This document shows positions 1-55,823 of a DNA stretch of 55,823 bases, in pieces. Location: contig NC_068983.1 of NCBI RefSeq assembly GCF_001194135.2, forward strand, positions 161,635,818-161,691,640. The letters are read 5' to 3'. Both the position numbers and the translations under genes were made by a program. Source of the DNA: Octopus bimaculoides (lineage: Eukaryota). Numbering within the stretch: the first letter of the stretch is position 1; each line of letters opens with the position of its first letter. The notes under the pieces are model-generated. The model saw nothing but the letters and a program-made list of their open reading frames with translations. It had not been told where the DNA came from and searched no databases.

Positions 1-31
<31 letters not shown>

Positions 32-36
32 CGTGC
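1..36. repeat. (GT)n/(GC)n microsatellite
   Basis: Direct dinucleotide run at window start. Confidence 0.95.
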
Positions 37-646
37 GAGAGAGAAGTGGGGAGATATTAAATATTAAATTCTTTTCTTTCGTATAAGTATTCTGTACTAC
101 ATTTTATACGTATGTCTGTGTGAAATTAAATATATTCTTTCCTTTTGAGAAAATCGGTGGCCACTCTGACGAGCAAATTGAGAAATGAGAAATGTCCGTC
201 ATGAGACTCCCTCCCTCCTTTTCGCATACAATAGCATAGAATGGATACGCTTACATTTATATACAGTTCATAGTTCATAATGAGACTTAATAATATTTAA
301 ATTTATTTCTGTTCTTCTTATTTACGCTGTGTTTTGCATAAACAGATACTGTTTAATTATTTTTTATAGTTTTATTGTGCCGAAGCCTTTCACAGCAGTT
401 ATATTTTAATCGTATAAACACAAACCATGTTATATAAAATACGTCCTATTTGTATAGCCACCAAATTCAAACAAAGCTATTACGAAAGTTGAGAATTAGT
501 AATTAATCGTTTGTGGCAATCTTTCGGGGAAAGTATGTCAAAACTGAAAGCTTGTTAGTTTGTTTGGGGGTTTTTTTTGTTTTCCAGCTGAATCGTTTAT
601 GTTTATGTATTTTTGTGTGTGCGTATTTATGTGTTAACAAACACAT

Positions 647-1320
647 ACACAGGCGTGGCTGTGTGATAAGAAGCTTGCTCCCCAACCACATGGTTCCTGG
701 TTCAGTTCCACCTTGGGCAAGAGTCTTCTACTACAGTCTCGGGCCGACCAAAAAGCCTCGTGAGTGGATTTGGTAGACGGAAACTGAAAGAAGCCCGTCG
801 TATATATATATATATGTATATATTTATGTGTGTGTCTGTTTATGTCTGTGTTTGTACCCCCACCACCACCACCATTGCCTGACAACCGATGTAGGAGTGT
901 TTACGTCTCCGTAACTTAGCGGTTCGGCAAAAGAGTCCGATAGAATAAGTACGGTAATTTTTCAGATTAACACCCGCACGATCTTCACTAGGGTGTTAGG
1001 GTTAGTTTTAGGGTTAGGGTTAGGGTTAGGGTTAGTGTTTAAGGTTAGGGTTAGGGTTACGGTTACGGTTAGGGACGGAATTCCCTAACCCAAACCCTAA
1101 CCCTAAAACCCTAGCCCTAAAACGAACCCTAAAACTAACCCTAAAACCCTAACCCTAACACCCTAGTGAAGATCGTGCGGGTATTAATCTGAAAAATTAC
1201 CATAAGTTCTAGGCTTATAAGTCGTGGGGTCGATCTGTTCGACTAAAAAATCCTTTAAGGCGGTACTCCAGCGTGGCCGCAGTCAAATGACTGAAACAAG
1301 TAAAAAAATATAAAGAATAA
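647..1320 (+). mobile_element. tRNA-derived SINE family 1 (composite), interrupted by a MITE at 953-1201
   Basis: A-box-like GGCTGTGTGATAAG, B-box-like GGTTCAGTTCC, internal (AT)n/(GT)n, 3' end GCAGTCAAATGACTGAAACAAGTAAAA; the same sequence recurs about 10 times in the window. Confidence 0.8.
953..1201. mobile_element. MITE with 53-bp TIRs, 8-bp TSD and internal TTAGGG/CCCTAA arrays (Merlin-like)
   Basis: TIR GGTAATTTTTCAGATTAA(C/T)ACCCGCACGATCTTCACTAGGGTGTTAGGGTTAG at both ends with 1 mismatch; flanks ATAAGTAC (945-952) and ATAAGTTC (1202-1209); removing it restores the host SINE. GG-starting TIRs plus an 8-bp TSD fit Merlin/IS1016. Confidence 0.8.
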
Positions 1321-2299
1321 AAATACACACAAGCTGGTAAACACATACATATATTTACATGCGCAAATATACATAAACATAAGCGATTCATCTGAAAATA
1401 AAATAAAATACATAAAAAAAAAATTACGAAAATTGCTGAATAAATACTTGCAGTTTTGCTGTACCTTCTCCGAAAGACCGCGGTTTTTTTGTTTTTGTTT
1501 TATATATATAACAAAGTCCCCAACAAGGCGAGAAGCGACTTAGTGTAAGGGACAATGAAAAAGTGAAGACGAAAGGAATGGATTTACTTTAGACTTAAAA
1601 GAGTTCAGGTCATGAGAAAGAGGAAAACAATGAGAAAAAAGAATAGTGGAGAAGAATGATTTCTATAAAAAGTCATTTGTTAATTGTGAAACGTATTTAT
1701 TTTGTTTACAATATTATAAATGAGTGAACTAGATTCTGGATTCAAATTCTGGTAGAAAGCCAGCAATTAATAGGAAGGAGTAATTCGATTATATTAACCC
1801 CAATACTCAACTGATTCCGAAAGGGTGAAAGGCAAAGTCGACCTCGGCGAAATGCGTGAAACAAATATTAAAAATGTTGTCATGTTTTGTGGTGCAGTAA
1901 TGACTTGGAATTTGTCAAAATAAAATGATTAATCTCAAAATAATTATTTGCAAAGAAAGGTAACAATTTTAGAAATAAGTTGATAATTGTAAATTTTAAA
2001 AAACAGTTTATTAAAGATTTTTTTTTTCGAAACTTGGCGAAGAAAACATTAAAAATTTAGTTATATTTTATTTATGATCAAACTTACAAATATTGATTCT
2101 TTCTCTAAATGCGAAACTGTTTAACCCCGACTCTAAGGAAATTTAAGGTGAAAGGCCTTCCATCCATGGCTATCCCATCTTATGTTTGGACATAGTGAGT
2201 GCAGCTAGAAGTACACAATGTAACGGGTCCTTTTTAAGACGGAGAATAGGATTTTAAGAATATTTTGGCTGCTATTTTTAGAAATGTAAGCAGCTCCTA

Positions 2300-2494
2300 T
2301 GTCCGTATAAAAACATGACTGAGACATCGAAGGTGTTGCTCCATAAAGGTCTTGATAAAAAAAAAAGAGAGAGAGGGAGATAGTTGCGTCAGACATGAAT
2401 TTAGTCGTCGGCCACCACTTGGTCTCCTCTGTCTTTCCCTCATCGGTTATAATAAAAGTGTTCTGTGTCAGTTGTCTGATTAATAACAGTAAGT
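2300..2494 (+). promoter_or_regulatory. Candidate promoter / first non-coding exon of the RNF217-like gene
   Basis: CpG-retaining unique sequence ending at a consensus donor GTAAGT (2489-2494); the first coding exon starts with an acceptor 2 nt before the ATG, so an upstream exon must exist. Position is inferred. Confidence 0.3.
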
Positions 2495-2869
2495 TCAGTT
2501 AGACGGAGGCTAAGTTTTGTTTCGTCCTCATAACTATTTGAAATATTGCAAATAATTACGTTCAAATAATCTACAACGCACACAAAAAAACAAAACAAGT
2601 TTCCTCGACCATTATTGTTTGTCTCTCAACAAGTTGGAAGTTTTACAGAATTGCAAAGCCAGGAATATATTTCTTTTCAATTAATTAACACATGATATGT
2701 GCGTGTGTATATATAAATATACATTATAACACTCGTTAACATTACTTTTTAATAACTCGGCGCACATTATTTTCCTACATCAAACACTCATTGTGATCTT
2801 ACTTTTTAATTAGTCAGCACTTTCGTGGCTCCATTTATATAATTTAATTTCAAACTCTTTGTTGTGTAG

Positions 2870-3062
2870 ACTTTTATTGCGGCCAAAGAAGAAGCAGAAA
2901 TTGTGTTTGTTATGTTAAACTAAAAGTATCGATGGTCAGCAGTTTGACCAGACATTCAGCCACGAAAACTGTTGGTTGTTTCAGTTCAATTAATTCCTTT
3001 TGTTGGTCACCAATCCATTGTATGTGAGACGTTATTTCCTTGACCACCACTACTAAACTAAG
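2870..3062 (+). other. Candidate 5'UTR exon with GC donor
   Basis: Pyrimidine tract plus TAG at 2868-2869; AG|GCAAGT at 3063. Splicing to 10452 puts an in-frame TAA just upstream of the main ATG. Confidence 0.3.
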
Positions 3063-3404
3063 GCAAGTAGATTTCCTTTCCTTTCCTCCACTAATTTCAT
3101 CAAATAACTCTATAATAACACACGCATACAAAGGAGAAAAAGCAATTTAATTACTTATTTTAATTAATTTAATTAGTTATCAGTTGGGTTACTTCTTTCA
3201 GTTCTTTTGTGACGCCGTTAAATGACTGAAGAAAAAAAAAACTTTCTTTGTTTACTTTCTTTGTTAAATATTTTTGTCGACTTCGTTTGTATGACTGCTA
3301 TATTATTTATGTTGTATTATCAGTAAAACACCGTTTAAAAGTGACATTTACCTTACATTTAATTGTTATTTACCTATTAATTCCTTTTATAAAGTGAACT
3401 GTAT

Positions 3405-3830
3405 CGTTATACTGGACAGTCAAATGGTTAATGGTAGGGCATAACTACAGTTTGGGGCCATACAACTTCGTTTCTGCATAATTTTCTACAATATACGTAT
3501 TATTTTTGTGAAATCTTACAGATATACGTTTTCGAGAGTGTAGGTTATAGTTATGTTCCTAAATTTTTAATTAAAAGATTTGGACGAATTTCGTATCGTT
3601 TTTTTTTTTACATCACGACCACTTCGCCTGGTTTTGTTGCTACCAATTTCAGTAACTTTTTGAAACATTAACAGTATAAAATCCTATATTGAAATGTCAT
3701 TATAACCTACACACCCGAAAGTGTATTTCTGCAAAATTTCATTTAAAAATATGTACTTTTTAAGAGTTATTAGGAAACAAAGCAAGGTGAAGTGATTGAT
3801 TTGAAACTCCTTAAAAAGAAATTATTTTAA
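3405..3830. mobile_element. Degenerate non-autonomous DNA transposon-like sequence
   Basis: Partial internal inverted repeats (GTGTAGGTTATA near 3538 / TATAACCTACAC near 3701); no ORF. Confidence 0.35.
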
Positions 3831-4221
3831 TGTCATTAATATAATCACAATCTATAGTTTCAAGAATGTATTGCTGCAAGATTTTATTTTAAGATATACA
3901 ATCTTTAGAAAATGAGTCATCACAATATGGGTCACCAAACTGTAATTATGCCATTTATAATTTGGCTTATATATCCGATGACAAGGTGGATGACAGTTAT
4001 TATGGGTTAGATATAACTGCTCACTTCTTGACTGTGCTATACCTATGGGTGAAGGGGTTCGAGACATATCGTTAATAAAAGGGAAGTCTTTTCTCGGTCA
4101 ATACTCGAGTGTCAAAATAAAAATGAGACTAGGCAGACCTACTCTGCTCTCTCGATTTTGTTTCCTCGTAACTTCCAAGAAAAATATAAATTTTTTGATG
4201 ACTTTCTTTACAAATAAATAC

Positions 4222-4676
4222 ACTTCAGGTGGTGTAGATGCTAATTACATCGAAATTTGTTGTGATGACTTTCCGAAAATCCACACGAGTCTGCTTTTTT
4301 TTCAGGAAAATGGGTAATTTGTGACATTTTCTACAAATACCTTTCAGAATGTGTAAATTACGATTATATCGGAATTTATTATGGAGGAAAAAAAATCGGA
4401 AGAAAGAAATTTGGTGGGTTCTTAGTCATTGCATTCTTACACACGTCACAAAATGAAACTTACAATTTCGAAAAACAAAATCGTGTCAGAATGTGTGCGC
4501 ACTCACCATTTTCCTTTTACGTAAACGTAATTTACACACCTTGAAAGGTAATTGTAGAAAATTTCATTAAAAATACCTATTTTACTGATCTGAGGAAATA
4601 AAGCTGACTCGTGTGAACGAAACCCCTCTTTCCACCAACAGAATTTTTTTTTACAACAAATCTACAACTCTGAAGC
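4222..4676. mobile_element. Foldback/MITE relic with long imperfect inverted arms
   Basis: TTTTCTACAAATACCTTTCAGAATGTGTAAATTACG (about 4327) vs CGTAATTTACACACCTTGAAAGGTAATTGTAGAAAA (about 4526); CACACGAGTC vs GACTCGTGTG; CTTCAG...GTAGAT vs ATCTAC...CTGAAG. Confidence 0.6.
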
Positions 4677-5395
4677 GTTTTTTTTATTTTATTTTATTCT
4701 CTTACATGATTTCAGCCTTAAGGCTGTAGTCATGCTGGAGCACCATAGAAAATTTCATTTGAAAATATCCATTTGTCTGGTAGTGAAGTCTGGGTGGGGG
4801 CATGCGTGTAAGAGAGGGAATATTTTATTTGATGTATACTTCAAGATTCCTTCACTAATTTCAAAAATCAATTTATTTCTTATAAAACTTATTAAACGAA
4901 TCTGGATATAAATTTTGGTAAATTTTGGCATACCTAGACAACTGCGCCTCATCGCCTGATTTTGTTTCCCCCTAACTTCTAGAAAATGGATATTTTTAAT
5001 GAAATATTCTACAAATTCGCTCCAGATAGTGTAAATATACCCTCTTTTTATTATTTCACCTCTCAGTGATAATGTTAGATAGGGAAAATAAACTTTTATC
5101 TACTTGAAAGAAAACTAATTGCATTTCTTTGCCCTTTGATGTTTGCGAAATGAACAGCGAAATTCCTCAAAAGTGTCAGTCAGATGTGAAGTTTGGGTTA
5201 CCCCGTATGTTCTTGGGACATCCCATATACAGGCTCTGAATTCTATAGGAATTAATTCAGTATTTCATGCTCCCACTTTTACCTTTCGTAATCTCTCCTT
5301 CTAGCAGCGTCACTCTGTTGTCTTTCAGTAACTAGAACACAACCATGTTGCCGAAGATACACCAGCACATTATCTATAGGAAATGTAGAGATAAA

Positions 5396-5740
5396 CCTGT
5401 GTGTATGTGTGTGTATATATTTGTATGTGTGTGTATATATTTGTATGTGTGTGTATATATTTGTATGTGTGTGTGTATATTTGTATGTGTGTGTGTATAT
5501 TTGTATGTGTGTGTGTGTATTTGTATGTGTGTGTATGTATTTGTATGTGTGTGTGTATTTGTGTGTGCGCGTGTATGTGTGTGTGTATTTCTATTGTGTG
5601 TGTGTATGTATTTGTATGTGTGTATGTATTTGTTTGTGTGTGTTTGTATTTGTGTGTTTGTATGTGTGTGTGTGTATTTGTACACGTGTGTATGTGTATT
5701 TTTCTGTGATTGTGTGTGTGTATATCTATGTATGTGTACC
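5396..5740. repeat. Compound (TG)n-based minisatellite, roughly 20-bp unit TGTGTGTGTATATATTTGTA, decaying 3'
   Basis: Direct tandem units visible; explains the spurious Cys/Val and His/Thr ORFs. Confidence 0.9.
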
Positions 5741-5974
5741 CTACCTCCCCCACCCACCCCCGTTCACACCTTCTATGCTCTCTCTCTTCCCTACTGAGGT
5801 AGCCATGTACCCTCTTCACCGCAAGATGTCTGTTTCTGATCCCTCCAGTCACATTCTAACCTCTCTTGCACAAAACCACCTTCCTCACTACTACTCCCCT
5901 CCCCCCCACTCGAGTGAGGCGTGGGGGGNNNNNNNNNNNNGGGGGGGGGGGGGGTCTTGTCTTTTAAAGTATTT

Positions 5975-6178
5975 GGTGACCTCACTGCTGCTGGTGTCAC
6001 ATAAAAAGTGTCCAGTACATCCTGTAGAGCAGTTGACCTTGGGAAGGGCATCCAGACTTGAAACTATGCCAAAACAGACACTAGAGTTTGATGCAGTCTT
6101 CTGACTTGCCAGCTCTTGTCAAACTGTCCAACCCATGCCAGCATGGAAAACAGACTTTAAATGATGATGATGATGATA
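5975..6178 (+). mobile_element. RTE LINE 3' end (5'-truncated)
   Basis: GGAAGGGCATCCAG ... CCAACCCATGCCAGCATGGAA ... (GAT)n tail, shared with more than 20 copies. Confidence 0.75.
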
Positions 6179-6999
6179 ATGCTAGTTGTTTCCTTTTTAT
6201 CTTGAAATTCTTCTTTAGCCAACAGAATTGACTTTTATTAGACAAACACTACTATTTTTTAGTAATATATATTAAACAACTGCTATTTATAGCAATATCT
6301 ATTAGACTATTATTATGGTAATATATATTAAAGATTAATTATTATAGTGAAATACATTAGACCCTTTTCATAGTGGTATATATTAGACAATGCCATTTCA
6401 AATGCAAGCCTAAACATTTTTCTATTCTATTTTCACATTGTTGATTAGATTTTGCATAAATATTGCAGAGAACAAATTTATAATGTACCAAATGACCACT
6501 TGAGTCAGCAATTTGTATCCGGTTACAGCAATGTATGTGTGTATGTGTAAGGGTACACCTAACTGCCTCAGTCTACCTTATCTAATTTAGTAATACAAGT
6601 TTCATAATTCATTGGTGTACACCCAGCAACGATTATCACAGTGACTCGGCGTATTTCAAACAGTCCTGTGAATGTAAAGAGCATTGGGAGGGAATTAACA
6701 TGTATCTCACTTTGTAGAATTTAACTGAATTGATCCTATAGGACAAGCTGCCTGTCCAGGGGATAGGCAGCTTGTCCTACCACATCTATAACAAAATAGA
6801 AATGGGCACCAGCAGTGTGGGTCCTTATTTGGAAATTACCATTTTGCTTTGATAATGTTCATTAAAGGAAAAACTCGGATAACCATTATAAGAAACTGCT
6901 TTGAAATGTATTTTATTCCCAAAAACTGCATTGACAAATATATTCTGATTTGTTAGATAATTCTCATTGTATATAAAATACACAATGTGTTACTATTCT

Positions 7000-7546
7000 A
7001 TGTTTCTGAGATGAGGAATTATGTACATTATTTACAATGGATAGATAGGTATCCTCATCTTGTTTGTTACCACATTTGGCTGATGTACTCTCCAACCTTC
7101 ATCAGGTGTTCTGGTGGAATTTCGAACCCAACCCTTTATTTGACTATTGGGGTACTCTGTTCTCATTCTTGCTGATGTTATTTTTTTGTAGATATCAATT
7201 TCCAAGTCCCTGTCTTGGATTGAACTCAGTATCCGAGGGTTAGTAACGCGAGCTCTTATCCACTTCATATAGCTGCCATATAGCGTAGTGGATAAGAGTG
7301 TAGGCTACTAGCCTTCGGATTCTGAGTTCAATCTGAACCGGGGACTTGGAAAATACCTACAAAAAAAAAACATCAGCAAAAAGAATACCTTAGGAATGAG
7401 AACAGAATACCCCATTAGTGAAATAAAGGGTTGGGTTTGAAATTCCACCAGACCACCTGATGAAGGCTGGAGAGTACATCAGCCAAAGCATTGTGGTAAC
7501 AATAAACAAGGTGAGGACACTTGTCCGGCCATTGTAAATAATGTAC
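7000..7546. mobile_element. Palindromic (head-to-head) dimer of tRNA-headed, Penelope-associated hammerhead element, locus A
   Basis: GTACATTATTTACAATGG (7023-7040) mirrored at 7529-7546; arms are reverse complements about a centre near 7270; CTGATGA motif on each arm. Confidence 0.75.
7452..7497 (+). ncRNA. Degenerate minimal hammerhead ribozyme motif
   Basis: ACCAC-CUGAUGA-A-GGCUG-loop-CAGCC-AAAG-CAUU-GUGGU; stems I and II pair, but the GAAA core is mutated. Confidence 0.5.
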
Positions 7547-7560
7547 GCTGTGTGTGTGTG

Positions 7561-7561
<1 letters not shown>

Positions 7562-7601
<40 letters not shown>
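7562..7601. repeat. (TA)n microsatellite at gap edge
   Basis: Direct. Confidence 0.95.
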
Positions 7602-8365
7602 NNNNNNNNNNNNNNNNNNNNNNNNNNNNNNNNNNNNNNNNNNNNNNNNNNNNNNNNNNNNNNNNNNNNNNNNNNNNNNNNNNNNNNNNNNNNNNNNNNN
7701 NNNNNNNNNNNNNNNNNNNNNNNNNNNNNNNNNNNNNNNNNNNNNNNNNNNNNNNNNNNNNNNNNNNNNNNNNNNNNNNNNNNNNNNNNNNNNNNNNNNN
7801 NNNNNNNNNNNNNNNNNNNNNNNNNNNNNNNNNNNNNNNNNNNNNNNNNNNNNNNNNNNNNNNNNNNNNNNNNNNNNNNNNNNNNNNNNNNNNNNNNNNN
7901 NNNNNNNNNNNNNNNNNNNNNNNNNNNNNNNNNNNNNNNNNNNNNNNNNNNNNNNNNNNNNNNNNNNNNNNNNNNNNNNNNNNNNNNNNNNNNNNNNNNN
8001 NNNNNNNNNNNNNNNNNNNNNNNNNNNNNNNNNNNNNNNNNNNNNNNNNNNNNNNNNNNNNNNNNNNNNNNNNNNNNNNNNNNNNNNNNNNNNNNNNNNN
8101 NNNNNNNNNNNNNNNNNNNNNNNNNNNNNNNNNNNNNNNNNNNNNNNNNNNNNNNNNNNNNNNNNNNNNNNNNNNNNNNNNNNNNNNNNNNNNNNNNNNN
8201 NNNNNNNNNNNNNNNNNNNNNNNNNNNNNNNNNNNNNNNNNNNNNNNNNNNNNNNNNNNNNNNNNNNNNNNNNNNNNNNNNNNNNNNNNNNNNNNNNNNN
8301 NNNNNNNNNNNNNNNNNNNNNNNNNNNNNNNNNNNNNNNNNNNNNNNNNNNNNNNNNNNNNNNNN

Positions 8366-8578
8366 AGCTTATGTATGTCCTCAGCAGTTACAGCCCATGT
8401 TTCACTGCCATGTAGCATGGTTGTTCGTACGCATGCGTCATACAGTCTGCCTTTTACTCTGAGTGAGAGTCCCTTTGTCGCCAGCAGGGGTAAGAGCTCT
8501 CTAAACTTTGCCCAGGCTATTCTTATTCTAGCAGCTACACTTTCAGCGCACCCACCCCCACTACTAACTTGTTCGCCC
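8366..8578 (-). mobile_element. RTE-clade LINE reverse-transcriptase fragment (post-catalytic region)
   Basis: Stop-free GEQVSSGGGCAESVAARIRIAWAKFRELLPLLATKGLSLRVKGRLYDACVRTTMLHGSETW, matching the RTE motif ARIxxAWxxF...KGRLYxxxVxxxxLxGSETW; runs into a gap. Confidence 0.85.
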
Positions 8579-8604
8579 ACACACACACCAGTTTCACATA
8601 ACCA

Positions 8605-9002
8605 GCCCCAGCCCATTCAAAAGTACCTTGGATCGTAGGGCGACATGCTGTGCTTGGGACTTATTGAGTCAAGTACATCAACATCAAAATGAAAATCAAA
8701 TGGAAATTGTAGTTGTGATCCCCATGCTAGTGGCATGTAAAGAGCACCATCCGAATGTAGCCGATGCCAGCGCCGCCTTGACTGGCTTCTGTGCCGGTGG
8801 CATGTAAAATGCGCCAACCGATCGTGGCCATTGCCAGCACCCATTACACATGGAGTGGTTGACGTTAGGAAGGGTATCCAACTGTGGAAACACTGCCAGA
8901 TCAGACTGGAGCCTGGTGCAGCCTCCTGGCTTCCCAGACCCCAGTCAAACCGTCCAACCCATGCCAGCATGGAAAACAGACGTTAGACGATGATGATGAT
9001 GA
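8605..9002 (+). mobile_element. RTE LINE 3' end including degenerate ORF terminus and (GAT)n tail
   Basis: CGACATGCTGTGCTTG...TTGAGTCAAG ORF-end homologue followed by the shared 3'UTR. Confidence 0.75.
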
Positions 9003-9023
9003 CATACATATCCCCAAGGTGAG

Positions 9024-9269
9024 GGAGTGGAGCAGGTAAAATTAAGGCTACATATGTTTCCTAGTTAGCAGACTTGATGATGTAATAATTACTCAATGAG
9101 GGGTATTTAGTTAAGATGCCTTAAGTATATGAAGGTTTTGGTGAGCTAATCATATAATTAAGGTATCTCCGGCCAGGTGAGTTGCTAGCTGAGCACCTCT
9201 TGTTGAGTAATTATTACATCAGAAGATCTAAGAAATATATGTAACCTGGGTTTTACCTGTTGCCACTCT
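9024..9269. mobile_element. MITE-like inverted repeat element
   Basis: CAGGTAAAA (9033) / TTTTACCTG (9251); GATGTAATAATTACTCAA / TTGAGTAATTATTACATC. Confidence 0.6.
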
Positions 9270-9534
9270 TTCAATTTAGATTTTTATTTGCATTCATAGT
9301 GACTGAAGCTGATAAAGGTGAACTATAAAAACATTTTTTAGCTTATTGAGCTTCGATGTAGCACAGGAACCAGTCGGGTTGGTCTAGTATCAATCACATT
9401 AGGATAGTGCTTTTTATGTGCCACCGGCACGGGAGCCAGTCAGGAGGTCACTGGCATTGGCCACATTCGGATGTGAGTTGAGGGAAACTTTCAGTTTGGT
9501 TATTGTTTTTATTACAAGTGTATCTACTTTAATG

Positions 9535-9795
9535 TGAAGGTGTGTGGTTTAGTGGTAAGGGCATTTCACTCAAGATTGTAAGGTCATGAGTTCAATTCCT
9601 GGTGATGTGTTGTGTCCTTCAACAAGATACTTTATTTCACTTTGCTCCAGTCCACACAGCTGGCAAAAATGAGTAGTACCAGTAATTCAAAGGGCCAGCC
9701 TTGTCACACTCTGTAAACTATATTAATTTCATGAGCAAGCTGTTCCGTTGATCACATCAACTGGGACCCTCGTCGTTGTAACTGACAAAGTGCTC
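9535..9795 (+). mobile_element. tRNA-derived SINE family 2
   Basis: TAGTGGTAAG A box, GAGTTCAATTCC B box, core GTGTCCTT...CAAGATACTTTATTTCAC...CCAGTCCAC; repeated at 31.5, 34.6, 36.8, 45.5 and 46.0 kb. Confidence 0.75.
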
Positions 9796-10140
9796 TTTTT
9801 TATATATTTTAATGGTGGGGTTGAAATGGTCAACAGGACCTTGTATTCTACATTACCTTAGTTCATATAGCTGACTAGAGGAGATATCAATCCCTTTTTA
9901 GGAAACGTTTTAATAAAATTAAATCTCTTCGTGATATATTCCTCTCGGTGTAAAAGTCAATCATTAACTTGGTTTCTAGCATTTGTTTGTGTTGTATAAA
10001 TCTGGTTTCTGTCTTTGGCACCAGTTCACATATTTTTTGAAAGAGAAAATATTCAATTAACCTGACTAATCCCCTGCTTCTAGTCCTTGACATTTTCTTG
10101 GCCTTCACTGAATTTGAACCCAGAATGTAGAGAAATATCA

Positions 10141-10270
10141 CCATCATCATCATCATCATCGTTTAGCGTCCGCTTTCCATGCTAGCATGGGTTGGATGAT
10201 TTGACTGAGGACTGGTGAACCAGATGGCTACACCAGGCTCCAATCTGATTTGGCAGAATTTCTACAGCTG
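10141..10270 (-). mobile_element. RTE LINE 3' end
   Basis: (CAT)n followed by reverse complement of the shared 3'UTR. Confidence 0.75.
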
Positions 10271-10453
10271 GATGCCCTTCCTAATGCCATACTTAAAAAT
10301 GCACAGCATTTTGTCTAGCTTCTACTGTTTCTATCTTTTACCATTCTTAACTGTAGAATCTTAATGGTTAAAGTATACCAAGAAGTCTGAGATAAAATTC
10401 CATGCTTTTAGTTGTATCTTCTAAATGACTTTTTTTTAAATTTTATTACAGCT

Positions 10454-11083
10454 ATGGCATCAGGAATAACTGAAGAACAACAGGCCATACTGAATGATCT
10501 CTACCTAAGACAACTTAACTTGCCAGATGCACTTACATTGGATAATATCATTGAGAACTTTTCTATGCTAAATCTAACATCTCTTTCAGATGTCTGTAAG
10601 GTGTGCTACAGTAATTCTACCTCTGTTCACTACCGGCCATGCTGCAATTTCCTGGTCTGTTCTTCGTGCTTAACACGTTACCTGTCTGAGAAAGTTCAGT
10701 TAGGAATTGTTAATATAAAATGTCTTAACATTTGTGAGTGCTACATCAACCAAGACGATATCATGGCTTACTTACCATCATCTTTGAAAGAGAAATTCAA
10801 CAAGTTTCTGGTTGACGCTAATAAGGATCCTTGTGTTAAAACCTGTCCAAACTGTTGTTCCATTATCTCAATTGACAAATCTCAAATGAAGCATAAAAAA
10901 TGCAAAAAAGGTCTGAAGGTTGTTTGTTCCACTTGTTCAACTGCAATATGTTTCCCCTGTCAAGCACAATGGCACGAAGGAATTACTTGCAAACAATTTC
11001 AGAAAGGAGACAAAATGGTCTCAATTTGGGCTAAAAATTACCAAAATGGTCAGCTTAATGCACAACAATGTCCAAAATGCAAG
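10454..11083 (+). CDS. RNF217: RBR-type E3 ubiquitin ligase RNF217-like, coding exon 1 (RING1, IBR, start of RING2); 210 codons
   Basis: Acceptor AG at 10450-10451, ATG at 10454, donor GT at 11084 (phase 0). CKVC..PCC..CSSC..C (RING1); CPNC..CSTC..CFPC..WHEGITC (IBR); CPKCK. Confidence 0.92.
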
Positions 11084-11123
11084 GTAGGAAATCTTTGATT
11101 TTTATTATTGACTTCTTCATTGT

Positions 11124-11340
11124 TTAACCCTTTAGTGTTCAGATTATTCTATCAAACATAATGCTTATTGATTCACATTGATTTGAATTAATCATGGATT
11201 ATCTCATACCTTCAAGATCTTGATGGTGTAAGTACTTAATGTAGAATAACATTGTAGTGTAGTGTGAGAGCCTGGATCTGAACATAAAACAGATTAAACA
11301 TTTTGGCCGGATATGGCCGGTTTAAATACTAAAGGGTTAA
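11124..11340. mobile_element. piggyBac-like MITE
   Basis: TTAACCCTTTAG ... CTAAAGGGTTAA ends (TTAA target site, CCC-start TIR); partial relatives near 17870, 19650, 30110 and 50770. Confidence 0.75.
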
Positions 11341-12544
11341 GCACTAAGTCCAGGCTCATAAGTCATCATCATTTAATGTCCATTTTCCAAGTGAGCATGG
11401 ATTGGATGGTTTGACAAGCTGGCTACCCTCAGAACTGCACCAGGCTCCACTGTCTGTTTCGGCATGGTTTCTATAGTTGGATAGCCTTCCTAATACCAAC
11501 CATTTTATAGTGTATATTGGGTGCCTTTTACATGGCACCAGCACAGGTGCCTTTTACGTTGCGCCAGCACGGGTGCCTTCTGTGCGGCACCAGCGCAGGT
11601 GCTTTATACTTTCTCCTTATTGACAGCATCCTGTACATGACTTGTACCACCACTCGGCTGTCTCTGTCAAAGGTTTTCTCCATATCAACAAAAGCCAACT
11701 GGTCAAGAACCCCTAATATTGTCTCTTAGATACATCCTGCACCAGTTACTGGTAAAAGTTTGTTCAAATAATTTTGGCAACAGTAAAAAGGTGACAACCT
11801 CTTTTTTTGTTTTTATTCAACCTTGTCTAAAACATCTCCGACTTGGGTTTAGTTTTAATTAAACTTCATTTTCTCTCCTTCATAAAACTGGATTCTTATC
11901 AATTATTTAAATCTTTTGTCTTTTACTTGTTTCACTCATTAGACTGTGGCCATGCTGGGGCACTGCCTCGAAGCAATTTTTTAGTCAAATGAATCAATGC
12001 TATTACCGTTTTTCTTTTTTTTCTTTTTTGAAACCTGGTACTTTTTTTGCCAGTCCCTTTTGCTGAACTGCTAAGTTACAGGGAACATAAACACACCAAT
12101 ACTAATTGTCAAGCAGTGGTGGGGGACAAACACACATATACATACAGTAGGCTTCTTTCAGGTTCCATCTACCAAATCCACTCACATGGGTCTGGTCAAC
12201 CCAAGGCACTTGGGTAAAAGACACTTGCCGAAGGTTCCATGTAATGGAACTGAACCTGGGACCATGTGGTTCAGAAGCAAGCTTCTTACCATACAGCCCT
12301 GCCTGTGCCTATGATAACATTGCCTTCAATTTGAATATTACTTTAGAGAGGAAAAACAATTGCTTTGAGGGAATTGCTTTCTATTTCGCAACCCACATCC
12401 CTTTCGTCTTGGCTTTTACTGATTTTCAACATCCGTCTGCGATTCTGCTCTCTCTTATAAAACTACTGCTGTCTTTATGTGTTCCATTTTAAGTTTGTTT
12501 CAATCAGTGAAATATTAGAGGTCTCTCTCTTTACTTTTTACTCT

Positions 12545-12756
12545 TTTACTTATTTCAGTCATTTGACTGCGGCCATGCTGGAGCACCACCTTTAGTCGAG
12601 CAAATCGACCCCAGGACTTATTCTTTGGAAACCTAGTAATTCTATCGGTCTCTTTTGCCGAACCGCTAAGTTACGGGGACGTAAACACACCACCATTGGT
12701 TGTCAAGCGATGTTGGGGAGACAAACACAGACACACAAACATACCCACACACATAC

Positions 12757-12824
<68 letters not shown>

Positions 12825-12975
12825 GACAGGCTTCTTTCAGTTTCTGTCTACCAAATCCACTCACAAGGCTTTGGTCGGCCCAAGGCTATAGTAGAAGACA
12901 CTTGCCCAAGGTGCCACGCAGTGGGACTGAACCCGGAACCATGTGGTTGGTAAGCAAGTTACTTACCACACAACC
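12545..12975 (-). mobile_element. tRNA-derived SINE family 1, full length with internal (AT)n
   Basis: Reverse complement of the 647-1320 element without the MITE. Confidence 0.85.
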
Positions 12976-13323
12976 ACTCCTACTGTATATATTTTTTTAT
13001 TATTTTCATAATTTGTATATATTTATTTTATTATAAATGCAAAACAACACTACAGAGTTTAAACTTATGTCGAGGAATCGACATAAGTTTAAATAATAAA
13101 CCGCAATAGGTGAATTGCGATATGGCGAAGGATTACTGTATTTTTAATCCCTTCTGCAGAGAGCAGAATGAGAACAGTGTACACCCATGGATCAAATAAA
13201 GAGTTAGGTTTGAAATTCTAATACAACAAACGAGTTTAACCCAAGACACCTGAAAAAGGCTGGAGCACATAATAGACAAAACATAGCGAAAGCAACAATC
13301 AAGATGGAGTCACCACACAATTA

Positions 13324-13600
13324 CATCATCATCATCATCTTTTAACGTCCGCTTTCCATGCTAGCATGGGTTGGACGATTTGACTGAGGTCTGGCGAACC
13401 AGATGGGTACACCAGGCTCCAATTTGATTTGGCAGAGTTTCTACAGCTGGATGCCCTTCCTAACGCCAGCCACTTGGAGAGTGTAGTGGGTGCTCTTACA
13501 TGCCACCGGCACAAAGGCCAGTCAGGCAGTACTGGCAACAGCCACGCTCAAAATGATGTATTTTATGTGCCACCTGCACAGGAGCCAGTCCAGCGGTGTA
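13324..13600 (-). mobile_element. RTE LINE 3' end
   Basis: (CAT)n plus shared 3'UTR on the minus strand. Confidence 0.75.
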
Positions 13601-14334
13601 CATAATAAACTGTATCTGATTTCTGTTCCTTCTCCCACTAGATTCTGTCTTTTCTGCCCTTCTACTAATAATTCAAAATCCATTTACTTACTCCATATCC
13701 CCCATCTACTCAATAGATGTCATCTTCTGCTGGTTTTCTTCTCAACATCTCTTTTATGTATCAGGATTTAATTTTAAATAATTTTTCCTCTCCTTCATTC
13801 TGTTCAAGATCGATTTACTTAAAATTCTTTCTCTTTCTTTGTTTCTTTCATTGAACAGTTCTGCAAGGAAACGGTGGGCTCTGCTCTTCCTGTTTATAAA
13901 AAAGAAATAAAAGTTCAACATCACAATTTGAGTTGAAGTGAGAGAATGACTGATTTGGGGTTTGAAACTTCTGGGGTGAAGTCAGCCTTAAGAAGTGCTC
14001 CCCAGTTCCATCCCCCACCCCACCACAGCTCCTTTGGAACCTCTCTTTAATCCCAAATGGCATCTCTACCTATTCTTTCTGTGATGATTTCTTTTATTGT
14101 TTTAGAGCAGGTACATAGCTGAACTGAAGGGATTGGCTCCATTATATTACTGGTAGTTTATTGATCCTGAGGTAGAGATAAAAGGCAAAATGAATCCAAT
14201 GATATAGTGGCCACCACCTAATATACAGTTATTTAATTGCCTGATTGTTGCCTTCTCTTGACAAAATGACTACAGCAGCAAAGCCATGTGGCACATGGAA
14301 TATACTTCTAGTTTAACATGTAGGAATCGTTTAT

Positions 14335-14690
14335 TTTTTACTTGTTTCAATCATTAGACTGCGGCCATTCTGGGGCACTGCCTTGAAGAATTTTAATTGA
14401 CCAGATCAACCCCAGTACTTATTCTATCGGTTTCTTTTGCCAAACTGCTAAGTTGTCAAAACCTAAACTCACCAACACTGGTTGTCAAGTGGTGGTGGGA
14501 GAGGGGGGAAACAAACATAGACACAAAGATGTACACACACATATATACAACAGGCTTCTTTCAATTTCCATCTATCAAATCCACACACAAGGCTTTGGTT
14601 GGTGTGAGGCTATAGTAGATACTTGCCCAAGGTGCCACGCAGTGAAACTCATCCCGGAACCATGTAGCTGGAAAGCAAATAGGATTACCA
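14335..14690 (-). mobile_element. SINE family 1 (degenerate)
   Basis: Homologous to 12545-12975. Confidence 0.7.
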
Positions 14691-14736
14691 CAAAATTTCA
14701 TTAAACTTCTACTTGTAAAAAAAATGTTTATTTCTA

Positions 14737-15495
14737 GGCACAGGAGTGGCTGTGTGGTAAGTAGCTTGCTTACCAGCCACATGGTTCCAGGTTCAGTCCC
14801 ACTGCGTGGCACCTTGGGCAGGTGTTTTCTAATATAGCCTGACCAAGGCCTTGTGAATGGATTTGGTAGATGGAAACTGAAAGAAGCCCATCATATATAT
14901 GTATGTATATATANNNNNNNNNNNNNNNNNNNNNNNNNNNNNNNNNNNNNNNNNNNNNNNNNNNNNNNNNNNNNNNNNNNNNNNNNNNNNNNNNNNNNNN
15001 NNNNNNNNNNNNNNNNNNNNNNNNNNNNNNNNNNNNNNNNNNNNNNNNNNNNNNNNNNNNNNNNNNNNNNNNNNNNNNNNNNNNNNNNNNNNNNNNNNNN
15101 NNNNNNNNNNNNNNNNNNNNNNNNNNNNNNNNNNNNNNNNNNNNNNNNNNNNNNNNNNNNNNNNNNNNNNNNNNNNNNNNNNNNNNNNNNNNNNNNNNNN
15201 NNNNNNNNNNNNNNNNNNNNNNNNNNNNNNNNNNNNNNNNNNNNNNNNNNNNNNNNNNNNNNNNNNNNNNNNNNNNNNNNNNNNNNCCCCCCCCCCCCCC
15301 CCACACACACACACACAACATCGCTTGACAACTGATGCTGGTGTGTTTACATCCCCGTAACTTAGCAGTTTGACATAAGAGACCGATAGAATAAGTACTA
15401 GGCTTACAAAGAAATAAGTCCTGGAGTCGATTTCCTTGACTAAAGTCAGAGCTCCAGCATGGCCACAGTCAAAATGACTGAAACAAGAAAAAGAA
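14737..15495 (+). mobile_element. SINE family 1 spanning an assembly gap
   Basis: Head CACAGGAGTGGCTGTGTGGTAAG and 3' end CAGTCAAAATGACTGAAACAAG flank the N-run. Confidence 0.75.
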
Positions 15496-15547
15496 ACAAG
15501 TATATGATATTCACACACACACACACCTTTTTTTTTTCTTTTTTCAG

Positions 15548-15749
15548 ATTTTCATCCAACGTTCCACTGGCTGTGATCAAATGTCTTGTAAGAAATGTGA
15601 TACCAATTTCTGCTATCTTTGTGGAGATAAATTTCGTGGAATTAAATTTTTTGGTGATCATTTTAGCAAATTAAGTGTATTTGGTTGCAAATACCATTTC
15701 CTCCCACAAAAAAATATCACCAGGAAATTAATTCGAGGAACTTTATTTG
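15548..15749 (+). CDS. RNF217: RNF217-like coding exon 2 (RING2/Rcat and RNF217-type post-RING segment)
   Basis: TTTTCAG|ATT...TTT G|GTAAGT; IFIQRSTGCDQMSCKKCDTNFCYLCGDKFRGIKFFGDHFSKLSVFGCKYHFLPQKNITRKLIRGTLF, matching the recalled RNF217 motif FFGDHxSxLSxFGCKY. Confidence 0.92.
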
Positions 15750-17080
15750 GTAAGTAAAACCCATGATTATTCCATAACATAAACTTTAGAATGGAATCAT
15801 TTATTGGAATTTATCAGAACAATTAGCAGCACATTTTGATTTAATTTTTTTCTTTTTTTTTACTCTAACAAAAGTAATTCTTGTAAGGAAGCCCAGAAAA
15901 TTATTAAAACAAATTCAGGAAAAGATTAATTTTTATTTTATCCAGAAAGAATAAAAGACTCGACTTAGAATGATTTGGATGCAGAGCAATGCAACTAGTT
16001 ATGGTAAAATAGCTGGCCCAGTGAATGAACAATTTCTACAGTTTTTTTAGATATTATTCTTAGATTCCGATATTATTTTCAACTATTGGTTATGCAGATT
16101 CCTCATTGTTATCCTTCTCAACAGACAGAGGATGGGCAGAAAATTATTGCTCTATGAGCTGACAAGACTTAAACCAAGATTTTTATGGATCCATAGTTTG
16201 TATCTTGTCACTGAAGTGTCACTGCATCCATGGCTGTTTGTTGGTTTGGTTCACATTAACAGACACATCTCATATTACTGGCTTCAAAGACTGAGTTCAA
16301 GGGCTCCTTAGAGAATGAAGTGATTTGCAGCCCAAGGAAGGCAAAGTTTTTCATGATAAACAAAAACCCCAATAATAAGGGATCTAATCTCTTGTTTAAC
16401 CAATATTTTAGTGGAAGCAGTAGAAGACCCAAAGATACATAGTTGCAATTGTAAGTTCTATACCTCCATGAGAGAGTAAATTTAATCTGATCTGTCAGTC
16501 ACAATTAATCCCATTTTATACCATCTTTCAATAAATACTTGAAGCAAACATGTGGTAATGCTTCTCCAACTGGTGTTGGTGCCATGTAAAAGGCACCCAG
16601 CACACTCTGTAAAGTGGTTGGCATTAGGAAGAAATCAAGCCAAAACTGACTATAGAACCTGGAGCAGTTCCTGTCCATTGTGGCCTGACTTTTCATCTGA
16701 TGTCACTTTGTCCAAGGGCTTTTGGTCCAACAACTTTTTATCTGATGATCTTTTTGTCCAATTTTAAATAAACTCTTTAGAAAACAAGGTGAACGTCAAA
16801 ATCAAATAATCATTGAGAATTTTATTGATAGGGTTTGTCGTTGGACCAAAAGATGTGGACTAAAAGACGTTTGACGAAAAGACATTTGACAGTGACATTG
16901 GATGAAAAGATGTAGCACTCCTATCCATCTGTCCAACCCATGCCAGCATGGAAAGCAGACATTAAATGTTGATGGTGATGAAACGCCGTAAAAGTACAAA
17001 CTATGAAAATATTTTCCCAATTCTACAATTCAATATTATAACAATTTGATCGAAATAAATTTGTTCTTCTTTGTCTACAG

Positions 17081-17242
17081 GTGGAAAGTTGCTGGCTTCA
17101 ATTATGCTTGGTAGCTTGGCTGTTGGGGTTGGTGGCGCTCTTGTAGGATTAGGGACTGTCTTCCTCCCAGTTTATGGAAGTGTCTGCCTGTATCGACGCT
17201 TGAAGTATCAAAAAAAGGTCTTAAATAAATACAGAATTAACT
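17081..17242 (+). CDS. RNF217: RNF217-like coding exon 3 (hydrophobic transmembrane segment and basic flank)
   Basis: TCTACAG|GT phase 1; GKLLASIMLGSLAVGVGGALVGLGTVFLPVYGSVCLYRRLKYQKK; donor GTAAGT at 17243. Confidence 0.88.
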
Positions 17243-17544
17243 GTAAGTAGACTGATTAATTTGATTGTTACATCCCCGTCCCTTGTGAGTATCCCTGGCA
17301 CTTTTCCACCATTACTATCCTGTTGTCTCCCACTCTCTCTCTCTCTCTCTGTTTCTGTTTTCATTCCCGATCTCTCTCTCCTCTCCTCTCCGGTCAGGTA
17401 ACCTTGTACCCCCCTCTACAGCAAGACACCTGTTTCTGTCTCTCTCTGCCTCACTATAACCTTTCATCATCTGACACAAGATCACCTCCTCCAATGCCCC
17501 CTCACCTTCAAAAGATTTGTCTTGCAAAGGTACTTGGTGACCCT

Positions 17545-17850
17545 GTCAATGCAGGTGCCACGTAAAAAGCATCTGGTCCACACTGCAAAGTTGTTGGCAT
17601 TTAGAAGGACATCCAACTGGAAAAACCTTTCCAAAACTGACCTCGCCTGTGCTTGTGCCACGTTAAAAGCACTCAGCCCATTCTGAGTGGTTGGTGTTAG
17701 GAAGGGCATCCAGCTGTAAAAATCCTGCCAAAACAGTCACAGAAGTCTGGTGCAAGCTTCTGCCTGGCTGGCTCCTGTCAAACCATCCCACCCATGCCAA
17801 CATGGAAGGCGAACGTTAAACAACGATGATGATGATTTTGATGATGATGT
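17545..17850 (+). mobile_element. RTE LINE 3' end with duplicated internal segment
   Basis: Two GAAGG(A/G)CATCCA motifs, then shared 3'UTR and (GAT)n. Confidence 0.7.
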
Positions 17851-18449
17851 CTTCTGTATATCAGACAGTTTAATCCAGTCATATCCAGCCCAAATATTCT
17901 ACCTGTTTTATCTTCAAACTGACCAGATCCAACCTCTCACACCAACCTTACAATGTCATTCTAAAAATATACAAACACACTATTGAGACCATGATACTGT
18001 GTGAATAATTCAAAACAATGTGAATAAATAAGCATTTCTTTTTACAGGGTAATCTGAATGTTGAAGGATTAAGGAGGAGAATCTTCCAGTAGGAAACTTA
18101 TACAATATTATCATAAAATGATAATATTGTATACATGTAACATCATTGTTTTAACATGTATTTTTCCATGTTTGCTTAGGTCCTATGGAACTTCGTGAGG
18201 TGGACTTCGATTTTGCACAGATGGATGCCCTTTCTGTCACCAACCCTCATTTATTTCAAGGTAAGGTAATATCTCTCCATGTCCAGCATGATTTTTTGGA
18301 AGATTGGAAAGGGAGGAGACAGAAATGCTTGCTTACAACTATCACTGTATGCCAAAGCAAGGAAACAGTAATACACACACCTCATCATCACTATCAATTT
18401 CGTCATCTTTATCATTATTTAACATCCATATCCCACCAGCATCACATAA

Positions 18450-18887
18450 CCAGCCCATTTAAAAAGTACTTTTGAATGGTCGGATGACATATCATGCTGG
18501 AGGAGACCTATTGAGTCAAGTAAAATCACAATCACAATGAAGTGGAAATTGTAGTTGTGGCCGATGCCAGTGCCAAGTGACTGGCTCCTATGCTGGTGGC
18601 ATGTAAAAAGCACCATCTGAATGTGGTCAGTGCTAATACCCCCTGCCCCGACCAGCAGCATGTAAAAAGCACCATCCGAACGTGGCCGATGCCAGTGCCA
18701 CTGGCATGTAAAAAACACCAACTACACTCTCAGTGGTTGGCGTTAGGAAAGGCATCCAATTGTAGAAACTTTACCAGATCAGATTGGAGCCTGGTGCAGC
18801 CTCCTGGCTTGCCAGTCCCCATTCAAACCATCCAACCCATGCCACCATAGAAAACCGACATTAAACGATGATGATGATGATGATGAT
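18450..18887 (+). mobile_element. RTE LINE 3' end
   Basis: ORF-end homologue GAGGAGACCTATTGAGTCAAGTAA, 3'UTR, (GAT)n. Confidence 0.75.
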
Positions 18888-19027
18888 TCTATGCTGGCAT
18901 GAGTTGGATGGTTCGACAAAAACTGGCAAGTCACAAGGCTGCACCAAGATCTGCTGTCTGTTTTGGCATGGTTTCTATGATTGCTTGCCCTTCCTAATGC
19001 CAGCCACTTTACAGAGTATACTGGGTG

Positions 19028-19032
<5 letters not shown>
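18888..19032 (-). mobile_element. RTE LINE 3' end, tail-to-tail with previous copy
   Basis: Reverse complement of the shared 3'UTR begins immediately after the (GAT)n. Confidence 0.65.

Positions 19033-19086
<54 letters not shown>
19033..19086. repeat. (TG)n microsatellite
   Basis: Direct. Confidence 0.95.
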
Positions 19087-19087
<1 letters not shown>

Positions 19088-20114
19088 CATCTGCACTATT
19101 GAGGTTGCCGTGCAGCTCACGGGACGATGAACCCTGGGGTAAGTAAGGGATCATCTTCATGTTAGCGAGTAAGGGATTAAATTGTGAGGAGTTGGGGGTC
19201 AAAGCAGGTTTTTTAAAAAACATTCAGCTTATCAAATAAACTAAATCTTGTTTACAAAAATTTGTAATTATTAATTTAACCGGAGTTTAGAATTTCGTGA
19301 AACCTGTCTTTGACACTAAAATTGGAATTCTCTGACTTGGTGCGTTTCTATAGAATCTAAAATGAAGACAATTTGTGTCGAGTTTAACTTTTTAGTAGTT
19401 ATTTCTTTATTGCCCAGAAGGGGTTAAACATAGAGGGGACAAACAAGGACAAAGAATTAAGTCGAGTACATCGATCCCCAGTGCATAACTGGTACTTATT
19501 TAATCGACCCCCAAAAGAATGAAAGGCAAAGTCGACCTCGGCGGAATTTGAACTCAGAACAATGGCAGATGAAATACTGCTAAGCATTTTGCCCGGCATG
19601 CTAACGATTCTGCCAACTCGTCAAATGTAGTGCGTAATTTATTCATATTGCTTTGGATTAATCTGGGATTATCTCATAGCTTCAAGATTTTGATGATGTG
19701 ACTGTTTATTTTTAGAACAATATTGTACAGGGTCGGTGTGAGAGTCTGGATCTGCCCAGTTTCAGCATAAAACAGGTAAAATATTTTGGCCAGATTTGAC
19801 CAGTTTAAATGCTAAAGGGTTAAGAATTCTATGGATGGTTTTTTGTGTTTGTTTTATGTCCATTTTTCTACATTCTTCCATGTTGGCATGGATTAAACAA
19901 ATACAAATTTATCAACATATTGTTTTGCAACCAGAAACTCTTTCTGTTGCTGATCCTGTTTTTCAAATAAAGGAGATTCCATTCTATTTCCACCATTATT
20001 TTGTTCCTCAAAAAAAGATGTGAAATCTTTTTTTTTTTAATAACACTTTTTATATTAAATTTATTAATTTTTTATTTGTCATTGTTTAATTTTATTCTTT
20101 TATTTATGCCATAG

Positions 20115-20446
20115 ATTCCAACAACAGTTTCGATGACCTCCAACTCTACTTTGCCAGACCACACAAACTAATATTAGACGAAAACATTGATTTTATCCAC
20201 AATTATCCTTCAAAACAAACAGATAATTCTTCAGACATAAAACCTGAAGGAATATATAGCCTACCAAGCACTTTGTTTCAGCTTGAAGAGGACTCCGATC
20301 TTGGTCATTCTAGTATGCTGTCTGTCTGCCACAGCTGTGAGTCAATAGCATCAAATTCTAACACGTGTTTACATTCGGACTCTGATGAGGATTCCATTTT
20401 TTCAGCCTTGTCTAGTAGTGTTTTAGACTTGCAGACAAATATTTAA
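20115..20446 (+). CDS. RNF217: RNF217-like terminal coding exon (110-aa Ser/Asp-rich tail)
   Basis: Long pyrimidine tract plus CATAG| acceptor; phase 1 matches the previous donor; 109 open codons to TAA at 20444-20446. Confidence 0.72.
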
Positions 20447-20794
20447 ACCAAAAAATTTATTCCTCAAATCTTTTGAGAGAAAAAAAACAACAAAACATTG
20501 TGATAAGACTGATCTTCGTTAATTTTTATAATCATTTCAATAACTTATTGAACAGCTTCCTATGAAAAACACTTCATCATTACAGAAAATATTTTACAAT
20601 TTTTGTTTTATTTTTTCATGCATTAATTAATAATTAATTAATTAAAGCTGTTTTATTATTTATTATCTTGTGACAAACGATTATTTTTCCATAAATTCCA
20701 ACAAGATAAAAAAAGCAAAAACTTTTTTATTTCTTATGTGGGAATTGTTCAATATAACATGTATTGTTTTATTATTGTCAAATTTCTTTTATTG

Positions 20795-21056
20795 TTGCCA
20801 GTGCAGGTGGCACGTAAAAAAACACCTTTTCAGCATGGCCGTTGCCAGTCCTTTGTGACTGGCCCTCATGCTGGTGGCACGTAAAAAGCACTCACTACAC
20901 TCTCAGAGTGGTTGGTGTTAGGAAGGGCATCCAGCTGTAGAAACTCTGCCAGATCAGATTGGAGCCTGGTGCAGCCTTCTGGCTTGCCAGTACTCAGTCA
21001 AATCGTCTAACTCATGCTAGCATGGAAAGCGGATGTTAAACGTTGATGATGATGAT
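20795..21056 (+). mobile_element. RTE LINE 3' end
   Basis: Shared 3'UTR and (GAT)n. Confidence 0.8.
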
Positions 21057-21921
21057 ACAAGACAACCATTCCACATTTGTTGCCTTATTCAAATGGAATA
21101 TTGTGTCTGGTCATAGAATTGGAAACATTTCAATATTTTTTTTTCTTTGCTTCTGAAGTCATTTTATTTTCTCTTCCTTTCTATTTATGAATCCTCGTTC
21201 CTGACTCAACATCCCCATGGATGTTCACTATTTTTATAAAATAATTTATATTTTATCCATCTTAATGCGGGTTCCCCATTTATTCTGGGGTAAGGAATTT
21301 TTTACCAATGCTGAACTTAAAAGATTATGATTCTACATTAATATTAATAAATTCCTAATTTTATTTCTCTTCTGAGACTGAGCAAAATACCACTCCCAAC
21401 ATATGAATCAGCTCTTCTTATTCCTTTTTAAAATATTTCTCTAGGCCTGAAAGCTCTATTGTAGCTTATTGTTTTCGGTACAGTTGACTTTTTGGTGCCT
21501 TCTAACAAAATGAAGTAATTTCAAGTTACCAAACTTATAGGAGCTGCTAAAATATTGAGGTTTATCTTCTTTAATAAATCCATTTCTAAACCAAGTTAAA
21601 TCTTTAAGGAACTGTTCCTCATAAACCAGTCCATATCCAATATACTCCCAGCCAATAACATTTTTTGCATTTTCTGTCCAAATGAAAGTATCCATCAAAA
21701 TCTATTTTGTTTTCGTATCATTTTGTTGGACAAATTGTCCAATACTTTCCAACCAGTAAAAGACATTCAAATATTTTATATTAAATGTTATAGAAAAGTT
21801 AATAATCCAGAACTCGCCTTCTTAAAAAGAACCCTTCTAATAATGTTTCAGTTTGAGATAGATACATCATCGGAACATTATTTACATTTGACGGATATTT
21901 GTCCTCATCTTGTTTGTTGGT

Positions 21922-21967
21922 AACACAACGTTTCGGCTGATATACCCTCCAGCCATCATCAGGTGTC
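21922..21967 (-). ncRNA. Minimal type I hammerhead ribozyme motif (best preserved copy)
   Basis: GACAC-CUGAUGA-U-GGCUG-GAGGGUAUAU-CAGCC-GAAA-CGUU-GUGUU: complete core, 5-bp stems I and II, palindromic AACGUU stem III. Confidence 0.7.
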
Positions 21968-22079
21968 TTGGGGGAAATTTCAAACCTGGGTTCTCATTCC
22001 TGAGGTATTTTTCGATGTTATTATTATTCAGGTCACTGCCTGAAATCGAAAAATACCTTAGGATTCGAAATTTCCCCAA

Positions 22080-22125
22080 GACACCTGATGAAGGCCAGAG
22101 GGTATATCAGCCGAAACATTGTGTT
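22080..22125 (+). ncRNA. Hammerhead motif, partly decayed
   Basis: GACAC-CUGAUGA-A-GGCCA..CAGCC-GAAA-CAUU-GUGUU; stem II and stem III substitutions. Confidence 0.5.
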
Positions 22126-24999
22126 AACAACAAACAAGATGAGAACAAATATCCATTGAATGTAAATAATGTACATAATTCCTCATCTTGTAAATATAGA
22201 ACTGTAACATCATAGGAAGTTGAGGTATGACTGGGATAAATCTTTAAGCAAGGATATTGACAAAGCAGCAGCTCTTAACATTTTCAGGATGACCCAATGG
22301 TTGATTGTGATGTTTAGAATTTCAGTTTGGTTTCTTCTCGACTTGAACTTTCAACTCTTCCTTTTATTCATATCATCATTAAGTCTGAATTTTGTTTATT
22401 AATTTATATGAGAGAGAGATGGCAGAAAATGGAATTAATGACATTCTTTATTCACTAGAATTGTTTCTCCACATTCTCACACCTGTAGTTCATAGGTGAG
22501 ATGTTGATTTTAGAAAATGAGATTCACAACATTATTTATCATTTGGCTATTTATATAAACTCTAGATACAGAATTCCTGATGTATATCCAATTGCGGGAG
22601 TATTTCTACTGTATGATGACATCAAATAGCCAATAACTGTGGACAAGCTTTGCATAGCATTCTATAGGGCTTTTGCCTCAATGTATATAATCTATATATA
22701 TTCTCACCACCCACAAAATCCCTCAAAGGCATGTCCTGACACTTCTTTGCCATCTCTCTCACCCTGCTTTCCCTTCCAACTGGGTAATCCATGTATCTAT
22801 AGCAAGACCCCTATCTCTGTCCCTTTATATCTTTAACCTCTCAACTGGCACAAAGCTGCCCCACTAATACTTCTCCCCACTCCCATTTCAAGAGTTGGCA
22901 TTTACATAAGGGAGAAAGAAAGCCATCACCACAACAAGCTATTACAGTTTTCAGTGTTTGATTCATTTCATTTTTCCCCCCTCTTATCTTTCACTGCTAC
23001 CCCCTCAACTAACACTTGTCACAACTTACTCTGCCATGTCTTCCTTTCTCCCTTGCCATTCCGTGTCATTTCCACCATCACAATAACAATAGACGTCTAC
23101 AGTTCTCAGTTTTTCACTTGCAAAACCTGTAAAATTTCCACAAATTTCACTGGTTGAAATTATTCCTGCTTTCAGAACAATTGCTTTGTGTCAAAGACAA
23201 TCTGATTGTTTGAAAACAAGAGAACAACTGCCTTCTACAGTTCTTTCTGCCTCAATAAGCACAGCATTTGACCTACCTTGTCCCCAGCAGAACAAAATAC
23301 CTGTCCTGCTCTTGCTAGAAATTGATCTCGTTTTGCTGTCTCAAATCTCTCAAGAAGTGGAAATAATTTTTATAAATGAAGAATTTATCTTAAGCATTGG
23401 CAGTTGACACAGATGTATAAATCATACGCACAAATGTATATCTTTTATGTTTTTTTTCTTTATATACCCTTATATATGTCTTTGTTCAAATACATACCAC
23501 TGACCAATTTCTCTTGCTTTTCTTAATTCATTTCATTTCTGCAAACTACCTTTGACATAAATGTCTTCTACCTTGTGTGTGTGTGTTGTACATATGTTTT
23601 CACCATATATATTGACTATAGAAAATAGTTTCATATTGAGGCATAAAAAAAAGACAAAAAAATGGGTATTAGTACCCATTTTTCTATTTTGGCTTTACAT
23701 GCCCCAATATTAGGCAATTTTCTATTGTCAACATGTACAGTACAAAATTTTCACTCGTTTGAGAAGTTAAGGAATTGAACAGGTAAAGCACAGAATATGA
23801 TTGTTTCATGCTAAACCACGAGTTGTATGGTGACGGTCAACTTATCAAAATTTCCTTTGATTTCAATATGAGACAAAGTGTGTATCTTACAATGTTAATA
23901 AACTCTTTTATTCGTATTTTGTCATCTAAACTAGCTACATACATTCTTGAAGCTTACTAACTTCCTACACTTGGATTGTACTTGCCTATTACTTTATATA
24001 TATATATATATATATATACTACCTAAGCCAACTGATATAGATGAAAAAAGCTCTTAAATGACACTGAAAATTAGCCCTGGGCCCCAACAATAGTTGTGGC
24101 CTAAACTACTAGGCCCTAGCTCTACCACAATATATGGTTTCAGCTCCTCTGTTTAGCTTGGCCCCAACCAAACAGATGTAGCCACAAACCCCCAGACTGA
24201 TAGTCTAGGCCTCAGCTTCACCAGCCTAAGCCCTCCCTTGGTCTTCATAACAGCCAAACCTACATACATGCACTTATATATGCATGCATACATACATACA
24301 CATATGTATATATACACACATGCATATATCAATATATGTATATGCCTCTTAACCCTTATACCTTTGAATGTATACACATACATGCATACCAACATACATA
24401 CACATATACACAAACATCTAACGAACAATTCTCCATTTATATTTTTAAAAAAACAAGTGGAAATGGTATCCAGATGACTGCTTTATATTCAGGACCAAAA
24501 AAAAAAGACTTAGGAATCTTTCACTCACTTTTAAGTAATTTACATACCTCAATAAAATTCACCACGGAACAACACACAAAGGAATTACCATTTTTAGATA
24601 TACTTCTAATTAAAGAAAATAACACCATAAAAATAGATTTCTCCTACAAACCTACAGACACACACCAATATTTGAACTTTCATTCCTTCCTCCCATACCA
24701 AAAGAAACATACCCTTTAATATGGCAAAATGAATTTGCACTATAATAATAGATGCAGAAGTAAAAGATCACAGGAATTAGAAATATTTCTAAAAAAAAAA
24801 ACACAAGAATAGACAAGTAGTTTAATTAACACAGCAATCACCAAAGCGAAAAACATCACAACTACAGACCTCAGAGGAAAATGAACACACAAGCATTATT
24901 TTTGTCATCATCCACAACCCAAGAAATTACGACATCATCAATATTGCAAAAAGATACCTTCCAATTCTTCAACAATCATCAAGAATGAACAAATTAATA

Positions 25000-25348
25000 A
25001 CACATTATTTACATTTGACAGACATGTCCTCATCTTGTTTGTTGTTAACATGTTTCAGTTGTTATACCCTCCAGCCTTCATCAGGTGTCTTGGGGAAATT
25101 GCAAACCTGGGTTCTCATTCCTAAGGTATTTTTCAATGTTATTAGTGATTAAGAGTACTAACCCCAAGATTCTGAGTTTGATTCCAGGCAGTGACCTGAA
25201 TAATAATAATAATATCAAAAAATACCTTAGGAATGAGAACCCAGGTTCGAAATTTCCCCAAGACACCTGAAGAAGGCTGGAGGGTATATCAGCCGAAACA
25301 TTGTGTTTCGTCAAATATAAATAATATACATAATTCCTCATCTCTTAA
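25000..25348. mobile_element. Palindromic hammerhead element, locus C
   Basis: Truncated minus arm about 25000-25140; plus arm with tRNA-like head remnant (GAGTTTGATTCC) through the family 3' end. Confidence 0.8.
25262..25307 (+). ncRNA. Hammerhead motif with CUGAAGA core
   Basis: GACAC-CUGAAGA-A-GGCUG-loop-CAGCC-GAAA-CAUU-GUGUU; the change falls at the variable N7 position; stem III has G>A. Confidence 0.55.
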
Positions 25349-26285
25349 ATATAGAACTAAATTAAAAACAGATTCAAAAATGATTTATAGCAGACATCAA
25401 ACACCCAACCTAAAAAGAAACCAAGGTTCAAGCACCATTGATATAGATGACTTCTGCCATCCGCTGACATAGACAATAATGGACCCAGCTCCATCATCAT
25501 GTATGATCTAAACTCTCTACTTATATTAAAATATAGAAACTAGCTCCATAAAATAAGGATGGCAGAAATGCTCTTCTGACAACTTTTGAACCAACTCCAC
25601 CAATATAGTTCACCAATCCCCCAAAAGATGGCCTAAGGCTTCCACTATCATAGGCAATCTAGCCCCTACTTGCACTTAAGCTCTTGAGTGTCATTGACAA
25701 CCTGGTCCCCAGCTCCATAGCTATATATAACTTAAGCCCGCAACTAACAGTGATAAATTTAGCCTCAGCTCCAGCTGTTAAAGATGACCCGAGCCCTTCC
25801 CTATCATTGTTATCATGGGCCCTAGATCCATGATAGATAAATGAGCAAAGACCTTCACCTCAATTTCATATTCAAAGCCGCAGCTCCAATGACATTGACA
25901 GCCCAAGCCTTCCTCCGATGTTATCAACAAGGTATTTGCACCACCAACACAGATATGGATAGCATTGTAAATAGTCTTTGTAACTATACCATGTCTCAAA
26001 GACAGAGAGTGTCTTGTAGACATTTTGGGGCAGCTGCTGTTGATGTGGATATCTTCCAGAACTGACATTTCCTATCCCAACATGGGAGATTTGTTAGTAT
26101 CTTTGTCTCTTATCAGGTATTTAGTAGCTATCTTTTGTTCCTGGTTAGTAAAGGCATATTCCAGGTGTGATGTAATGTATCTATTGCAGGGCCAGGAGAG
26201 ATTACTCTTCTTGTCAATACTGTTATTCTCTAGTTTTGCATTGCTTTCTGCTGCTATGATGCTTGTTTCTCCTCGAAGTTCCTGT

Positions 26286-26514
26286 TTAACCCTTTTATTA
26301 CTGTATTTATTCTGAGATGCTCTGTGTTTCTTTCAATTACTTTAAATATAACAAAGAATTTAGTAAAATAACTTAGTCATCATTAAGCTAGTGTTAGGAA
26401 CATAAACTGTGTCTAAAATTTTGTGGAAGATTTTAATTCAAAACTTATGAAAACAAGACATTTGTACTACAGAGCCAGAAGCGGTTTCAGCCGGATTGGT
26501 ATCGAAAGGGTTAA
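26286..26514. mobile_element. piggyBac-like MITE (second family)
   Basis: TTAACCCTTT ... AAAGGGTTAA; related copy at 31379-31920. Confidence 0.8.
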
Positions 26515-26578
26515 GTAGGCCAGTCCAGCCCCCTTTGGGTTACATAAGACAGTTGTTTTTTCAGAGTACCTGCACAGT

Positions 26579-26850
26579 AGTAAAGCTTGTTTGCCAACAT
26601 AACATGGTAGTCCTGGTTTAAGACAAATGTTGCTCTAATTTAGTCCCAGGAGACATCGTCTCCAGCTGGCTATACAACACAATCTATGTTCTTATTTCGA
26701 ACAAGGGGGTGCTAGATTCCCTTGTTCAAAAATATAAGGACACAGATCGTGTCGTATAGCCGGCTGGTGACGATGTCTCCTGGGGCTAAATTACAGCAAC
26801 ACTCATCCTAAACCAGGACTGCCATGTTATGTTGGCAAACAATCTTTACT
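26579..26850. mobile_element. Foldback hairpin element (arms about 125 bp)
   Basis: AGTAAAG..TTGTTTGCCAACATAACATGG mirrored as CCATGTTATGTTGGCAAACAA..CTTTACT; loop near 26706-26722. Confidence 0.8.
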
Positions 26851-27140
26851 CCAAAGTACTGTTGCTGAATATCTCTCGTTGTGAGATTTAAAAGTAGTAA
26901 TTTACCTGCACAGTAGTTCTTCTCCAACTCTGAAGATGTTATTGCTCTCACTTTTGAGCATGCATGAAATGTACTCATTTCCTTCTTTACTGTTCAGCAA
27001 CTGTTGTCTGAGTGATACAATATGACATTCAAAGGTTGTTTGGACTGACCTTATGCTTCTACCACCATCACTTTGTTTTAAGTAGATCCTGTAGATGTTG
27101 CTGTTGATGTGAGAGTTGCCAGTGATGGTCAGTACCTTTC

Positions 27141-27435
27141 TGAGGTCGTTGCCAGTGCCGCTGGACTGGTTCCCGTGCAGGTGGCACGTAAAAAACACCA
27201 TTTTGAGCATGGCCGTTGCCAGTACCGCCTGACTGGCCCTCGTGCCCGTGGCACGTAAAAGCACCCACTACACTCTCGGAGTGGTTGGCGTTAGGAAGGG
27301 CATCCACCTGTAGAAACTCTGCCAGATCAAATTGGAGCCTGGTGCAGCCTTCTGGCTCGCCAGCCCTCAGTCAAATTGTCCAACCCATGCCAGCATGGAA
27401 AGCGGATGTTAAATGATGATGATGATGATGATGAT
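27141..27435 (+). mobile_element. RTE LINE 3' end
   Basis: Shared 3'UTR and (GAT)n. Confidence 0.8.
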
Positions 27436-27447
27436 AAAATTACAATT

Positions 27448-27527
27448 CAGAAAATGGAGATGTAGCATTAGCATAATTTATTAACTGCAGTTAATAAATT
27501 ATATTAATGCTACATCTCCATTTTCTG
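27448..27527. repeat. 80-bp near-perfect palindrome with no loop
   Basis: Centred on CTGCAG (27485-27490); only a 2-bp mismatch. Confidence 0.9.
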
Positions 27528-27714
27528 TATTTTAATTTGAATATTTATAAACCAAGATTTATACTTAAACTTATTATTTTAGGAATATTACTATTCACAA
27601 AAAAAAAATTAACAGGCAATGAACCAGTAATTCATTGGATATTATTTTATCCCTTAATGAGACTATTTTAACCTCTATTTAAATATGTATATATATAGAT
27701 ATATATATATGTAG

Positions 27715-27904
27715 ATATGTTATAATTTACAGCAAACTGTAAAAGGTTGTCATTATAGTACTCGGAGTTTTGAATGTCAGAGCGAAGAGCTATGATACAT
27801 TTAATGATGTTACATTAAATGTATTGTAGGTCTTCGCTCTGACATTTGAAACTCTGAGTACTATAACGACAACCTCCTACTGTTTGTTCTAAATTATAAC
27901 ATAT
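27715..27904. mobile_element. 190-bp foldback hairpin (MITE-like)
   Basis: ATATGTTATAATTTA / TAAATTATAACATAT ends; AATGTCAGAGCGAAGA / TCTTCGCTCTGACATT. Confidence 0.8.
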
Positions 27905-28162
27905 AAATAATCCTCTAGTTCTCTAATATCGAAAAAGTTTAGAATGGTACAAAGAAAACCGTTGGAAAACAGTTTATAGCAGAGACTCCAGCTAAGAAGG
28001 TCTGAAGAGGGAATTGTAATTCCGAAATATCATCAGACTATAGATAACCAAATGACAACAGGTATATAGTCCATTTTTTGTTTTATAGTGATTGTTGTAC
28101 CATTCTAAACTTTTTATTCTTTGCAAACAATACACAATGCTTCAAGCGAACTACAATACTTT

Positions 28163-28212
<50 letters not shown>

Positions 28213-28425
28213 GAGTAAATATTCAGATGTGAACATTCATAAAGATATTACTATTGTTAATATTATCTGCAACGAATATAAGATATTGATAATAATAACA
28301 GCAATAATATAGGTGGTTACAGGTATTAAATAACATCAATTAGCTATAAAATTTAAAATTAGCACTAAGCATGCCCAGTATGTTCTTATGCCTAGTGCTA
28401 ATTTTGTATACATATATATTATATA

Positions 28426-28626
28426 TCATCATCATCATCGTCGTCTAAGGTCTGCTTTCCATGCTGGCATGGGTTGGATGGTTTAACTGAAGACTGGCAA
28501 GCCAGAAGGCTGCACTAGGCTCCAATCTGATTTGACAAGGTTTCTACAGCTGGATACCCTTCCTAACAACCACCCTGAGAGTGTAGTGAGTGCTCTTTAC
28601 GTGCCACCGGCACGGGGGCCAGTCAG
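28426..28626 (-). mobile_element. RTE LINE 3' end
   Basis: (CAT)n plus shared 3'UTR on the minus strand. Confidence 0.75.
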
Positions 28627-29621
28627 TACACACACACACACACGTACGTAATCATTAGACTAAAAATGTTTCTGTTATATGAAGTAGAGCACTTTGAGAC
28701 TAGTACTCATTGGAGTCATTAAAATGTATGCACACCACTCCCAATCTCTCACACACACACTCACTCACTCCCTCTCTCACCGATTCTTTTGCACTCCCTC
28801 ACTCACTCACCGACCCTCACTTAGCCACTTCCTCAAACACACTCTCAGACATTAAATAATAATGGTATTTGTTCACCCTCTTAATAATGCCATTCATCAG
28901 CTGAAGTCATTTAAACAATTAGAAGCAGGAAACAAAGCAACATTTATACTGCATTTTTTTTTTCTTCTTTTTTCAGAAAGCAGATTTTCATTTGATAAAT
29001 TTTATATTTACATTAATTTCTTCATTCGGCTACATATTCTTCTAATTAGTTATAATTTCCCTCCCAGATATCAGAGAAAATATATCTAAATGTATTAAAA
29101 TTTAATTTCAGATCTACATATAGATCAGATACACATATATCAGAGCTATATATATATATCGGATATCACAAAGATTTTGAAATATATGTATAGATATATT
29201 TGAAAATGGACCAGTTGAACTGATTCTAGAGGATTAGTGCAACTTGTTTTGACTAGCAAAGAACCAAGTGTGTTTTCTAAATGAATTGACAAATGTCAGG
29301 TTTTAAATGGATAGCAAAATTGGTAAAAGCATATGTGTTCTGTCCTACTGCACATAATCTCCCAGAACATCATCAAAAGATGTAACAATCCTACAATGTT
29401 CCAATAATTCGAGTCATTTTCTGTGTCCTTTTTTTTTTTTGTCTTTCCATTTTAATATATTTGAGGTTTTATAAAAATAGCTATATGTCTTCTGAAGCGA
29501 TTCGATGACCTGGCACAAGCAGGTTGCTCTGGAATGATACTTGCTGGCCCTTGTGGTTATCAAGGAAGATTAGAATGATAGGAAACTGGAATCTCGGCTG
29601 ATGCACAGCAATCGTGAAGAA

Positions 29622-29726
29622 TCAGAGATCGTCATCTCCTATTTCTTCAAATGCGTTATTTTCCAAAACACTTTGGATGTTTTGACCATCTCGTGATGCC
29701 TTGAATGAAACATTGGCAAATTTGTC
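29622..29726 (-). CDS. SNX17: Sorting nexin-17, terminal coding exon
   Basis: TTTCAG| acceptor; DKFANVSFKASRDGQNIQSVLENNAFEEIGDDDL*, matching the recalled SNX17 C-terminus NFAFEGIGDEDL. Confidence 0.92.
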   Translation of the reverse strand, partial: DKFANVSFKASRDGQNIQSVLENNAFEEIGDDDL

Positions 29727-29882
29727 CTGAAACAAGATTAAATGAAACAAAGATGTATCCAATGATTAACAAAAGTGCGCAACTTGATTTCTAACATAAA
29801 ACAATAAAACTGTCATTAGGAAATAATAAGAAAATTAACAAGTTTGCTTTTCGAACTGCTGAAATGTATGGTAGAACAAGTA

Positions 29883-30053
29883 GAAAGATAAATTTTATTC
29901 AACGCATAGATACTGAACAGTATAGATATAAAGGATAAAATCCTTTTTTCTTTTTGGCCGCCGACAAATTTTTCTGCTTTTAAAAAGGAAAAAGGATTTA
30001 TCCTTTATATCTATACTGTTCAGTATCTATGCATTGAATAAAATTTATCTTTC
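29883..30053. repeat. Intronic inverted repeat, near-perfect arms of about 60 bp
   Basis: GAAAGATAAATTTTATTCAA(C/T)GCATAGATACTGAACAGTATAGATATAAAGGATAAA mirrored. Confidence 0.9.
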
Positions 30054-30839
30054 AATAAGAAAATTATTTAACTGAAAAACATCATTAGTTGACTAACAAG
30101 TGATACAAGTAACCCTTTAGCATTTAAACCATCCACATCCAACCCAAATATTCAACCTGTTTAATGTTCAAACTGGCCAGATGTGGCCTCTCAGACTTGC
30201 CCTACTATGTCATTCTAAAAACAAATAATCACATCATAGAAACCTCTTGACAGAGTAATCTGAATGTTAAAGAGTTAAATGACATCCACTCATTGGACCA
30301 GAACAGGAAACGCTATGATATAGCAAAGGGAGGGCGGTGAGGGCAGATCTGAAAGCCTCACCAACCCACATTTGTACCAAAACAATGATAACTGGAAGCT
30401 AAACTAACTTCTCTATGTTTATCACATCATATAGACTATTGTTGTTATCTAGAATAACTAACAAAGTAAGTAATTAACTGACAGCCATTGGAAAGTAATG
30501 AAGTTTTGACATTTCTTTATGTCAATCACTTAGCAACAACCATTGCTATTTACACACAAAAAATATTCAGTCGCAAATATATTATTATAAACCTGCAGGG
30601 GTTGGACAAAATAATTGAAACACCTAGCATCATAGCATCATAATTTTGAAATATCTATAAAACCATCAAAGGCTTATTTATTTTTATGTTTTTTGATTTA
30701 TTATTAGTGTTGCTTAATATGTTTTGCTAAAATTGCTGGAGTCGATATAATTGACTCAACTCCTTCTCACAAATTTCAAGCCTTGTTGCCTTCAGTAGAA
30801 AGGATTATTATTATTATCATTATTATTATTATTCTTATT

Positions 30840-31130
30840 AGAAGACTCGTTGAGTCAAGTGAAATCGAAATCCTAGTCGTGGCCAGTGCCACCTGACTGG
30901 CACCCGTGCTGGTGGCACGTAATAAGCACGATTCGGGCATGGGTTGATGCCACTACTGCCTGACTGGTTCCTGTACTGGTGGCACGTAAAAAGCACCCAC
31001 TACACTCTCCTCACCAGATCAGATTGGAGTCTGGTGCAACCTTCTGGCTTGCCAGTCCTCAGTCAAACCGTCCAACCCATGCCAGTATGGAAAGCGAATG
31101 TTAAACAATGATGATGATAATGATGATGAA
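30840..31130 (+). mobile_element. RTE LINE 3' end
   Basis: GAAGACTCGTTGAGTCAAGTGA ORF-end homologue, 3'UTR and (GAT)n. Confidence 0.7.
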
Positions 31131-31350
31131 GGCAATAAGCTGGCAGACTCGTTAGCATGCTGAGCAAAATGCTTAGCAGCAGTTTGTCTGTCTTCATGCT
31201 CTGAGTTCAAATTCTGCTGAGGTTGACTTTTGTCTTTCATCCTTTCAGGGTTGATAAAATGAGAACCAGTTGAGTGCTGGGGCTGATATAATCAACTTAC
31301 ACCCTTCCCCAAATTGCTGGCTTTGAGCCAAAATCTGAAACCATCATTAA
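31131..31350 (+). mobile_element. tRNA-derived SINE family 3
   Basis: AGCTGGCAGA..CGTTAGCA head, GAGTTCAAATTC B box, CTTTCATCCTTTC.GGG core; copies near 1770, 19455, 35495, 40608, 40824, 44452, 52177 and 53558. Confidence 0.7.
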
Positions 31351-31378
31351 CTTTGTTGATATTGTTAACATGACATTC

Positions 31379-31920
31379 TTAACCCTTTTGTTGCCATATT
31401 TCTGTTGAGATGCTCTGTGTTTCTTTCAATTAATTTTAAATATAACAAAGCATTTTTAATAAAATAACTTAGTTATCATTAAGCTAGTGTTAGGAACATA
31501 GGAAGAGCATCCAACCACAAAGGCTCTACCTCAATAAATTCTGTCTGACCCCTGCTTAGTGGTTAGGGTATTCGGCTCTGGATCATAAGGTCACGAGTTC
31601 AGTTCCCTTGAACAAGACACTTCATTTCACATTACTCCAGTCCACTCAGCTGGCAAAAATGAGATGTAACTAATTCAAAGGGCCAGCCTTGTCACACTTT
31701 GCATCATGCTGAATCTCCTCAAGTACTACATTAAGGGTACCCATGGAGTACTCAGCCACTTGCATGTTAATTTCATGAGCAGGTTGTCCCAATGACCAGG
31801 ACACTCGTCATCATAACCAATGGAGTGGTAGAAGATTTTAATTCAAAACTTTTGAAAACATAGACATTTGTGCTACAGAGCCAGAGGCAGTTTCAGCTGG
31901 TTTGGTATCAAAGGAGTTAA
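31379..31920. mobile_element. piggyBac-like MITE carrying a captured SINE chimera of about 330 bp
   Basis: Flanks align to 26286-26514; 31501-31799 is nearly identical to 34557-34855. Confidence 0.75.
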
Positions 31921-32080
31921 GATAGTTTTATAAATAATGTTTTTAATCTCAACTTAGTTGTCTGTCATTTTTACACTTGTAGTGAAGTATTGTTACAATC
32001 CTCACTTAGTTTCAAGTAGTGTTTGTTTGTTTGTTTTTTTTATCATTGTTATATAACCAGAGAGTAGTGGTAATAGTTAA

Positions 32081-33311
32081 TCTATATATATATAAAAATG
32101 AGAATGTGTGTCTGTCTGTCTGTCTGTCTGTGTGTGTGTGTGTGTGAATCCCTAAAACTCGAGAACTACGCAACCAATTTCATTCAAATTTTACACATGC
32201 CTTACTTAGGGTTCCAGTAAAATTTTAACTTCTTGCAGAGTTCGAGCCCACGGCAACATAATATCTCCTCCACTATTTAAGTATTACGTGTCAAAAGTGA
32301 AACAAAAACACTCACGTCAAATACTTTCACTTTAAAAATGAAACTATTCTACTAACTGAAACAATCACATTTCGATACTGTAATGACAGATACTTTCAGA
32401 GAGAAAGAGAGAAAGAGAGAGATGTATATGTATACATATAGATNNNNNNNNNNNNNNNNNNNNNNNNNNNNNNNNNNNNNNNNNNNNNNNNNNNNNNNNN
32501 NNNNNNNNNNNNNNNNNNNNNNNNNNNNNNNNNNNNNNNNNNNNNNNNNNNNNNNNNNNNNNNNNNNNNNNNNNNNNNNNNNNNNNNNNNNNNNNNNNNN
32601 NNNNNNNNNNNNNNNNNNNNNNNNNNNNNNNNNNNNNNNNNNNNNNNNNNNNNNNNNNNNNNNNNNNNNNNNNNNNNNNNNNNNNNNNNNNNNNNNNNNN
32701 NNNNNNNNNNNNNNNNNNNNNNNNNNNNNNNNNNNNNNNNNNNNNNNNNNNNNNNNNNNNNNNNNNNNNNNNNNNNNNNNNNNNNNNNNNNNNNNNNNNN
32801 NNNNNNNNNNNNNNNNNNNNNNNNNNNNNNNNNNNNNNNNNNNNNNNNNNNNNNNNNNNNNNNNNNNNNNNNNNNNNNNNNNNNNNNNNNNNNNNNNNNN
32901 NNNNNNNNNNNNNNNNNNNNNNNNNNNNNNNNNNNNNNNNNNNNNNNNNNNNNNNNNNNNNNNNNNNNNNNNNNNNCATAAATTGTCAAGTAAATGAGAC
33001 GCATCTTTGCCTCCACCGATTCACTTGCAAAGTGTTGAGTAAAATTATTTTGTTGCAGACCTCCTTTGGGTCTTTTTATTATCACTACGACACACATAGT
33101 CCCCAGTTGGTAACATTGATTTCAAGGCCCTCCTAGATGAGAGACTAGCATTCCACTTAATGTCTATGTTCCATGCTGGCATGGATTGGAGAGTTATTAA
33201 TGTAGAAATATGATATCGTAGCTACTAACAGTTGAGGGTTGCGTAGTCTAGACGGCGTTTTTAAATTTCATTATTCTCTTTAACCCGGGCAAAGCCGGGT
33301 ATTTCTGCTAG
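32081..33311 (+). mobile_element. Non-autonomous Helitron (spans gap)
   Basis: 5' A|TC start, subterminal hairpin CCCGG-GCAAAG-CCGGG (33284-33299), 3' CTAG|T end; inserted in an AT dinucleotide. Confidence 0.72.
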
Positions 33312-33357
33312 TATTTACATAAACATGAACACAACACATTTGTTCTTTCTTATAGAA

Positions 33358-33562
33358 CAGTGGTTCTCAGCCATTTTTGGCCTATGGACCTCTTTGATTG
33401 CTAATTTACTTGGATGTACCCTCCGGGCCATTCAGTGTTTAAAAATAAACCTATTCAATTTTTATAATTAAATATTATAACCAATTTATTGCAGATGAAT
33501 TTTAACAGCAAAATCTTATATGGACCGCTAAGGGTCATATGAACCCCAGTTGCGAACCCCTA
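33358..33562. mobile_element. hAT/Charlie-like MITE
   Basis: CAGTGGTTCTCAGCC ... AGTTGCGAACCCCTA degenerate TIRs; TSD not evident. Confidence 0.5.
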
Positions 33563-33609
33563 TAATACAGAGAGAAAGAAAAACTATATAAAGTGTGGCA
33601 ACTACTTAC

Positions 33610-33666
33610 AGATATCTTTTTCACAGAATCTACAGCTTTGTTGATGGCGCTCTGTTGGTAGTCATT
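33610..33666 (-). CDS. SNX17: SNX17 penultimate coding exon
   Basis: TTTTTCCAG|AAT...TCT|GTAAGT; 57 nt, phase 0/0; NDYQQSAINKAVDSVKKIS; supported by splice signals and frame rather than homology. Confidence 0.78.
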
Positions 33667-34315
33667 CTGGAAAAATAAGAAAATAAGATTAATCCAAACA
33701 TAATAATGAAAGAATGAAAAGATTCTTAAAATAGAGGAAAATCTCTCTAATTGAAAAATGGTACGAATGAGTCATTAGTATCAACATTATATGATATAGA
33801 AAATAATTCATGAATGCATGTGAAAACATAATTGCTTATAGATATATGGCTGAGAGAAAATGAGTTGTGATGTAGTGTGATAGGGAGAAAAGTTTGTTAA
33901 ACCAGTGCATGTGTGAGTGCAACAGTTATTGTAAATAACCTGAACAGGAGTTCTGAAATGTTGAAGACAAATGTCAGAGTTTTTTGTTTGATGCAAGAGA
34001 AAACAGTGGCAAGGAACGGGAAAGAAAATGGAAAATTTTCGTTTGCACAGAGGAGCTTGTAATAAAAGAAATCTAAGACATACTAATTCAGGGAATCAAA
34101 GGAATGAATAGACAAAAAGGATGTGTATAAAAGTAAGGAACAGAAAGAAACCAATTCTTAACTATGGAAAATATCTACAGATAACTACCTGTAGAAGAAC
34201 AAAGGTAAGAGGCCCACAATTCAATCCACATTCCTATACTTCCATCTACAAAGTTTTATTTAGAATTTAAACACATATTCATTGTACAACCATAAACTCT
34301 TATTAAATATATGGC

Positions 34316-34855
34316 CACAGGCGTGGTTGTGAGGTTAAGAATCTTGCTTCATGTGGTTTGGCCTTGACCAAAGTATCCTTGGGTTGACCAAAGCCATCTG
34401 AGTGGATTTGGTAGATGGAAACAAAGAAATTTGTTGTGAGTGTGTGTCTCGTCTTGACATCACATAACAGTGTCGTTCATCTCCAATATTCTGTGACAAC
34501 ATGCCTGGTTATAGGGAATCATTACCTTACTTGGAAACAGAGAAGGGTTGACAACAGGAAGGGCATCCAACCACAAAGGCTCTACCTCAATAAATTCTGT
34601 CTAACCCCTGCTTAGTGGTTAGGGTATTCGGCTCTCGATCATAAAGTCATGAATTCAGTTCCCTTGAACAAGACACTTCATTTCACACTACTCCAGTCCA
34701 CTCAGCTGGCAAAAATGAGATGTAACTAATTCAAAGGGCCAGCCTTGTCACACTTTGCATCATGCTGAATCTCCTCAAGTACTACATTATGGGTACCCAT
34801 GGAGTACTCAGCCACTTGCATGTTAATTTCATGAGCAGGTTGTCCCAATGACCAG
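34316..34855 (+). mobile_element. SINE family 1 variant with SINE family 2 inserted in its 3' part
   Basis: Head CACAGGCGTGGTTGTGAGGTTAAG; family 2 begins at about 34609. Confidence 0.65.
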
Positions 34856-35867
34856 TGCCAGACTATATATATGCACAACTGGGCCCTTTCCTCAATTTCC
34901 TTCCCCCACAAGGCATCCCCACTACTCATCACCTCCCTAACTGCAGTTCTTTGAAACCATTTTTCTTCTTAGCCAGACCCAATTTGCTTGTTCTCCATCT
35001 TTCATCCCTCCTTTTCGTTTTCAATGACCAGTTATCTCCAACCCCACCCCCATTACACCACACCTGCCTCTCTTTCTTCTCCATCCAACAGCAAGTTATC
35101 TCTCTCTCTCTCTCTCATCCTCTTTACTGTATCATCATTTCTATTCTACTGCTCTACTGTCAGAAATCTCTTTTCCAACCCACTCACCACTCCTACCCCC
35201 TCTGCCCTACTTTCTACCTTAAAGGGTCCTCTCTGACCCATCATCCCCCTGATTTTAATCTCCACCCTGATCGCCCCACTTCTTCTCTTCTACCATCTGA
35301 CTCTCCTACACAGCATGGAATCTGTCTTGCTTCAACCCTTTTCTCTCATAGTTTACCCCTTCTTTATTCCCTAATCTCCTAACAAAGTACCCCCCGCCGC
35401 TCAGTTTATAGCCTTGCAGACTGCATGGTGTTCTTACTAGTGCTGGTGCCCCCCCCCCCNNNNNNNNNNNCCAATGGCACTCAATACATTCCTTTTCTGC
35501 TCTAGACACAAGGCCCAAAATTTTGCGGGAAGGAGCCAGTTAATTAAACCAACCCCAGCATGCAACTGGTACTTAATATATCAACCCCCAAAAGGAAGAA
35601 AGGCAAAGTTGACCTCGACAGAATTTGAACGCAGAACATACAGCTTTTAACCTTTTATTGGCTTCAGACTTTGGACGACATTGAAGAAGGATTTTGCTGA
35701 TTAAATTCACCCCAGAAGTCATGTCTTATTTCAGCTGAACTGCTAAGTTACAGGAGTGTAAAGAAACCAACACAGATTCCTTAGCACTGAAAGACAAACA
35801 CAAGCACATATGTGCAGTGTGTGTGTGTGTGTGGGGGGGGTAATTGCCATTGTTTTAATTTTTTTAT

Positions 35868-36390
35868 TCTTTTATTTGTTTCAGTCATTTGACTGTGGCA
35901 ATGCTGGAGCACCACCTTTAATCGAGCAAATCGACCCCCAGGACTTATTCTTTCTAAGCCTAGTACTTATTCAGTTGGTCTCTTTTGCCAAACTGCTAAG
36001 TTACGGGGACCTAAACACACCAACATCGTTTGTCAAGTGACATTGGGGGGACAAATACAGACACACAAACACATACATACATAAATACTGGTGTTAGGAA
36101 GCGCATCCAGCCGTAGAAACTCTGCCAGATCAGATTGGAGTCTGGTGTAGCCATCTGGTTCGCCAGTCTCCAGTCAAATTGTCCAACCCATGCTAGCATG
36201 GAAAGCAGACGTTAAATGATGATAATGATGACGATATGTAACAGTCTTCTTTCAGTTTCTGTCTATCAAATCCATTCACAAGGCTTTGGTCAGCCTGAAG
36301 CTATAAGAGAAGACACTTGCCAAAGGTGCCACACAGTGGGACTGAACCCGGAACCATGTGGCTGGTAAGCAAGCTACAGTCACTCCTACG
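35868..36390 (-). mobile_element. SINE family 1 interrupted by a plus-strand RTE 3' end (36085-36232)
   Basis: Both halves align to 12545-12975. Confidence 0.75.
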
Positions 36391-36499
36391 ATCTACTTTT
36401 CATTAATTTACTCCTGAATTTTAAATGTAGGGCCTGTGAAGACTGGTAGGTTTATGTGGAGAAAAGAATTATTGCAATAAGAGGTTGATTACATTATGT

Positions 36500-36737
36500 A
36501 CATCATTTACATTTGACGAATATTTGTCCTCATCTTGTTTATTGCTAACACGTTTCGGCTGATATACCCTCCAGCCTTCATCAGGTGTCTTGGGGAAATT
36601 TCGAACCTGGGTTCTCATTCCTGAGGTATTTTTCGATATTATTATTATTCAGGTCACTGCTTGGAATCGAACTCAGAATCTTGGGGTTAGTAGCCTGCAC
36701 TCTTAACCACTACGCCATATGCCTGTGGGCATATGGC
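36500..36737 (-). mobile_element. tRNA-headed hammerhead element with intact Pol III boxes, locus D
   Basis: A box TGGCGTAGTGG (36707-36717 rc), B box GAGTTCGATTCC (36663-36674 rc), (AAT)n spacer, hammerhead; palindromic head junction GCCATATGC-CTGTGG-GCATATGGC. Confidence 0.8.
36547..36589 (-). ncRNA. Hammerhead motif with intact core and 3-nt deletion at the stem III/I junction
   Basis: GACAC-CUGAUGA-A-GGCUG-loop-CAGCC-GAAA-C-GUGUU. Confidence 0.55.
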
Positions 36738-39700
36738 AAGACAACTGAGGTTGATTAGTGCACATCACTCCATAAGGAGCATAAGACCAGTTACTTGGTT
36801 TCTTGGTGCATATATTCCTCCTCCTGGACAGGATGCTGATCCATCGCAGGATTATTCCTTTTTTTCCAGCTGAGTGGACTGGAGTAACGTGAAATGAAGT
36901 GTTTTGCTCAAGAACCCAACACATCACCCAGTTCAGGAATTGAAACTACAGTCTTATGACGATGAGTCCAGCTACCTAGCCACTAAGCCATGTGCCTCCA
37001 CAATAAGTAGAAATAGCTTTAATTTGTTGAGCCGTACAAAGTCTTTGAATGGAAGAAACGAAGATATGTCTTGGAATTCTTTTTCTAATGGGAGATGTGC
37101 AACTTCAAATTGAAGGAGACACCTGAGGCACAAGTTCAGCCATGATAAGGAAACCAATGCTCAGGAATAAATATCTTGTAAATATAAATGAAAACATCTA
37201 TGTGTAATAAACTTACCTGTGTTCAACCTACCTGGGCAGGTCAAAGTGATAAAGACAACAGGTGAAAAAATTAACAACAAATGTAAAAACCACATTCACA
37301 ATATACACCAATGATTGTTATACTGTATCAGCAAATTTCATCCAAATTCATGCAAAAATTTACATTTCTATGATTTGTTCCTTTTACACTGACCCAACTG
37401 CCATTTCATCAAAACTGATTCTAACAGAATTGGGAGATTTAAAGAAAGTAGCACAAAACTTAAGAGTTTGGTTTAGGAAAAAATAACTTCTGCTTTGTGT
37501 AGGATTATTTTGAGGTGGGTTCTTTCCAGCTAAAGTTTTACCATTTTCAAAGCAAGTGTTCCAGATTAAGTTAATCAATAATCAGACAACATTTTTGAGT
37601 TTTACACAGCATGAGGAATTGCAGAACATTGAACAACTTCCTTCAACTGTTGGAGAGCGATGAATAAAGATTGACATGACTTGAATGATAGATCCAAGTT
37701 TGCAAGAATTGTGATCAGGAATTTGTAAACTACACATTGTTTATTTTGAATATGTATTGCTTCCTGAATTTATCTCTCAATTAAGATGTGTCCTACTTCA
37801 TTCTCCAACTATTCCACTTCTATATAAATACCCAGTTAATTGGCCAATGAAGAGACAGAAAGAAGCATGTGAAAAAACATTAGAATGACTAATATTAACC
37901 AACATGAGGGGGGAGAGGGGGAGGAAGAGTTCAATGGAAGTTTGTTCAGCAGAAGTGGAGGAACTCAGTTGAGAGAGAGAAAGAGAGAGACCGTATTTAC
38001 AAGGGAAACCTATTCAAGAAAAGACGTTAAATGAATAGGGATTATTTGTCAAGTAGACACACCTGGAATTACCTGATCAAAGTTAAAAAAAGAAACTTTA
38101 ATCCAGTAATTTATCACTGATATAAATGATTTGGGTCAAGACAGAATAAAATAAATTATATATTCTAAATGTGTACTGTATAACTTTTTTCATCACATGC
38201 ACACATACGCATACACACACATACAGTTAATGCATATCACATATATACATAAATATCATCATCGTTTCAGTATCCAATTTTCTATGCTTGCATGGGTCGA
38301 ATGAGATTCAATGAAGCAGATTTTGAGGGACTGAATGCCCTTCCCCTTGTCAACCCTCAAAGTAAGGTAATACTTTTTCATGGCCAGACATATTTTCACA
38401 GAAGACAGGAAAAGAAGGACACTGTTTGTGTAATGGAGATGTTTTTTTACAATAATGGCTCCATGTCAAAATGAGGGGGACACAAAAATACACCTCCATA
38501 CACACACTATAAAGTAATAAATTAAATTTTTGTATAAACAACTCTAAATAGAACTAATTGCAGAAGAATTTACAATTTGGTTTTTTGAAAATGTTTACAA
38601 AATGTAAGAGGAGACAACTAAAATTTGTTCCCTTGAATATTTGAAGGAAGGAATAATTCTAAAGTAAGGTAAAATGGAACCATACACAACAACGCCATTA
38701 TTAATAAAAGGAAAAAAACTATACCAAAAATGTCTCCTCTCTTCATTTTTCACTCTTCAATAAGAATTTTCAACAAGAAACAGAAAAAAAAAAACTTAGA
38801 AGTGATTCCCTCCCTTTAAGCACTCTCCACTGCCAATATGTTCCAGCTTCCAGCAAACAGAGCAATTCTATTATATTCATAATTATGAATTGAGAAACAT
38901 TTGGTGGGTTAAAATACAGATATAACAAAGAAAGCTTGGAGTATTATTGCTTTTGTTGATAGCAGAGATTCTCTGTCTCGTTACGAAAGAAAAGTCGATG
39001 GTAAGGAAGACAGATGAGAAAGACAAGAAGCAAAAGAATGTTAAAATGGCAAAGAAAGAGAAGTTTTAAGAAGATGTAAGAAGAAATGAGTGTAAATGAG
39101 GATGAACGCAAGTAATTTGACCAGGTAACCAAGTATTATCAGGGTTCAGGTGAGTTTAATGTTAAGAAAATGTTAATAGTGGAGGTCAATTAGAAGAAAA
39201 AAATCTCAAGAAACCAAGAATTGTTTGAAGTAAAGTTGAATATTTGATCATCCAGGGTGTAAAATAGGGAGGGACACAACTATAGTTAAGTATATTTATT
39301 TATTCAAGAGATGTAGCATGGAAAAGAGATCACTGTTTTGATATGGAGTGACAGCACTAAGCAGTGAGGTGTATAAATATAAACTTGTTACCAGTTCAGA
39401 TCTGTTTGAGGCATAAACCTGTAAAAAAAAGCCATTCACTGTGTTTTTGCCATGGAGAAAATTTCTCTCTACACACAAATAGGTGTGAGTACAGTGAGTC
39501 AGTTTGCAGCATCACCTGACCAGACTTTGGGATGCATGCATTTTGGAGTGGATATCTTCTCTACAGCAACAGAGACCAGAAAGACAGACGCTGGGAACTG
39601 ACATGAGGGACAGGTCCCTCTTGTGTTTTGGTCCACACTGTAAAGTGGTTGGCGTTTGAAAGGGCATCCAGCTGTAAGAACCATGCCAAAACTGACCTCG

Positions 39701-40561
39701 CTTGTGCTCGTACCATGTAAAAAGCACTAAATCCACTCTAGTAAGTGGTTGGTATTAGGAAGAACATCCCGCTGTAAAAATCCTACCAAAATAGTCACAG
39801 AAGTCTGGTGTAGGCTTCTGCCTGGCTGGTTCTTGTCAAACCATCCCACCCATGCTAGCATGGAAGGCGAACATTAAACGACAAGCGAAAGGAGTTAAGA
39901 CAAGGAGATGGTAGTTTTGTAGTAAGGAAAGAGTATAAATGGGTTCTAACTGAAATCTTCTTCTTCCTTCTTCGGCTGTCTGTCATAGATCAACGTTGAC
40001 TGATCTTGTACAGAAATCAGTCCCTGGCAGGTTCACATGTGGGCTACAAGGCCTACTCTTAATCTGCAGCAGCAATGATACATGCGACAGGTGAAACTAC
40101 CTGACAATATGAAATGTCTAAAATGAACAACCAAAGATTGGATTAGGTTATTGTGTCTACTGAGTTGATAAGATATTAGAAAACAAATCACTGGCTGAGT
40201 CTACTTAGCTGTAATTAAGCACCACACAATAACAGTTTAATTGATACCAAAAATGGTAATTTCAGTCTTGACAAGAGTTTTGTTGGTTTTTACAGTGATG
40301 GGTTCAGTTTTTGTTTTCCCAAGAGATGTTGTTCTCCCAATGATCTCCCCTGCTTAAGCCTACTTACAGCAGTCACCCACACAGACCTGATGACAGAAGG
40401 ACTTTCATTGTTTTATTCTTAGATTTTATGAAAATTTTCAACTTTATAAACTAAAGTTCTATTCGTTCTGCTTTCAGGATATGAGATTTCAGTAACAATA
40501 GTTTCATGTTAGGTGAAGTAAAATACAGGAGAGTTTAGCATTTGTGAATACAAACATGGAA

Positions 40562-40574
40562 TAATACTGGCTGT

Positions 40575-40609
<35 letters not shown>

Positions 40610-40785
40610 TCTTTCTACTGGAAGCACAAGGCCTCGAATTTGCATAACCGGTACTTGTTTAATCAACCCCGAAAGGATGAAAGGCAAAGTCGACCCTGGC
40701 GGAATTTGAACTCAGAACGTAGCGGCAGACGAAATACTGCTAAGCATTTCACCGGGTATGCTAATGACTCTGCCAGCTCACCACC

Positions 40786-40823
<38 letters not shown>

Positions 40824-41070
40824 CCTTTCTACTCTAGGAACAAAGCCTGAAATTTGGTGGAGGGGTTAAGTTGATGAGATCAATCCCAGTACTCAACCGG
40901 CACTTAATTTATTGACCCCGAAAGGATGAAAGGCAAAATCAACCTTAGCAGAACTTGAACTCAGAATGCAGCAACAGGAGAAATACCGCCAAGCATTTCA
41001 CCGGGTATGCTAATGATTCTGCCAGCTCACCACCATCACAATAATAATAATAATAATAATAATAATAATC
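40562..41070 (-). mobile_element. Tandem SINE family 3 copies separated by (AAT)n runs
   Basis: Two copies (40608-40787, 40824-41038), each bounded by (AAT)n. Confidence 0.8.
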
Positions 41071-43420
41071 TTTTCTACTAAACGCTTGAAATTTACAAGT
41101 CCTTTTAGAGTTAGCTGCTCTTAACTTTAATTGGTCTTCTTTGAATAAGGAATAACTAATTATTGAGTGAAGCAGATTAAGGCAAGCATAACAACAGTGG
41201 AAAGGTATAAAATACTGGCTGTCATTAAGTTTAAAACTCAGCACAGACTCTATGACCACTTCGTTACTACTACTACTACTACTACTACATAAAGTAACAA
41301 CAAAAATGCTATATATATATAACACTGTGCTAAACTGGCATAATAAATAAAATATTGAAAATATTTGTAAATCCATGCTGTTATTAGACTGCAAAACAAA
41401 AGTAAGGCAGGTGATAAATAAATAAAAAGAAATAATGTAAACCAAATAATGAAAGCAAAATATAAGTTTCCTAGATTAAAAATGCCACTTGCTTCAACAC
41501 AAAACTGACTGAATTAAAACCTTTTCTGAAATAAAAACATTTAAATTATTTTAAAGCCATTTTGTTTCCCCATATTCTAAACCAAAAACCAAAAAGTTTT
41601 CTCTAAAAGTTAAAATACTGCTTGTCCATGCAGAAAATAAAATATCAAAAGGCAGCTATAAAAACAACGAAAATGGCTGAGGAGAGAGAAAGGAAAGATA
41701 ACATGCTAACACAATGAGGATCGCACATACTTCCAAAAGTTCAGAGTATAAATATAATCCAGCTGGCTGCAGGGAAAGAAAAAACAAACAAACAGTCTTG
41801 TTATTTACATAAAGTTAATGATTATTTCTATAGTGATTTCATTAAGATAAAAAAAATTTACTATAATCATAAAAGTGAGTCTATCGTTAATCTGTAGAGA
41901 AGTTAAAGATATTTTATAAATTTGGTCATCCCATACTCTATCACTGGCACTACTGCAATATATGTTGACACTGAAGTAAGATGAAGGAGGTTTCAGCGGA
42001 GTGGCTCCTGAATGTAATTCTTCCCAGAGAGACAAAATATGTTCCACCACAGGCAAGACAATGTCTCTTACTTGGTTAACACTGTGAAAGCTGGAAAAAT
42101 AAAACTCCAACACACTTCACTTCCAGTAGCAGACATATCAAGGACAATCTCTCTCTCTCCTTGTGTGTGTAGGCACTGAAGTGGCTGTGTGGTTAAATGC
42201 CTGCATCCCAACCACATGGTTCCAGATTCAGTCTCACTGCATAGCACCTTGGGCAAGAGTCTTCTATTATAACCTTAGGCCATCTAAAGCCTTGTGAGGG
42301 GATTTGCTAGGCAGAAACTGAAAGTAGTTTGTCATGTGTGCAAAATTGTGGGAATATACGGTGACAGATCCTGCTCATATTTAACCAACAGAAATCTATC
42401 TCTCAGCTAACAACATTATCAATATTTTCCTTTTGCTATATGGGGATTAAATCAGAAAATACTTGAACATAGCCTCAAAGTTAATGACTTTATTTATCTT
42501 TAATCAAAAAAAAAATCCTTGCTTCTAAACCTTATATTTTATTTCAGGATTGTTCATTTTAAGCTTCCCTAAGCATAACACTTTGGATGTTAATGAGAGA
42601 AAATACTGACAGCAAGAATATGATCAGTAAATTGAGAGAAATTATAAAGTGTCAGGGTAAGTGTTTGGAAATATTATTTTGTCTATGTTCTGAGTTCAAA
42701 TCACAGCAGGGTCACTTTCCAGGATTGAGAAAATAAGCTTTACTAATATTTTGGAATCAAGTCAATTAAGATAGCCCCTATTAGAATTAACTTTTTTTCC
42801 TACACCAGCATCCGGCTAAACTAAATCCTGATACTAATTTCAGTGAGAAATTTAGTATAAATTTGTGAATAACTAAGCAGCACTTCTCTTTGATATATAT
42901 CCGATGTTATTTGTAGAGTAAAACCACACAGTGATGAAATCAGGTTTGTTGAAATTCGATATTTAATAGCAATGAGATATTTTACTGGCATGCAGCGACC
43001 AGTCTTCTACATTGTTGAGTTCCAATAGAACGAAATCAAGTGATATGGACATCCTGACACCCATGACAGACAAATTTCAATTGGCTATGATCTATATGTG
43101 TGCTTTTATGCATCAAGTGCCTACAGGTTCTTTCAAAGCTAATAACACAGTATTCGGTATTCTAACAAGGTATCCATGTTAAGTTGGATACAAAGATTAC
43201 CTTTTGATATTAATACCATTTCTTCTGTTGCAAATAATTAACTGAAGTTTAAGTAACTGAGCATCACTGCAAATGATGATAAAGAGATGCCTAATGATCT
43301 CTCATTTACAACTAAGTTAATTTGTCATACAAACTTAAAATCCTTTATCACTTTACAGGGTTCCCAGATTTCTTCATCTTTATACTTTGGGAAAGACAGA
43401 CAGAAAATCAAAACACTCAC

Positions 43421-43519
43421 CTCACTGAAGGTTCGACTCATATTTTGATTGGAAATAATTGGTGACGTATTGTCTCTGTTCAAGTAATCTCCCCTTGTAT
43501 AATGCATTCGGTCTTGAGG
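43421..43519 (-). CDS. SNX17: SNX17 coding exon (C-terminal linker)
   Basis: CCCTTCTAG|CCT...GAG|GTGAGT; 99 nt, phase 0/0; PQDRMHYTRGDYLNRDNTSPIISNQNMSRTFSE. Confidence 0.8.
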
Positions 43520-44451
43520 CTAGAAGGGGAACAAAAGATATTACATCTTAAAACTTGAACATGCAGCATTATATTCTCTATTAAAACAACAACACACAAC
43601 ATGCATTGTGCAAAGCCACGGGGGATTTTTGTGCAGCTTTTCATAAATCTACAAATAATACCCATCCTGAAGAAAATGAAAGGATAACTTGCTAAAAACA
43701 ATGAAGAATAAAGGCATTCTATGGATGAATATAAATTTGAAATTTCTTCTCCTCTATCCCTTAGTCAACACGTGTTATTAATTAAAGGCAAAAAATACTA
43801 AAGAGTGCATCTACATAGGCTTTAATTGCACTTGTAAAGCAAACACCTTCTAATCCATTTGATAAAGGAAAAATATTATTTTAGTATTTTGTATTTGGTT
43901 AACAAGATTCTTGGTGTGAATTTGTGTGTTGAAATGAATTTTGAAGTGTATTGGGAAGGTAGAGGGGAAATCACTAAGTTACTGATAAGGTCGCGAATAG
44001 TGATGAAAGAACTTTGACTAATAAACAACGGATTAGTTAGTTGGTTAGATATTTAACCAATTGACTAACAATAAAGAAGTGGAACTGAACCTGTGTGTGT
44101 GTGTGTCAAATTGGCATAATGCTCCTCCCAAGACACATCAAAACTATTTTAGTAGTTTTAACAATTCAACAAATAAACAATCTATGGATTCTAAAGGCCA
44201 CAACACAGTCAATTTATTTCCCTTTGGTGGGGTAGTAATTCCAGTTAAAAAGTAATATAGAAGAAAGTGGGTATTTAATCTTGTCACAGAAAATCTCTTT
44301 AGTCCTATTACTTAGAGTCCATGCTGTAAAACAGTTGATTACAAGAAGAGCATCCAACCATTGGAACCATACCAAAACCAACTGAACCATATCAATGAGA
44401 TAAGGTCTCTGCATGTAACATCAGTTTTCATATCAAAGAGGACAGTAATTA

Positions 44452-44665
44452 TTTTCTACTCTAGGCAGAAGGCCTGAAATTTTTTGGGGAGGGGGCAAAT
44501 CGATTAGATCGATCCGGTATGCAACTGGTACTTAATTTATCGACCTCGAAAGGATGAGAGGGAAAGTCGACCTCGGCGGAATTTGAACTCAGAACATAAA
44601 GATAGACAAAATACCACTAAGTGTTTCGCCCGGTGTGCTAACGTTTCTGCCAGCTTGCTACCTTA
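44452..44665 (-). mobile_element. SINE family 3, full length
   Basis: Aligns end to end with 52177-52400 (reverse complement). Confidence 0.8.
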
Positions 44666-44820
44666 GAGGACAGTAATTCTGAGTAAGAACTGATGCAAAT
44701 TAGACAGGAGTATTTAGTCAAAACTCTCTAGTACCAACTGGCCTGATACAGTGTACCCAGTCCACATTGTAAGACACAGACAAGATTAAAGTTGGCAGGG
44801 GGAAAATGGGTCAGTTACTC

Positions 44821-44882
44821 TGTGTGTGTGTGTGTGTGTGTGTGCGTGTGCGTGTGCGTGTGCGTGTGCGTGTGTGTGTGTG
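44821..44882. repeat. (TG)n/(TGCGTG)n microsatellite
   Basis: Direct. Confidence 0.95.
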
Positions 44883-44957
44883 CAAGATGACTAATGAATG
44901 ATGAGATGCTGAGACTAATTCAGCCAATGCAAACACGAACAAACAGACTTGATGATA

Positions 44958-45167
44958 CATTATTTACATTTGGCGGATGTTTGTCCTCATCTTGTTTGTT
45001 GTTAACACAATGTTTCAACTGATATACCCTCCAGCCTTCATCAGGTGTCTTGGGGAAATTTCAAACCTGGGTTCTCGTTCCTAAGGTATTTTTCCATCAA
45101 ATATCCTTCAAATGTAAATAATATAAATAATGTACATAATTCCTCATCTCTTAAATATAGAACTGTA
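44958..45167. mobile_element. Collapsed palindromic hammerhead element, locus E
   Basis: Minus arm with hammerhead (45004-45049) fused at about 45095 to the 3' end of a plus arm. Confidence 0.75.
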
Positions 45168-45288
45168 GGCTTGATGATGATTTATTAAACAAACTAGGGA
45201 AATTTCAATCGGAGTTGGAAGGGACGGCCTACTGACACAGACCACCTCTAGTTGTAAATTTACCAAAAGAAAACAAGGTTGAACTTAC

Positions 45289-45366
45289 TTTTTTAATTTT
45301 TTTCCCTTTTTTCTTTCTTACTAATTCATCCACCATTCCTTCCAAGCACATGCTAATTAGGATTGC
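45289..45366 (-). CDS. SNX17: SNX17 coding exon (end of FERM F3)
   Basis: CTCTCCAG|GCA...AAA|GTAAGT; AILISMCLEGMVDELVRKKKGKKIKK vs recalled AIMMSICLQSMVDELMVKK. Confidence 0.93.
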
Positions 45367-46017
45367 CTGGAGAGAAAAAAAAGGAAAGAAAAGGCATGCA
45401 TCAGTAAGAACCAAATAGCAAGAGTTCAACAAAAATAGTTTATGGTTGTAGTTAGTCCACATTATTCCCTGAGAAGCATGAGGCTGGTTTCTCAGTTTCT
45501 CTGGTGTATATATACCTTCTTGGACGCTGATCCATTGCAGGACTACTCATTTTTGCCAGTTGAGTAAACTGGAGCAATGTGAAATGAAGTGTCTTGCTCA
45601 AGAAAACAATGCATCACCTGGTCCAGGAACTGAAACCACAATCTTACGATCACGAGTGCAACACTCGTAACCACAAAACCCTACTCCAAAAGGACAAAAG
45701 GCAAAGTCAACCTTGGCAGAGTTTGAACTCAGAACGTGCAGACAGACAAAATGCTGCATTTCATCCAGCATGCTAACAATTCTGCCAGCTCACCAATGGG
45801 AGACAGTAAGCAAGCATAGGTAAGCCAAAAGGATATGCAGGAAAGTAATTTTCACAGAGATTGTGATGAAGGAGCTAATGTAAATTAGGGGGTCATGGAA
45901 AAATGGGATTTGTGATGAAGATGATGATGATAACTTATTACATTGCAAAAAAAGAAACAGGTTCAGAGAATTGCTTTTAAAATCATTCCAATGTCAGAGT
46001 ATTTATTAAAACCAAAC

Positions 46018-46345
46018 TCCTGGCACTCTGTCGGTTACAACAACATGGGTTCTAGTTGACCTGAGCAACAGAACAGCCTGCTCGTAAAGTTAATGTGCAA
46101 GTGGCTGAGTACTTCACAAGCAAGCATACTCTCAGCGTAGTTCTCAGGGAGATTCAGCATGACACAGAATGCGACAAGGCTGGTCCTTTTGAATTACTGG
46201 TACTACTCATTTTTACCAGTTGAGTGGACCTGGAGCAACGTGAAAATAAAGTGTCTTGCACAAGGACACAACACATCGCTGGGAATTGAACTCATGATCT
46301 TACGATTGTAAGCCAAGTGCCCTAACAACTAAGCCACACGCCTTC
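46018..46345 (-). mobile_element. SINE family 2, full length
   Basis: Reverse complement of the 9535-9795 family, including the middle region. Confidence 0.75.
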
Positions 46346-46400
46346 ACAAAACAAAACAAAAAAAAACTTCATGGAACATTAAATAAATCGAGTGTGTTAC

Positions 46401-46514
46401 CTGATCACTTTTGATGTTAATCCACTGAAGCTTATCTCTGGATAGCTGATACTCAAACGATATTTCCAATTGTGGCTTCATGTCCTTTTTACTACAATTA
46501 TCTCTGTCAGCATA
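46401..46514 (-). CDS. SNX17: SNX17 coding exon (FERM F3)
   Basis: 114 nt, phase 0/0; ...QLEISFEYQLSRDKLQWINIKSDQ vs ELAFEYLMSKDRLQWVTITSPQ. Confidence 0.93.
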
Positions 46515-46894
46515 CTAAAATATAAACAGAACCAATATGATGGAATATCGAAATACATTTTGCCACCAATACTTGCCCCCCACCAACCTGCCACCCAACA
46601 GCTCTGTTTCGACTTAAATAAACCAAGCCTTTCTTATCAGAATACAGAACCCAACAAACAACAAAGTTAAATCATACCACTTCCTTTTTAGGCCTATTTA
46701 CCACGCTGACAAACAATGGATACTATGATGATGGTCTGAGAATATAACCCAATAGAAATCAGAACCATCCCCCATTTCTATCAGGAACAAGCAATAAAAT
46801 TTACAAGGCATCAGGTCAGTTTGTTGGTTTCAAATTGTCTACAACACAAACTAACAACACAAGCTACTGCAATAATTGAATAAATATAGATATG

Positions 46895-47090
46895 GCGGGT
46901 GACACGTAAAAGCACCCACTACACTCTCTGAGTGGTTGGCGTTAGGAAGGGCATCCAGCTGTAGAAACTCTGCCAAATTAGATTGGAGCCTGGTGTAGCC
47001 ATCCGGTTGCACCAGTCCTCAGTCAAATCGTCCAACCCATGCTAGCATGGAAAGCGGACGTTAAACGATGATGATGATGATGATGATGAT
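46895..47090 (+). mobile_element. RTE LINE 3' end, near consensus
   Basis: CpGs intact, (GAT)n tail. Confidence 0.85.
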
Positions 47091-47133
47091 TAAGTCCTAC
47101 TTTAATTTAAAGATATAGAAGAGATAATCTTAC

Positions 47134-47196
47134 TATTGTCGTGATTCTCCAGCATCTCATTCGCGTGATTTTAAAAGAGCCTTCTTTGTATTGGTC
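47134..47196 (-). CDS. SNX17: SNX17 coding exon (FERM F3)
   Basis: 63 nt; DQYKEGSFKITRMRCWRITTI vs EGSFRVTRMRCWRVT. Confidence 0.95.
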
Positions 47197-48675
47197 CTAG
47201 AATTCAAGAAAACGGTATATAAAGAAATAAGAAACAGTACCTATTGCATAAATAGCATTCATAAAACATATATGAAAAGGTTTATTCATCAGATGACTTT
47301 GTAAACTATCACTCATTTGCTTGTCATGTGAAATATATAGTATAATCTGTGGATTTGCATCTCATAGACTAAATGGATGTATATTTATGGTAATGCAAAG
47401 TGTGACCATTTTTATTATACAAAGCTTCCAATTCTTAAAATAAAAATTTGCATTTTTTACAATTCTGCAACAAAGAATCATACATCATGTCTGTTCAAGA
47501 AAAAAATTCAATCCATTTTACAGACAACTCTGATGAGAGGGGCTGGCAAGGCTGGAGGGCTGCACCAGGTTCTAGTCCTCTGTTTTGACATGGTTTCTAT
47601 GACTGGATAGCCTTCCTAATGCCAACCACTTTGCAGAGGGTATTGAGTGCTTTTTATGTTACATCAGCATGGGTGCCTTTTACATTGTGCCAGCACGGGA
47701 CGACAAGGTAACTGAGACCAAAGATGTCACATTTGAGATGTTGTCCAACAGCATCATCACTCTACTGCCAGCATCCCTGAAAACTCCCCAACTAGTGCAC
47801 ACCCCTCCCCTCAACCCTTCTCCAATCTTTAAAGACGTTGCCTACCTCCCTCCCTCCNNNNNNNNNNNNNNNNNNNNNNNNNNNNNNNNNNNNNNNNNNN
47901 NNNNNNNNNNNNNNNNNNNNNNNNNNNNNNNNNNNNNNNNNNNNNNNNNNNNNNNNNNNNNNNNNNCTGCTGTTACTCCTACCTGAAGTGCCACCTGGGT
48001 GCCTTATCACTACGGTGTCTCTTAGGAGACACCACCAATTCATTCTCCCTTTCTCTCCTAAATGTGGGTAGCCATGTAGCTCCTCTAGAACAAAAACCTG
48101 CTCTACTCCAACCACTTCCCTATTACTTTATCCACCCCTCCCCCCATCTAACATGCAGAGGCCACATCCTCCTTCCCTGGGTTTACTGACTTCCGAGCCA
48201 CATGGTGGCCTCAGTAGTGCCAGTGACAGGAAGAAAGCACAGGAGGGGAATCCAGCCATAGAAACCATGCCAAAGCAAATACTGGAGCATGATGCAGTCC
48301 TTCGGCTCATCAGATCCTGTCAAACTGTCCAATCCATGCCAGCATGGATAATTGATGTTAAACAATGACAATGAAGACTGAAGTCCATAATGATGAATTT
48401 GATGGGGAAACTCTGTCTAAAGCAGGACTCAACGGTGCATAAAACCAAAGTTGAATCAAAGACAACAGGTTTATGTCACGAACATCAGAGCTGAACAAAG
48501 AGCGATGTCCATCTTACAAAGATGAACTGTCACCAAATGTAATGCTGTCACCAAATTTGTAAATACTTCAAATTAAATGAACTCTACTCTAAAAAACTCT
48601 AATAAATAAAATTAATGAATGACAAGAAACACACAGCGATAGATATGAAAGATAATGATATTAAATTCAACAAAC

Positions 48676-48816
48676 CTTGCCTGTCTGGATTCTGAAATTT
48701 AATTCTTCATTTCCCACAGCAATCAAAACATTGGTTTTCTTTTCAGGGTAATCTGTTATGCATGGCCGGAAGTGCATGTAACCGTAATACTTTAGGGTAC
48801 GGACAAACTGTAAATA
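48676..48816 (-). CDS. SNX17: SNX17 coding exon (FERM F2/F3)
   Basis: 141 nt; YLQFVRTLKYYGYMHFRPCITDYPEKKTNVLIAVGNEELNFRIQTGK vs FLRLAQTLRHYGYLRFDACVADFPEK. Confidence 0.95.
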
Positions 48817-49056
48817 CTGTAAATAGGAATTAAAGAGTGATCACTTTGCAATATAGAAAATACTGACAGAGGAAGAATGGTTTTTTTCTTGGTTTGGTGA
48901 AAAGTAGTACACAGAAAATTGTAGAAAAATTCGAAATGACAATGTTAGAGATCAGATGCATCCAGCTAAAAGGCAAAACAACTCTGTAAAAATATATTCA
49001 TGACAGACATGGCTTTGTTGATCAGCTGCAAAAGTTTCGAGAAGATACAATAGCTT

Positions 49057-49226
49057 GGAAGACAGGCCAGACAGTCTGGTGGACAGGCACAATGGCCTGG
49101 TAGACAGCCATGACAGCCTGGTGGACAGCCATGACAGCCTGGTGAACAGGCATGGCGGCCCGGTGAACAGGCATGGCGGCCCGGTGAACAGGCATGGCGG
49201 CCCGGTGAACAGGCATGGCGGCCCGG
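49057..49226. repeat. 21-bp GC-rich minisatellite
   Basis: GGTGAACAGGCATGGCGGCCC x4 exact, preceded by 4 diverged units; runs into a gap. Confidence 0.92.
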
Positions 49227-50369
49227 NNNNNNNNNNNNNNNNNNNNNNNNNNNNNNNNNNNNNNNNNNNNNNNNNNNNNNNNNNNNNNNNNNNNNNNNNN
49301 NNNNNNNNNNNNNNNNNNNNNNNNNNNNNNNNNNNNNNNNNNNNNNNNNNNNNNNNNNNNNNNNNNNNNNNNNNNNNNNNNNNNNNNNNNNNNNNNNNNN
49401 NNNNNNNNNNNNNNNNNNNNNNNCGAAATGACAATGTTAGAGATCAGATGCATCCAGCTAAAAGGCAAAACAACTCTGTAAAAATATATTCATGACAGAC
49501 ATGGCTTTGTTGATCAGCTGCAAAAGTTTCGAGAAGATACAATAGCTTGGAAGACAGGCCAGACAGTCTGGTGGACAGGCACAATGGCCTGGTAGACAGC
49601 CATGACAGCCTGGTGGACACCCACTACACTCCTGGAGTGGTTGGCGTTAGGAAGGGCATCCAGCTGTAGAAACTCTGCCAGATCAGATAGAAGCCTGGTG
49701 CAGCCATCTGGTTTGCCAGTCCTCAGTCAAATCGTCCAACCCATGCTAGCATGGAAGGCAGATGTTAAACGATGATAATGATGATGATGAAGCCCGTGTG
49801 AAGGATTTAAGCCAGGTACTACTTGGTACTACTTGTGGCATTTTGAAGTAAAAAAATATGGTTCTGTGTGGAACAAAAAATAATAATAAGTCCATTTGGC
49901 GGTTTTAAGTCAGGTCACTGTATGTTAATGGTGCTACCAGTAAACAATGTAGACTGGTACTACCTGTAGCATTTAAAAAAATATATATATATAATTCTTT
50001 GTGGAACAAAGAAAAAAATAAATAAGAAGAGAGAAATAATTCTGGTTAGAAGCAAAAGAAATGAAAAAAAAAAATAATGATGTTGTGTTGAAAGAGGAAA
50101 AAAATATATAATTCCGTGTGGAACAAGAAAAAAAAAAAATTCTGGTTAGAAGAAAAAGAAAGAAATAAAAGTATGTTGAAAGAAGAGAAAAAAAAATCTC
50201 AAAGGTGGGAGGTGTTGTGGCAGACACCCCCAAGTAAGAAGTGGGTTGTTCCACTACTGATAAATAGTGGACAGACACAGCAAGCAGTGTCAGTCGGTGA
50301 GGTATGCCGTATGGGCCAATTACGCAGACGGCGAAGTTATGTCATCATAATGTGGAACATATCACACCT

Positions 50370-50480
50370 GGAATTCAAAAAGGTGGTTGTTGGCACAATT
50401 GTTAATAATTTTGTGGGTGTTTACCAAGTGAGTTGCCAGACGTTCTGTAACCACTATGATGTAGGAGACCATGTTTAGAT
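50370..50480 (-). mobile_element. Possible CR1-like LINE relic
   Basis: RLATHLVNTHKIINNCANNHLFEFQV resembles CR1 ORF2 C-terminal region from memory; short and degenerate. Confidence 0.35.
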
Positions 50481-50613
50481 GGAGTGATACCAGCATTTTT
50501 GACTGTCCACGACATCAAAAATCAAACAGAGGCTATGGAGCAAATAAAAATGTACTCATTGCAATGATAATATGGTTGAATTTCTAAAATTCAATAAGTA
50601 TATGGAAACTTAC

Positions 50614-50706
50614 ATCTTTTTTGGATCCTTTTTGCTGTAATGCTGATAGTTGTAAAAATTGGTCTTTTGTGGCTATAATCCATTGTTGTTCAATATCGTT
50701 TACTGC
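50614..50706 (-). CDS. SNX17: SNX17 coding exon (FERM F2)
   Basis: 93 nt; AVNDIEQQWIIATKDQFLQLSALQQKGSKKD vs TVSDIERGWILVTKEQHRQLKSLQEKVSKKE. Confidence 0.95.
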
Positions 50707-51434
50707 CTGAAAATATTTCCCAACAAAAATATTTTGAAAATACTACCTGTCAAAAAATATTTTAAAATATTATTCTGTCAAATGTAATACTTGTTTAATC
50801 ACATTGTTTTGAATTAATCAGGCATTATCTTGGAGCTTCAAAATTCCAATGATGTCATTGATTATTTTTAGAATGACATTGTAGGGTTAGTGTGAGAGGC
50901 TGGATCTGGTCAGTTTGAACATTAAACAGGTGGAATTTTTGGCCAGATACAGACGGTTTAAAGGGTTAAGCTTCAATTTCAGAAAAGAAAGCTCTACAAG
51001 TCTGAATGTAAAGTACAAAAACAAACAAAACAAACTAAACAATGACATCTGTTTCTTGATTAACTAATTAAAGCAATTAAATTAACAAGTTACAATTTAC
51101 TCAATTACTTGGTTGGATTTAGTTTCAGCTTAAGTGATTAACATCAGATATGACAAAAAATGAAATAAAATAACATCAAATGATCATAAATCATCATTCC
51201 TCATTTTAATATCCATTTTTCCATGCTTGCATGGGTCAGATGGAGTTTATTGAGGTAGACATTCTACTGCTGGATGCCTTTCCTGTTGCTAACCCTCACT
51301 TGTTTCCAAGTAAAGTAATAAGTTCTCCATGGCCAGACATGTTTTCATAGAATATTGGGAATGACTGACAATGCTTGCATGACATCATTATTATCACATG
51401 ATCTCGAGGCAAGGAGACGCACATACACACACAC

Positions 51435-51469
<35 letters not shown>

Positions 51470-51679
51470 GCTTCTTTCAGTTTCTGTCTCCTAAATCCAC
51501 TCAGAAGGCTTTGGCCAGCTTGGGGTTATAGTAGAAATAAACTTGCCCGACATGCCACACAATGAGATTGAACTCAAAACCATGTGGCTGAGAAGCAAAC
51601 TTCTTAATCACACAGCCACTCTTGGAACCTAAAAATGAGAAAAAAAGAAGAAAAAAAAGGGAGCAGTTTTCAAACTCAC

Positions 51680-51749
51680 CTGTGTGTAGAGCAAGGACAA
51701 TGTCACTCGGTTATTGAGAAGGTCATTATCGTACTGCATGTCCCAGTAG
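51680..51749 (-). CDS. SNX17: SNX17 coding exon (FERM F1/F2)
   Basis: 70 nt, phase 2/0; (S)YWDMQYDNDLLNNRVTLSLLYTQ vs SYWDSAYDDDVMENRVGLNLLYAQ. Confidence 0.95.
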
Positions 51750-52176
51750 CTGGACAAAAAAGATTACNNNNNNNNNNNNNNNNNNNNNNNNNNNNNNNNN
51801 NNNNNNNNNNNNNNNNNNNNNNNNNNNNNNNNNNNNNNNNNNNNNNNNNNNNNNNNNNNNNNNNNNNNNNNNNNNNNNNNNNNNNNNNNNNNNNNNNNNN
51901 NNNNNNNNNNNNNNNNNNNNNNNNNNNNNNNNNNNNNNNNNNNNNNNNNNNNNNNNNNNNNNNNNNNNNNNNNNNNNNNNNNNNNNNNNNNNNNNNNNNN
52001 NNNNNNNNATTTTACTTCCCCAGACAGTGAATTTGAATCGCGAGTTATTTCTGAACATAAAATCTTTCTTTTAACTGATTCATATTTTATCTATTAACAG
52101 ACAAGAGCAAATTTTAGCAAAGCACTTTCAAGTATTGTATTAGAACAACTATTGAAGCAAAGGTTGGTATTATTAG

Positions 52177-52400
52177 TGGTGAGCTGGCAGAAACGTTAGC
52201 ACACCAGACGAAATGCTTTATGGTATTTTGTCTACCTTTACTTTCTAAGTTCAAATTCCACCAAGGCCGACTTTGCTTTTCAACTTTACAGGGTCGATAA
52301 ATTAAGTACCAGTTGCATACTGGGTTCGATCTAATCAACTGCCCCCCCTCCCCAAAAATTTCAGGCCTTGTGCCTAGAGTAGAAAAGAATATTATTATCA
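52177..52400 (+). mobile_element. SINE family 3, full length, (ATT)n tail
   Basis: Head GGTGAGCTGGCAGAAACGTTAGC through TAGAAAAGAATATTATT. Confidence 0.8.
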
Positions 52401-52609
52401 TTATTATTCATTTGACATTTTCCATGCTGTCATGGGTTGGACAGTTTGAGAGGAGCTCTGAAGGCAAAGAGCTGTACTAGACTCCATTGTCTGTTTTGAC
52501 ATGCCCTGCTTCATGTCAATCATTGTACAGTATATACTAGGTGCTTTTTACATGACAGGGTCACCAAGTACCTTGCAAGACAAAAGAGGAAAACAAAAAA
52601 AAAAACCCA

Positions 52610-52930
52610 TTATCATCATCATTATCATGAAAAATTTTGCTTTATTTTGCTGGGTATGACGAAAATTGTCACTGTCCACAGCCAGCAGATTGAAACAACA
52701 CTTGTTTACTGATCATGCTTCAAGAATACTGCGGAGAACTCTTGCTACAAGCAATGAGGATTTTCATAGGTGTTCTATCTTTACATTTGTACCAACTTCC
52801 AAGCGTGCCAGTCATTATTGGTACCACGCTCACTCATTGCCCACAACCTGCATACTTCCCACCATTAATTCACCAAAGTTGTTCACTTCTTCCTTCCTAA
52901 TATGTCAATTGCTTTGTAAGTAATAACCAA
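52610..52930 (-). pseudogene. 3' end of an RLE-type non-LTR retrotransposon (restriction-like endonuclease C-terminus)
   Basis: Across frames: WEVCRLWAM, VSVVPIMTGTLGS, IEHL*KSSLLVARVLRSILEA*, matching the RLE pattern RLW..V.VVPIVIGALG...LQKxxLLGTARILRxVL; (GAT/AAT) tail. Confidence 0.55.
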
Positions 52931-53225
52931 GGTGCTACATAAAGAGTCTTGGTGCTGGTGCCATGCAAAAGTCACTGGTGATGGTGCCATGTGAAAAGTG
53001 CACTGGTGATGGTGCCACATAAAAAGCACCAGTACACTCTACATGCTATGTTGAATATCAGGCATGTTTTTTCTTTTCTCTTCACAACAGCAATATCAGA
53101 CTTTAATCAGAGGGTCACACTGAATCATTGCATTCCACAGGATTATTATTATTATTATTAATAATAATCCTTTCTACTATAGGCACAAGGCCTGAAATTT
53201 GTGGGAGGACTAGTCAATGACTTCA

Positions 53226-53540
53226 ACCCCAGTGTTTCACTTCATCATCATCATCATCATCATCGTTTAACGTCCGCTTTCCATGCTAGCATGGGTTGGA
53301 CGATTTGACTGAGGACTGGTGAAACCGGATGGCTACACCAGGCTCCAATCTAATTTGGCAGAGTTTCTACAGCTGGATGCCCTTCCTAACGCCAACCACT
53401 CAGAGAGTGTAGTGGGTGCTTTTACGTGTCACCCGCACGAAAACGGCCACGCTCGAAATGGTGTCTTTTATGTGCCACCCACACAAGAGCCAGTCCAGGG
53501 GCCCTGGCAGCGATCTCACTTGGCTTGCCGGGTCTTCTCT
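53226..53540 (-). mobile_element. RTE LINE 3' end retaining the last ORF codons
   Basis: GAG AAG ACC CGG CAA GCC AAG TGA (EKTRQAK*) followed by the full shared 3'UTR and (GAT)n. Confidence 0.8.
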
Positions 53541-54843
53541 TGTACTTAATTTATCCTTTTCTCCTCTAGGCACAAGGCCCGAAATTTTTGGGGAGGCGGC
53601 CAGTCGATTAGATCGACCCCAGTATGCGACTGGTATTTAATTTATCGACCTCGAAAGGAAAAAGGTAAAGTCGACCTTGGCAAAATTTGAAATCAGAACA
53701 TGAAGATGGATGAAATACTGCTAAGCATTTAACCCAGGGTGCTAACAAGTCTGCCAACTCACCACCTTCAATTAATAATAGTAATTATTATTTCTTCTCT
53801 AGGCACAAGGCCTCGAAAATTTTGGGGGAAGGGGGCTAGTCGATTATATCGATCCTAATGTGTACTGAGGTCAATGTAGTCAACTAACCCACATCCCCAA
53901 AATTGCTGGCCTTGTGCCAAAATTTGAAACCAATATAAGAGGGCAGGGATTAATAAATTAGCATTTGGATCACTTGTCAAGTTGTAGCTTCAGCAAAATA
54001 AATTAAAATTACAAGAAGAACAATTTTCTAAATAAAACAATTATTGTAAAGCCAATAACATTTTCCCATTTTTTCCTTCCATTATGACTATTTTCTTTAA
54101 ATATAATCAGGGTTATACACTAAATATACTTCCTAACTATTTATTTTGATAAACTGTTAGGAAAAGGAAACTCATGCAAATGATAATCCTAACTTTAAAA
54201 AAAAAGTTAATTACTTGACTAAGTTATGGAAAGGTCTGGCAGTAATTAAACTTTGATGAAAGTAAAATAACCGGTTTATTTTGTATTAGTTTTTTCTTCT
54301 AATGGTTTAAAGACCTGGCACAAATGAAACTCGTTATTGAATACTGCTCTCAAATCTCAGACGGTGTCACTAACAAAAAGGTCAACCATCTGATTTCGCT
54401 GAAGGACCAACATAGTCCAATTTCTGGGCTACAGATACGATTCTACTCCTCTAGCAATCCTACCACAGCCTTCACTCTTCAACACTAACTGATCTCATGC
54501 CTCAACAATCACTCTTATCGCCCACGCTATATCCCTCTACTCAGGGCCCCACTCAATCCTCTAGAATTCCATGTTTTCCCTTGCCGCTGTTCAAGAGGAA
54601 TCAATCTGAATGGTCTTGGAAGTCCCATAAAGACCATGGGAACAGCCTCTTCCTCCAGATCAAACCATCAAAAGAAAATTCAAAATCCTACACTTGTGGA
54701 AGTACACTTTGATAAGGAGCTAATTACTATCATCATTGTCGTTGTTAAAGAAAATCTAGAAAGAGACCTATTCTTAAAACTGGGTTGGTGTTTCTCAGAA
54801 AAAAGCCTATTTTGGAAAACGATTAAAAAATCTGGAATTTTAC

Positions 54844-54934
54844 CTTTTCCGGAGTACAATACAATGAGGTCCATCTTTGTTTAATGCTTTTAAAGAGATG
54901 TAGGGGGATTCGAAATCTTGAAGTTTACGAATTA
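54844..54934 (-). CDS. SNX17: SNX17 coding exon (FERM F1); gene continues upstream beyond the window
   Basis: TTTTCAAG|TA...AG|GTAAAA; 91 nt, phase 1/2; IRKLQDFESPYISLKALNKDGPHCIVLRK vs VRKLQEFELPYVSV..YKIVLRK. Confidence 0.93.
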
Positions 54935-55644
54935 CTTGAAAAGAAATAGAAAAAAGCGGAATGAGAAAAACATAGGGGATACACACACAAAGGATGTGGG
55001 CATGCACAAGGACTTGCACGTATACACACATATATACACACAAGGAATAGAAACAGAAAAAAAGAGGAATGAAAAAAACACAGGACACACACAATGATGA
55101 TTGTCTTCATCATTTTATGTCCATTTTCCATGCTGGCATAGGCCAGGCGGTCTGACCAGAGCTCCATACTCCAGTTGTCTGCTTTGGTATGGTTTCTAGG
55201 GCTGAATGCCTTTCCTAATATGCCTACCACTTAACAGAGCGTATTGGGTGTCTTTTTAACATGTTACCAGAACAGGTTCCCTGTTACGTGTCACTGGCAC
55301 AAGTGCTTTTATGTGTCATCAGCATATAGATATACAGATAGATGGATGACAATTTGAAAAGAAACAGACCAACATTATGGCTATGTTACCTAATTAATAT
55401 GACCCATGTATAAGAGTATGATATGGAGAGGGCCAAAGCCAGAAATATATATTATACCAAAATGATGGAACTAGGGTTAAAGCCATCTTGTTAATTAAGT
55501 GCCTTTATGGTTACATGTCTTCTTAAATTAAAACAAATTGTTTCATTACATCAAGATTCTAACGACTTTGTCCATTAACAACATTATAATCTGAACAATA
55601 AGACATCTTACAGGTTTCACCCCATGAAGGCGAGACTTCAACAA

Positions 55645-55823
55645 AGGCACAGGTGTGGCTGTGTGGTAAGAAGTTTGCTTCCCAACCATATGGTTTTGGG
55701 TTCAGTTCCACTGTGTGGCACCTTAGGCAAGTGTCTACTACTATAGCCTTGGGTTGACAAAAGCCTCTCGAGTGGATTTGGCAGACGAAAACTAAAAGTT
55801 CATCATCATGTGTGTGTGTGTGT
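55645..55823 (+). mobile_element. SINE family 1 head (truncated by window edge)
   Basis: CACAGGTGTGGCTGTGTGGTAAGAAG...GGCACCTTAGGCAAGTGTC. Confidence 0.8.

Follow-up and report, generated by a model that had tools for sequence, protein, structure and literature searches.

Introduction

The octopus genome is a known source of SINEs: Ohshima and Okada reportedly described in 1994 the families OK, OR1 and OR2, which are said to be tRNA-derived with LINE-derived tails, and the octopus SINE treated in this paper is set beside these three by class description only, not by sequence. The schistosome element Sm-alpha, a carrier of a hammerhead ribozyme (HHR), presumably possesses Pol III boxes, and to our knowledge no report exists for it of an insertion signature of the twin or tail type seen in Penelope-like elements (PLEs).

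The PLEs themselves carry minimal hammerheads (min-HHRs), which are characterized by an extra base after A9, an extended helix II that contains a G10.1-C11.1 pair, a helix I of just 4-5 bp, a palindromic ACGU, the absence of loop 3 and a cleavage that is dimer-dependent (Cervera & de la Pena 2014). Their insertions show a one-sided tail of 30-40 bp and an adjacent inverted 5'-truncated copy (Craig 2021), and the explanation offered for such structures is that reverse transcription can start at either of two internal sites and that both strands are cleaved and extended (Frangieh 2024). This paper describes a repeat family of Octopus bimaculoides in a stretch of 55,823 nt (the window), focusing primarily on its hammerhead, its palindromic copies and its relationship to these systems. 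The initial annotation of this DNA had named the extra base after A9, the palindrome and the dimer dependence of min-HHRs in agreement with Cervera & de la Pena (2014).

The repeat family and its copies

Blastn and nhmmer agree on ten pieces of the family, which make up five loci (L1-L5) and one relic (Table 1), and neither program found further copies in the 56-kb window. The HHR motif is carried by eight of the ten pieces. A unit of about 240 nt with eight motifs at five loci had been proposed; the family, the loci and the relic are real, but the unit measures 229 nt, or 261 nt including a 32-nt tail, and L1 reaches 6996, further out than first noted. From 5' to 3', the 261-nt consensus opens with a degenerate head that is tRNA-like and has A and B boxes, goes on with an (AAT)n spacer and then a minimal type I hammerhead, and closes with a 3' stem-loop. 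The head is complete only in L1a, L1b and L4, and both arms of L1 have in common a 27-nt insert of an older subfamily. The octopus SINE family is abundant, short, mobile and non-autonomous, with two functional halves, a 5' promoter and a 3' hammerhead module.

As assembled, the window is a scaffold of short reads with gaps, none of which lies inside or abuts any copy of the family; the nearest one (7602-8365) is 51 nt past L1b, with (GT)n(AT)n in between. Because the gaps touch no copy, only the distances between loci are uncertain and the right-hand target-site duplication (TSD) of L1 is blurred. The sample on which the following is based is small, that is, five loci in the window and four elsewhere.

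Table 1. Copies of the octopus SINE, their hammerhead motifs and neighbouring features (positions in the window)
Feature	Position	Strand	Description
L1a	6996-7266	-	full-length arm of the older subfamily with 27-nt insert; head present; long (tailed) 3' end
L1a HHR	~7072-7110	-	G12 lost, 7 nt deleted
L1b	7270-7550	+	full-length arm, head-to-head with L1a; short 3' end (..AAATAATGTAC) abutting (GT)n
L1b HHR	7452-7497	+	helix I = ACCAC/GUGGU; G12 lost
Relic	13166-13309	+	decayed 5'-truncated single copy, L1-type subfamily; motif at 13245
L2 TSD	left 21864-21870, right 22207-22213		ACATCAT
L2a	21871-22036	-	consensus 63-227; short end + 4 extra nt
L2a HHR	21922-21967	-	sole fully intact motif
L2b	22037-22206	+	consensus ~72-261, 13-nt internal deletion; long (tailed) end
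L2b HHR	22080-22125	+	helix II mismatch; ACGU -> ACAU
Degraded Penelope-like RT/HTH reading frame	24455-25005	+	insertion target of L3; decayed remnants resume after 25370
L3 TSD	left 24991-24997, right 25359-25365		AAATTAA
L3a	24998-25148	-	consensus ~80-229; short end
L3a HHR	25047-25089	-	helix II 3' strand mutated; 3 nt deleted
L3b	25149-25358	+	consensus 14-258; A box lost; 27-nt deletion past HHR; long (tailed) end
L3b HHR	25262-25307	+	core intact; ACGU -> ACAU
L4 TSD	left 36481-36491, right 36747-36757		GAGGTTGATTA
L4	36492-36723	-	full-length single copy; A box TGGCGTAGTGG, B box GAGTTCGATTC; 3' end 5 nt beyond short site
L4 HHR	36547-36589	-	core intact; GUU (3 nt) deleted
L4 inverted head copy	36728-36737	+	10 nt, GGCATATGGC; 4 nt from L4 head; 9 nt, then TSD; read directly from sequence
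L5 TSD	left 44948-44956, right 45170-45178		CTTGATGAT
L5a	44957-45097	-	consensus ~88-227; short end directly on TSD
L5a HHR	45004-45049	-	C11.1 = U; ACGU -> ACAU
L5b	45098-45169	+	consensus ~200-261 only; long (tailed) end; no HHR

The hammerhead module

The motif in the eight arms reads GACAC-CUGANGA-N-GGCUGG-loop-UCAGCC-GAAAC-GUU-GUGUU or is a decayed version of it. A strict min-HHR descriptor gave four matches in the window, three of them in the octopus SINE family, against 0.035 expected from shuffles. The motif is fully intact in one of the eight arms (L2a), and at least one of its elements has been lost in the other seven. The conserved hammerhead core consists of C3 U4 G5 A6 N7 G8 A9, G12 A13 A14, the pair A15.1-U16.1 and an H17 other than G, and the consensus and L2a possess it (CUGAUGA..GAAAC-GUU, H17 = U); helix I is GACAC/GUGUU (5 bp), helix II is GGCUGG/UCAGCC (6 bp, with a G10.1-C11.1 pair), loop 3 is absent, the palindromic ACGU replaces helix III and the predicted cleavage-site position is GUU. 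An unpaired nucleotide (A or U) stands between A9 and G10.1 in all eight arms and in the sister family described below, and the ACGU palindrome is retained in L2a and, despite a 3-nt deletion, in L4, the other arms having decayed at its CpG. In addition, the hallmarks of PLE min-HHRs that are not part of the descriptor (extra nucleotide 9/10.1, G10.1-C11.1, short helix I and palindromic 15.2-16.2; Cervera & de la Pena 2014) all occur in the consensus and in L2a; the identification as a minimal type I hammerhead of the PLE kind holds with every published hallmark. The min-HHR is followed by an AC-rich linker and a 9-bp stem-loop, and the module as a whole constitutes the 3' ~130 nt (consensus 130-261), a length which matches the 129-nt unit of the sister family. 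It lies in a 261-nt non-coding element with no ORF, and not within the pLTR of an element with RT and GIY-YIG.

The covariance-model check suggested for the hammerhead gave no match: with the Rfam hammerhead models, nothing was found at the gathering score, short stretches that cover L2/L3, L4 and L1 gave nothing at E<=10 either, and the intact tandem units of the sister family were unmatched too. The motif does not belong to the canonical type I HHRs, since helix III is absent by design. Slower decay of the HHR was not seen among the copies in the window, where 0.048 substitutions per site in the HHR and 0.052 elsewhere mean that both decay equally fast; folding of the module gives a modest MFE z-score (-1.55), and in RNAcofold the dimer is 4 kcal/mol more stable than two monomers. 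Cleavage at the predicted site could occur only as a dimer or with the help of a protein. It would sever the head from the 3' module and so cannot be a step toward a full-length copy. The loss of G12 in both arms of L1 may mean that catalysis is dispensable, or it may be a parallel CpG change. Most likely, the HHR is kept as part of the RNA recognized by the PLE enzyme.

The head and its Pol III boxes

SINE2 internal promoters are defined here by an A box TRGCNNAGTGG and a B box GGTTCGANNCC in tRNA-like spacing. The octopus SINE has an A box TGGCGTAGTGG at consensus position 7 and a B box GAGTTCGATTC at position 50, the latter with one mismatch, and its copies are dispersed, TSD-flanked and 5'-truncated as those of SINE2 elements are. 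A scan with the A-box/B-box pattern gave four matches in the window, where 0.61 were expected, and two of the four belong to the octopus SINE. The view that it is a non-autonomous SINE-like retroelement with Pol III boxes is thus borne out, and the description "tRNA-headed" is correct as to the box motifs but not as to the fold: ARAGORN called no tRNA in the octopus SINE even at a 70% threshold, at which SINE-B of the same window was called tRNA-Ser, and the Rfam tRNA model gave no match to the head at E<=10. The head, which may resemble tRNA-Thr, is on the strength of its box motifs a putative degenerate tRNA-derived Pol III promoter. The sense strand of the consensus has no TTTT, and the antisense strand has a T5 run.

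Twins, 3' ends and target-site duplications

Head-to-head twins occur at four of the five loci (L1, L2, L3 and L5), and L4 is a single copy which retains 10 nt of an inverted head (36728-36737), just as had been noted from the sequence. A TSD surrounds the whole twin in three of the four twins (L2, L3 and L5), and the L4 copy is also TSD-flanked; the TSD lengths are 11 bp at L4, 9 bp at L5 and 7 bp at both L2 and L3, with chances of 7e-4, 4e-3, 0.04 and 0.04, respectively, for at least such a length. Since the TSDs enclose whole twins, the twins arise at insertion. Both outer ends of each twin are 3' ends of the element and the arms are 5'-truncated at differing points; in each twin, one 3' end is short and the other lies 32 nt further out, so that the 32-nt tail is one-sided. 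Neither a poly(A) nor a microsatellite tail was found on the copies, unlike SINE-C of the same window. The arms of a single locus differ by 11-17% and have private indels. Twins are found at four of five loci of the octopus SINE, whereas two further SINE families of the window together show one twin in about 28 loci (Fisher p = 6e-4). SINE-B has one head-to-head pair in the window.

The insertion signature of PLE dependants is present in all four twins and also in three loci of the sister family (L007, L010 and L012). Mobilization by PLEs, which had been suggested earlier, is supported, by analogy with published PLE insertions, by the TSDs round whole twins, the bimodal 3' ends 32 nt apart and the one-sided tail (cf. 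Craig 2021; Frangieh 2024).

A sister family in another organism

The three loci just mentioned come from another organism (ENA ERZ21867824) and follow the same plan as the octopus SINE. Their head has A/B-box-like motifs, read by eye, and the 129-nt HHR unit is present in 2.6-2.7 tandem copies with intact HHRs. Each locus consists of an inverted truncated copy with the short end and a forward copy with the long end, and TSDs of 12 bp and 8 bp are found at L010 and L007, respectively. Between the two families, compensatory changes occur in helix II (U-A versus C-G) and in the 3' stem (G-C versus A-U), and 86.8% of cells are paired across both families versus 26-46% when the partners are slid; the covariation from C-G to U-A in helix II can, however, also come from two CpG decays. 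A twin is also present in Logan contigs of two sequencing runs from a related octopod, and the twin architecture in the three ERZ21867824 contigs stands in contigs whose names suggest long reads.

Origin of the palindromes

The best explanation, and in our judgement a probable one, is that the family is a Pol III-type SINE with one PLE-type hammerhead unit, mobilized by PLEs, and that the palindromes are by-products of insertion. An autonomous PLE would supply the RT-GIY-YIG protein that binds uncleaved SINE RNA via its 3' module, and the endonuclease would cut an AT-rich target on both strands, staggered by 7-12 bp, as the observed TSDs suggest. Reverse transcription would begin inside the RNA, at either of two sites separated by 32 nt, in line with the bimodal ends and the one-sided tail that are observed. 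Both target strands would then prime cDNA, and early stops and head-to-head joining would give the observed structure of the twins, a step which is modelled on PAc in vitro. Among the sequences compared, no autonomous octopus PLE with this 3' module was found: neither the degraded fragment of a PLE at 24455-25005 of the window nor an external tandem PLE (L006) showed similarity to the octopus SINE.

The initial annotation regarded the element as built as a palindrome, that is, as a functional unit in which two divergent Pol III promoters make near-identical RNAs that pair via ACGU into an active dimeric hammerhead. L1 does have two complete heads back to back, ACGU is self-complementary, published min-HHRs cleave only as dimers and RNAcofold favours the dimer, but one or both heads are missing in three of the four twins (L2, L3 and L5), so a divergent-promoter dimer cannot be the general design. 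Moreover, L4 is complete yet single, the twins are joined at differing internal truncation points, the only two-headed twin (L1) lacks G12 in both arms, the TSDs round entire twins place their origin at insertion, and a palindrome is unnecessary because the RNAs of any two copies could dimerize; this design is consequently very unlikely. Equally improbable is PLE dependence with a hammerhead that is catalytically used, in which read-through or tandem transcripts self-cleave and circularize like retrozymes and the SINE form is a side branch. The sister family with its intact HHRs in 129-nt tandem arrays, the same length of the SINE 3' module (consensus 130-261) and the proposal that animal retrozymes are PLE dependants point in this direction, but no tandem array of the octopus SINE family occurs in the 56-kb window, min-HHRs are poor cleavers, and HHR mutants leave PAc insertion in vitro unimpaired, while in vivo no reads end at the HHR site.

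Somewhat less improbable, though still unlikely, is an ordinary LINE-dependent tRNA SINE with an accidental HHR match, in which L1-style twin priming or nested independent insertions would account for the inverted copies. Such SINEs are numerous in octopus genomes, SINE-B offers its head-to-head pair and no curated RNA model matches the motif; against this, the poly(A) or microsatellite tail seen in SINE-C is absent, a one-sided 32-nt tail is foreign to LINEs, twin priming yields non-overlapping RNA segments although both arms have the same 3' end here, twins are enriched (4/5 vs 1/28), and a motif expected 0.035 times per window is conserved with compensated pairs in the sister family. That the palindromes are chimeric or collapsed short-read joins of a high-copy repeat near gaps is hardly credible: the scaffold is indeed gapped and short-read, and PLE structures cause assembly problems (Craig 2021), but the arms of one locus diverge by 11-17% with private indels, matching TSDs lie in unique flanks, every copy is clear of gaps, and the architecture is repeated in the Logan contigs of two runs and in three contigs of the other assembly. 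A MITE-like DNA transposon, with the arms as terminal inverted repeats and TSDs made by a transposase, has just as little probability. Although the twins resemble such elements and true hairpin MITE-like repeats exist in the window (e.g., 27715-27904 and 29883-30053), the TSD length varies (7-11 bp), the inner junction is locus-specific, the arms are unequal (141 versus 72 nt in L5), one end has 32 extra nt, L4 and the relic are one-armed singles, and the head has Pol III boxes.

Under PLE mobilization, by analogy with PLE insertions, the palindromic twins look like insertion scars which were not designed and are mostly dead on arrival. Tentatively, the family may represent a previously unrecognized class of SINE, which consists of one retrozyme-like PLE unit under the control of a Pol III promoter of tRNA type and occurs in octopus and at least one other animal; it may also be one of the families behind the large expansion of SINEs in the octopus lineage, with the min-HHR and stem-loop as the RNA handle for the PLE RT-endonuclease. 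If this is true, the obligatory twins with short and long ends testify to an enzyme that acts as a dimer and primes on both strands of the target, and no natural substrate smaller than the 130-nt module would be available for dissecting PLE retrotransposition and the part its hammerhead plays.

Comparison with known elements

The octopus SINE is like the min-HHRs of PLE pLTRs (Cervera & de la Pena 2014; Lunse et al. 2017; PAc, Frangieh et al. 2024) in having CUGANGA, a bulged nucleotide after A9, the G10.1-C11.1 pair, a helix I that is short and the palindromic 15.1-16.1, and in lacking loop 3. It is also like PLEs in its proposed RT start sites tens of nucleotides 3' of the HHR, its one-sided tail of 30-40 nt, its inverted 5'-truncated partner and its AT-rich targets. 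Unlike PLEs, however, it has no RT/GIY-YIG ORF, it starts with a tRNA-like Pol III promoter instead of a pLTR, and its helix II has 6 bp versus 7-8 bp in the schistosome families; the likeness described here lies in motif grammar and insertion anatomy rather than in a sequence match to an actual pLTR.

Schistosome Sm-alpha and Sj-alpha (Ferbeyre et al. 1998; Laha et al. 2000) are reported to be likewise short, non-coding, dispersed and SINE-like, with a type I hammerhead. The HHR of Sm-alpha is canonical and efficient, with loop-loop contacts and helix III, whereas that of the octopus SINE is the minimal PLE variant; Sm-alpha and the octopus SINE are not similar in sequence. Metazoan non-LTR retrozymes (Cervera & de la Pena 2020; Li, Clavereau & Pollet 2026, preprint) are also non-autonomous HHR units, of 130-400 nt, with a proposed PLE dependence, and the sister family, a tandem array with a 129-nt unit, is of the same sort. 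Unlike retrozymes, which form head-to-tail repeats, each carrying an HHR, that yield circular RNA of unit length and are said to be promoterless, the octopus SINE is dispersed, single or inverted, with its own A/B-box head and an HHR without helix III, and it forms no tandem repeats within the window, whereas the sister family does.

Classical tRNA SINEs (SINE2/tRNA) share with the octopus SINE the tRNA-like A/B-box head, the body, a 3' module which an autonomous partner has lent, TSDs, the truncation at the 5' end and a high copy number, but here the 3' module is PLE-type and not LINE-type, an A-rich or microsatellite tail is absent and the copies are mostly inverted twins. In L1 twin priming, as here, a further cDNA is primed from the second target strand, and an inverted segment inside one TSD-flanked insertion is the result; the two L1 cDNAs, however, come from two different parts of the RNA, while the arms of the octopus SINE both begin at 3' initiation sites and overlap almost completely.

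Copies and consensus of the hammerhead SINE

The window has a G + C content of 37%, is rich in microsatellites and contains eight runs of N. Searches by blastn (three copies as query) and by nhmmer (a profile of all arms) agree on ten pieces of the hammerhead SINE and on nothing else in the window, and the five loci (L1 to L5) and eight motifs of the initial annotation, with both orientations at four of the five and the palindromic head junction at the fifth, were all recovered. L4 is a single copy and the others are head-to-head twins consisting of two arms, a and b. None of the eight runs of N lies within or adjoins a SINE copy. The nearest gap lies 51 nt beyond L1b and is separated from it by a (GT)n(AT)n tract, so the finding stands, and only the spacing of the loci and the flank to the right of L1 are affected. 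An origin of the twins as artefacts of assembly is unlikely, because the arms within one locus differ by 11-17% and have private indels, the flanks around the twins are unique and, moreover, a twin of the same family is also present in Logan contigs of two independent runs from a related octopod.

Table. Features of the window, parts of the hammerhead SINE consensus and loci of the sister family. The pieces at L1 to L5 and the relic were found by both blastn and nhmmer; the last column gives the direct repeat around the unit with, where available, the chance of at least that length.
Feature	Position (strand)	Description	Direct repeat
L1	6996-7266 (-), 7270-7550 (+)	junction: both arms nearly full length	
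L2	21871-22036 (-), 22037-22206 (+)	junction: consensus 63 meets about 72	ACATCAT, 7 bp, 0.04
L3	24998-25148 (-), 25149-25358 (+)	junction: consensus about 80 meets 14	AAATTAA, 7 bp, 0.04
L4	36492-36723 (-)		GAGGTTGATTA, 11 bp, 7e-4
L5	44957-45097 (-), 45098-45169 (+)	junction: consensus about 88 meets about 200	CTTGATGAT, 9 bp, 4e-3
Relic	13166-13309 (+)		
Head	consensus 1-74	tRNA-like; A box TGGCGTAGTGG at 7, B box GAGTTCGATTC at 50	
Spacer	consensus 75-134	(AAT)n and spacer	
Hammerhead motif	consensus 135-180	GACAC CUGAUGA A GGCUGG-AGGGUAUA-UCAGCC GAAAC GUU GUGUU	
AC-rich stretch	consensus 181-229	terminus ..AAAUAAUGUAC	
Extension	consensus 230-261	32 nt, AUAAUUCCUCAUCUCUUAAAUAUAGAACUGUA	
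Sister, L007	4700-5379		8 bp
Sister, L010	10078-10513		12 bp
Sister, L012	7-235		
SINE-B pair	14541-14678 (-), 14745-14900 (+)	head-to-head, 66-nt spacer	
SINE-C	18695-19032 and about 20 further copies (e.g. 13330-13560, 27195-27424)	(GAT)n-tailed	
Twin hairpins	21934-22113, 25113-25238	scored by Rfam microRNA models	
Min-HHR-like motif	28002-28027 (+)	ggtCUGAAGAgGGAAUUGUAAUUCCGAAAuauc, palindromic AUAU, inside inverted repeat 27940 / 28095	
PLE frame	24455-25005 (+)	degraded reverse transcriptase/HTH; 5'-truncated, frame-shifted; decayed remains after 25370	
Nearest gap	7602-8365	run of N	
LINE fragment	8366-8616 (-)	reverse transcriptase, C-terminal part (..LYDACVRTTMLHGSETWAVT..), truncated by gap	
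Long open exon	10412-11098 (+)	IBR/RING-between-RING-like protein; 84% identity to a Logan-contig protein (runs SRR11869384-91, probably a related octopod)	
Telomere-type palindrome	950-1204	about 255 bp, arms (TTAGGG)n and (CCCTAA)n, inverted-repeat frame of about 33 nt (cagattaacacccgcacgatcttcactagggtg)	

The consensus is 261 nt long. In its predicted fold, AGAUGAGGA of the body pairs with UCCUCAUCU of the extension, so that the shorter of two 3' ends falls in the loop of a 3' hairpin. A run of T5 is present in the antisense strand and TTTT is absent from the sense strand, which may be a faint hint of read-through by Pol III in the sense orientation, with which it is compatible. The combined A/B-box pattern occurs four times in the window (0.61 expected), twice in the hammerhead SINE. 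The family had been described as tRNA-headed; the A and B boxes are present, but no tRNA is recognized in the head by ARAGORN at default or 70% thresholds (SINE-B, another SINE family of the window, is called tRNA-Ser at 70%) or in the SINE stretches by the Rfam tRNA model at E<=10. As far as the sequence goes, the head is a carrier of A and B boxes, and its derivation from a tRNA is plausible.

The hammerhead motif

The minimal type I hammerhead (min-HHR) of Penelope-like elements (PLEs) is defined by the conserved core, a helix I of just 4-5 bp, a bulged nucleotide separating A9 from G10.1, the pair G10.1-C11.1, a long helix II and the absence of loop 3, and its 15.2-16.2 is palindromic, so that helix III is formed only between two copies (Cervera & de la Pena 2014). 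The predicted motif of the SINE fits this published definition completely. A strict descriptor (CUGANGA, a bulge that may be absent, a helix II of 4 bp or more closed by G...C, and GAAA) finds three SINE arms and one unrelated site in the window, 0.035 being expected from shuffled sequence, and JGI metagenome contigs, scanned for the hammerhead core, gave no match. The unrelated site, to which the same expectation of just 0.035 per window applies, is the min-HHR-like motif of the Table. The covariance-model check proposed in the initial annotation was run with the Rfam hammerhead models, which gave no match at gathering score or E<=10 on four stretches and none on the tandem units of the sister family described below, which are perfectly intact. 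The sole Rfam hits were microRNA-like and due to the hairpins. The hammerhead models call for a closed helix III, and the motif has none; their silence is read as a limit of such models and not as evidence against a min-HHR.

All elements of the motif are retained in one of the eight arms, L2a. Three nucleotides are missing at GUU in L4 and L3a, the CpG of ACGU has decayed to ACAU or GCAU in L2b, L3b, L5a and L1b, C11.1 is replaced by U in L3a and L5a, and G12 is absent from both arms of L1. Among the six young arms the substitutions per site are 0.048 in the hammerhead, 0.052 in the spacer and 0.051 in the head; that is, constraint above neutral decay after insertion, which the initial annotation had made a touchstone of its reading, is not found in these arms, and inserted copies thus decay neutrally. 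Such decay is expected for dead copies and has no bearing on master copies.

Twins as insertion products

Both outer termini of each twin are 3' ends of the element, and the head-to-head join lies at an internal point specific to each locus. Direct repeats (TSDs) enclose the whole unit at L2, L3, L4 and L5, L1 being left out of this evidence because it is flanked by microsatellite. In each twin one arm stops at consensus 227-229 (short end) and its partner at 258-261 (long end), so the 32-nt extension is present on one side only. A 27-nt insert of an older subfamily is present in both arms of L1, and only at this locus does an arm resemble its partner more than it does other copies; the young subfamily is uninformative in this respect. 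Furthermore, twinning is specific to the family: four of the five hammerhead SINE loci are head-to-head twins versus one of 28 loci of SINE-B (about nine, with one such pair) and SINE-C (about 19, with none) in the same window (p = 6e-4).

The palindrome had been interpreted as a functional design, in which divergent promoters feed a dimeric ribozyme. This reading fails, since one or both heads are missing in three of the four twins, the joins fall at varying points, L4 is complete but single and the sole two-headed twin, L1, is broken in the core.

As for the other two families, SINE-B has ten copies in the window, single apart from the one pair, and SINE-C includes one tail-to-tail pair with a common microsatellite. 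An RTE-type LINE with a (TGA)n end in the external locus L010 suggests the type of partner of SINE-C.

Stretches of the twins resemble microRNA precursors of plants or animals, with 58.8 bits for Rfam MIR9486 and 38.5 bits for mir-2300, both below the gathering score, because the twins are long hairpins. They are likely to give rise to false miRNA calls and may also yield real hairpin RNA. In addition, a repeat-derived peptide is 88% identical to an O. bimaculoides UniRef entry and matches the N-terminus of the O. bimaculoides protein model P0005 (NCBI “dystrobrevin beta isoform X1”, GCA_001194135.2), of which residues about 9-33 (..EGWRVYQPKCCVNNKQDEDKYPSK) are the translated hammerhead region of the SINE; a SINE copy has therefore been exonized or mis-annotated as a first exon. 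The family is relevant to annotation on both counts, through hairpins mis-scored as microRNA precursors and through a copy inside a gene model.

A homologous sister family

The pseudo-ORF of the SINE 3' module, used as query in an exhaustive protein search, gave 31 representative sequences. At least two of these, P0021 and P0023 (a bacterial repeat protein), are not relatives of the SINE, and one group of matches (TPEEGRRTYRPKRCGNNNKDEDNSPKTLNDKNHQASSQKFRQ) has a 43-residue period. The DNA encoding three members of this group, at three loci of one assembly (ENA ERZ21867824) whose contig names suggest long reads, contains the sister family. Read directly from the sequence, its head contains A/B-box-like motifs and is followed by a body, both upstream of a 129-nt hammerhead unit, which is present in 2.6-2.7 tandem copies of 98% identity and carries the motif ACAC CUGAAGA A GGCCGG..UCGGCC GAAAC GUU GUG. 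The 3' module of octopus can be aligned over its full length of 132 nt (consensus 130-261) with one complete sister unit, with 80-84% identity over the hammerhead and the AC-rich part. The sister family also behaves alike: each locus has an inverted copy, 5'-truncated and terminating at the short site, and a forward copy or array that runs on for about another 33 nt. A coding reading of the open frame through the module was rejected, because about 45% amino acid identity between the families is expected from 70-80% nucleotide identity without selection and a protein search can return open copies only.

When this alignment is scored over helix I, helix II and the 3' stem, 86.8% of the cells are paired, versus 26-46% with slid partners, the structure being derived from one of the aligned sequences. 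Three pairs have two-sided changes between aligned sequences, namely U-A versus C-G in helix II (split 4:4, also explicable by two CpG decays), G-C versus A-U in the 3' stem (split 3:4) and A-U versus C-G in helix I (L1b only).

Probable dependence on Penelope-like elements

PLE insertions are characterized by strong 5' truncation and by a “tail” of 30-40 bp, often at one end only (Craig et al. 2021), and the anatomy of the SINE twins agrees exactly with this published picture. Purified PLE protein cleaves and extends both strands at an AT-rich target, reverse transcription has two adjacent internal start sites, the distance between which corresponds to the tail, and the essential RNA lies directly downstream of the hammerhead; insertion is unimpaired in hammerhead mutants, and cleavage is protein-dependent (Frangieh et al. 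2024). The 3' ends of the SINE lie about 52-54 and 83-86 nt beyond the predicted cleavage site. It is probable, though short of certain, that the hammerhead SINE depends on a PLE. Full-length copies would be transcribed by Pol III, and a PLE reverse transcriptase-endonuclease would bind the 3' module of the transcript and prime on both nicked strands at either of the two internal sites, after which the two cDNAs would be joined head-to-head. Cleavage after GUU would part the promoter and hammerhead from the 3' module, so full-length copies must derive from uncleaved RNA. We take the hammerhead to be kept mainly as part of the recognition module, and its cleavage would be dimer- or protein-dependent at most.

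The degraded PLE frame of the window has the L3 twin inside it. Pfam did not recognize the stitched fragment, and its identity as a PLE is based on 38-44% identity to tandem-PLE ORFs with RVT_1, HTH_animal and GIY-YIG; its homologues are from unrelated metagenomes. Neither this fragment nor the external tandem PLE L006 has similarity to the SINE, and the frame, sharing no sequence with it, is therefore the target of L3 and not the partner PLE. A search for PLE-like ORFs of a partner in the three sister loci gave none.

Significance and relation to known systems

SINEs are classified according to the LINE whose tail is copied, and the assignment of a SINE family to PLEs would alter the reading of octopus SINE expansions. 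The short, non-coding and naturally amplified template could also address three questions, namely the reason for which PLEs retain a crippled hammerhead, the start point of reverse transcription and the origin of inverted copies. SINEs are well known to be unusually numerous in octopus genomes: they account for about 11% of O. vulgaris and form the largest component of the O. bimaculoides repeatome, and the majority is still “unclassified”. Three octopus families of tRNA origin were reported in 1994. Repeat libraries very probably include the hammerhead SINE by now, possibly with a name from that set. A full-text search of the literature found no octopus or other tRNA-type SINE tied to a PLE-type hammerhead or a PLE insertion signature.

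Unlike SINE-C with its microsatellite tail, the hammerhead SINE has neither an A-rich nor a microsatellite tail. Its twins also differ from those of L1 twin priming (the retrotransposon process, not the locus L1), which joins different parts of one RNA, whereas both SINE arms start at their own 3' initiation sites. Among the closest known systems are the SINE-like Sm-alpha and Sj-alpha of schistosomes, which carry a canonical hammerhead. Animal non-LTR retrozymes, for which a status as non-autonomous derivatives of PLEs was recently argued, also belong here. So do the PLEs, through their min-HHRs and insertion habits, and the parts of the octopus SINE follow the same order as theirs: min-HHR, AC-rich stretch and two 3' ends.

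What the first reader, a model, noticed from the sequence alone, without database searches (positions are those of the whole stretch)
21877..22205. Locus B: best-preserved hammerhead, downstream of the RNF217 stop codon
Seen: minus-strand 21922-21967 has all core nucleotides, both 5-bp stems and palindromic AACGUU; predicted cleavage is after GUU. The locus lies 1.4 kb past the RNF217 stop, so a long 3'UTR would contain the palindrome as a hairpin of about 100 bp plus the weaker plus-strand motif. Inference: best test substrate for activity, and a possible influence on mRNA 3' end or stability.
Basis: partly seen in the sequence, partly recalled or inferred. Interest (0 to 1): 0.72.

Follow-up and report, generated by a model that had tools for sequence, protein, structure and literature searches.

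The report
Hammerhead ribozyme inside a retrotransposon palindrome
The hammerhead motif is real and is the only intact copy in the window, but it lies in a head-to-head double insertion of a short Penelope-type retrotransposon, so it is most likely a mobile-element ribozyme relic and not a regulator of the neighbouring RNF217-like gene.

Summary
Minus strand 21922-21967 carries a complete minimal type-I hammerhead: CUGAUGA, GAAA, a 5-bp helix I, a 5-6-bp helix II, no helix III and a palindromic ACGU. Cleavage is predicted after U at 21927. A descriptor scan finds it as the only complete motif in the 55.8-kb window (about 0.003 expected by chance).

It is not a gene-specific element. Locus B (21875-22206) is one insertion flanked by an 11-bp target-site duplication. 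It consists of two inverted, 5'-truncated copies of a roughly 230-nt interspersed repeat found at six loci in the window. Full-length copies begin with tRNA-like A and B boxes. Each of the four inverted pairs carries a 30-36-nt "tail" at one outer end only. Inverted 5'-truncated copies plus a one-sided 30-40-bp tail are the published insertion signature of Penelope-like elements, whose repeats carry this kind of dimer-dependent hammerhead.

The intact ribozyme is antisense to the RNF217-like gene. Any transcript crossing the locus folds into a hairpin of roughly 130-140 bp (about -190 to -200 kcal/mol) that buries the motif. The "1.4 kb past the stop" figure rests on an unverified fourth exon. 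Verdict: a new copy of a known kind. It is a reasonable in vitro substrate, and a regulatory role is unsupported.

The parts
21864..21874 (.). Left target-site duplication, ACATCATCGGA
   Evidence: Matches 22207-22217 (ACATCATAGGA) at 10 of 11 positions, directly abutting both ends of the insertion.
21875..22047 (-). Left arm. A 5'-truncated copy of the repeat unit whose sense strand is the minus strand. It has the short type of 3' end (...AAATAATGT at 21875). Its 5' end falls inside the tRNA-like head, at the B-box region.
   Evidence: Alignment to the full-length copy C and to the other copies. BLAST gives 91% identity to 36490-36671 and 92% to 44957-45097.
21922..21967 (-). Intact minimal type-I hammerhead: helix I 21967-21963 with 21926-21922; CUGAUGA 21962-21956; bulged U 21955; helix II 21954-21949 with 21940-21935; GAAA 21934-21931; ACGU 21931-21928; cleavage predicted 3' of U17 at 21927.
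   Evidence: It is the only complete descriptor hit in the window. The minimum-energy fold of the isolated segment forms helices I and II.
22048..22173 (+). Right arm. A more 5'-truncated inverted copy whose sense strand is the plus strand, with an internal deletion of about 13 nt.
22080..22125 (+). Degraded hammerhead copy. Helix II reads GGCCAG/CAGCC with two mismatches. ACGU has become ACAU, a CpG-to-CpA change, so the helix III palindrome is lost.
   Evidence: It fails the descriptor, and its minimum-energy fold does not form helix II.
22174..22206 (+). One-sided 33-nt 'tail' (CATAATTCCTCATCTTGTAAATATAGAACTGTA), present only at the right end. Together with 22134-22145 it closes a short 3'-terminal stem-loop.
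   Evidence: The tail motif occurs exactly four times in the window, once per inverted pair (A, B, D, E), against 0.01 expected. The stem-loop folds at -14 kcal/mol, z = -2.8. Inverted pair I4 covers the same stem.
22207..22217 (.). Right target-site duplication, ACATCATAGGA

Best explanation
Locus B is a single retrotransposition event of a short, non-autonomous, hammerhead-bearing retroelement that was integrated by Penelope-like element (PLE) machinery.

The repeat unit is about 230 nt and has five parts:
- a 5' head with tRNA-like RNA polymerase III A and B boxes;
- an A/T-rich linker;
- a body;
- a minimal type-I hammerhead about 75 nt from the 3' end;
- a 3' stem-loop region with two alternative ends (short, or short plus a tail of about 33 nt).

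Inferred integration mechanism, taken from published PLE biochemistry. Both strands of the target are cut about 11 bp apart, and both 3'-OH ends prime reverse transcription of the element RNA from one of two adjacent internal start sites. The two cDNAs run towards each other and are joined at variably truncated 5' ends. The result is a head-to-head inverted pair with constant outer ends, a variable centre, a tail on one side and an 11-bp target-site duplication.

The hammerhead belongs to the element. In active source copies it presumably processes element transcripts, acting as a dimer through the ACGU palindrome. At this locus it is a passenger. One arm happens to have kept the CpG-containing ACGU and an intact helix II, while the sister arm and most other copies have decayed.

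Shown here: the motif, the family, the inverted architecture, the tail and the target-site duplications.
Inferred: PLE mobilisation, Pol III transcription, ribozyme activity, and the absence of any role for RNF217.
For: 1. [quoted passage not shown] That paper also reports dual min-HHRs 100-700 bp apart on opposite strands.
2. It is a repeat family. There are nine arms at six loci in the window.
3. Four of the six loci (A 7023-7546, B, D 44957-45169, E 25002-25358) are head-to-head inverted pairs with constant outer (3') ends and variable inner (5') junctions.
4. The tail of roughly 30-36 nt is present at exactly one outer end of each pair.
5. Target-site duplications bracket whole pairs. B is 10 of 11, D is CTTGATGAT at 9 of 9, E is 10 of 11, and the single copy C is GAGGTTGATTA at 11 of 11.
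6. The literature describes this signature as typical of, and in the case of the tail unique to, PLEs. An inverted 5'-truncated copy adjacent to the unit and a 30-40-bp tail at only one end are described in PMC8557442. The tail corresponds to the stretch between two internal RT start sites, and the PLE protein cleaves and extends both DNA strands (PMC11167929).
7. Full-length copies (C and both arms of A) start within about 7 nt of an exact A box (TGGCGTAGTGG). A 10-of-11 B box (AGTTCGATTCC) lies at the tRNA-like offset of 44 nt.
8. PLEs exist in this genome. A PLE thumb-domain fragment lies at 24336-25001(+). It is homologous to a contig that encodes RT plus GIY-YIG with the Cys pair between GIY and YIG.
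9. CpG observed/expected is 0.38 with a TpG/CpA excess. This explains why most copies read ACAU.
Against: - No autonomous PLE sharing this 3' module was found, so the partner is inferred from insertion architecture only.
- The hammerhead sits in a SINE-like unit, not in the pLTR of an ORF-bearing PLE.
- Rfam's curated hammerhead models do not score the motif even at E <= 10 on an 81-nt query.
- The tRNA-like head is not recognised by ARAGORN, even at 70% thresholds, or by the Rfam tRNA model.
- Covariation among the nine in-window copies is uninformative. There is one compensatory change, and 109-238 of 500 shuffles do as well.
- No further copies could be retrieved from the available collections.
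- Activity is untested. Published PLE min-HHRs cleave poorly in vitro, and HHR mutants did not affect PLE insertion in vitro.
Confidence: 0.8

Rival explanations
1. A gene-specific regulatory ribozyme or hairpin in a long RNF217 3'UTR, comparable to the Clec2 3'UTR hammerhead, that sets the mRNA 3' end or its stability.
For: The locus lies downstream of the RNF217-like coding sequence on the same contig. A plus-strand read-through RNA would carry a hairpin of roughly 130-140 bp.
Against: - The intact motif is antisense to the gene, and the sense-strand copy fails the descriptor.
- The locus is a transposable-element insertion with its own target-site duplication, one of six such loci in the window.
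- Four polyadenylation hexamers precede it.
- The stop-codon position is unverified.
- The hairpin would out-compete the ribozyme fold.
Confidence: 0.04
2. A MITE or foldback DNA transposon with long terminal inverted repeats, in which the hammerhead-like motif is incidental.
For: Loci A, B, D and E are palindromes with target-site duplications. That is how a MITE finder would call them.
Against: - The arms are copies of a directional unit with a defined tRNA-like 5' head and a defined 3' end.
- Copy C is a single, full-length, non-palindromic unit with a perfect 11-bp target-site duplication.
- The centres vary by 5' truncation while the outer ends stay constant.
- The termini are systematically asymmetric, with a one-sided tail.
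- The motif carries non-trivial PLE min-HHR features.
Confidence: 0.05
3. An ordinary LINE-mobilised tRNA-derived SINE whose inverted copies arose by L1-style twin priming or by chance nested insertions, and which happens to contain a hammerhead.
For: A and B boxes with tRNA-like spacing sit at the 5' end. Target-site duplications are present. 5' truncation is typical of target-primed reverse transcription.
Against: - No poly(A) or simple-repeat 3' tail is present at any copy end.
- Twin priming yields non-overlapping inverted segments, whereas here both arms duplicate the same 3' region.
- Four of six loci are inverted, each within a single target-site duplication.
- The one-sided 30-36-nt tail is reported as PLE-specific.
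Confidence: 0.08
4. Whatever its origin, the locus now acts mainly as a source of long double-stranded RNA (an ADAR substrate or an endogenous siRNA hairpin) when it is transcribed through. This does not exclude the best explanation.
For: Both strands fold into a near-continuous hairpin: -186.8 kcal/mol (z = -24) and -201.5 kcal/mol (z = -24). Rfam microRNA-precursor models give sub-threshold hairpin-shape matches, 58.8 bits against a gathering score of 100.
Against: There is no evidence of transcription. The microRNA matches are far below threshold and occur on both strands, as expected for any inverted repeat. Arm mismatches show no sign of selection for pairing.
Confidence: 0.15

Closest known systems
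Minimal hammerheads (min-HHR) of metazoan Penelope-like elements (Cervera & De la Pena 2014, PMC4209133; Lunse et al. 2017, cited in PMC6765202)
   Same: - Type I topology and the CUGANGA/GAAA core.
- A short helix I (5 bp) and a longer helix II that starts G10.1-C11.1.
- An extra unpaired nucleotide after A9.
- No helix III and a palindromic 15.2/16.2, which implies action as a dimer.
- Massive dispersed copy number.
- Pairs on opposite strands 100-700 bp apart.
   Different: Here the motif is carried by a unit of about 230 nt with a tRNA-like head and no ORF, not by the pLTR of an RT/EN-encoding PLE. Activity was not tested.
SMalpha / Sjalpha SINE-like retroposons of schistosomes (Ferbeyre 1998 and Laha 2000, as summarised in PMC6765202 and PMC8490949)
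   Same: A short non-autonomous retroposon that combines a Pol III-type promoter with a hammerhead that needs a second copy. It is highly repeated.
   Different: The schistosome elements carry canonical type I hammerheads with loop-loop contacts and a short helix III, and they occur largely in direct tandem arrays. The present family has a min-HHR without helix III and occurs as dispersed single or head-to-head inverted insertions.
Metazoan non-LTR retrozymes (PMC7229834; bioRxiv 10.64898/2026.07.22.740005)
   Same: Small, non-coding, hammerhead-bearing elements proposed to be non-autonomous derivatives mobilised by PLEs.
   Different: Retrozymes are defined by direct tandem repeats that yield circular RNAs after double self-cleavage. 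No direct tandem copies exist here. An inverted pair cannot release a unit by two sense cleavages.
PLE insertion architecture: pLTR, inverted 5'-truncated copy, 30-40-bp tail (PMC8557442; PMC11167929)
   Same: An inverted 5'-truncated copy, a one-sided tail of roughly 30-36 nt, a target-site duplication, and one copy (A) abutting a (TG)n(TA)n microsatellite.
   Different: There is no RT/GIY-YIG ORF between the repeats. Both arms are the short element itself.
Discontinuous hammerhead in rodent Clec2 3'UTRs (Martick et al. 2008, cited in PMC4209133)
   Same: A hammerhead-type motif downstream of a coding region.
   Different: The Clec2 ribozyme is in the mRNA sense and is conserved with the gene. 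Here the intact motif is antisense and belongs to a transposable element.

Membership tests
PLE-type minimal hammerhead (min-HHR) | Conserved core CUGANGA ... GAAA with a U16.1-H17 cleavage site | tested here: met
   CUGAUGA at 21962-21956, GAAA at 21934-21931, and G-U-U with H17 = U at 21927.
PLE-type minimal hammerhead (min-HHR) | Helix I of 4-5 bp and a helix II of at least 4 bp beginning G10.1-C11.1 | tested here: met
   GACAC/GUGUU (5 bp) and GGCUGG/UCAGCC (5 Watson-Crick pairs plus 1 G.U). Both helices appear in the minimum-energy fold and pass the descriptor.
PLE-type minimal hammerhead (min-HHR) | [quoted passage not shown] | tested here: met
   U at 21955, and A in the other copies. 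The descriptor hit requires bulge = 1.
PLE-type minimal hammerhead (min-HHR) | No helix III, and a palindromic 15.2/16.2 that allows a dimeric helix III | tested here: met
   A15.1-C-G-U16.1 (ACGU) with no loop. It is retained only in this copy, and the others read ACAU or carry deletions.
PLE-type minimal hammerhead (min-HHR) | Self-cleavage as a dimer | not testable with these tools
   This needs an in vitro assay. The double-hammerhead is pseudoknotted for co-folding software, so one search is uninformative on this point.
PLE-type minimal hammerhead (min-HHR) | Location in the pLTR of an RT/GIY-YIG element | tested here: not met
   No ORF lies between or next to the arms. The unit is about 230 nt with a tRNA-like head. 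Only an unrelated PLE thumb fragment lies at 24336-25001.
Rfam hammerhead families (Hammerhead_1, _3, _II, HH9, HH10) | Match to the curated covariance model | tested here: not met
   No hammerhead hit at gathering threshold, at E <= 10 on 1.3 kb, or at E <= 10 on 81 nt. This is expected, because these models include helix III.
PLE-mediated insertion | Inverted 5'-truncated copy adjacent to the unit, with constant 3' ends and a variable inner junction | tested here: met
   Loci A, B, D and E.
PLE-mediated insertion | 30-40-bp tail at only one end of the insertion | tested here: met
   A tail of 33 nt at locus B and roughly 30-36 nt at the others sits at one end of each of the four pairs. The motif occurs exactly 4 times against 0.01 expected.
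PLE-mediated insertion | Target-site duplication around the whole compound insertion | tested here: met
   B is 10 of 11, D is 9 of 9, E is 10 of 11 and C is 11 of 11. A is ambiguous because it sits in a microsatellite.
PLE-mediated insertion | An autonomous PLE in the same genome sharing the 3' module | tested here: inconclusive
   A PLE-derived thumb fragment is present, but no PLE 3' end is available for comparison. No more sequence from this genome could be retrieved.
tRNA-derived SINE | Internal Pol III A and B boxes with tRNA-like spacing at the 5' end | tested here: met
   The A box TGGCGTAGTGG is exact at 36717(-) and reads TAGCGTAGTGG at 7281(+). The B box AGTTCGATTCC matches 10 of 11 at an offset of 44 nt.
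tRNA-derived SINE | Recognisable tRNA cloverleaf or homology | tested here: not met
   ARAGORN finds nothing even at 70% thresholds, and the Rfam tRNA model gives no hit at E <= 1.
tRNA-derived SINE | LINE-type 3' end (poly(A), a simple repeat, or a LINE-derived tail) | tested here: not met
   The ends read ...AAATAATGTA, with or without the tail, and abut the target-site duplication directly.
Metazoan non-LTR retrozyme | Direct tandem repeats with one hammerhead per unit | tested here: not met
   No direct repeat of the unit at any locus (families D1/D2 only) and no tandem array.
3'UTR regulatory hammerhead (Clec2-like) | An intact ribozyme in the sense strand of the mRNA | tested here: not met
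   The intact motif is on the minus strand and the gene is on the plus strand.

The most novel reading that the evidence does not exclude
The family is a true SINE-PLE partnership. It would be a Pol III-transcribed, tRNA-headed SINE that has captured the 3' module of a Penelope-like element (min-HHR, RT-entry stem-loop and tail) and is integrated by PLE RT/EN acting on both target strands. This would routinely create long perfect-hairpin loci inside and next to genes. If so, it would be a clean natural system for studying PLE template recognition and the role, if any, of the hammerhead. It would also be a systematic source of dsRNA-forming 3'UTR and intron insertions in this genome.
Probability: 0.5. 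Interest if true: 0.5.

Novelty: new member of a known kind. Interest (0 to 1): 0.3.

Why it matters
For the hammerhead itself the result is ordinary. Dimer-dependent minimal hammerheads are known to be scattered in thousands of copies through PLE-containing animal genomes. This copy shows that a neat motif beside a gene can be a transposon relic.

The useful by-products are these:
- A well-defined, still intact substrate (21900-21990, minus strand) with naturally decayed sister copies that can serve as controls.
- A small family in which the PLE insertion signature (inverted pair, one-sided tail, 11-bp duplication) can be read on a 230-nt element with a Pol III-type head. This could help identify what PLE reverse transcriptase recognises.
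- A caution for annotators: such loci will be miscalled as MITEs or microRNA hairpins.

Tried and rejected
- Rfam at the gathering threshold and at permissive E-values gave no hammerhead family. It returned only sub-threshold microRNA and snoRNA matches on both strands, which I reject as hairpin-shape or CUGAUGA-box artefacts.
- Covariation analysis on the nine in-window copies is not informative. There is one compensatory pair, and the shuffles do as well.
- More copies were sought in metagenome contigs with two patterns, in viral contigs, and in the protein database using the spurious ORF 21910-22212. All returned nothing.
- RNAcofold of two copies predicts an extended duplex, not the double hammerhead. 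The real dimer is pseudoknotted in that representation, so I did not use this result.
- The tRNA identity of the 5' head was tested with ARAGORN at lowered thresholds and with the Rfam tRNA model. Both were negative, so only the promoter boxes are claimed.
- Exon 4 of the RNF217-like gene was compared with the C-terminal extensions of homologues. There is no significant similarity, so the stop at 20444 stays a model.
- Pfam scans of the PLE-like ORF fragment and of its homologues returned nothing with this Pfam copy. The PLE assignment instead rests on the precomputed PF26215 hits and on the RT and GIY-YIG motifs read directly in L005.
- The organism could not be identified. The closest exon-1 homologue comes from unnamed Logan runs, and a paper search for the run accession found nothing.
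Full report
**1. The observation**

Reading both strands shows on the minus strand: 5'-GACAC-CUGAUGA-U-GGCUGG-AGGGUAUA-UCAGCC-GAAA-C-G-U-U-GUGUU-3'. This spans 21967 down to 21922.

- All invariant hammerhead core positions are present (C3-A9 and G12-A14, with A15.1-U16.1).
- Helix I has 5 bp (GACAC/GUGUU, the outermost pair a G.U).
- Helix II has 5 Watson-Crick pairs plus a G.U and begins with G10.1-C11.1.
- One unpaired nucleotide follows A9.
- There is no helix III. A15.1-C15.2-G16.2-U16.1 reads ACGU, a palindrome that can pair only with a second copy.
- The predicted cut is 3' of U17 at 21927.

A loose core pattern occurs five times in the window against 0.28 expected. A full descriptor requires helices I and II of at least 4 bp, CUGANGA, GAAA, complementary 15.2/16.2, U16.1 and H17. 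It gives exactly one hit on both strands of the 55.8-kb window, 21923-21966(-), against 0.003 expected from 300 shuffles. Dropping the palindrome requirement adds only 25263-25306(+) and 45005-45048(-). 'Best-preserved' is therefore correct.

The inverted repeat is also real. The arms 21875-21987 and 22060-22172 are 88% complementary over 113 nt, and an inner 19-nt pair is 95% complementary. Curated Rfam hammerhead models do not score the motif at any threshold. This is expected, because those models include helix III.

**2. Gene context**

The plus strand carries an RNF217-like RBR gene.

- Exon 1 (10412-11095) holds RING1 and IBR. It is 84% identical to a Logan protein.
- A RING2 exon lies within ORF 15482-15754 (weak Pfam IBR match, E = 6.7e-05, 23.3 bits against a 24.3-bit cutoff).
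- A transmembrane exon lies at about 17081-17247.
- Spliced together, these three exons match many full-length homologues across residues 1 to about 280.

Exon 3 ends in ...AAC T|GTAAGTAG. An in-frame TAG at 17248-17250 therefore overlaps a consensus GTAAGT donor. Splicing to the AG at 20096 keeps the frame open to a TAA at 20444-20446. Many homologues have long C-terminal extensions after the membrane helix. The putative exon-4 peptide, however, has no detectable similarity to them.

The alternative model places the stop 4.6 kb upstream. Four AATAAA/ATTAAA hexamers lie between 20446 and 21875.

**3. What the locus is**

The sequence belongs to an interspersed repeat family. BLAST of the region against the window finds these copies:

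- A: 6988-7129 and 7433-7546
- F: 13165-13306, diverged
- B: 21875-22206
- E: 25002-25358
- C: 36490-36721
- D: 44956-45167

Aligning all arms in the hammerhead-sense orientation reveals a directional unit.

*5' end.* Copy C and both arms of locus A begin at the same point, a few nucleotides upstream of an exact Pol III A box (TGGCGTAGTGG). A 10-of-11 B box (AGTTCGATTCC) follows 44 nt later, which is the spacing found in a tRNA. ARAGORN and the Rfam tRNA model do not recognise a cloverleaf. I therefore claim only a tRNA-like promoter head.

*Middle and 3' end.* After the head come an (AAT)n/A-rich linker, a body, the hammerhead and a 3' region. The unit is about 232 nt long (C: 36492-36723).

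*Architecture of the insertions.* Four of the six loci (A, B, D, E) are head-to-head inverted pairs.

- The outer ends are constant (...CAAATGTAAATAATGTA).
- The inner junction differs at each locus. Both arms are full length in A. The truncation points in B, D and E all differ.
- One arm of every pair carries an extra tail (33 nt at locus B, roughly 30-36 nt overall; consensus CATAATTCCTCATCTYKTAAATATAGAACTGTA). The other arm never does. The tail motif occurs exactly four times in the window, against 0.01 expected.

*Target-site duplications* bracket each whole pair:

| Locus | Left copy | Right copy | Match |
|---|---|---|---|
| B | ACATCATCGGA (21864-21874) | ACATCATAGGA (22207-22217) | 10/11 |
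| D | CTTGATGAT | CTTGATGAT | 9/9 |
| E | AAATTAATAAC | AAATTAAAAAC | 10/11 |
| C (single copy) | GAGGTTGATTA | GAGGTTGATTA | 11/11 |

Each palindrome was therefore made in a single integration event.

**4. Mechanism**

This combination is the published insertion signature of Penelope-like elements.

- Craig et al. describe frequent 5' truncation, an inverted 5'-truncated copy immediately adjacent, and a 30-40-bp tail often present at only one end (PMC8557442).
- Frangieh et al. show that a purified PLE protein cleaves and extends both DNA strands. [quoted passage not shown]
- Cervera and De la Pena showed that PLE repeats carry minimal hammerheads with the non-descriptor features seen here. 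They also noted dual motifs 100-700 bp apart on opposite strands (PMC4209133).

In the present unit the short end falls in the loop of a 10-bp stem-loop in the MFE fold (ACAAGAUGAG/CUCAUCUUGU, a 12-nt complementary stretch in the family consensus; -14 kcal/mol, z = -2.8). The long end falls just after that stem-loop. This resembles the stem-loop RT entry site reported for the anole PLE.

My reading is as follows. A non-autonomous, probably Pol III-transcribed element uses PLE RT/EN. Both 3'-OH ends of an 11-bp staggered break prime cDNA synthesis. The two cDNAs meet head to head. The steps from 'PLE enzyme' onward are inference from architecture and literature. No PLE with the same 3' module could be found.

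A PLE-derived fragment does lie in the window at 24336-25001(+). It is homologous to PF26215-containing proteins and to contig L005. L005 encodes LPKIHK and RT motifs followed by IIYCATCSTCRENYIG, which is GIY-YIG with the PLE-specific Cys pair. Locus E is inserted into this fragment.

**5. State and likely function of this copy**

The genome is CpG-depleted (observed/expected 0.38, with a TpG/CpA excess). The helix III palindrome ACGU and the C11.1-G12 step are both CpG sites. Most copies read ACAU, and the A copies read CCAAA in place of CCGAAA. The left arm of B has simply escaped these changes. Its sister arm, created in the same event, has not.

Within the window there is no statistical covariation support: one compensatory pair, matched by 109-238 of 500 shuffles. 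The argument for ribozyme identity therefore rests on the motif match and not on covariation.

The whole locus folds as a hairpin of roughly 130-140 bp on either strand (-186.8 and -201.5 kcal/mol, z about -24). The isolated ribozyme segment folds at about -14 kcal/mol. Because the arms are joined 5' to 5', the sense motif always lies in the downstream arm. In neither direction is a second sense copy available in cis. Self-cleavage in situ is therefore unlikely.

Published PLE min-HHRs are weak even as engineered dimers. Ribozyme mutants did not impair PLE insertion in vitro.

**6. Rivals**

- A MITE or foldback DNA transposon is contradicted by the directional unit, the single full-length copy C, the variable centres and the one-sided tail.
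- A LINE-dependent SINE with twin priming is contradicted by the lack of any A-rich or LINE-like 3' end, and by both arms duplicating the same 3' region.
- A gene-specific 3'UTR ribozyme is contradicted by the strand, the transposon origin and the competition from the hairpin.
- A by-product role as a dsRNA source cannot be excluded. The Rfam microRNA matches (58.8 bits against a gathering score of 100, on both strands) are hairpin-shape artefacts.

**7. Comparison and novelty**

The motif passes every sequence-level criterion of the PLE min-HHR class. It fails the Rfam hammerhead models and the criterion 'in the pLTR of an ORF-bearing PLE'. The element works like the schistosome SMalpha/Sjalpha SINE-like hammerhead retroposons and like metazoan retrozymes, which are proposed non-autonomous PLE derivatives. 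It lacks their direct tandem organisation, however, and its ribozyme is the helix-III-less form.

I file it as a new member of a known kind. The tRNA-headed, PLE-integrated SINE reading is the most novel possibility that the data allow. I give it probability about 0.5.

**8. Limits**

- The organism is unidentified.
- No additional copies could be retrieved.
- Activity, transcription and the 3' ends of RNF217 transcripts are untested.

Noticed in passing
window 6988-7546; 13165-13306; 25002-25358; 36492-36746; 44957-45169: Five further loci of the same hammerhead-bearing repeat. A is a palindrome of two full-length arms, 79% self-complementary over about 524 bp, abutting a (TG)n(TA)n microsatellite. 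F is a diverged 5'-truncated copy. E and D are asymmetric inverted pairs. C is a single full-length copy with a perfect 11-bp target-site duplication.
   Followed up: yes
window 36724-36746: At the 5' junction of copy C there are 23 extra bases between the element and the target-site duplication. They include a 9-nt inverted copy of the element's own 5' terminus (GGCATATGG/CCATATGCC). This looks like a snap-back or template-switch footprint.
   Followed up: partly
window 24336-25001 (+), possibly continuing after 25369: A degenerate fragment of a Penelope-like element ORF covering the thumb/HTH_animal region (...LPFLDILLIKE...YKPTDTHQYLNFHS...). It has frameshifts and is interrupted by the locus E insertion. 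No RT core or GIY-YIG part was detected in the window.
   Followed up: partly
L005 about 4170-6330 (+), and about 8433-8456 (-): This ENA contig, fetched through a homologue, encodes a decayed canonical PLE: LPKIHK and RT motifs, a thumb region, and GIY-YIG with a Cys pair between GIY and YIG. It also has a neat hammerhead core (CUGACGA-GGGU...ACCC-GAAA) about 2 kb downstream on the opposite strand.
   Followed up: partly
window 995-1166: Head-to-head interstitial telomere-like repeats: (GTTAGG)n at 995-1074 followed by (CCCTAA)n variants at 1083-1166.
   Followed up: no
window 17240-17250 and 20090-20446: The in-frame TAG that would end the RNF217-like ORF after the transmembrane exon overlaps a consensus GTAAGT donor. 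A frame-compatible acceptor at 20096/20097 opens a 113-codon serine/aspartate-rich extension. The gene therefore has two possible C-termini.
   Followed up: partly
window 36241-36377 and at least 9 other sites (e.g. 12826-12962, 14761-14886, 42199-42327, 51471-51601, 55672-55798); A-box matches at 9545(+), 35060(-), 36990(-): At least one other abundant short interspersed repeat family, plus further tRNA-like A boxes. The window is dense in SINE-like repeats that are unrelated to the hammerhead family.
   Followed up: no
whole window: Strong CpG depletion (observed/expected 0.38) with a TpG/CpA excess (1.28 and 1.23), 37% G+C and 2,240 N in assembly gaps. This is consistent with a methylated animal genome assembled from short reads.
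   Followed up: yes
window 21934-22113, both strands; 7223-7328: Rfam plant microRNA precursor models (MIR9486, MIR447 and others) give sub-threshold hits on both strands of the palindromes. Automated pipelines could mis-annotate these loci as microRNA genes or MITEs.
   Followed up: yes
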